Source: Myxococcota bacterium
GTDB taxonomy: Bacteria > Myxococcota_A > UBA9042 > GCA-2863065
Reading direction: 5' to 3'
NCBI GenBank assembly: GCA_047639255.1
Contig: JBLINL010000001.1
Span: forward strand, 1 to 30,281
DNA: 30,281 nucleotides
Positions within the stretch are counted from its first letter, which is position 1. Each line of letters opens with the position of its first letter. The notes under the pieces are model-generated. The model searched no databases, was not told the DNA's origin, and worked only from the letters and a program-made list of their open reading frames with translations. This document shows positions 1 to 30,281 of this stretch, piece after piece. The translations under genes were made by a program, and so were the position numbers.

Positions 1-420
1 GACCAGCCAGGCAGTGATCAGCGCCGGCTGAAGGGCCAGTCCCAACAGGCGGCTCAAGTCCAGTTCCCGCACCTCCGAGATGACCGCTCGCCCCCCGGTC
101 GCGGCACCGGGCAGGGCCGACGCGATTGGGCGGGCGACTGTCCTGTTGCGGCTGGTGTCCGTTGCGACAAGCACGCACCGGTCCAGAGACTCGTTGGGCA
201 TGCGGTGCAGCTCGGATATGCAAACGGCGACGACCGGAATCCCAGTCGCGCCCAGCGGCACGACACGGGGCGCATCCAGAGCGACGCCGCGAAACCCCTG
301 CGCGACAGCGAGATCCCCAACGCGCAGAAGCGCCTCCAGCGATACGCGCGCCGGCCAGTGAACTCCGCCGCCCACGGCACCCTGCAACTCTATAAGAAGT
401 CCGATGCTCGCCCCTCCCAT
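1..420 (-). CDS. Hypothetical protein, 3'-truncated by the left window edge; possible immunity or accessory partner of the adjacent metallopeptidase
   Basis: I translated this frame by hand. It has no stop from 471 down to base 1: ...ELQGAVGGGVHWPARVSLEALLRVGDLAVAQGFRGVALDAPRVVPLGATGIPVVAVCISELHRMPNESLDRCVLVATDTSRNRTVARPIASALPGAATGGRAVISEVRELDLSRLLGLALQPALITAWLV. Third codon positions are mostly G/C and the composition is protein-like. The start is uncertain (ATG 468, ATG 420, TTG 387 or GTG 375). It is absent from the ORF track because it has no stop in the window. Confidence 0.65.
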   Translation of the reverse strand, partial: MGGASIGLLIELQGAVGGGVHWPARVSLEALLRVGDLAVAQGFRGVALDAPRVVPLGATGIPVVAVCISELHRMPNESLDRCVLVATDTSRNRTVARPIASALPGAATGGRAVISEVRELDLSRLLGLALQPALITAWLV

Positions 421-2483
421 GAGCTGAGGATGTCCCGGAGAGAACGCGTCTTCAGGACACCCAGGCATACGTCACAATATTTGTCGGCCCCGCTCGGGTC
501 GCCGAACATCAAACACGTGCCCGCCACATCGCCAAAGTCTGCGACCGCCTTGTCAGACACTCCGTCGGCGCAGTGAGATCCGTCGTGGCCGCCACGGATG
601 CCGTCTGCCCCGCACCGATCACCCGCCGAGCGCGGACCACGATAGTAGCTGCCCCCGGCATCGACATGAGGGGTCGGCGCAACGCCGGGCGGGAGTGGGG
701 CCGCGCCAGGCGGTGTCGTCAAGCCACAGGCGTGCCCGAGTTCATGCGACAGCAGGCGTGCCGTATCCTTCGCATCGACGCCGAGGCCTCCCAGTACGAC
801 GAGCGCATTTGCACTGTATGTAGGGATGGAACGAGCGATATATAGACGGAACGCGAGTTCCATGGGGCACGTACTCTCTGTCTCGGACCCCAACCAGTCG
901 CCGGGACCTCCGAACGTCGGCGGACGAAGGCGGATACTGGTTGCCGACTCGTGCTCGACCGTCCACGAGGCCATGGAGCCCGCGTGGGGCGGACCTCCCA
1001 CTGCGGTGCGCCCCGGATGTGCCTCGGTGGTGGGGAGCGCGACCCAGCGACATCCAACCAGGGACACGCCCAGCTCCCCCGTGTCCAGGTTTATGGGCAG
1101 GCACCAACCGCCCAGCGACGTCAGGTCGAATACAATGGTGCCGTCGGCTTCGAAAGATGTAACTGCGAGATGTACCGTCTTGGGAGCTTCGTCCCATTGG
1201 AGCAGGTGATGACACGCGCGTAGGCAAAGCGTTCGATTCTCGGTGACGCCGAAGTCGTGGGGATGTGACCGCGGCCTGCGAGGCAGAACGTGCCTGAGCC
1301 CGCCGGTCTCACCGAAGAATGCGGCGTCGAATATCTGTACGTCGGGCACATCGCTGACCTGCACGTCTGGAGCCGCGGCGCACACCAGCTCGATGAATGC
1401 GGGCGCCAGGTGGCCCGCCACAGCTTCTAGCGTTGGGTCTTCGAAGTCGCCCCCATTTCCCGGTACACAATCCGGCATTTGCAGTCTGTAGTGGATCCGT
1501 CGCCAGTTGACGACAACAACCGAGCTGTCTTCGCAGGCAGCGGTAGCACCAACCGCTACGGTGCACTTGTCACCCCCAGCCTGGCCAAGCTCGACGTGAA
1601 AGGTGGCCGTGCCGCCCTGGTCGAGCGGTACAGTCGCTTCGAATATGTGGGCGTCTCCAGCCGTTGGATCGCGCTCGTTTTCGTCCACCCAGAGCGCCGG
1701 ACGCGGCATGTCCCGGTCCGTGTTTTCGCGCGCGAAGGTCACTCGCACATGGACGGGGTCGCCAGGTAGGGCCAGCTTGTCCTCGGCCGAGCGGGCCGCA
1801 TCACCAGCAGCCTGGACCCGAATCCGCAGCCGGCTTCCGGCATCCAGCTGCGACTCGTCGGCAGGCAGGTTCACCCATTGGATGACCTCAGCTGCCCCCT
1901 CCCGCGCGACGGGTTCGATAATCTCCGCGGTGTACGGCATGCGGGACACCACCGCCTTGCGATTGCGCCCGCTGTCGACCTGCCAGGAGTCGATCTGCCA
2001 TGGTGAAACGGCTTTGAACGCAATGCTCTCCGGACGAAGCGGCTGAATGACGCAAACGCCGTTTGGGAGCGTCACGACCGTCCGATCCACCAGCGTGCCT
2101 TGCACCGGCCGTAGAGGACAGCCAGCCACCGTGGCCCCTTCCCCATCCACTGCAGTTACCAACACTTTCCGCGGCCACACCCGGTAGCTGACCGGTGCGA
2201 CAAATTCGCCCTCGGATGCCTTGACCTTGAACTTCAGCGTGTAGCTGTCCTCGGTATCGGTCAGCTTCGGGAAGCGCACCTCCTGTTCAGTCATCCCTCC
2301 AGACTCCGAAACGACAAGGTCTGCCAGCTTCTCGGCCCCCCCAGAAGCCTCAAATTGGTAGGTCACCTGACCCTCTTCCCACCACTGACCTGCACGGAAA
2401 ATGGACTTGAAGGTGACCGCTGTGTCCTCAAACACGTCCCGAACACTCGGGCTCTCGGCGCCCTCGATTGCGATTTCTGTCAC
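390..2483 (-). CDS. Putative zinc metallopeptidase (metzincin-like HExxHxxG) with N-terminal beta-rich domains; candidate T6SS effector
   Basis: 697-aa ORF from GTG 2483 to TAG 390-392. It carries LSHELGHACGL (720-746), a distal GGHDGSHC (570-593), a Met-turn-like CLMFG (Met codon 507-509) and a CDVC. No signal peptide is visible. It lies next to the T6SS genes. Confidence 0.75.
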   Translation of the reverse strand: MTEIAIEGAESPSVRDVFEDTAVTFKSIFRAGQWWEEGQVTYQFEASGGAEKLADLVVSESGGMTEQEVRFPKLTDTEDSYTLKFKVKASEGEFVAPVSYRVWPRKVLVTAVDGEGATVAGCPLRPVQGTLVDRTVVTLPNGVCVIQPLRPESIAFKAVSPWQIDSWQVDSGRNRKAVVSRMPYTAEIIEPVAREGAAEVIQWVNLPADESQLDAGSRLRIRVQAAGDAARSAEDKLALPGDPVHVRVTFARENTDRDMPRPALWVDENERDPTAGDAHIFEATVPLDQGGTATFHVELGQAGGDKCTVAVGATAACEDSSVVVVNWRRIHYRLQMPDCVPGNGGDFEDPTLEAVAGHLAPAFIELVCAAAPDVQVSDVPDVQIFDAAFFGETGGLRHVLPRRPRSHPHDFGVTENRTLCLRACHHLLQWDEAPKTVHLAVTSFEADGTIVFDLTSLGGWCLPINLDTGELGVSLVGCRWVALPTTEAHPGRTAVGGPPHAGSMASWTVEHESATSIRLRPPTFGGPGDWLGSETESTCPMELAFRLYIARSIPTYSANALVVLGGLGVDAKDTARLLSHELGHACGLTTPPGAAPLPPGVAPTPHVDAGGSYYRGPRSAGDRCGADGIRGGHDGSHCADGVSDKAVADFGDVAGTCLMFGDPSGADKYCDVCLGVLKTRSLRDILSSWEGRASDFL

Positions 2484-2492
2484 GTCTAAGCT

Positions 2493-2518
2493 TTGACCTG
2501 GCCGGCGGCCTGGGTCAA
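2493..2518. promoter_or_regulatory. Inverted repeat TTGACC-N14-GGTCAA in the 66-bp gap between divergent genes; candidate operator or back-to-back -35 elements
   Basis: TTGACC (2493-2498) and GGTCAA (2513-2518) are exact reverse complements. The spacer contains GGCC-GGC-GGCC. It lies between GTG 2483 (minus) and ATG 2550 (plus). Confidence 0.35.
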
Positions 2519-2549
2519 TGTTCTACCGCGACCGATATACGGAGGCACC

Positions 2550-2948
2550 ATGTCCCTGATCGATGAAATCCTCAAAGCCGACCAAGCTCGGCGCATTCAA
2601 CAACAGGCGCGTGAGGCGCTCGGGCGTGAGTCCACGCGTGCCGAGACCGCGCGGAGAGCCCGGCAGGAGGGTCCAGTTCCGCCAGCCGGCACAAACACCC
2701 ATGCAGGCCGATGGGCCGCCGACCCCAACCAGAGCCTGTGCGGATTGGCGCCCGGCGACGCGTTTGTCATGACCGATTGCGGAGACGAGTTATCCGGTGT
2801 TTGGGTCGTGCGTCGCGTCACACACGCTGCCACTGGGAGAGACCTGATGGCCGTCCGGCCGGACGGCGCTGGACCAAGCTTCACCATCGATGAGGCCGAG
2901 CTTCAGGCATGCATTGAGGGAGGACAGGTCACGCGGACGGTGCTTTGA
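2550..2948 (+). CDS. Small hypothetical protein (132 aa); C-terminal half resembles part of the gp27-like barrel of VgrG/phage baseplate hub proteins
   Basis: GGAGG SD at 2541-2545, ATG 2550, TGA 2946-2948. It fills the gap between two minus-strand genes without overlap. The motif GLAPGDAFVMTDCGDELSGVWVVRRVTH was recognised by eye only. Confidence 0.7.
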   Translation: MSLIDEILKADQARRIQQQAREALGRESTRAETARRARQEGPVPPAGTNTHAGRWAADPNQSLCGLAPGDAFVMTDCGDELSGVWVVRRVTHAATGRDLMAVRPDGAGPSFTIDEAELQACIEGGQVTRTVL

Positions 2949-2958
2949 ACGCCCCCCA

Positions 2959-2977
2959 GCGCTGATGGTCTCAGCGT
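2959..2977. terminator. Short hairpin between convergent genes; weak terminator candidate
   Basis: CGCTGA (2960-2965), loop TGGTC, TCAGCG (2971-2976), lying between the TGA at 2948 and the tssA TAG at 2980. There is no U-tract on either side. Confidence 0.25.
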
Positions 2978-2979
2978 GC

Positions 2980-4290
2980 CTACCATTGGTCATCGCCATC
3001 CCCATCGCCATCGTCGTATGGCGAATCGTGCTCGCCTGCCATGTTGCCTGAATGCCCCGGCATCAGACCGGGGTGTAGCTGGCTGCCGTGAGGGTCATGC
3101 CCAACCTGGCCGTCGGCGGTGCCGGGCTGCTGGACCCCCAGTAGATCGCGCACAAAGCCCAGCGATTGGGGACCCATAACCAGTTCAGGCAGCAGCTCCT
3201 GCAACGATAGACCGCCCCAGCCAGCAGCTCGCCGCAGCAGGTAGGGAGTCGGGCTGTGTGGCTCGATACTCTCGAGGTAGTCGGCCACCTCGTTCAGCAG
3301 TTCGTACGCATGTTCGCGATCGCGAATTGCCCAAACGCCCGAGGCGTCCCCCTTCTCCGCTGGCACGGTGACAGGGACCGGCTGTGATTCGGTTGTGACG
3401 TCCTGTGGCGCAGACTCATCCTCAAACTCCTGCTCGTCCGTGTGGGCGTCCTCGTCGTCGAGGTCGTCCGGGTCGGCCAGGTCGGCAGCCTCGACTGCCG
3501 CTGTGGGCAGACTCACGTTGCATGCGGGCATCGCGATCTTCTCGACGATATGCAGGGCGGCTCTCAGCGTCTCCTGGACGGCGTACAGACTCGGAGATTC
3601 CGCACCGCAACGTTCATCGAGCAGTTTGTCCAGCGCGTCGCACATCTCCAACGCGCCGCTGATGGCGGCGTGTGTCTCTCGGAGCTCTGAAGGCCGACCC
3701 ATCGACAGCGACTTGCTCACATCTTCCTGATTCAGTTCACCTCGCTCGATAGCCGCTGCGTATGCCTTGGGTTTCTGCTTCTTCAGACGGCCAAGCGCCG
3801 CCGCGTGCTGCGAGTTATACAGCCCAACGGGAGAGCGACCATCCGAGGGGGAGACCAGAGGGATAATACGGAGCTGCCCTGCCAACCGAGTATTCATCCA
3901 GACGATCGGCGCCAAGCGATAATCCAGGTCCTCGCCGTCGATGTTCGGATGCAGGCCATCGTCCCAGAACGTCTCGCACAGGCGTAGGCACAGCTCCAAG
4001 CCATATCGAAGCCCCGGCCAACCGCGGACATGCAGCCATCCCTCAGTCAGCCAGGCCGCGATTTGCAGGTCCTTACTCTTGTCCTGCAGGGCCTTCTTGG
4101 AGAGACGCGCGACCGCGCGCCAGTCCGACTCTTTCAGCTCTTGCTTCCAGACGCCACGTGGCAGCTTGTCATCAGCTCGTCGCGCTTCTTTGATGGCTGC
4201 GTACACTGGATCGTAGCGTAGTGATTCGCCCGTAGGTGCGGTCTCAGTTATGGGCTGCAGGAGGCCCGTCAAATCGGGAGCCCATGTCAT
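2980..4290 (-). CDS. tssA: Type VI secretion protein TssA (ImpA_N domain, short type)
   Basis: The N-terminus LLQPITETAPTGESLRYDPVYAAIKEARR...DWRAV...SKDLQIAAWLTE...GL...LCETFWDDGLHP is typical of ImpA_N. The C-terminal IRDREHAYELLNEVADYLESIEPHSPTPYLLRRA is typical of short TssA. It overlaps the tssM stop as ATGA (4287-4290). Confidence 0.93.
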   Translation of the reverse strand: MTWAPDLTGLLQPITETAPTGESLRYDPVYAAIKEARRADDKLPRGVWKQELKESDWRAVARLSKKALQDKSKDLQIAAWLTEGWLHVRGWPGLRYGLELCLRLCETFWDDGLHPNIDGEDLDYRLAPIVWMNTRLAGQLRIIPLVSPSDGRSPVGLYNSQHAAALGRLKKQKPKAYAAAIERGELNQEDVSKSLSMGRPSELRETHAAISGALEMCDALDKLLDERCGAESPSLYAVQETLRAALHIVEKIAMPACNVSLPTAAVEAADLADPDDLDDEDAHTDEQEFEDESAPQDVTTESQPVPVTVPAEKGDASGVWAIRDREHAYELLNEVADYLESIEPHSPTPYLLRRAAGWGGLSLQELLPELVMGPQSLGFVRDLLGVQQPGTADGQVGHDPHGSQLHPGLMPGHSGNMAGEHDSPYDDGDGDGDDQW

Positions 4291-7200
4291 TCTCTAAGTG
4301 CCTCAGCCAGCCCCAGTGGGGGCATCGCGACCGGAAAGTGCGGAACCGACAATCGCGCTTTGTTCTTGGGCGAGTACAGGACCGAACGCACGAATAAGGT
4401 GGCCCCCCCGGCGCTTGGTCCTGCCTCGCTGGCGACCGGCTCGGTGATGATATTGAACGCCAGAGTCGTAGGGTTTCGGTCGCGACCGTCCTTCAAGCGC
4501 CACGCGGGTGCACGATGCTGACGCAATAGCCGGAGCAACGCCCAGCGTCCACGAAACGAGTAGGTGACCGTACGATTGGAGACTTGAACATTCTCCGCCA
4601 GCAGCGCCCCCCCTTCGGCCAGAAGCGTGGCACCAGCGGGACGCCCCGGCGCGTTCGCGGCCCACCGGAATAGGACGGTGACTACATCGTCCTGCCCCCA
4701 GCGGAGCTTCTGTCCGTCGGGGGTCCGCAGGTCCAAGACCTGGCGATTCACGCGGAATTGCCACTCAATCACGTGGTGGGCATTCTCCTCGTGCTCCTTG
4801 TTTACCCGGAAGGCCGCAGTGACATCGAAGCCCAGGCTTGCGATCTGCCCCTCAGCCGTGAGAGTGGTGCTAAAGAACCGGCGAAGCACACCCACGCTCT
4901 CGAGAAAATTCTCGATGTTGTTCCGATTCCAGCCGATTTCCCGATCGTCCTTGGCCCCCTTCCAGTGCTTCTCTTCGAAGGCTTCCAAACCGGCCAACCA
5001 CTCATACAGTTCCATGGGGTCCACATCGTCTGCGCAGTCATCGCAGAACGGAAACTGCTCACTCATCCGAGCAAACTGGCCGCGCAGCGGCTCGTATGCC
5101 TGCAGAGCCTTCCTGGCGGTGACCGCAAGGCACTGCCGGTCCACCAATCGCACGATGCTCTCGTGGGCGTCGCGGAAATAGTCGGTGGTGCCGTGGAGTT
5201 CGGTTCGCGCTTTTCGGGCTTCAAGGCAGTTCGCAATGCGCAGGTCCTTCAGTCCATGAAGTACCATCGCCTCCAACGGGTCCACCGAGTTCGTCTTCTT
5301 GGCCTTTTGGTTGCCGAGCGCACGCACAATCCCCTTGAAGCGTTTCTGTGGGGGCGTGTCCGCTCCGCCACCTCGATCGTTGAGGAACAGCAATAGCGGG
5401 AGGGCCGACTCCGCCAATCGACCAACTGTGGCTCTGGATTGCTCCATATCGACAGCAAGTTCGGTCTCGGTCAGAGCGCCAAACAGGAGGAAACCGAGCG
5501 GCTTCTGGCCGTCCCAGACCAGCCTTATCTCGACATCGGGCTGGTACGGTCGATCTTCATCCAGCTTGTAAGACAGCCAGCAGAGCAGCTGCTCGGCCTG
5601 ATGCACGGCAATCTCCCGAAGCCTGCGACCCACGGCGTCACCGGCGTCAAGCCCAGCATCCGTCAGATCGGCGATCAACCCGTCCAGGACCGGTAACGCG
5701 CGCCGGAAATTCGCCAACTCCTTATCCGTAAAAGAGGAGCATTTCCTGGACTCTTCCGAGCCAGGATTTGCTTCGCCGGCGCCGAAGGCAGAGGCCACGG
5801 CGGCCGTGGCACTGGACGCCACCATCTTTGACGCGACCAGCAGCAGTTTGCGGGACTCCCCGTCCCCAACCCCGTGAAAACCGTTGCGCTTGACCGCCAC
5901 GTAGCTCTGAACAAGCGTACGCGCCACCTCCAAGGCTCCTACGTTCCAGTCGACGTCCCTTGCCTTCCACTCGCTGTCGGTCGGTAGCTCGAGATTGTTT
6001 AGGTGGGGAGCCATGAATGGGCGCTTGAGCAGACTGCCAATTGCGCGCTTCAACGCGATTACCGGGGGCGCGATGTGAAAGCGGCTCGCCCAAGCCCGCT
6101 CTTCCAGTAGTGACAAGGGCGGACCATCGACGTCAGACAAGTCTGAAAAGTCGGCGCGCATTCGGCCGTACAGACGCTTCAAGCTGGCGTGAAACTGGTT
6201 CTTGCCCAACCCGAGAACGATGTCGTCGACTCCAGGCGGAAAGACGGACAGGCTGCGAACGACGTCAAGCATCTGGCTCAGTGCCTGGCCCGGCTGGAAG
6301 CTATACGACGTCAGGATTGGCTGACGACTGGAGCGCGTGGTGTTTTCGGCCTCACGAATGAAGCCCTCCAGCTCCCCGAGATATGCGCGCGTATTCTGCT
6401 GCTGGGAGACGTCGTCGGACAGTGTGGGCAGACGGTCCAGCGCGCTCTCCATGATTGTGAGCTTGTCCACCAGCGAGCTGGCATCGAACGCCGAGGCGTA
6501 CATGAGTCGAGCGAGGGTAATGGCCATCTTGCGCGCAGCTTCCTGATTCTCGGGCGTATCGAGCTGAAAGGGAGCTCCCTCGGCCGCCTGAAGTGCGCTC
6601 TCATGAAACTTGGCGTGCACGAAGTACTGGTCTGGGAGCGGCTCACCCAGCACATCATGGACCAGGCTACCGAAGTCCCCGAGCGAGCGCTTGCGGGCCC
6701 CAAGCAGTCCGGAGTAGCGAGCCGCCCAGCCGGACACCGTCTGCAGCGCCGTCACGCGCTGGAGTAGCTCAGCAAACGCCGCCGTATGCTCAAAGTCTTG
6801 TATCGTTCCGTGGTCCTTCAAATGACGAGGCGGCGTTCGGATGGCCTCGACCACCGCGGTCTCCATTTCGGCAACAATCGCCGGTAAGACCAAGCGTGCG
6901 TAACCCGCGGTGACGGCATACTGCAGCCGACCATCGACGTCGCTCCACAGGGATGTCGGTAGCCACGGCGTCTGAAGCTGCCCGTAATCCAGTGCTGCTA
7001 TTTCGCGCAGCAGGCGCGTCGCATCGGACCTGAGCCGCCCGTCAAGTCCGGGGGCCCGACCAGCTTCTCGCTGATGTCCGGCGTCCCGTACGGTTTGGAG
7101 CACCGGTTGCAACTTGCCACCGGCCTCACGGACGGAGGCGCCAGCTACCAGCATGCCCGTGACGAGCGTGGCGCCCATGATCAAGAGCGCCAACTGAATC

Positions 7201-8420
7201 GTGCGAACCGCCCGCTGACGAATCGCCACCGCCTTGGGCGCAAGCCGTGTGAGGCCCCCTTCGGGCAGTATCTTCCGGTCGAAAAGACCCTCGGCGAAAT
7301 ACATATTGCCCGGCGTGTAGGTCCACGGTGCTGGCGGCGCGTTCTCCGCGTCCGGATCACCTGCATCCTCGAGAATTGGCGCCTCAAATCCGGTTCCACC
7401 TACGAAATAGATCCCCCGAAGGAAGAACGGGTCCAGATGCACCGAGGGCGAAAAAACGCCCGACAGAAGGGCCTCCAGCCCGGGACGAGTGGTTCGTATG
7501 GCATCACGAAACTGAACAAAAGCAGCGCCGTCTTCCACCCCACGATCCGCGGCGAGCAGCGACGCCTGCACCTGGAACACGGAGGAGTCCACTTCACTGT
7601 AGGCCGCGTTGATCCAGGTTTTTCTGAAGGCGGTGTCGAGCGCGTGTGGGTTGGACCAGCCGAGGATATCGCTGACGTACCGCTCCGGTAGTTCACGAAC
7701 GAAAGCCTTGAAGCCGTGCAAGCGATCGCATCGAGACACCACGACGTGAACGGGGCACTGCAAGCCCAGCACTTGCTGCAGACGAACCAGACGGTCTCGC
7801 AGCTGCTCGGTTCGCGCTCTGATGTACTCTTCGGCGTCCGGCCCTCGCACAGCAAGCTCGTCCGCCCGAACGACAAGGACGACGCCGTCAATGGGCCGGT
7901 CGGGGCGGCGCTTCCGCAGTGCCTTCAGAATCCGACCGAAACCGCCCGTCTTGGAGGCTTCGGAGGCGTACTCGCCAGCGGCTGCCACGAGATTCCCGCC
8001 GCTCATGAAGGCCCACTCGCATCCGGCCGTGCGTCCGATGCGTGTCAACTCAGGACTCCGCTTGGCGCCCCGAGCGGCCAGATACTCCAACAATGTTGAC
8101 GTTCCAGCGGCCTCAAAACCCATCATCAAGTACCAGGGCACGGCATAAAGAGCGTCGGCTGCGGCGGTGTTGTCCTCGATTTCTCCCGCAGCCAAACGAA
8201 CCGCCGGCCCGATCTCTTTCGGCTTGAGCGCGGTCTTGGGCGTGATTTCGCCCACCGGAGAGACCGGCTGAGTCTCGGCGGCCTGCTTGGCGGCGCGGCG
8301 CTTTCGCAACGAGTCGACCGCTTTGGGCATGATGAGCCCACCGACCAACATGATGATCGACGCCAGCTTGCCGAAAGCTTTTCGGAAGTAGCGCTTGCCG
8401 AGTTTCAGCAGCGTCTTCAT
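4287..8420 (-). CDS. tssM: Type VI secretion membrane subunit TssM (IcmF/ImcF family)
   Basis: 1377 aa. Motifs include VPWYLMMG..., CEWAF, LRKRRPDRPIDGVVLVV, PVHVVVSRCDRLHGFKAF, ILGWSNP and FFLRGIYFVG. There is a TM near IQLALLIMGATLVTGMLVAG and a C-terminal FPF...GRWALLRLL. GAGGTGA SD and ATGA overlap with tssL. Confidence 0.93.
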   Translation of the reverse strand: MKTLLKLGKRYFRKAFGKLASIIMLVGGLIMPKAVDSLRKRRAAKQAAETQPVSPVGEITPKTALKPKEIGPAVRLAAGEIEDNTAAADALYAVPWYLMMGFEAAGTSTLLEYLAARGAKRSPELTRIGRTAGCEWAFMSGGNLVAAAGEYASEASKTGGFGRILKALRKRRPDRPIDGVVLVVRADELAVRGPDAEEYIRARTEQLRDRLVRLQQVLGLQCPVHVVVSRCDRLHGFKAFVRELPERYVSDILGWSNPHALDTAFRKTWINAAYSEVDSSVFQVQASLLAADRGVEDGAAFVQFRDAIRTTRPGLEALLSGVFSPSVHLDPFFLRGIYFVGGTGFEAPILEDAGDPDAENAPPAPWTYTPGNMYFAEGLFDRKILPEGGLTRLAPKAVAIRQRAVRTIQLALLIMGATLVTGMLVAGASVREAGGKLQPVLQTVRDAGHQREAGRAPGLDGRLRSDATRLLREIAALDYGQLQTPWLPTSLWSDVDGRLQYAVTAGYARLVLPAIVAEMETAVVEAIRTPPRHLKDHGTIQDFEHTAAFAELLQRVTALQTVSGWAARYSGLLGARKRSLGDFGSLVHDVLGEPLPDQYFVHAKFHESALQAAEGAPFQLDTPENQEAARKMAITLARLMYASAFDASSLVDKLTIMESALDRLPTLSDDVSQQQNTRAYLGELEGFIREAENTTRSSRQPILTSYSFQPGQALSQMLDVVRSLSVFPPGVDDIVLGLGKNQFHASLKRLYGRMRADFSDLSDVDGPPLSLLEERAWASRFHIAPPVIALKRAIGSLLKRPFMAPHLNNLELPTDSEWKARDVDWNVGALEVARTLVQSYVAVKRNGFHGVGDGESRKLLLVASKMVASSATAAVASAFGAGEANPGSEESRKCSSFTDKELANFRRALPVLDGLIADLTDAGLDAGDAVGRRLREIAVHQAEQLLCWLSYKLDEDRPYQPDVEIRLVWDGQKPLGFLLFGALTETELAVDMEQSRATVGRLAESALPLLLFLNDRGGGADTPPQKRFKGIVRALGNQKAKKTNSVDPLEAMVLHGLKDLRIANCLEARKARTELHGTTDYFRDAHESIVRLVDRQCLAVTARKALQAYEPLRGQFARMSEQFPFCDDCADDVDPMELYEWLAGLEAFEEKHWKGAKDDREIGWNRNNIENFLESVGVLRRFFSTTLTAEGQIASLGFDVTAAFRVNKEHEENAHHVIEWQFRVNRQVLDLRTPDGQKLRWGQDDVVTVLFRWAANAPGRPAGATLLAEGGALLAENVQVSNRTVTYSFRGRWALLRLLRQHRAPAWRLKDGRDRNPTTLAFNIITEPVASEAGPSAGGATLFVRSVLYSPKNKARLSVPHFPVAMPPLGLAEALRE

Positions 8421-9184
8421 CGAGTCACCTCGACACTGATGCCATCAAGTGCCTTGGAAATCGGCTGAATGCCACCCAGCCAGACCAGGTGCGAGACGAG
8501 CACCAGCACCAGCATCGCCAAGCTGCCGACGGCGAGCCACTTCTTTACGGACGGAAATCGCTCATCCGAATCGCTTTGTAGGACGTGCAGATGCGCCTGT
8601 GGGCACAGAGGCTCGTTCTCGATCCGCCTATTGGGACTCCCGCCGTATATGAAGGCATAGAGCCGGCGGCGGTATTGCAGCAGGGTCTCCACGCCATCCG
8701 GATGGTCAGCGTGGCGCCCCTGGAACCCGAGGGCCAGTGCCAGCAGGTATACGACACCCAGACCGCGCGTCGCCGAGTCACGCTCGGCCAACAGTCGATC
8801 CAGCGACTCAAAGACTCGCTCGCCAGCATCGTGGGTATTGAAGACCTCTGACTCGAGCAGATTCTCGCGCCACTGGGCACGATCCGGCCACTCCAGCTCC
8901 AGGAAGACTTCGTCCGCTAGCGCCGAGAGCAAGTATTCGACCTCCCGAAACTGCTGCGTCTCAAAAGCCCCAACCTGCCGTGACACGTCGGCCTGAAGGT
9001 CGCCCAACACGGCTTTGAGCCGTCGTCTGACGCCGCCGGCACTCAGCTCCGCAGCCCCATCCGCTCCCTCATCCGGCTCGGGATTCCGGATGGAGTCCAC
9101 CAACCGAGAGACCTCACGGAAGAAAGCATCGAAAGCACCGAGGAATACAAGTTCCGGCGGTGCGCCCGGGTCGATGACGCTCAA
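8417..9184 (-). CDS. tssL: Type VI secretion protein TssL (DotU family), C-tail anchored, no OmpA domain
   Basis: Motifs EYLLSALADEVFLELEWP...W...LLESEVFNTHDAGERVFESLDRLL...VYLLALALGFQGRH, then a single C-terminal TM. The probable start is TTG 9184, which overlaps the tssK TGA as TTGA and has GGAG upstream, rather than 9256. Confidence 0.93.
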   Translation of the reverse strand: MSVIDPGAPPELVFLGAFDAFFREVSRLVDSIRNPEPDEGADGAAELSAGGVRRRLKAVLGDLQADVSRQVGAFETQQFREVEYLLSALADEVFLELEWPDRAQWRENLLESEVFNTHDAGERVFESLDRLLAERDSATRGLGVVYLLALALGFQGRHADHPDGVETLLQYRRRLYAFIYGGSPNRRIENEPLCPQAHLHVLQSDSDERFPSVKKWLAVGSLAMLVLVLVSHLVWLGGIQPISKALDGISVEVTR

Positions 9185-10512
9185 TCCTCTCGCTCCACGT
9201 AAAGCACCAGTGCAACTGGACGCGCCAAAACATGGTGGGCCTCCGGGTTGAAACACACCAACGCTTCGCTTGGCACGATGTGTCGCTCGGTTTCAGTCAG
9301 CTCGTAGAGGAGGTTGTCCCCGGTCGGAACAAAGTCCTTATAACGATCAATCCGCCGCCGGGTCACCCCGCGCAGCCTGCGATTCCGCATCGCCTCGAGA
9401 CGACTTTCGGTGCCCATAAGCGCGCTCTCTACCCACGCCATCGCGTCCCGTTCACTGACGCCCCGGCGCGGCTGCACGGAGAGCAACACGGCGCCGGAAA
9501 GCCATTCCGGACGCAGTGCTCGCTCAAAACGATCATCGGTCAGGGTGAAGGGGTAGCCCTGGAATTGTTCGTTGGTCCCACGGTGCAGCATGCTCTCCAG
9601 CGTGCCGATCAGCTCTGAGAAACACCCCTGAAGGTCGGCGTGTGTATACGCTGGAGGAATTGGAGGAATTTGACCGGATATCAGTGAGGCCAGAGGCCCC
9701 AACAGACCACACATCCCCAGATAGATGTCGAAGGGCGAGCCGCGCCCACTGCCCAAGAGGGCCTCGAGCTGCGGCAGCCCCATCATCATGGTCTCGATCT
9801 GCCGACGGACCCTCTCGGCTATCTCATGGTCGTTGGCCAGCGATAGGTGTTGCTGTCTGTCATCCAGCAGACGCGCGCGCTGGCGCACTTTCTGGGATAG
9901 TTCAACACACAGCCGACCAGGGCCCAGCACCGATGACAGGTGAAGACGCGGAGGCTCAAATGCCGTCAGCGCAAACGCCTCGTTGCGAAATTCGACCCGT
10001 GCGACGGGCATCGAGGTGTAGCCATCCGAAACCTCGCCCGCCAACAGGTGCAGGCGAGGTCGAAGACGCGGCAACTGAATCGTGTCGTCGGCCGAGTTCA
10101 GGTCACTAACGGCGGCGCTCTCATAGCTCTCGTAGCGCGACTGGGCCGACGGCTCAGCGGAGGAGTCGACCTCAGCCCGGATCACGCCGATCGAAATGGT
10201 CAGCGGACCGTCCTGTAGCTCAGACTCGTATTGTGCCAGATCCAACCGTAACTCCGGATCCCCCGGTTGGCGACAGACAGTGATTCCGTCTGGCATCAGC
10301 GCCTCGAGTCCGACGACACTCAGGACGCCACCGCCCAGCCTGTTCTGATCCCAATCCAGCATGACAACGCCCCAGGGGTAGGGAGACGCCAACCGCGTCC
10401 GGTACCAACTCAACAGATGGCTGCGTCGGGCGGACTGCTGAAAATGCTGAGGCTGCAGGAGCATGCCTTCGTGCCACTGAATGCCATCCGGTGGAAAATC
10501 GGTACTTTTCAC
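9181..10512 (-). CDS. tssK: Type VI secretion baseplate subunit TssK
   Basis: IQWHEGMLLQPQHFQQ N-terminal signature, PWGV...GVLSV...LMPDG and PRLRPRLHLL; 443 aa. GTG start with AAGGAG SD, overlapping the tssJ TGA as GTGA (10509-10512). Confidence 0.95.
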   Translation of the reverse strand: MKSTDFPPDGIQWHEGMLLQPQHFQQSARRSHLLSWYRTRLASPYPWGVVMLDWDQNRLGGGVLSVVGLEALMPDGITVCRQPGDPELRLDLAQYESELQDGPLTISIGVIRAEVDSSAEPSAQSRYESYESAAVSDLNSADDTIQLPRLRPRLHLLAGEVSDGYTSMPVARVEFRNEAFALTAFEPPRLHLSSVLGPGRLCVELSQKVRQRARLLDDRQQHLSLANDHEIAERVRRQIETMMMGLPQLEALLGSGRGSPFDIYLGMCGLLGPLASLISGQIPPIPPAYTHADLQGCFSELIGTLESMLHRGTNEQFQGYPFTLTDDRFERALRPEWLSGAVLLSVQPRRGVSERDAMAWVESALMGTESRLEAMRNRRLRGVTRRRIDRYKDFVPTGDNLLYELTETERHIVPSEALVCFNPEAHHVLARPVALVLYVERED

Positions 10513-11114
10513 GGCGCTCCTTGAGGCGTTGCCGGCCTCGACGGGACCCTGGGGACGCCGCTTTCGTCACCCTCATAAACGACCGGATCCTGTTCTGCAC
10601 AACGTGGCAGAGGTGGCACCTTGCCAGGCTTCGCCCGCAGGTCGTGACCCAGTTGCCCTTCGATTGGTCGGGCATTGCCCTTGGTCTGATGAAGCGTCAC
10701 GCTCCACGATTGCCCAGCTGCCAGGGCAAACCGATGGTCGCCCTTTGTGAGGTAGTCAGCGTAAAGCAGAATGTGTTTGACGGACGGAGGAACGAGGAAC
10801 TTCTGCCAGACCGACGTCCCCGGAACCCACTCGCGCGTATATGCCCAGAAGCCGGAGCACCCCGGGTAATCCTGTTTTAGCTGTTCGGCTTCCTGAAACC
10901 AGACCCTCGCAGACAGCTCCTTGAGCCGAGCGACCAGGTCGTCGGAGTACACAAACACGACCGCCACCGCCACCGGGTAGCGCCGATTAGCGTCGTCATT
11001 GACCTGAACAGCCAAGTCCATCGGCTGGGAGGCCAAGCGGACGCGGCTGGCACCGCACCCCATACAAAGGAGCGCAGCGATCACGGTTGTGCTAGTCAGC
11101 AAGTATCTCGACAC
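10509..11114 (-). CDS. tssJ: Type VI secretion outer-membrane lipoprotein, TssJ-like (divergent)
   Basis: Probable GTG start at 11114 with GAGG upstream. Signal-like VSRYLLTSTTVIAALLCMG|C puts Cys at residue 20. The core VQVNDDANRRYPVAVAVVFVYS...LKELSARVWF...EWVPG resembles TssJ-type lipoproteins, and it sits directly before tssK. Confidence 0.75.
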   Translation of the reverse strand: MSRYLLTSTTVIAALLCMGCGASRVRLASQPMDLAVQVNDDANRRYPVAVAVVFVYSDDLVARLKELSARVWFQEAEQLKQDYPGCSGFWAYTREWVPGTSVWQKFLVPPSVKHILLYADYLTKGDHRFALAAGQSWSVTLHQTKGNARPIEGQLGHDLRAKPGKVPPLPRCAEQDPVVYEGDESGVPRVPSRPATPQGAP

Positions 11115-11175
11115 CCCTCGACCTCGCCGTTGCGTATCTGAATTCTTGGAGGCTAGTTCGGCATCGAGAGAAACG

Positions 11176-14100
11176 CTAGTTATCCACAGGTAGTTCTCTG
11201 ACTCGGGCGGCTTTGGGAGAGGGGCACGTATCCAGGACCTCGGCACGCTGGGGACACTGTCGGGCGTCATGCCTCGCACAGCTGCCAGGCTTCATGCGCA
11301 GCCGAAACTCTACGCCGCCGTGCTGCTGCTCACACTTCCGGGGTTGCCGGTCGTGCTTCACCGACAAGGGCAGATGTACCTCGGCCTTATTAAGCAGCGC
11401 GACCACTGCGTGCGCGCGCGCCCACGCCACCTTGCTGGCCGGGACTCGCAATTGGGCCGCTTCGAACCGCTTGCGCTCCGTCTCCACTGCGTAACCGACG
11501 ACATCGATTCCCTCAATAAGGCTGTTCCCTTTGATGGCGGCCAGCGTCGCGGCCATCTCTCCCAATTGCAACGAGCGCAAGATCCAGTCGGTCTCCTGAG
11601 GACGCGCCGTATCCGTCGGCTTCGGGTCACGCCGATCTGTTTCGGAGAACGGGATCAGCACCGATCCGATCGTCTGGGCGCACTCTGGAAGGCAGTATCC
11701 AATGTTCTTCTCGCGCGCATCGGGGCAACCGTCCTCGTCGCGGTATCCATTGTACGTTTCCGCGCGAAGAGGGCACTGGTCGAAAAGGTCGATGATTGCG
11801 TCGTTGTCGTTGTCCGGATCCGGACATCCATCCGCGTCCTGAAAGTTGTCGACGTCCTCAGGCTCATACGGGCATCGGTCATGTACATCAACCCGGCCGT
11901 CTCCGTCGTGATCGGCGTCTGGACACCCATCTTCGTCGCGGTCCAAGTTGAAGTCTTCGGCAATCCGCGGGCATGCATCTCTCGAGTCGGGGATTCCATC
12001 GCCATCGTCATCCTCATCCGGGCACCCGTCACCATCACGATAGCCGTCGCGGTCCTCCGGCTGGATCGGGCAGCGGTCCGCGAAAGCGAGAACCAAATCA
12101 AGGTCCGGATCCGGCTCTTGTGGAACCCAGACCAGGGACACAAGACCGCGAAACCGCGGCGCCCCACGTCCCAGCAGAATCCCCCCGCCCGCCGCCAGCT
12201 GCAGCTCCAGCTCTCGAAACAGACGAATGCGAGGTCCCGCAACCAGCTCAAGAGTTGTCGCCCGCTTTTCCTGGAACGGCGCCACCAACTCGGTGCGACC
12301 AAACACCTCGACGGCGAGGTCCAGGTAGCCACGCCAGGCATCGACCTCAAACCCGGCACCGAAAGTGAGGTCGTGGTCAACGATCGTATCGAATAATTTG
12401 GATGGATACGTTCGAAACCTGGCGCCTACATTCAGTGCCGTCGTGAAGCGCGGCGCACGGAAATCGAAGATGAAGGTCGTGAGGATGCCGAAGCCGATGT
12501 CCGACCGGAATCCACCATCGTTGCCGGTCGGTGCCGACGCGCCCACCGTCAGTCCCAGTCCCGCGCCACCGGCCCTGTTGTCCAACAGGCGGGTCCGGAC
12601 GCGCAGCACGAGGTCACCCAAACCGGCCCCACTAAAATCGGCCACCCCGGACGGCGTACCGCCCCCCTGCGCCTCGAGCACCAGGGGCAGCGCCATGTCG
12701 ATCTGCACCCAGCCAAACAGACCGACCCCGAGGTTGAGGTCGGCCAGGACCTGCAGCGGCAAAACTTCCTGTGAGAACCCCTCCACATCCAGCCGTACGG
12801 AGTCCGTTTCGACCCGGAATTGGATCGATCCATACGGCTGCAGGTGCGGCCCTGGCGGGGATTGCTCCAGCGTCCAAATCCGGTACGGCCCACCATGGGT
12901 CGTCCAGGTACTCAGATTGACCTTCTCAGCTTCCTGGGCGTCCGCCGGAGCCGGTATCAAGAGTAAGAAGATGCACAGCCACTTGCGGCTACTCCGACTT
13001 CCCAGCATCAGCACCACGAAAAGCAACGTGAACAACATCAGGCCGGCAGCCTCCGCCCCAACGCGCGGCTGGGAGCCGCAGCTCGCAGGCTCGCTCCCCG
13101 AGCCACTCAGTTGCCCGGCTTTGAAGTCATCGCCGCTCAGGTTCGGGTTGGTGCCAGCCGCCACCTCGGCGCCGTCTGGAACGCCGCCGTCGTCGGTGTC
13201 GACCTTCAGCGGGTCCGTCCGCACTCCGTTGACCTCAAAACCATCGAACAGTCCGTCGCCGTCGGTATCCGGGTTCAGCTCGTCGGTATGCGTGCCCGGC
13301 CAGGACGGCACACCGCTGGGCACCGGCTCGTTCTCAGATGGGAGGTGAAATCCGCACTCCTCGATATTGGACAGGCCGTCCGCATCGAAGTCCGCCAAGA
13401 TGTCCTTCGGATCTGTCGGATCGAACTCGCACCACGAGACGCAGAGCGTCACCTTGGCCGTTTCCCAGAGGCTGGTGCAGCTCACGATCGTCTGGCCGAC
13501 TAAAGTCGGGTGTGGGACGCCGCCGACCATTCCATCCTGATTCCAGTCCTCTTCACCGTCGCTACGGCCATCGCCATCGGTGTCGGCACGGCCGGGATCG
13601 GTCGTTGTAGTCGGGTCCCGGTCACTCACGAATGACGTGCAGACCGCCGGCGCCAGCGGGTCTCCCTCGGCGTCTGGGTCTTCCTCGGCGGCGGGGTCAT
13701 CCGGTGTCTCGGCATCCGGAGGGCACTTGTCTGTCCGCGCCCCTCCGGGCGGCGACAGCGTATCCCCGCCAACAACGCTGTTGGCGATGTCCAGGTCCGT
13801 CAGGCCGTACTCGGTTCCATCACAGACGGTATCTCCGTCACTGTCACCGTTGAGCGGGTCCGTTCCCAGAATCATCTCGACTCCGTCGGACAGACCGTCG
13901 TTGTCCGAGTCGGCGTCCACGGGACTGGTCTTCAGATTACATTCCTGTTCATCGCTCAGACCATCGCCGTCGTAGTCCAGATCAACACAATTCAGGGTAC
14001 CGTCCTTGTCGTGATCCAGCACATCGTCCAGCTCGGGCGGCTGGCTGGCCGGGTCCAGCGGATCGTACCCACAGATGATCTCGCCGACGTCGTAAACGCC

Positions 14101-17100
14101 GTCACCGTCATCATCGAGGTCCTGGCAGCCGAGTTCGCCGTCAGAATCGATGTCGGCGAGGCTATCCGCACCCGGTGTCTCGGTATTGTCCTTGGGGTTG
14201 GTACCGCACTTCAATTCCAGGGCATCACTGACCGAGTCGCCGTCGGTATCCAATTCCAGCTCGGCGCACAGCGCGCCGGTGAAGGACGGTGTGGGCGCAC
14301 TGAGCGGATCATCCAGCAAGGTCCCACAGGCGTATTCGTCTCCGTCGCCCCAGCCATCGCCGTCCGAATCTTCCATGGTCGGGTTGCTCTCGCCAGCGTC
14401 CACGATGCCGTTGGAATTCTTGTCCTCAAAGCCATCATTGAGGCCGTCGCCGTCGGTATCGTCATTATCCCAGTCGGTCTTCTTGCACTCTCCCGAGTCC
14501 AGTAGCTGGTAACAGGATCCGTATTCGACTCCATCGCTCAAGTCATCGTCATCGCTGTCGGCCGACCCCGTCTGGTTATTGCCGTCCCCGCCCGCGAGCA
14601 GGAGCTCCAAGCCGTCGCTCAGACCGTCGCCGTCCGTGTCCGGATTGAGCCAGTTCGTCTTGCCCTGCTCTGCCCCGGGAAACTCGTCGACGTTGGGAAT
14701 CGAGTCTCCATCAGCATCTTCATCCGCGCAGTTAAGAATGCCATCGGAGTCGAAGTCCTCTAGAGCCTTGTCCGTGGGTCGGAAGGCCTGGTTGAACTCG
14801 TCCTGACTTTCCCGCGTCTTGGGCAACGGCAGCTTGCCACCCAGCTCCGCCAGGGGCCCGGCCTTGTCTCCCACATAATTACCGGGACAGGCCATGGGCG
14901 GACAGATGCTCAACGCATCCTGACACAGTCGCTCATGCATGTTGGATGCGCCGTCGCCGTCCCAGTCCTGGTCGGCGCACGCTGGGTGCTGCTCGGCGCA
15001 GTCCTCGTCGTCGCAATCCACCTTACCGTCGGCGTCGTCATCCAGCCCATTGGTGCAGGCGAACTCCTGGGCTCCGCAGCTGACGGTAAGTACGACATCA
15101 TCCAGCGCTACGGACGAACATCCGAGATTCTCGATAACCACATGCCGCGTGTCACCGTCATGTACCGGTACAAAGCTCGCTTGGAGGGGTTCCGGGTCCT
15201 GATCGCACTCAGAGGTCGCCTCGATCTTGGTGGTGTCACATTGGGACTCCGGACAGAGGGCGGTGGTGAATTGGTTGAGCGCGAAGCCAGACGCGGTCAG
15301 CTTGAACGCCACGTCGAGGCTGCCTGAGTCATCGAGCTGCTCTGATTCGGTGTCACGATACTCATAGGCAACGATGACGTCCTCGCCACTGCCCGCCTCA
15401 CCGTTCAGACAAGCGAAGTGATCATTGCCCTTCATGATGCTGAGCGTGAAGATGTCACCACATCGGACGATCTTTGGATCGGCGCAGGACCGACCCTCGC
15501 AGCCCTGGCCCGGGTAAACGGTCTCGTTGTCGTCGTTGCAGTCCAAATGGCCCGCGTTGCTCAGCCCGTCCGGCTGGCCCAGCGAGGGACAATCCAGCTG
15601 GAGCCCGGGCGCCGGCATGGTCGCCGAATAACCGTCCTGATCAGTGTCGTTGCACAGGTCCACGCAGGAATGCGTCTGGTTGTCCCCTTCCAGGCTGGAA
15701 CACCCTTTGGCCAGCTCCTTGCACACCACCTTGCACCCTTCGGACGTCTCATTATCAGCGTCACAGGGATTATCGAGATTCTCGGGCATGTCGAACATGG
15801 CCAGAACAGCGAACCACTGCTCGCCGTCCAGGCCGAGCTTGTCTTTGGCGACCTCAAAGCCGCCTTCGCCCTCGCAGTCTTCATCCGTTAGGACATCCAG
15901 CACGTCGCAGACGCCGTCCGAGTCGGTATCGATGGTGTCGTCGTCGACCTTGCCGTTGCAGTCGTCATCCAGCCCGTCGCAGGCCGCTTCGCCGCAGGAA
16001 TTGGTGTCCCCGCGCGTGCCAAGACTGGCTTCCTTACTGAGACACCATTTGGACCAGGCGTTGTTCGCATCCGCGACCTCCGAGCCCAGGAACTGTATCG
16101 TGCGGCCCCCCTTGCCGCCGTCATAGAGACAGGCTTGCTCGGGCCCGGGAAGCTCCGACATCGTCAGCCCGTCTACGAGTTCCTCGGACGCCGCGACATC
16201 TAAGGACTCGACGGTGAGCTGCAGCGAACTCAGCGCGTCTGACGGCCGAGGGCAGTAGAGCGTCCCGTCAAATGCATCGACTCCCAGGGGTGGCTGACCG
16301 TCGGTCGAGAAGTCCAAAACGAGAAAGTCGTCCTTGGCCAACACCCACTCGCCAGTGGCCGGAATCGTAGGCGCACAGTCCGGATGCAGGTCGATAACGT
16401 CATCGTCCCACTGGATTTTCAGACCGGCGCGAACCAACTCGATCTCGGCCCCCGTGCCATTGAACAGCTCCACCCACTGCAACTTGCCGTCGGGGTCGAG
16501 CTTGAACTCCGTAAAGACGAGCCGCGCTCCATCTCCGGTCTGCAGCATGCAGTTGGTCTTGCATCCCGATGATTTGCCACCAGGAATGCCATGATCGCAC
16601 TGCTCACCTTTCTGCGCGACGCCGTCACCGCAGACAAAGCAGTCGTCGTCGTCCCGATCGTTGACGAAGCCGTCGCAGTCCTGGTTGCCCACAATCGCGC
16701 ATTCCGTGAGGGCGCTTTGGGTCGGGACATCCGGGTTGCCGTCGTTGCAGTCGGTCCCCGGGACGACGCTGCTCCACTCGATCGAACAATACCCATCCCC
16801 GTCCGGGTCGTAACAGTCGTCCTGTTCCAACGGCTCCCCTTCGGCGTCCAGCGCCGGGCAAACCACGGACGGACCGAACTGTTCGAACGCCTTCGGGCCG
16901 GCTGGGTCGGCCAGCGTGTCGCCGTCGCTCCAGATTTTGACACTGTGAATCTGGACCGTCGTATTGGCCGCGCCGCCAGCAAAAATCGTAATGTATGCGG
17001 GCGTACCCTCGGGAGGCTTCAGCGGCAGAGTATCCTTCTCCCCCGACCAAAGCTGCGGCTTCAGCCCAAACGGCGTTTGTACGCTGTTTGCGATCGGCTT

Positions 17101-20100
17101 GAACACGACGTGTGGCGGTTCGCCAGCGGGCCCATTTGCACACTCCAGTGGCGTCAACGGCACTTTACTGAGGCAAACGCCGACCATCACAGAGGTCGTC
17201 CCTGCCACCTCGGCCAGCATCACCAACTGTGGCTCCGGCATGCCATCCAAGCCATTGAGGGTAAGCGTGATGCCGGTCGGCTCGCCATCGCTCGTTGTGG
17301 TGATCGTCCCGGCCGGCCAGGGCGGGTCCGCGTCGGGCGTGGTCCTCCACCCCTGCCAGCCGTTGTCAAAGGTGTAGGCGAACTCGCACGGCTGGCAATA
17401 GGCGCCCACCGTCAACTGGGGATCCGCATCATTGCAGTCGGGTTGCGCCCCAAACCCGGCTGGCAGCTGAAGGCCAACGCTCCCGGTCTTGCCGGCAAAC
17501 CCGTCACCGTCCAGGTCCCAGAACTGATCGCAACCCGCCGCGGCACCGTCAAAGCCGGCCACGTTGAGGATGGGGGAAAGCTCCGTGTGGTCGTCGATCG
17601 CCGCGACCAGTTCTTCCAGGCTGTACTTAGCGTTCTCTGCTGTATCGTTGTCCCCGTCCGTGGTCCACCACACGCGCTCCAGGAGCACTTCCGACGAGGC
17701 GGGTACCTGAAACGCCACCGTCAGGGGCTGGGTGTCATCCACGAAGTCATCCAAGCCAGCCAGGCTCAGGGACCCGGTTCCGTCAGCCGTCTTGAGCAGA
17801 ATCTGGGGCGCCAGTGTTTCCTTCGCGCCCACCTCGGCTGCGACGCTCAGCGCATCCCCGTCCGCGCCCGGGTTGACCACCTGGAACTCAAACTCCAAGA
17901 CGGGCTCGCCATCGTGAGCCAGGCTCGCAGCCAGATCAAACTGCGCCTCGTACTCGCCCAGCGTCCACTCCGCCGGGTCGGGCGCGGTAGCCGCGCTCTC
18001 GACCGCACCGCATGGATAGGTCCCGATCACGCGACTGGAACTGGGAAATAGCTCGGCGTTTCCGCCTGACCACGTGAGGCTGGCCACCAACCTGGCGTGG
18101 GAGCGAGCGGTGGTGGTGCCAGCAATGGCGACAGCGAACGCCACCGAACCGGAATTCGAGACCTGGATGCTGCACTCCGGAGCCGAGGCACACCCCGCCA
18201 GCTCGCCGGCGGCCACGATCGATATGTCAAGCGGCTCCTGGCTGCCATCGACCGACTCCAACGCCAACGTCAACGTAGCGTTGTCCAGCGTGTCAAAGCC
18301 GAACAGGTCGTAGGCGACGGAGCCGGGAACATAGCTTCCGGGCAGCCGACTGATGAGCGCGCCACGGGAGGTGGTATCCGATAGCGCTATGCTGACTACG
18401 GGCACCACCGGATCGATCTCTATAGACACCTGGCCAGGCGTGTGCGGGGTGCCGGGATCGTCACTGGACGCTGCGTAGATCGACAATTCAAACGTCCCTG
18501 AAGCCAGCTCAAGTGGCAGCGCGATGTCCAGGGTCGTCGCCTCCGGATCCACCGCACCCGCAGAATCACCGGCCAGGGAACCGGAGAACCATGACAGGTC
18601 ATCGCCCTGGCATGGCGAGGTATGGCCGGGTGGCGGCGTGCTCTCCTGGCCCCACGACAAGCAGGTGGTGTCGCAGCCTACGGTCCCCCCGACTGCGACC
18701 AAAGAGGCACACAACCAGACGTTGTCGATACTCAGGTTCCCATCGTTCCGAATCGTGACCTGCTGGGTCCGGGTTTGGCCGCGCTTGGCTCCCGTGCCCT
18801 CTGCGTTGAGCGCGTCCGCGCCGGCGGTGACGGTCAGGATCGGTTGCGCCCCCTGGACCGTTCCGATTGGAGCATGACAGTTCGCTGCAGATGGACCACC
18901 GTGACCGCAGAGGCAGTCGTCCGCCACGGTATTCCCGCACGCCGAGCTGGTCGCATATCCCCGGCATACAATCTCCGCGGCCGACACGCCCACCGCGATG
19001 GATGGCAGTGGATCCAGGAGTATGAGTGGCAACGTCACCACCGCGGACTCGCCGGGGGCCACCGCCGGCGCCGTTTTTCGAAAGGCTCCGTCTTGGTCCT
19101 GAGTCCACCCGTTGAGAGGCCCATTCTCGGGGTCTAGAGCCGCCAACGGAACGAAGCCCTCGACCGGGGGACCAAATCCCGCGTTGGCAACCACTGTGTA
19201 GGTGGTTTCCTCGTCGGGCTGCGTTGTGGTCGAAGCCGAGCCGCTATTGGTCACGAGGAATTCGCAGTCGAATAAGCTTCCGGGTTCGATGCCGACGAGC
19301 GGGGGCGCCTGGGCCGCCAAAGCCACCTTCGGCGCCGTATTGATTGCGCCCGTCCAGTCGGCGAACTGCTGCGTGCCCAATGAATGCTGGACCACAACCT
19401 GGCTGCTCTCAGGCTGTGCGTCGACCAGCACACTGACGGTGACCGAAGCTTCTGTCTTGCCAGCACTGAGTTCGGGCACGACCAAAGTACAGATGTCGGA
19501 ACTTGAATTGCATACCCAATCCACGTCGTTGATGATCGCGTTGGTCAGACTCAACTGAATCCTGTCGGATGCGGGCGCCTGGTCTCCCAGGTTCTGCAGC
19601 GTGAAAGCGTAGACAAACAGTTCGCCCGCCAATACTTCCGACCCTTGTGGCGTCGTGGGCGCCAGCGTGACCTGATCCGCGCCCGTTATGGGAATGGCGC
19701 AGCCCTGACAGTCGGCGTCTGGCACCGGCGTACCGTTCACCTGCACCGTGACCTTCATCGTCCCGCCGTCGGGCGTCGGGATGAAGGCATCAGCCGTAGC
19801 GCGAAACGACACGGTCTGACTCGCGACGCCTTCTACCTGGACCGAATCCGTACAGCTTGAAGTCGCGTCCGAGCACTCCATCGTGGTGTTGCCCTCGGGC
19901 AATCCGAGTAGTCCACCACCCGCCCCCAGAACCTGCAACGAGACCGGCGCAGCGGCAACCCCCTGGTCTCCGGTATTGCTGATCACCAGCTCCCACGTGA
20001 CCGTGGCGTCCGGCGTCGTAGCCACCTCGCTCGGCGTGGCGACCACGGTAAAGGGGCCAATCCCACCCCCGAGGGCCTGCTCAAACTGTTGGGACAGTAG

Positions 20101-23100
20101 GGTCGCATTGTCCTGATCCAGCGCCTTGACCAGGCCCGTGATCTGGCCCCCACCCTCGGCGGCGAAAGTATCCGTCAGCGCGTAGGCAAGGTCGTAGTGC
20201 AATACCTCTTGCTTTTCCATGGTGCCGTCGACCCCAAGGTCTATCAGCCGCCCGTCGCACTCAAACGACCCGGGCGTGGCTTGCACCATGGTCCCGCCCG
20301 TCTCGTTGTCGTTGCTCTGCAGTGTGACGGTCACCCCCCCGTTCTTCACGTCGTGTGCCGGGGTACAGATCAGCAGCTGGACGCCGTTGACCGTAAACGT
20401 CGCCTCGTTGGTGACCGTGAGGGTGCGTTCGTAGGTTGTGGACGCAGGCGGAGCCGCTTGGTCGTAGGGCTCAAAATCCAGCTTCAGGGTCGCCGCCGCA
20501 TTGACTCCTACGGTCACAACGACCGACTCGTTGGCCGCGTGCCCCTGGTCGTCTTCAAGCGTAAATGTCACTTGTAGTTGGTTGGTTCCGCCCGGCAGCG
20601 ACTCCTTGAGAACAAGGGCAAAGCCTTCATCCAGGTAGACCTCGCTCGGGAACAACCGAGACAGCGTTCTCTTGACCGTATTGGGCTGGCCGGGATCCGT
20701 CACCCAGTCCGTGGCGAACTCGGGTGCGACATCAGCAAGAGTCTCGTCGAATGTGGCCCGCAGCGTCAGCCGGTCACTCTGCTTGGCATGCTCAGCGGGC
20801 GACCCCGCCTTGTAATTGCGATACTCCAGAATGTATTGAACCGACCCACCGGGAGGATAATTCTCAAACTGCACTCCGGTCTCTCGGAAGAAGAGTGCGG
20901 GGGTCGCGTCGAAATCGAGCACCCGCTCGTCGGACGAAAACGTAAGATTGTCGTCGAAGGCGGTGATGACGACAGTGGCATTGTCCGCGTCGTAGACCAA
21001 CGGAGAGAGCACTTCAAGCGTCGTCGTCACGTTGGGCGTTACGCTCTGGCCCGGCGCGATCGTGTCGCTCAGCGCAAGGGTGCAGACGTCGCCGGCATCG
21101 ACTCCGTCTGGGCATTGCCACCCCTCCTCTACACCCACATAGCGCGTGTAACTCGGAACGGTCAGCGTGAACGTCGGCTGAGCAGCCTGCTTCGCCGACG
21201 CGTCGTTGGTGACAGTCCAGGCCAGCGTCACGTTGTCGGCCGGCTGGAGCTCGATGGTGGCGTTGTCGGTTGTCCCCGGATAAGACACTACGACCTCAGG
21301 TGACGCAGTGATACCGATCGGGGCGGCCAGCTCCGCCTCAGCTTCAACGCTGGATAACACCAGGAACTGCACGGATGGGTCCAGACTCTCAACGCCAACA
21401 CCGACCGGATCCGTCACCCTGACAATGAGCGACAGGGTGACGGCAGGCTCGTCTGCGGTTGCAATTATCGTTTCCGACTCAAAGACACCAGCCGAGCCGG
21501 TCCAGCTGCTCTGCCCCTCGACCAGGGTTACGACATCAGACCCGAACGCGACCTCGACCTTTCCGGTAATGGAACCGTCGCCCTTGTTTTCGGTTTCGAT
21601 CGAAAGGGTCACAGTGCCACCGGGCACCACAGTGGTTTGTCCAGTCACCACAGACAGTTTCAGAGAGGTGGAAGTGGACGTATCAATGACGCTGCACCCA
21701 GCATCACACGGGTACGGGTCAGGGCCCACTGTCGGCTTGGTCTCGCCTATGACCGCGTAGGCGATGATCTCCGTCGTCTCGGGCAACAGCGAGTCGGACA
21801 CCTGTGCGGGCAAGGTAGCGGTTGCAAGGTCTACGGCGGGACCTCCGACCGGGCCAAGTGTCGTCTCGCATACCACATTCGGGGTGCCGCTATCGCACGA
21901 CCAATCGGTGGTCGGAAGGGCCGTCACGTCGGCCGGGACGATCAGCCAGAGTTTGTCGCCTACCGACGCCTGGGTACCCGTATTCTCAACGGTTATAGTA
22001 TAGCTCAGCGCCACGCCCTGACTCACGGACGAGCTCGGATCGGACAACGCCGACTTGATTCTCAATTCGGGTGCCCCCGCCAGGGGAACCATCATCGATG
22101 CGGCGATGTTGTCCGCGGGGTTGGCATCTTCGCCGTCGTTGTCCGAATGAGTGACGGACCCCGTGAACGTGGCTGTCACCGATGTCTCGCCGGCCGAGGG
22201 AAGAGGCAACGTGTCGACGACCTTCAGCCGCAGCTTCTTCACTGGCGAGCCGAGGTCGACCACTATAGAGCATGTGCTCTCTCCTCCGGGGCACACCCAC
22301 TCTGTTTCGACAGGCTCATCCACCTCGGTATGCTGGGGGATGTCGATTGTCACGGTGACCGTCCCCGGCCGCTGAGTCTGCCCATCAGCCTGCGCGACCG
22401 TCACTTCCAGGTCAAGGGCGCTCTTAGGCTCAATGACAGTGCCCGTAGTCCACTCCAGTGCGGGCACTGTATTTTCGGGTCCGTACAACAGTCTCGACGT
22501 CATCGACAAGTCCGGCGACGCGTCCAAGACGACCGATGCGTTGTCGGTGTGGTCGGGAGGCTCGGTCGTCGATACGCCGTCCCAGAGTTGCGCGCTGCTC
22601 GTCACAACTTCCGTACCGGCGAGAATCGGGTTGGTCACAGTAGTTTGCAACAGCAGATCCTGGGACGCCTGGGCGTTGAGGCTGACGGTGCGCTCGTAGA
22701 GTTTGGGCTCGGCGCTGCCTGAGACCAGACTCCACACCTGACCGCCGGGCACACTGAGCACTGACTCATCCACGCCGACGCGAACGGTCGCCGTGGCGTC
22801 TTGATTGCCGGCATTGGAGACGCTGGCGGTCCAGGTCACACTATCCCCTGCTTGAGCCGGATCTGGCGTAGCGATGTAGACGACTTGCAGCTGTGGAGAA
22901 GCGGTCAACACCACCGACTTGGTAGCTTCGAACGGCTGACTGTCGACAGTGAACGAAGCGGTGGTCGCGATCGTTTCAGCCCCTTTCGTAACGGAGCTCT
23001 TGATGGCCAGGGGAAGTACCATCTCCGTCGCCACTCCCGGAAGAAAGTCGCGTGGGTCGGAATCGCACTTGGTGCCGTTGCACCCGGACCAATCGATCGC

Positions 23101-26100
23101 CGCCAGCACGCTTGACTTGAACACCGCGTTGGGGTCGATGGTAGCCGAAACAGACACGGCGGACGCGGCAATTGGCCCCGTGTTGGTCACGGTCAGCTTG
23201 AATCCAAGTGTGTCTCCTGGCTCTACCGGGTCCGTTTCGCTGGTTATGACGAAATTGTAGCTCGGTGTCGGAGCCGTGATGTAGGCCTCGGCCACGTTGC
23301 TGTTGTTGGTCTCATTCAGCTCCACCTGGGTCGTACTGACGGCTGCGGTCACGGTCACCTTTTCGAAGTCCGCCGGCAGGGGGGGCACGTCGAGCTTGAG
23401 GGCATCCAGTACGGTGTTGTTTGACGACGGAGCGGCCGGGTCTTCCTGGGGAATATCCGGCAGTGAAATAGTGCATTCGTTTTTCTTGCCAGAGCAGCTG
23501 GCCCAATCACCGATCACGGTAGCAAAGGAGAACGATTTGCCGTTGGACAGAACGCCAGGAATGGTGACCGTGAGCTCCACGTCGTCTGTGGCTGCAGCCT
23601 GCCCTTTGTTGTCCAGGGTGATGTTCCAGGCGCTCTCGGCCACCGGATGCGCGAATCCTATTGGGGCGACGGGGTCGCCCGAAAGTTCGGAAACCACGAG
23701 GTCGGGCGCCTGCCCGGTCGATATCTCCTCTGAACTCGAGTTGTTGGTAGAGTCGAGATCTGGTGCGTCGGTGAGAGCAGAGGAGATGGTCGCGGCCAGC
23801 GTAATGCCACTCTCATTGTTCAAGTCCGCATCGGTGACAACGCTGACGATGCTGTTGCCGGCCTGTCCGGGAGAAAGCGTTCCGAGATTCAGTTGGCACT
23901 TCGAACCGGCAGAGAACACGCCCGCCGTGCTGTAGTCTGTCTCCGACACGCAGCCGCTGAGGCAGCTTGCCTCCGAATCGCAGTCGCAGCAGCTCCACAG
24001 GTTGGACGAGATATCGAATGTCGTGGCTGAGGGCACCTTCAGGTCGATGATCGCGGTCACCGCGTCCTCATTGCCGAAGTTTGTATAGTCGATGAGCCAG
24101 TTGAGCGTCTGCCCCGGCTGGGCTGAGCCGAGCGGCTTGGTGATCGCCACCGACAAGTCAGGACCAGGCTGAATATTGAGGTCCACAAATTTAACGTTGT
24201 TGCCTGAGTTCAGCTCAGCCTCGCCGTTGAGGCTTGTCCCGGTAACGCGCCCGGTCACACGAATCGAAGTCGCGGAGGACGCGAGCTGCCCCTCTACGAT
24301 CTTCAGCGCCACGACCTTTTGGGTAGGGGAACCCGTAGTTGGCACCAAATTCAACGCGAGGGTGCATATCGTCTCTGCGGCGAGGGCCACTGGGGGATTG
24401 CCGACGTCGCAGTTCCCAATCGAGTTCTCCAACACGGCCACGCCCCGGGGCAGAGTGACTTCAAGGGTGGCGTTGTCCATATTGTTACAACCCTTGTTCT
24501 CGTACGTGAAGGTCACGGTGAACGGGTCTTCCATGACGACCGTCTGACTCCCGTCATCCTCTGTCGTCGCGTCACTCAAGGCGCTCAGCTCAAGGTCGCC
24601 ACCGGCCGCAAGGTCGATGACTGCCGCCTTCACGTTCTGCGCCGTCTGATTCCCGTCGTTGACCTGGTCGTCAACCCTGGCGCTATAGGTGGCCGTAGCA
24701 TCACAGCCCGGAATCGGATCTTTGACTCGAAGCGCAAAGTCGATCCCATCACTGGTCTGGTTGTCTGCCGCCACGCTCTGGACCACCGCGAAGTGACACT
24801 TGTTGCCCGCGCACTGCCACCCATCCGAGCTATTGGTCGGGTCAAACGTCGCGTTGCCCAGCGGGTCTAGAGTCTGCGTAACGACCAGTCCGGTAGCCGG
24901 TGCCGTCCCTGAGTTCCGGTATTTGACAGTCGTCTGGATCAACTCGCCGGGCCCTGGCTTCACCGTCGGCAGGCCGTCCACCTGGATGACCAGATCCGGG
25001 CCACAGCCCGGACCACTGTTGGTCGGGATGTAGATGCAGCCCTGTGACGCGTCACAGACGTTCACCGTGCAGGGATCGGTCTCCAACTCCGAGCACTTAG
25101 TGGCATCGCTGATGCATGCAAAGACGCACTGAGTCCCTGGCTCCGATCCCACGGCGTCGACATATCCCCCATTGGTGCCATTGCCAACGGCGTTGCAGGC
25201 GCAGGAGAACCCCGGTTCAGAGTTTGCACAGTTGGCGTTGGCATGACAGTTGTTGCCCCCGCCAGCCCCGCACTCGTCGACGTCCACACATATGTTGGCT
25301 GTGCAGACGAACCCGGCTTGGCAGTCAGCCACGTCGTCACAGTCGCCATCCTTACCAGACACAGCCTTGCAGAGTTCATCGATGCAGGTGCCCTTGCAGT
25401 TGACGTCCTTATCGGACGAGGTGCCTCCCACGCACGCCGCACCGACCGCCACGCGACATACCCCGCCGTCACAGGTGCGGGACGCTCCGCAGTCGGCGTC
25501 GTCCTCAATGTCGCACACATTGCCCAGACCGACCGACGACGTGCAGAAGCCGCCGACGCAGGTGCCTATGCAGCTTGTGTTCTTCTCAGCGTCGCCAACC
25601 CCCTGACAGCTTAAGCCGTTGTCGAAGCCGCATTGCGCTGCGCCCGTCGAACCCACCGTACAAACCGTATTGGTGTCGGCGCAGTCATCGGCCGCCTGAT
25701 TTACGTCGCAGGGCTGTCCGAACGGTGCGGGTAGAGCGCACTCCGAAGCGATGCAGGTATTGATGCAGTCGGTGTTGGCGTCACAGCCGGCACCATCGTC
25801 ACGAATGCAGACACCGCTCGGACAGGAGATATCCGCCTGCGATGCACAGTCGGCCACGTCATCGCAGGGACCAGAGTCAAGAGACTTGGAAGCGCACGTT
25901 ACGCCGATGCACTGCGCTTCACACTGAGAATCCAGGGTGCAACTTTGTCCGTTCTGGCGCAGACATTCTGCAGGTGCGCCCACGCAGGAATGGTTGGCTT
26001 CGCAGTCGTCGTCATCGTCTGGGGCCGCGCTAGAATCGCACTCCCCGTTGGTCCCACTCAGCGCGGTACAGGCCCCACCCCGGCAGGTGAAAACACACTC

Positions 26101-29100
26101 GGAATTCATGGTGCAGGAACCGCCGCTCTTCTTGCACTTTGCTTCGATGCACAGGTTGCTCGTTTCGCAGTCGTCATCGTCCGCCACGTCGCAATCCTGG
26201 TTGGTAGTGGCCTTGGCAGAGCACTTGTCGCCAATGCATGCGCCTCCGCTACACTCGGCATTATCGTCGCAATCCTCGCCGTTGGCTTTGAGGCACTGCT
26301 TTACTTCCGGCAGGCACGTGGGCGCGCCGGCGCAATCACAGATGTGTTGGGCCACGCAGTCACTCGTCTCGTCACAGATCTCGTTGGTACCGCCGAGCGA
26401 CGCGCAGACCGAATGGATGCAGGTGTTGACGCATTCATCGTTGGTGTCGCAGGCACCGGCATCATCCAGCAAGCATTGCGGACCGCTGTCGACGACCGTG
26501 CACGTATGTCCATCAGCGCAGTCGCTGGTATCGGGAACGGTTTCGTTGTCGCACAGTTGCCCAGTCTCCGACTTAGCAGCACATTGACTACCGATACAGG
26601 TATTGGTGCAATCTGTATTGCCCGAGCAGGATTCGCCATTCTTGGACTTGCACGTCCCGGCGCTGCATTCAAGGGTGCTATCGGCGCAGTCGTCATCGTC
26701 GTCAGCATCGCATTGGGAGTCGAGAGCCGAAGCCTGGCCGCACAATTCTCCGATGCAGACGTTAGCGCACTGATCGTTTGCGCTACACGACTCATCGTCC
26801 TTCAGTAGACACGTTTTTTGTGGACCAGCGGAACACGTATGCACGCTGGTGCAGTCCTCGTCCTGGTCACAGGAAGCGAGGGTTCCGGATTGGGCAACGC
26901 AGAAGGACCCAATGCATACGTTGAGGCACTGGGCATTATCATTACAGGCCAGTCCATCGTTCCGCTTACATGTGTTGCTCAGCGAAGCGCAGGTGTAATC
27001 GTCGATGCAGTGTGCGTCGACCCCGGCATCGCAGGCACCATCGAGTCCCGCGCGTGGCGCACAATTCCCGCCAATGCACACGGCGACGCATTCGTTGTCA
27101 CCCTGTGGACAGTCCTCCTCGTCTACCTTGCGGCACTGACCGGCTTGGCAGGCCTGGTTGACGGGACAGTCCAGGGTATCGTCGCAAGTCCCCAAGAGGA
27201 CGGGACTGGTCACGCATGTGTTGGCCACGCACGTTTCGACACAGCTGTTATTCTTGTCCGCCGCTAAGACGCCCTGACACGTATTTCCGAGCGGAAAGCC
27301 ACAGGTCCCACCCGTCCCACATACCACACCGGCGCCAGAACCGGAGCAGTCAGCATCAGCGTCGCAGGGCTGACCAAAGCTCGAGAACGGACCGCAGAAG
27401 GAGTTGATACAGGTGTTCTGGCAGTCCGTGTCATCATTGCATGCCAACGTGTCCTTGTACCGACACGCCCCAGTCGCGCAGACCGTGTTGAGTGAATCGG
27501 CGCAGTCAGTGTCATCTGCGCAAAAGTCACCGACTCCGGACCCACTACCGCACTTGTCCGCGACGCATTGATTGGTATTGCACTGGCTGTCGCTCTCGCA
27601 GACCTGACCGTCGTTCCTGAGGCACTCCCCTCCGGTGCAGGTATGCACGCTGAGGCAGTCATCGTCGAGGTCGCAGTTGGCGTTCGTATCAGACAGCGGC
27701 GCACATGATGAGTTGATGCAAGTCGCGGCACATTCGGGGTTGCCGGTGCAACCTTCCCCATCGTTCTTGAGACAGGTGGACCCGACACACGACAGCGTGG
27801 GAAGGGCACAGTCAGAATCCTCGTCACAAACGCCATTAAAACCCGACAAGGGCCCGCACGTCAGGGTGCCGTCGGGCGGTTGGTTCGGGAGGCAAGCGCT
27901 GGACTCGCACTGGGCGTTGGAGGTGCAACTCTGCGCATTAACCAGCAGGCATTTCTCTGACACGCAGTTGTGACCGGCCTGACAATCTGTCGTTACGTTG
28001 CAGCCACCGAGTGTGCCCGAATCACCTCCGCACTGGCCGGCCAGGCATTGATTCTGGCATTGGTCATTTCCTGTACAGGCTTGACCATCAACCAGGCCGC
28101 AGGTATTGGCCGTGCAATTGTGGTCGACTTCGCAATCCGCGATCTCGTCACACGAACCCTGGGTGCCCGAGATGTTGCTGCAAGTACCGACGGTCGCGCC
28201 GCTCGGTACGACACACACGTTGAGGCACTGCGAATTATCGCTACACGCCAACCCGTTGTCGCGGAAACACTGACCAGCCGAGCACGTGTGACCGCCAACG
28301 CAATCAGCGTCCTCGTCGCAGGCCCCGAATGTCGGTGAGTGGATCGCGCACTCGGCAATGAGGCACACGTCAAAGATGCATTGGTCATTGCCGGTGCAGG
28401 CCTGGCCGTTGTTCTTAAGGCAGGTATCGGACGCAGAACAGGAATGGGTGTCCACGCAGTCTCCGGAATCACCCGCGTCGCAACTCTGTGTCGTGGTGGC
28501 GCGCGCAGCGCACGAGGAGTTGATGCAGCTGTTGACGCCCGGACCGCTACACTCCGTGTTGGCCACACAGGCATTGCCGACAGAAACAAGACAAACGTCG
28601 CCCTCGCAGATGTGCCCCAACATACAGATCGGGTCGATGTCACAGGCCCCACCGGAAGAGACGCGACAGGAGCCCCCATCGCAGGTGTAGCCCGCGATGC
28701 AGTCGCCGATGTCGCAGGCAAACCCGGCGACGAGCTTCGGGGCGCATTCGGTGCCAATGCACGTATTGGACTCCGGGTCAGCACAGTCCGTGTTGACGCC
28801 ACAGGTCCCTCCCAGCGACGCCCTGCACACGGTCGCCTCACATTCGAAGCCGGGGGAGCAGTCCGCCGAGTCTTCGCAACCCTGGTCCTGCCCTGTCTTC
28901 GGCACACAAACCGATAGGACGCACGTGTTGGTACAGTCCGAATCGGCCGAGCACCCCTGAGCGTCCGGCAGGCCACACGTCTGCCCGAAGCACTCCGAGT
29001 CCGTAACACTGCAGTCTTCAAGCTGGTCGCATGCTTCGCCGGCGCCCGACAGCCCCGCGCACGCGTCGATGATGCAGCGACCGCTAAAGCAATCGCCGTT

Positions 29101-30281
29101 CGCGCCGGGCGCGCATGACACGCCATCGTTCTTCAGGCACGTTGTTCCGCCGCACGTATGCGCCGCGACGCAGTCCCCGCTGTCTCCCGAATCGCAGGTG
29201 AACCCCGTGCTCACCTTCGCCGCGCAGCTGCCCCCGATGCATGAGTTGGAGGCAGCCGTCGCGCAGTCGGCATTGACACTGCAGGCCGTCGCCAGCGACG
29301 CCCGGCACACCAGGGAATCGCACGTGTAGCCCGTCGCGCAGTCGTCGGTGGCGTCACAGTTCTGGCCCAGCCCCGTCTGGGTCACACAGGTCAGCCCCAC
29401 GCAGGTGTTCGTGCAATCGGCGTTGCCACCGCACACCTGGCCGTCCGAAAGGCCGCAGGTCAAGCCGATACACTCAGACCCCGAAACGCTGCAGTCCGCA
29501 GCCTCGTCGCACGGACTCGCGCCGCCCGACAGAACCGCGCAGGTGTCGGTGATACACGTTCCCGTGCAATCGAGGTTGACGCTGCATGGCCCGCCGGCCG
29601 GAAGCCCGCAGACGTTCGAGGCGCATTCCGAGTTCGCCACGCTGCAGTCTTCAAGCTCGTCGCATGCTTCGCCGGCGCCCGACAGCCCCGCGCACGCGTC
29701 GATGATGCAGCGACCGCTAAAGCAATCGTCGTTCGTGCCGGGCGCGCATGACACGCCATCGTTCTTCAGGCACGTCGTGCCGCCGCACGTATGCGCCGCG
29801 ACGCAGTCCCCGCTGTCTCCCGAATCGCAGGTGAACCCCGTGCTCACTTTCGCCGCGCAGCTGCCCCCGATGCATGAGTTGGAGGCAGCCGTCGCGCAGT
29901 CGGCATTGACGCTGCAGGCCGTCGCCAGCGACGCCCGGCACACCAGGGAATCGCACGTGTAGCCCGTCGCGCAGTCGTCGGTGGCGTCACAGTTCTGGCC
30001 CAGCCCCGTCTGGGTCACACAGGTCAGCCCCACGCAGGTGTTCGTGCAATCGGCGTTGCCACCGCACACCTGGCCGTCCGAAAGGCCGCAGGTCAAGCCG
30101 ATACACTCAGACCCCGAAACGCTGCAGTCCGCAGCCTCGTCGCACGGACTCGCGCCGCCCGACAGAACCGCGCAGGTGTCGGTGATACACGTTCCCGTGC
30201 AATCGAGGTTGACGCTGCATGGCCCGCCGGCCGGAAGCCCGCAGACGTTCGAGGCGCATTCCGAGTTCGCCACGCTGCAGT
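11176..30281 (-). CDS. Giant Cys-rich/Ig-repeat surface adhesin fused to a TraB/OmpA-like outer-membrane barrel; 5'-truncated (>6365 aa)
   Basis: A single uninterrupted frame runs from beyond 30281 to the TAG at 11176-11178. The listed start (GTG 30273) is a Val inside a repeat. The modular domain series is listed in the following features. Confidence 0.92.
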   Translation of the reverse strand, partial: CSVANSECASNVCGLPAGGPCSVNLDCTGTCITDTCAVLSGGASPCDEAADCSVSGSECIGLTCGLSDGQVCGGNADCTNTCVGLTCVTQTGLGQNCDATDDCATGYTCDSLVCRASLATACSVNADCATAASNSCIGGSCAAKVSTGFTCDSGDSGDCVAAHTCGGTTCLKNDGVSCAPGTNDDCFSGRCIIDACAGLSGAGEACDELEDCSVANSECASNVCGLPAGGPCSVNLDCTGTCITDTCAVLSGGASPCDEAADCSVSGSECIGLTCGLSDGQVCGGNADCTNTCVGLTCVTQTGLGQNCDATDDCATGYTCDSLVCRASLATACSVNADCATAASNSCIGGSCAAKVSTGFTCDSGDSGDCVAAHTCGGTTCLKNDGVSCAPGANGDCFSGRCIIDACAGLSGAGEACDQLEDCSVTDSECFGQTCGLPDAQGCSADSDCTNTCVLSVCVPKTGQDQGCEDSADCSPGFECEATVCRASLGGTCGVNTDCADPESNTCIGTECAPKLVAGFACDIGDCIAGYTCDGGSCRVSSGGACDIDPICMLGHICEGDVCLVSVGNACVANTECSGPGVNSCINSSCAARATTTQSCDAGDSGDCVDTHSCSASDTCLKNNGQACTGNDQCIFDVCLIAECAIHSPTFGACDEDADCVGGHTCSAGQCFRDNGLACSDNSQCLNVCVVPSGATVGTCSNISGTQGSCDEIADCEVDHNCTANTCGLVDGQACTGNDQCQNQCLAGQCGGDSGTLGGCNVTTDCQAGHNCVSEKCLLVNAQSCTSNAQCESSACLPNQPPDGTLTCGPLSGFNGVCDEDSDCALPTLSCVGSTCLKNDGEGCTGNPECAATCINSSCAPLSDTNANCDLDDDCLSVHTCTGGECLRNDGQVCESDSQCNTNQCVADKCGSGSGVGDFCADDTDCADSLNTVCATGACRYKDTLACNDDTDCQNTCINSFCGPFSSFGQPCDADADCSGSGAGVVCGTGGTCGFPLGNTCQGVLAADKNNSCVETCVANTCVTSPVLLGTCDDTLDCPVNQACQAGQCRKVDEEDCPQGDNECVAVCIGGNCAPRAGLDGACDAGVDAHCIDDYTCASLSNTCKRNDGLACNDNAQCLNVCIGSFCVAQSGTLASCDQDEDCTSVHTCSAGPQKTCLLKDDESCSANDQCANVCIGELCGQASALDSQCDADDDDDCADSTLECSAGTCKSKNGESCSGNTDCTNTCIGSQCAAKSETGQLCDNETVPDTSDCADGHTCTVVDSGPQCLLDDAGACDTNDECVNTCIHSVCASLGGTNEICDETSDCVAQHICDCAGAPTCLPEVKQCLKANGEDCDDNAECSGGACIGDKCSAKATTNQDCDVADDDDCETSNLCIEAKCKKSGGSCTMNSECVFTCRGGACTALSGTNGECDSSAAPDDDDDCEANHSCVGAPAECLRQNGQSCTLDSQCEAQCIGVTCASKSLDSGPCDDVADCASQADISCPSGVCIRDDGAGCDANTDCINTCIASECALPAPFGQPCDVNQAADDCADTNTVCTVGSTGAAQCGFDNGLSCQGVGDAEKNTSCIGTCVGGFCTSSVGLGNVCDIEDDADCGASRTCDGGVCRVAVGAACVGGTSSDKDVNCKGTCIDELCKAVSGKDGDCDDVADCQAGFVCTANICVDVDECGAGGGNNCHANANCANSEPGFSCACNAVGNGTNGGYVDAVGSEPGTQCVFACISDATKCSELETDPCTVNVCDASQGCIYIPTNSGPGCGPDLVIQVDGLPTVKPGPGELIQTTVKYRNSGTAPATGLVVTQTLDPLGNATFDPTNSSDGWQCAGNKCHFAVVQSVAADNQTSDGIDFALRVKDPIPGCDATATYSARVDDQVNDGNQTAQNVKAAVIDLAAGGDLELSALSDATTEDDGSQTVVMEDPFTVTFTYENKGCNNMDNATLEVTLPRGVAVLENSIGNCDVGNPPVALAAETICTLALNLVPTTGSPTQKVVALKIVEGQLASSATSIRVTGRVTGTSLNGEAELNSGNNVKFVDLNIQPGPDLSVAITKPLGSAQPGQTLNWLIDYTNFGNEDAVTAIIDLKVPSATTFDISSNLWSCCDCDSEASCLSGCVSETDYSTAGVFSAGSKCQLNLGTLSPGQAGNSIVSVVTDADLNNESGITLAATISSALTDAPDLDSTNNSSSEEISTGQAPDLVVSELSGDPVAPIGFAHPVAESAWNITLDNKGQAAATDDVELTVTIPGVLSNGKSFSFATVIGDWASCSGKKNECTISLPDIPQEDPAAPSSNNTVLDALKLDVPPLPADFEKVTVTAAVSTTQVELNETNNSNVAEAYITAPTPSYNFVITSETDPVEPGDTLGFKLTVTNTGPIAASAVSVSATIDPNAVFKSSVLAAIDWSGCNGTKCDSDPRDFLPGVATEMVLPLAIKSSVTKGAETIATTASFTVDSQPFEATKSVVLTASPQLQVVYIATPDPAQAGDSVTWTASVSNAGNQDATATVRVGVDESVLSVPGGQVWSLVSGSAEPKLYERTVSLNAQASQDLLLQTTVTNPILAGTEVVTSSAQLWDGVSTTEPPDHTDNASVVLDASPDLSMTSRLLYGPENTVPALEWTTGTVIEPKSALDLEVTVAQADGQTQRPGTVTVTIDIPQHTEVDEPVETEWVCPGGESTCSIVVDLGSPVKKLRLKVVDTLPLPSAGETSVTATFTGSVTHSDNDGEDANPADNIAASMMVPLAGAPELRIKSALSDPSSSVSQGVALSYTITVENTGTQASVGDKLWLIVPADVTALPTTDWSCDSGTPNVVCETTLGPVGGPAVDLATATLPAQVSDSLLPETTEIIAYAVIGETKPTVGPDPYPCDAGCSVIDTSTSTSLKLSVVTGQTTVVPGGTVTLSIETENKGDGSITGKVEVAFGSDVVTLVEGQSSWTGSAGVFESETIIATADEPAVTLSLIVRVTDPVGVGVESLDPSVQFLVLSSVEAEAELAAPIGITASPEVVVSYPGTTDNATIELQPADNVTLAWTVTNDASAKQAAQPTFTLTVPSYTRYVGVEEGWQCPDGVDAGDVCTLALSDTIAPGQSVTPNVTTTLEVLSPLVYDADNATVVITAFDDNLTFSSDERVLDFDATPALFFRETGVQFENYPPGGSVQYILEYRNYKAGSPAEHAKQSDRLTLRATFDETLADVAPEFATDWVTDPGQPNTVKRTLSRLFPSEVYLDEGFALVLKESLPGGTNQLQVTFTLEDDQGHAANESVVVTVGVNAAATLKLDFEPYDQAAPPASTTYERTLTVTNEATFTVNGVQLLICTPAHDVKNGGVTVTLQSNDNETGGTMVQATPGSFECDGRLIDLGVDGTMEKQEVLHYDLAYALTDTFAAEGGGQITGLVKALDQDNATLLSQQFEQALGGGIGPFTVVATPSEVATTPDATVTWELVISNTGDQGVAAAPVSLQVLGAGGGLLGLPEGNTTMECSDATSSCTDSVQVEGVASQTVSFRATADAFIPTPDGGTMKVTVQVNGTPVPDADCQGCAIPITGADQVTLAPTTPQGSEVLAGELFVYAFTLQNLGDQAPASDRIQLSLTNAIINDVDWVCNSSSDICTLVVPELSAGKTEASVTVSVLVDAQPESSQVVVQHSLGTQQFADWTGAINTAPKVALAAQAPPLVGIEPGSLFDCEFLVTNSGSASTTTQPDEETTYTVVANAGFGPPVEGFVPLAALDPENGPLNGWTQDQDGAFRKTAPAVAPGESAVVTLPLILLDPLPSIAVGVSAAEIVCRGYATSSACGNTVADDCLCGHGGPSAANCHAPIGTVQGAQPILTVTAGADALNAEGTGAKRGQTRTQQVTIRNDGNLSIDNVWLCASLVAVGGTVGCDTTCLSWGQESTPPPGHTSPCQGDDLSWFSGSLAGDSAGAVDPEATTLDIALPLELASGTFELSIYAASSDDPGTPHTPGQVSIEIDPVVPVVSIALSDTTSRGALISRLPGSYVPGSVAYDLFGFDTLDNATLTLALESVDGSQEPLDISIVAAGELAGCASAPECSIQVSNSGSVAFAVAIAGTTTARSHARLVASLTWSGGNAELFPSSSRVIGTYPCGAVESAATAPDPAEWTLGEYEAQFDLAASLAHDGEPVLEFEFQVVNPGADGDALSVAAEVGAKETLAPQILLKTADGTGSLSLAGLDDFVDDTQPLTVAFQVPASSEVLLERVWWTTDGDNDTAENAKYSLEELVAAIDDHTELSPILNVAGFDGAAAGCDQFWDLDGDGFAGKTGSVGLQLPAGFGAQPDCNDADPQLTVGAYCQPCEFAYTFDNGWQGWRTTPDADPPWPAGTITTTSDGEPTGITLTLNGLDGMPEPQLVMLAEVAGTTSVMVGVCLSKVPLTPLECANGPAGEPPHVVFKPIANSVQTPFGLKPQLWSGEKDTLPLKPPEGTPAYITIFAGGAANTTVQIHSVKIWSDGDTLADPAGPKAFEQFGPSVVCPALDAEGEPLEQDDCYDPDGDGYCSIEWSSVVPGTDCNDGNPDVPTQSALTECAIVGNQDCDGFVNDRDDDDCFVCGDGVAQKGEQCDHGIPGGKSSGCKTNCMLQTGDGARLVFTEFKLDPDGKLQWVELFNGTGAEIELVRAGLKIQWDDDVIDLHPDCAPTIPATGEWVLAKDDFLVLDFSTDGQPPLGVDAFDGTLYCPRPSDALSSLQLTVESLDVAASEELVDGLTMSELPGPEQACLYDGGKGGRTIQFLGSEVADANNAWSKWCLSKEASLGTRGDTNSCGEAACDGLDDDCNGKVDDDTIDTDSDGVCDVLDVLTDEDCEGEGGFEVAKDKLGLDGEQWFAVLAMFDMPENLDNPCDADNETSEGCKVVCKELAKGCSSLEGDNQTHSCVDLCNDTDQDGYSATMPAPGLQLDCPSLGQPDGLSNAGHLDCNDDNETVYPGQGCEGRSCADPKIVRCGDIFTLSIMKGNDHFACLNGEAGSGEDVIVAYEYRDTESEQLDDSGSLDVAFKLTASGFALNQFTTALCPESQCDTTKIEATSECDQDPEPLQASFVPVHDGDTRHVVIENLGCSSVALDDVVLTVSCGAQEFACTNGLDDDADGKVDCDDEDCAEQHPACADQDWDGDGASNMHERLCQDALSICPPMACPGNYVGDKAGPLAELGGKLPLPKTRESQDEFNQAFRPTDKALEDFDSDGILNCADEDADGDSIPNVDEFPGAEQGKTNWLNPDTDGDGLSDGLELLLAGGDGNNQTGSADSDDDDLSDGVEYGSCYQLLDSGECKKTDWDNDDTDGDGLNDGFEDKNSNGIVDAGESNPTMEDSDGDGWGDGDEYACGTLLDDPLSAPTPSFTGALCAELELDTDGDSVSDALELKCGTNPKDNTETPGADSLADIDSDGELGCQDLDDDGDGVYDVGEIICGYDPLDPASQPPELDDVLDHDKDGTLNCVDLDYDGDGLSDEQECNLKTSPVDADSDNDGLSDGVEMILGTDPLNGDSDGDTVCDGTEYGLTDLDIANSVVGGDTLSPPGGARTDKCPPDAETPDDPAAEEDPDAEGDPLAPAVCTSFVSDRDPTTTTDPGRADTDGDGRSDGEEDWNQDGMVGGVPHPTLVGQTIVSCTSLWETAKVTLCVSWCEFDPTDPKDILADFDADGLSNIEECGFHLPSENEPVPSGVPSWPGTHTDELNPDTDGDGLFDGFEVNGVRTDPLKVDTDDGGVPDGAEVAAGTNPNLSGDDFKAGQLSGSGSEPASCGSQPRVGAEAAGLMLFTLLFVVLMLGSRSSRKWLCIFLLLIPAPADAQEAEKVNLSTWTTHGGPYRIWTLEQSPPGPHLQPYGSIQFRVETDSVRLDVEGFSQEVLPLQVLADLNLGVGLFGWVQIDMALPLVLEAQGGGTPSGVADFSGAGLGDLVLRVRTRLLDNRAGGAGLGLTVGASAPTGNDGGFRSDIGFGILTTFIFDFRAPRFTTALNVGARFRTYPSKLFDTIVDHDLTFGAGFEVDAWRGYLDLAVEVFGRTELVAPFQEKRATTLELVAGPRIRLFRELELQLAAGGGILLGRGAPRFRGLVSLVWVPQEPDPDLDLVLAFADRCPIQPEDRDGYRDGDGCPDEDDDGDGIPDSRDACPRIAEDFNLDRDEDGCPDADHDGDGRVDVHDRCPYEPEDVDNFQDADGCPDPDNDNDAIIDLFDQCPLRAETYNGYRDEDGCPDAREKNIGYCLPECAQTIGSVLIPFSETDRRDPKPTDTARPQETDWILRSLQLGEMAATLAAIKGNSLIEGIDVVGYAVETERKRFEAAQLRVPASKVAWARAHAVVALLNKAEVHLPLSVKHDRQPRKCEQQHGGVEFRLRMKPGSCARHDARQCPQRAEVLDTCPSPKAARVRELPVDN
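11296..11665 (-). other. Degenerate OmpA-C-like domain of the giant protein
   Basis: IPF...LAAIKGNSLIEGIDVVGYAVETE...VAWARAHAVVALL...HGGVEFRL aligns by eye with F...V.IEGHTD...LSxxRAxAVxxYL...NRRVEF. It follows barrel plus TSP3 repeats, as in myxobacterial OmpA/TraB proteins. Confidence 0.6.
11718..12120 (-). repeat. Four 33-aa thrombospondin type-3-like Ca-binding repeats
   Basis: DPDLD...DRCPIQPEDRDGYRDGDGCPD; DDDGDGIPDSRDACP...DEDGCPD; DHDGDGRVDVHDRCP...DADGCPD; DNDNDAIIDLFDQCP...DEDGCPD. Confidence 0.85.
12121..12936 (-). other. Outer-membrane beta-barrel domain (TraB/myxobacterial OmpA-family type)
   Basis: About 270 aa of alternating amphipathic strands (LADLNLGVGLFGWVQIDMALP, GLGDLVLRVRTRLL, ALNVGARFR, LDLAVEVFG, LELVAGPRIRL), ending GRGAPRFRGLVSLVWVP. 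Confidence 0.8.
12937..13110 (-). other. Internal MYXO-CTERM-like segment immediately followed by a signal-peptide-like segment
   Basis: GQLSGSGSEPAS-C-GSQPRVGAEAAGLMLFTLLFVVLMLG-SRSSRK-WLCIFLLLIPAP-ADA|QEAEK. The Cys codon is at 13078-13080 and the AxA site ends at 12937. Confidence 0.65.
13140..15060 (-). repeat. Array of about 20 DxDxDG-type (bacterial TSP3-like) Ca-binding motifs
   Basis: Repeated DTDGDGLSDGLE, DSDGDGWGDGDE, DSDNDGLSDGVE, DTDGDGLFDGFE and DTDDGGVPDGAE motifs. Confidence 0.8.
15995..16530 (-). other. Lamin-tail-like (LTD) beta-sandwich domain
   Basis: RLVFTEFKLDPDGKLQWVELFNGTGAEIEL...WC...SLGTRGDTNSC matches the usual LVITE...EWxELxN...GTPGxxN pattern. Confidence 0.6.
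16549..16635 (-). repeat. Myxococcus-type Cys-rich repeat unit
   Basis: VCGDGVAQKGEQCDHG...GCKTNC. It is flanked by DxDGDG...DCND metal-binding-type motifs (about 16640-16810, 17400-17520, 15500-15650) and by CDGLDDDCNGKVDD (about 15940-15981). Confidence 0.7.
18010..25002 (-). repeat. About 17 divergent DUF11/CARDB-like Ig modules
   Basis: The pattern PDLxVxxx...PGxxVTxTxTVxNxG recurs about every 125-140 aa (e.g. GPDLSVAITKPLGSAQPGQTLNWLIDYTNFG, PQLQVVYIATPDPAQAGDSVTWTASVSNAG, APELRIKSALSD...LSYTITVENTG). Confidence 0.75.
25127..25290 (-). other. Calcium-binding EGF-like module
   Basis: CVDVDECGAGGGNNCHANANCANSEPGFSCACN...YV...GTQC. Confidence 0.8.
25290..30281 (-). repeat. Cys-rich repeat region (about 25-aa 4-Cys units, paired into 51-56-aa 8-Cys modules)
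   Basis: Continuous C-x5-C-x3..7-C-x4-C pattern over about 1660 aa, continuing past the right edge. Confidence 0.9.
29009..30281. repeat. Near-identical 633-bp in-frame tandem duplication (at least 2 copies, third beginning at the edge)
   Basis: 29009-29641 vs 29642-30274 show 7 substitutions by manual comparison. 29279-29648 is identical to 29912-30281. A third copy begins at 30275. Confidence 0.95.

Follow-up and report, generated by a model that had tools for sequence, protein, structure and literature searches.

A giant surface-protein gene lies immediately before the membrane-complex genes of a type VI secretion system (T6SS) in the stretch of DNA analysed here, which raises the question of whether the protein serves the secretion system, as a receptor that finds its targets, or is an adhesin in its own right with a T6SS module behind it. 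The stretch (hereafter, the window) is 30,281 nucleotides long and is the whole of contig C1 of an uncultured Myxococcota metagenome-assembled genome (MAG G000; 5.97 Mb in 1039 contigs, 81% complete); the public runs that hold its sequence are DNA runs only, from ice metagenomes. The original prediction was that a surface protein laid out like the myxobacterial TraA and TraB, but unrelated to them, captures or discriminates target cells and positions the TssJLM channel at the contact site, forming a T6SS with a built-in targeting receptor.

The giant reading frame and its junction with tssJ

The giant ORF is encoded on the minus strand and runs for 6367 aa without a stop (11176-30281), remaining open at the contig end, so that the visible part starts without the true N-terminus, which lies beyond it. 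The frame ends with a TAG stop codon at 11178-11176, and 61 nt separate this codon from the next start on the same strand (GTG 11114). Read along that strand, the features of the window are the following.

25030..30281, minus strand: Cys-rich repeats, including a 633-bp tandem repeat; residues 1 to ~1750 of the visible part (translation, Cys counts)
17380..25002, minus strand: run of Ig-like DUF11/CARDB-type repeats forming the stalk; residues ~1760-4300 (~2500 aa)
13135..17082, minus strand: conserved pre-tag region, Cys/Asp-rich, with bacterial TSP3 calcium-binding repeats; residues ~4400-5715
12937..13080, minus strand: internal in-frame junction of tag and signal-peptide-like stretch; residues 5734-5781
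11980..12936, minus strand: TraB-like outer-membrane beta-barrel module (NCBIfam exchanger_TraB NF033763; Pfam Phenol_MetA_deg 5.2e-5)
11176..11979, minus strand: TSP3 repeats (Pfam TSP_3), divergent OmpA-like C-terminal domain and stop codon
11115..11175, minus strand: intergenic gap with a GAGG-type ribosome-binding site before GTG 11114 (sequence)
10509..11114, minus strand: tssJ, outer-membrane lipoprotein of 201 aa with invariant lipobox Cys20 (fold match, synteny)
9181..10512, minus strand: tssK, baseplate (Pfam T6SS_VasE 5.7e-38)
8417..9256, minus strand: tssL, DotU only (Pfam DotU 1.3e-32, residues 70-256)
4287..8420, minus strand: tssM (Pfam IcmF-related_N 2.9e-43)
2980..4290, minus strand: tssA (Pfam ImpA_N 7.7e-36)

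The start codon of tssL is uncertain, since the listed ORF overlaps tssK. The contig end falls within the 633-bp tandem repeat, which is in frame and 100% identical between copies (window 29009-30281) and is absent from all other contigs of the bin; because the contig breaks in this repeat and no other contig carries it, the 5' end of the giant gene is unrecoverable from the assembly.

The junction itself is well supported. A unitig from sample X1 spans 9000-11422 with 0 differences to the window, bridging the adhesin and tssJ, and one from sample X2 spans 10759-12475 with 1 SNP (T>C at 11146, inside the gap). As unitigs from two samples cross the junction, the adjacency is not an assembly chimera, and the prediction of a surface-protein gene of more than 6365 aa ending 61 nt before tssJ on the same strand is confirmed. 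No indels were reported across 9000-16000 in the unitig comparison. A mis-assembly of the repeat-rich metagenome, creating either the adjacency or the single long frame, could be suspected from the perfect 633-bp repeat at the contig end and from the many partial or chimeric unitigs that map to the TSP3 region (13200-16000). However, unitigs of two samples span 10759-12475 and 12632-13609 without indels, an independent MAG (G005) keeps the same gene order, and the same fused cassette recurs in dozens of unrelated assemblies; an artefact is thus essentially excluded. Between 13200 and 16000, many short unitigs join different TSP3 repeats or continue into unlike sequence. We attribute these to several paralogous giant genes in the community, and read-level variation in this region therefore does not represent alleles of this gene.

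A terminator in the 61-nt gap had been named beforehand as evidence against a link between the two genes, and none had been evident. A scan for terminator-like hairpins likewise detected none in the gap, the nearest lying inside tssJ, and the RNA of the gap folds no better than shuffled sequences (z = 0.41). Given the short gap and the lack of a terminator, co-transcription of the giant gene and tssJ is plausible, and read-through from the former into the latter is a possible candidate mode of expression. A scan for the sigma-54 consensus returned weak matches only, and an alignment of the regions upstream of tssJ in five loci contained no conserved block.

TraAB-like architecture and the internal tag

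From an N-terminal visible part with about 30 Cys per 200 aa, the protein continues into the Ig-like stretch (Pfam DUF11 4.2e-11, CARDB and HYDIN/VesB Ig-like; NCBIfam TIGR01451) and from there into the pre-tag region (TSP3_bac of Pfam at 1.7e-11; in NCBIfam, the acidic double-disulfide repeat and part of CglD). In residues 1-2000, no Cys-repeat family of NCBIfam or Pfam reached E<=0.1, and the Cys-rich repeats of the TraA type (TIGR04201, NCBIfam) were not detected at the same threshold. The pre-tag region is the part held in common with other giant homologues and is 35-41% identical to Myxococcota proteins of 3500-6500 aa. An LTD domain was found in the G005 orthologue.

The C-terminal 600 aa match the TraB model NF033763 over positions 7-370 of 522 (E 5.5e-29). 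The score of 100.5 bits does not reach the curated cut-off of 700 bits, indicating that the barrel module is a homologue of TraB and not an equivalog or orthologue. The OmpA-like domain of the window copy is strongly diverged and has no Pfam match, while the aligned domain of the G005 orthologue matches OmpA at 2.7e-6. Of the TraB layout, a signal-like segment (ending ADA|Q), a barrel and TSP_3 are seen in the window copy, and an OmpA match in the G005 orthologue but not in this copy. The expectation of a giant surface-adhesin-type protein with a TraAB-like layout is therefore borne out (stalk, Cys/TM/basic tag and TraB-like barrel-TSP3-OmpA-like end), whereas the view that the adhesin is unrelated to TraA and TraB has to be abandoned, the barrel module being a TraB homologue.

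In M. xanthus, TraA comprises a signal peptide, a variable domain, a Cys-rich stalk and MYXO-CTERM, and TraB a signal peptide, a barrel, TSP3 repeats and a C-terminal OmpA domain that is peptidoglycan-binding (PMC12045341). The order of modules in the window ORF matches that of the pair: putatively exported Cys-rich stalk, Cys/TM/basic tag, signal-peptide-like segment, barrel, TSP3 and OmpA-like domain, the barrel module being detectably homologous to TraB. The differences are considerable. The window stalk exceeds 5700 aa, more than eight times the 648 processed residues of TraA (37-684), and is built of DUF11/CARDB and TSP3_bac repeats instead of TIGR04201 repeats; both halves belong to a single ORF; and the OmpA-like domain is degenerate. 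Any counterpart of the N-terminal PA14-like variable domain of TraA would lie beyond the contig end. TraA and TraB act as a receptor pair for outer-membrane exchange, and the likeness of the window ORF to them is one of sequence and module order.

At the junction of the two halves, a hydrophobic helix lies between Cys5734 and the basic RSSRK, a tripartite pattern that resembles MYXO-CTERM (TIGR03901; residues 5734-5766). The pattern was read by eye; the tag occupies an internal position and has no HMM match at E<=0.1. Directly after RSSRK, with no stop between, follows a second hydrophobic stretch, signal-peptide-like and ending in the ADA|Q noted above, and an internal ATG lies within the junction at 13008. 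Unitigs of four runs cover this junction without an indel (X1 11396-13740, X2 12632-13609, X3 and X4). By eye, the same in-frame cassette was recognized in 18 of 18 giant homologues, 11 of which are also caught by a strict regular expression; the tag region corresponds to 10100-10480 in locus L196 and 1000-1320 in locus L090. The support from four runs and the recurrence in giant homologues show that the fusion is not a sequencing or assembly error. The 18 include proteins of the cultured species Archangium gephyra (P0156, 4997 aa) and Stigmatella aurantiaca (P0165, 5149 aa). Accordingly, the internal Cys/TM/basic tag with its signal-peptide-like segment is a trait of the family, and the fused TraAB-like architecture is widespread; no description of it was found in the papers searched, among them a myxosortase preprint.

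Among close orthologues, stalk and barrel are encoded separately in some cases and as a fused ORF in others. The G003 orthologue is split: a stop follows an RRR tail, and after 42 nt a 599-aa TraB-like gene begins, which places the same tripartite pattern at the true C-terminus of the stalk protein. In G007, a member of the same genus, stalk and barrel are fused in a frame of 6033 aa. The M. xanthus traA and traB genes overlap by 4 bases (PMC3325183), so that fusion into one frame is a small step.

Other giant Myxococcota proteins, annotated as 'OmpA family / tandem-95 repeat / Ig-like domain-containing' and including many of 3500-6500 aa from MAGs, make up the family of the window ORF. The closest of the full-length homologues is P0123 (5574 aa). 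They have in common the C-terminal third (TSP3_bac region, Cys/TM/Arg tag, signal-like segment, barrel, TSP3 and OmpA; 30-41% identical) and differ in their N-terminal stalks, which are cadherin-like tandem-95, DUF4215 or EGF. Unlike the window ORF, none of the giant proteins whose context was read has a T6SS beside it.

The giant ORF is a member of a large, multi-copy family of Myxococcota surface adhesins in which a TraA-like stalk and a TraB-like anchor are joined in one frame. Full-length homologues have an N-terminal signal peptide, and the precursor would be exported by Sec. As in TraA, the tag could then undergo cleavage and lipidation, with signal peptidase removing the second hydrophobic segment; alternatively, translation of the barrel module might begin at the internal ATG (13008). 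The barrel would insert in the outer membrane and carry the stalk, as modelled for TraA on TraB, and the assembled protein presumably functions in adhesion to, or recognition of, cells or surfaces.

The T6SS module and its upstream neighbours

Four of the five T6SS genes are recognized by Pfam; the fifth, the lipoprotein gene predicted to be tssJ, is not. Pfam and NCBIfam scans of the 201-aa protein returned nothing, and a profile search of a TssJ-like alignment against PDB sequences yielded nothing relevant; the fold search alone succeeded. For an AlphaFold model with a pLDDT of 86.6, the top PDB matches in Foldseek were 3zhn, 6ixh_A, 4a1r and 3rx9 (probability 1.00; TM by target 0.59-0.74), structures that represent TssJ1, SciN, Lip and TssJ in the membrane core complex. 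In an alignment of the window protein with 33 homologues from T6SS loci, the lipobox Cys does not vary. A TssJ homologue is located immediately 5' of tssK in 76 of the best 80 T6SS loci of this subtype. The modelled fold and the position before tssK together identify the lipoprotein as TssJ, as had been predicted. Members of this TssJ family, with no Pfam or NCBIfam match and a clear TssJ fold, are found in the Acidobacteriota, Alphaproteobacteria, Nitrospinota, Gemmatimonadota, Bacteroidota and Myxococcota (loci L010-L089).

The remainder of the system is only partly present in the window. A different contig of the bin encodes TssF, and no TssC was detected in G000, whose genome is incomplete. 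Downstream of tssA there are no tssB or tssC genes, while in the genus of G007, G003 and G006 (g4) TssC lies within about 1 kb of tssA; in their place the window has an ORF of 151 aa on the opposite strand (2493-2948) and a protein of 697 aa that contains an HELGH motif (390-2483), neither of which has a homologue in the best 80 T6SS loci. TssL lacks a peptidoglycan-binding domain, and no TagL/TagN-like gene is visible in the window besides the degenerate OmpA-like end of the giant ORF.

These observations on TssL suggest one way in which the giant protein could contribute to the T6SS, namely by supplying through its OmpA-like end the peptidoglycan anchoring otherwise given by TagL or TagN. 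Loci with a DotU-only TssL, as here, often carry an OmpA-type accessory (PMC13584744), and the OmpA domain is detectable in the G005 orthologue. We nevertheless regard this role as very improbable: the window OmpA-like domain has no Pfam match and is strongly diverged, the other loci of the family and 79 of the best 80 loci of the subtype do without such a neighbour, and a gene of 19 kb is hardly a plausible source for an anchor of 100 aa.

The adhesin and the T6SS are distributed very differently. Within the class, 40 of 41 genomes have the barrel, with a maximum of 16 copies (7 in G000), and 5 of 41 have TssK, all within the window's family. Of 85 loci with a TraB-like barrel, 80 of them metagenomic and 5 fetched individually, none has tssJ, tssK, tssL, tssM or tssA within 10 kb. 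A metagenome scan with the C-terminal module recovered only more distant relatives (full-module matches at <=40% identity), none with T6SS genes, and the genes that follow giant homologues elsewhere are unrelated. Conversely, among the best 80 T6SS loci of the subtype, drawn from one-genome-per-species data across many phyla, a single locus has a TraB-like barrel upstream of tssJ (L011, the same locus as L006, from G005). Linkage of barrel and T6SS thus amounts to 1 of the best 80 subtype loci, 0 of 85 barrel loci and 2 of the 5 family loci whose upstream side is readable, and the recurrent linkage that marks T6SS accessory genes of the TasL/TslA class was not found. The adhesin family is, in general, independent of the T6SS, as well as common and multi-copy in the class, and the conserved T6SS module begins at tssJ. 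Because this module is complete on its 5' side without the adhesin, and occurs nearly everywhere without it, the adhesin is most likely not an integral part of the T6SS.

Within the family, the arrangement recurs once. In G005, which belongs to another genus, a giant ORF is followed by tssJ, K, L and M in the same order and strand, although TssK is only 38% identical to that of the window and the barrel 46%. At such divergence, unrelated genes often do not keep their order. The adjacency is missing in 3 of the 5 family loci with a readable upstream side. Upstream of tssJ, divergent TPR, AAA and FHA genes are found in G007; in G006 there is neither a giant ORF on the same strand nor a barrel among the matches listed; and in GCA_047620165.1 a dihydroxy-acid dehydratase gene precedes tssJ. 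The T6SS locus of G003 is cut by a contig end and was left out of the readable contexts. A TssK search added two further family-level relatives, one on a 1.8-kb contig and the other being GCA_047620165.1, without the adhesin. Conservation of the adjacency in relatives, on which the original prediction depended, therefore holds in part: it is kept in 1 of 4 readable relatives (G005) and absent in G006, G007 and GCA_047620165.1. The order adhesin-tssJKLMA is specific to this lineage, being common to the window's genus and one other genus of the family (genera g1 and g6).

The orthologous adhesin is nonetheless present in relatives that lack the adjacency. In genus g4 (G007, G003 and G006), it is located on a different contig from the T6SS, and in G007 an M16 peptidase gene comes after it. 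The barrel tree unites the two T6SS-adjacent copies as a pair (93/84) inside one orthogroup (100/99), the other members of which are G007_C10, G003_C154 and G006_C718. The tree of TssK groups the family as a clade (100/99), in which G000 branches first and G005 clusters with loci without the adjacency (97/96). From these trees, the arrangement is old, having either been lost at least once or arisen before the split of g1 and g6. The TssK clade of the family stands apart from the TssK clade of the Polyangia, among sequences of other phyla, and in the class this T6SS was found only in the window's own family; this distribution suggests that the family acquired its T6SS through transfer.

Members of the orthogroup come from exactly the five family genomes with TssK. 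Among the family genomes without TssK, G001 and G002 have their best barrel matches outside the orthogroup, and the only match of G004 is far weaker (E 8.6e-23) and was left off the tree. The co-occurrence of orthogroup and TssK within the family is suggestive only: it amounts to three lineages with both and three with neither, mutually related, and is thus not statistically meaningful.

The adhesin in relation to the T6SS

The explanation that we favour, and hold to be reasonably probable, is that the giant ORF encodes a TraAB-like adhesin that acts in adhesion or recognition on its own, with the T6SS module placed behind it through the inherited gene order of the lineage. Functional coupling of the two is a candidate, and a doubtful one; what the data establish is a real TraAB-like giant adhesin with a lineage-specific T6SS linkage.

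In the coupled case, the TraAB-like orthogroup would have been recruited in g1 and g6 as a cis-encoded accessory, expressed with tssJKLM, and the adhesin would tether or select neighbour cells for productive firing of the T6SS, as TasL or TslA do elsewhere. Several observations are consistent with this. The order and strand are the same in two genera only about 40% identical in TssK, the orthogroup is found only in the five T6SS-bearing genomes of the family, and the 61-nt gap is without a terminator. There are also precedents, as TasL, TslA and TagM1 are target-recognition factors encoded in T6SS clusters (PMC13584744). We nevertheless consider recruitment of this kind unlikely. The T6SS of genus g4 and its orthologous adhesin are on separate contigs, and GCA_047620165.1 has the dihydroxy-acid dehydratase gene in the place of the adhesin; 79 of the best 80 T6SS loci of the subtype lack such a neighbour; the co-occurrence extends across few related lineages; and a stalk of more than 5700 aa would probably keep cells far apart unless folded back.

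The sequence before tssJ in the relatives points in the same direction. The gap of G005 is longer (107-182 nt) and AT-richer than that of the window and contains, by eye, TTGACC-N16-TGATGC, resembling TTGACG-N16/17-TGATAC/GAAATA before tssJ in G007 and G006. These promoter-like pairs are situated 35-50 nt before the likely tssJ start (L006 4527-4610, L007 ~11370-11410 and L008 ~9560-9600; G005, G006 and G007), and hint, as weak by-eye evidence, that tssJKLM in G005 has a putative promoter of its own. The pattern TTGACS-N15-18-KRAWRC is absent from the window gap. A model of the mature forms of the TraB-like module and TssJ as a complex (score 0.02, mark 0.32) counts neither for nor against an interaction.

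Like TasL (from T6SS2 of Vibrio fischeri), TslA and TagM1, the window adhesin is a large envelope protein encoded beside T6SS structural genes, and as these proteins promote cell-cell contact for T6SS killing (PMC13584744, PMC9040878), it could by analogy do the same. Accessory surface proteins encoded beside a T6SS are a known theme, of which the adjacency is a variant with thin support. In contrast to these precedents, the family of the window adhesin is overwhelmingly unlinked to T6SSs, and no sequence or domain relationship between it and any of the three was found: TasL, a lipoprotein, contains a fibronectin-III-like domain, and TslA resides in the periplasm.

The stronger form of the proposal, in which the adhesin of g1 and g6 is the first gene of the membrane-complex operon, binds a neighbour and decides where or whether TssJLM assembles and fires, we judge to be less probable again. 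A T6SS with a built-in targeting receptor, as originally predicted, is not supported, given the occurrence of the barrel in 40 of 41 genomes against 5 of 41 for TssK, the absence of T6SS genes within 10 kb in all 85 barrel loci, and the single case among the best 80 T6SS loci. With an adhesin family that is widespread and mostly unlinked to T6SSs, such a receptor is possible but not shown.

Were the coupling real, it would represent a third independent answer to the problem of target-finding by contact-dependent weapons, after TasL and TslA, and would tie kin-recognition hardware of the TraAB type to T6SS attack. Apart from the adhesin, the locus reveals a widespread T6SS subtype headed by a TssJ family that Pfam does not detect. 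The main value of the finding is descriptive: across the Myxococcota, including cultured species, TraA-like and TraB-like partners are very often fused as single giant ORFs with an internal sorting tag.

Follow-up and report, generated by a model that had tools for sequence, protein, structure and literature searches.

Among the closest described systems is MXAN_5598 of M. xanthus, in which a single open reading frame codes for a large adhesin followed by an internal MYXO-CTERM-type tag and then by an outer-membrane barrel and an OmpA domain (PMC11980579, mBio 2025), and which has been detected in outer-membrane and vesicle proteomes (PMC4158809). The authors of the former paper propose that the N-terminal part of MXAN_5598 is processed and surface-anchored and term such fused cases rare, and an internal signal peptide is not mentioned in the text consulted. 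A second comparator is the TraA/TraB pair of M. xanthus, in which a surface receptor with Cys-rich repeats and a MYXO-CTERM tag is joined by a partner with a signal peptide, a barrel, thrombospondin type 3 (TSP3) repeats and an OmpA-like domain (PMC3325183). Since traA and traB share a 4-base overlap (PMC3325183), one small indel would turn the separate state into the fused one. For the TraA tag, both lipidation and cleavage by myxosortase are established, with Cys as the critical determinant (PMC11980579).

The window, that is, the whole stretch of 30,281 nucleotides that was analysed, is the entire contig C1 of the metagenome-assembled genome of an uncultured myxobacterium (1,039 contigs, 81% complete). 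It holds a single open frame on the minus strand (11176..30279; 6,367 codons plus the stop at 11176-11178), and since the contig end cuts the 5' end of this frame, the N-terminal signal peptide of the giant gene lies outside the visible sequence. Complete fused homologues begin with a signal peptide of their own, of the lipoprotein type in L021 and L045 and of type I in L039. Like MXAN_5598, the window gene unites an adhesin, an internal Cys tag, a barrel and an OmpA-like domain in one frame; the fused architecture is thus not new, having been described for MXAN_5598 in PMC11980579, and the sequence-only reading was right to be cautious about novelty. The giant passenger, or adhesin (13117..30279, minus strand), has a visible length of more than 5,700 residues, and Pfam and NCBIfam scans revealed Cys-rich repeats, DUF11/CARDB-type Ig-like repeats and acidic bacterial TSP3 calcium-binding repeats. 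The Cys-rich repeats match no model in the scan of residues 1-5800, and neither a PA14 domain nor TraA-type Cys-rich repeats (TIGR04201) were found in these same residues, the N-terminus of the gene being missing from the contig. Translation of the whole frame demonstrates that the adhesin runs stop-free into a second protein, the first stop after the junction being that at 11176-11178, and that the junction, which ends in ADA|Q, is followed in order by a 12-strand outer-membrane barrel, TSP3 repeats and an OmpA-like domain.

The barrel (12124..12936, minus strand; strands in residues 5814-6051) is of the COG4313/Phenol_MetA_deg type and TraB-like, as indicated by profile searches, modelling and fold search. 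Its AlphaFold2 model has a mean pLDDT of 82 with 12 long strands mostly above 90, Foldseek matches it to the 12-strand COG4313 channel 4rl8 (E 5e-10, TM-score 0.71 by target) and also to FapF, and Pfam PF13557 is reached at 24.9 bits against a threshold of 22, all of which accords with the complete beta-barrel that had been read from the sequence. The thrombospondin type 3 calcium-binding repeats (DxDxDGxxDxxD / DGCPD) occupy 11719..12120 and the OmpA-like C-terminal domain 11296..11664, both on the minus strand. The latter was recognised from the model and is degenerate in its peptidoglycan-binding motifs, GYAV replacing GHTD and HGGVEF replacing NRRVEF, and it lacks a 12-residue stretch relative to the family. 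A Pfam scan did not find PF00691 in the C-terminal part of the window protein, and a sequence search against solved structures returned solely an OmpA periplasmic domain. The TraB model NF033763 gave 101 bits on the C-terminal part, below its cut-off of 700, and orthology with TraAB was rejected on this score; judged by sequence comparison, the C-terminal part is a distant TraB paralogue with a common domain order.

The junction opens with a Gly/Ser-rich linker, GQLSGSGSEPAS (13081..13116, minus strand, as are all features that follow), ahead of the tag. Next come Cys5734 (13078..13080), the presumed lipidation and myxosortase site, and, after a spacer, a first hydrophobic helix of 17 residues, AAGLMLFTLLFVVLMLG (13000..13050; helix 73-87 of the model), which is the transmembrane helix of the tag. 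The basic loop SRSSRK (12982..12999), with three Lys/Arg and no acidic residue, leads into an internal signal-peptide-like segment (12937..12981; model helix 93-101) that comprises a second hydrophobic stretch or h-region, WLCIFLLLIPAP (12946..12981), and a c-region, ADA (12937..12945), beyond which the protein continues with QEAEKV. Translation confirmed every element that the sequence-only reading had picked out here: Gly/Ser linker, Cys, helix, basic RSSRK, second hydrophobic stretch and ADA|Q. As 633 residues lie C-terminal to Cys5734, the tag is internal and does not have the C-terminal location of MYXO-CTERM. This arrangement was compared across 30 aligned fused junctions from Myxococcia, Polyangia and Bradymonadia, including isolate genomes of Corallococcus, Pyxidicoccus, Vitiosangium and Hyalangium. 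Cys is the only invariant tag column (30/30), and in 29 of the 30 homologues an uncharged helix is followed by a loop of 3-23 residues, mostly about 6, that holds 3-10 Lys/Arg and hardly any acidic residue, and then by a second hydrophobic stretch and a small-x-small motif, usually then Gln; in their basic outline of Cys, helix, basic loop, second helix and small-x-small, all 30 agree. The helical hairpin with a shared basic patch that had been suggested is supported by the single basic cluster between the helices in most homologues, and the AlphaFold2 model places two helices at the junction, with modest confidence (pLDDT 58-70). SRSSRK would form the cytoplasmic turn of this hairpin, with a double role as tag tail and as signal-peptide n-region.

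The internal segment carries the basic n-region, the hydrophobic h-region and the small residues at -3 and -1 that characterise a Sec signal peptide. That the junction exceeds chance is indicated by a weight matrix whose training set was confined to the cleavage regions of the signal peptides of 39 standalone homologues, and which places ADA|Q at rank 1 among 6,347 positions of the giant protein, at 14.2 bits (next best 5.5; background across the protein with mean -28.9 and sd 10.4). In these 39 standalone homologues, an N-terminal signal peptide ends in AxA|Q at the same alignment column as the internal one, and the second helix is therefore read as a signal peptide that has been retained and remains under selection. 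Over 70 homologues, fused and standalone, conservation of the -1 Ala reaches at least 90%. A signal peptidase I cut is accordingly predicted after Ala5781, and it would leave QEAEKV as a new N-terminus.

The best explanation for the joined partners is that they are a giant surface adhesin with a MYXO-CTERM-type tag and a TraB-like outer-membrane protein with its own signal peptide. We consider it probable that two envelope proteins, encoded elsewhere by separate neighbouring genes, have been naturally fused in frame in this gene and that its product is cut twice into adhesin and barrel, and on the best reading these cuts probably fall at both ends of the hairpin. In the proposed sequence of events, the passenger would be exported by the Sec system until transfer is stopped by the tag helix, with the basic loop left in the cytoplasm, and the signal-peptide-like helix would re-start export of the barrel part, producing a two-helix hairpin in the inner membrane. 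Signal peptidase I would cut after ADA (Ala5781) and free the barrel protein for outer-membrane insertion, while the Cys5734 tag may be lipidated and cut by myxosortase, as established for TraA in PMC11980579, freeing the adhesin for transport to the cell surface; the hairpin would be discarded. A single precursor would thus yield the two partner proteins in equal amounts, and we infer cleavage, surface anchoring and this 1:1 stoichiometry from the arrangement described. The source genome encodes a myxosortase core domain (NF040914, 143.6 bits, cut-off 100, at G000:C298), two signal peptidase I genes and at least 27 tags over the TIGR03901 cut-off. The type II system is the one that MYXO-CTERM proteins are reported to use (PMC11980579); of its secretin, only a sub-threshold fragment of 63.7 bits was found in this 81%-complete genome, a result that is uninformative at that completeness.

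The tag of this particular copy bears on an alternative that we regard as unlikely, namely that only the signal peptidase cut takes place here, the barrel being freed while the passenger stays anchored in the inner membrane via the hairpin, or is freed by another protease, because a degenerate tag would no longer be a myxosortase substrate. In line with this, the window tag did not match TIGR03901 as a 121-residue fragment, in the genome-wide search at E<=1, or as an 85-residue junction at E<=10, and it scored -9.4 bits on a custom model of 22 terminal tags from its own genome (shuffle maximum 11.5), against 24.9 and 27.9 bits for its nearest relatives, L002 and L003. The tag thus fails both models, and the lack of a MYXO-CTERM score, which the sequence-only reading had itself named as grounds for refutation, holds for this copy. 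Matches to TIGR03901 were obtained for 27 of the 30 homologous junctions, and the internal tag of the paralogue C878 reaches 24.5 bits, over the curated cut-off of 20 bits. The window copy further deviates in the context of Cys5734, which is S-C-G-S versus the generic G-C-G/T/S, and in its tail: nearly all homologues, like the own-genome tags, carry RRR(R), compared with which SRSSRK, with two Arg and one Lys, is weaker; the degenerate OmpA-like domain also suggests a fast-evolving paralogue. Against a single cut, however, the Cys is kept at the invariant column, the very residue that is critical for TraA (PMC11980579), the helix and three basic residues are kept as well, and a periplasm-trapped adhesin-repeat protein of about 5,700 residues would make little functional sense.

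It is improbable that the barrel is mainly made separately from an internal start at Met5758 (13006-13008; MLGSRSSRK...), with the read-through fusion being incidental. The in-frame ATG does lie 3 codons ahead of the basic patch and would generate a textbook signal peptide, and of 16 fused loci inspected, 14 have in-frame ATG, GTG or TTG codons close to the junction; such codons are, however, expected by chance in Leu- and Val-rich, GC-rich coding sequence, two of the 16 loci have no candidate start, and a Shine-Dalgarno-like motif precedes the candidate codon in just one. No conserved internal ribosome-binding site ahead of the barrel was found in these 16 of the 30 fused loci. Moreover, ribosomes on the giant gene cannot stop ahead of the barrel, so that the fusion protein would be made in any case. 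An origin of the fusion in faulty assembly or sequencing, or in a stop codon lost recently as in a pseudogene, is barely credible even for a source genome as fragmented as this one, and was rejected because the stop-free junction is conserved at 38-45% identity in many genomes, complete isolate chromosomes among them, and because MXAN_5598 is reported with the fused architecture too (PMC11980579).

The adhesin-barrel fusion is common and recurrent, an observation that is new here. The junction is stop-free in the 30 aligned loci from three Myxococcota classes, and a genome search with the junction region returned at least 58 stop-free junction-spanning matches among 41 related genomes, in frames of up to 6,033 codons. 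The barrel-domain tree requires 11 switches between the fused and separate states, and well-supported branches force at least 7 of these, although the 11 could drop slightly since three rows labelled standalone (L035, L038 and L083) touch a contig end and their label is uncertain. Also new here is that the same joint links other protein families in the source genome, where about 10 sorting tags lie inside a protein, each with a signal peptide of type I or of the lipoprotein type behind it. The joint occurs five times between adhesin and barrel, and it also connects three successive DUF2330 units, two metallopeptidases, and an FG-GAP adhesin to a lipoprotein. We tentatively raise the possibility, more doubtful than the dual cutting itself, that the tag plus signal-peptide hairpin serves Myxococcota generally as a reusable "polyprotein joint" and is not a one-off fusion, in which case any run of exported proteins could be encoded as one open reading frame and cut apart in the inner membrane.

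If dual cutting is true, myxobacteria would routinely make two or more envelope proteins per precursor with two ordinary inner-membrane proteases and a disposable hairpin, and the partners would be fixed at equal amounts and delivered together, which would be unusual for bacteria; the literature searched for bacterial polyproteins with internal signal peptides returned no bacterial case. The proposal is easy to test because myxosortase cleavage assays exist (PMC11980579). There are also consequences for annotation, as such a gene is labelled as one giant "OmpA family" protein, its internal tag being missed by models that look for tags at the C-terminus.

The adhesin-barrel gene lies directly upstream of type VI secretion system (T6SS) genes, which form a same-strand downstream block (2980..11279, minus strand). 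This block comprises a 256-codon lipoprotein-like open reading frame, possibly TssJ (10509-11279 as an upper bound), followed by tssK (9181-10512), tssL/DotU (8417-9256), tssM (4287-8420) and tssA (2980-4290). The gene order is identical in genome G005, and the adhesin-barrel gene thus heads a tssJKLM-tssA cluster in two genera. The T6SS adjacency of this copy is new here and may point to a connection of recognition at the cell surface with type VI secretion.

Set against the known systems, the window gene differs from MXAN_5598 in that its barrel falls in a separate clade with 100% support, it adjoins T6SS genes and not ftsA/ftsZ, its passenger is far larger and its tag is divergent; orthology was rejected on the grounds of the T6SS neighbours and the different barrel clade. 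The Corallococcus orthologue of MXAN_5598 (L018, followed by ftsZ) also has a second hydrophobic segment, in this case ending in AHA|Q. The difference from TraA/TraB lies in the two genes of that pair as against one here, and in the visible part lacking a match to PA14 or to the TraA-type Cys-repeat model. The NCBIfam family NF033207, "midcut-by-XrtH", is similar in being a curated family named for a mid-protein sorting signal and different in belonging to another sorting system, of the exosortase/PEP-CTERM type; 6 of the 30 junction segments match it weakly (best E-value 0.047), which probably reflects only the common helix-plus-basic design. Polyproteins cut at internal signal peptides include the cytochrome b/c1 precursor FbcH of Bradyrhizobium and the glycoprotein precursors of flaviviruses and bunyaviruses. 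As proposed for the window, translocation in these starts anew at an internal signal peptide, and two mature proteins, membrane or secreted, are separated by signal peptidase, whereas they have no C-terminal-type sorting tag, lipidation step or outer-membrane barrel and are unrelated in sequence to the window gene (bunyavirus precursors are reviewed in PMC7926653). Type Va autotransporters and two-partner secretion systems offer the remaining parallel, with a passenger N-terminal to a 12-strand barrel in one precursor and an adhesin paired with a dedicated barrel, respectively. In contrast to autotransporters, the window passenger and barrel are separated by a sorting tag and a second signal peptide and would therefore be split from each other in the inner membrane, the barrel belongs to the COG4313/FapF and not the autotransporter type, and the type II route is the one reported for MYXO-CTERM proteins (PMC11980579). 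The FapF/COG4313-like barrel could serve as a dedicated outer-membrane conduit or anchor for the adhesin of the same precursor, and, if so, the adhesin-barrel precursor would amount to a cut-apart autotransporter that is, in this copy, also linked to the T6SS.

The window is the entire contig C1; the metagenome-assembled genome it belongs to is 81% complete and broken into 1,039 contigs. Translation of its minus strand gave a frame of 6,367 codons that is uninterrupted between the contig end and its stop codon (11176-11178), and profile scans of the visible passenger revealed Cys-rich repeats, DUF11/CARDB-type repeats and numerous acidic bacterial TSP3 repeats. The translated junction (residues 5722-5781, minus strand) consists, in order, of a Gly/Ser linker, Cys5734, a short spacer, a 17-residue hydrophobic helix, SRSSRK, a 12-residue hydrophobic stretch, ADA and QEAEKV, an exact match to the linker, Cys, helix, basic patch, second hydrophobic stretch and ADA|Q site described in the sequence-only reading.

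The fused junction is real. A search for the junction region in 41 related genomes gave at least 58 matches that cross it free of stop codons, the open frames reaching 6,033 codons; several of these genomes carry four to six copies, some of them tandem. Tandem adhesin-barrel arrays with a spacing of 7-8 kb were observed in two related genomes, at G007:C279 (41063, 48169, 56238) and G003:C5 (14529, 22739, 30160), and the lowest-coordinate copy of each array matches the barrel part only, in a short open frame (332-409 codons). In species-representative genomes, members of the family turned up all across Myxococcota. Alignment of 30 non-redundant fused junctions, extracted in their correct frames from Myxococcaceae, Archangiaceae, Kofleriaceae, Haliangiales, Sandaracinaceae, Polyangiales, Bradymonadia and the window's own family, and including isolate genomes of Corallococcus, Pyxidicoccus, Vitiosangium and Hyalangium, left only two invariant columns, the tag Cys (30/30) and the -1 Ala of the cleavage site. 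A simple parser recovered an uncharged helix, a basic loop, a second hydrophobic stretch and a small-x-small motif, usually followed by Gln, in 29 of the 30, where the loop is 3-23 residues long, most often about 6, and contains 3-10 Lys/Arg but hardly any acidic residues; the remaining junction, L054, was mis-split by the parser and shows the same pattern by eye. The bins that contain two homologous loci, L019 and L055, carry the labels Enterobacteriaceae and Rickettsiales; the tree places L019 next to a Myxococcota row as its sister (100% support), and these bin labels may therefore be wrong.

Judged from sequence, the hydrophobic segment that comes second is a signal peptide kept in the fusion. 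Some 40 homologues exist as separate genes about 600 codons long; their N-terminal signal peptides finish with AxA|Q, in the alignment column that also holds the internal site of fused proteins, and conservation of the -1 Ala reaches at least 90% over the full set of 70 fused and standalone sequences. A cleavage-site weight matrix trained solely on standalone signal peptides scored positively at every fused junction, and of the 6,347 positions in the giant protein, the window's ADA|Q site had the highest score (14.2 bits; mean -28.9, sd 10.4, next best 5.5). Complete fused homologues also carry their own signal peptide at the N-terminus. Since a stop-transfer tag helix with a cytoplasmic tail would allow the barrel to return to the periplasm only through a second membrane-crossing helix, the topology requires a segment of this kind.

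The first segment reads as a MYXO-CTERM-type tag across the family that is weak in the window copy. TIGR03901 matched 27 of the 30 homologous junctions (TIGR03382, 17/30). In the window's genome, at least 27 tags score over the TIGR03901 cut-off, and the internal tags of the fused paralogues on C878, C363 and C19 score 24.5, 18.2 and 17.5 bits; the genome also encodes two signal peptidase I enzymes and a myxosortase core domain (143.6 bits against a cut-off of 100). The MYXO-CTERM assignment made in the sequence-only reading was thus upheld for the family, but the window's own tag received no TIGR03901 score, whether searched as a tag fragment, as a junction segment or within the whole genome. 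A model of 22 terminal tags from the same genome likewise did not distinguish it from shuffles; the same model gave its nearest relatives, L002 and L003, 24.9 and 27.9 bits. Because the window tag fails both models, we retain the alternative that signal peptidase alone cuts the window copy, although we consider this unlikely, as the tag still has its Cys, helix and three basic residues. We take it to be a divergent tag, assigned by position and homology and not by model score.

C-terminal to the junction lies a protein of about 590 residues with a weak match to the TraB model (101 bits against a cut-off of 700) and matches to Pfam Phenol_MetA_deg and TSP3. An AlphaFold2 model of the junction and barrel protein (m10dd7da89612; 70-sequence input alignment, mean pLDDT 82) places two helices, at model residues 73-87 and 93-101, on the two hydrophobic stretches, followed by a 12-strand barrel with pLDDT mostly above 90, a repeat region and an alpha/beta domain of lower confidence. 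Foldseek aligned the barrel with the COG4313 channel 4rl8 and the amyloid-subunit transporter FapF (TM-score 0.71 by target, E ~1e-9), so that the complete beta-barrel anticipated from sequence was borne out. The barrel (model residues 142-379, window 12124-12840) is as close to FapF as to the COG4313 channel. FapF is an outer-membrane polypeptide transporter for functional amyloid subunits, and its resemblance to the window barrel raises the possibility that TraB-like barrels serve to conduct or hold a polypeptide. The OmpA-like domain (window 11296-11664, minus strand) is without peptidoglycan-binding motifs, GYAV replacing GHTD and HGGVEF replacing NRRVEF, and has a 12-residue gap; the GYA(W/S) change is common to the related copies L002, L003 and L014, and the domain may have been repurposed across the whole subclade.

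Directly 3' of the giant gene and on the same strand, a lipoprotein-like ORF, tssK, tssL/DotU, tssM and tssA occupy window 2980-11279 (minus strand), and the genes after the closest homologue, in another genus (G005:C151:1-11434), are arranged in the same order. The lipoprotein-like ORF (256 codons) had no family match and is possibly TssJ. A 697-codon ORF beyond tssA (390-2483) and a 151-codon ORF on the opposite strand (2493-2948) gave no Pfam match at E<=0.001.

The joint of tag and signal peptide also links other proteins in the window's genome. Further adhesin-barrel fusions occur on C19, C363, C878 and C538, and an internal tag followed by a signal peptide lies between two zinc metallopeptidases in one frame (C565:959-2722), between an FG-GAP/invasin-like adhesin and a lipoprotein of about 190 residues (C8:2149-5961) and within an unannotated pair (C206:1245-2414). 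On C496 (1-5015; ORF 2-4441, minus strand), a 1,480-codon frame holds three tandem DUF2330 units, each beginning with a lipoprotein signal peptide and finishing with a tag, so that at the joints the MYXO-CTERM tag runs directly into the next signal peptide (...A|CGGFFC). An orthologous DUF2330 pair is fused in the related genome G001 and separated by in-frame stop codons a few codons past the tag in G003 and G006, a natural side-by-side of fused and separate states.

In the MYXO-CTERM pathway established for TraA, Sec export is followed by tag-helix anchoring, presumed Cys lipidation, a Cys-dependent cut by the intramembrane protease MrtX and type II secretion to the surface (PMC11980579). For the adhesin-barrel family, we infer all steps beyond Sec export: tag and internal signal peptide would form a hairpin precursor that is cut twice, signal peptidase I releasing the barrel protein after ADA and myxosortase releasing the lipidated adhesin at the tag. 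The sole experimental hint is the detection of the adhesin-barrel protein MXAN_5598 in outer-membrane/vesicle fractions (PMC4158809). The sequence observation is confirmed and the self-splitting polyprotein first proposed is supported in part: the architecture and hairpin emerge as solid, while both cleavages are predicted steps and the window copy's tag is weak. Extra barrel protein could also be made alone from an internal start at Met5758, but a Shine-Dalgarno-like motif there is found in only 1 of 16 loci, and the fused product must be made regardless.

There is a 4-base overlap between traA and traB (PMC3325183), and a small indel would therefore fuse such a pair. A quick-search barrel-domain tree (70 rows, 276 columns) needs 11 switches between fused and standalone forms, of which well-supported branches force at least 7, and places the window in a 13-member clade (100% support, 12/13 fused) with the G005 copy as its nearest relative. 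In the passages of PMC11980579 consulted, including its Discussion, internal-tag cases are termed rare and MXAN_5598 is presented as an "atypical configuration" in which the MYXO-CTERM motif is internal, flanked by a large adhesin and a barrel-plus-OmpA region; the protein is likened to TraA plus TraB, and its N-terminal portion is proposed to be processed and surface-anchored. These passages make no mention of its second hydrophobic segment. The Corallococcus locus L018, recognized as the MXAN_5598 orthologue because ftsZ comes after it, likewise has the internal signal peptide. The adhesin-tag-barrel kind has thus already been noted for MXAN_5598, and the window gene, which shares this architecture, is a further, very large and non-orthologous case.
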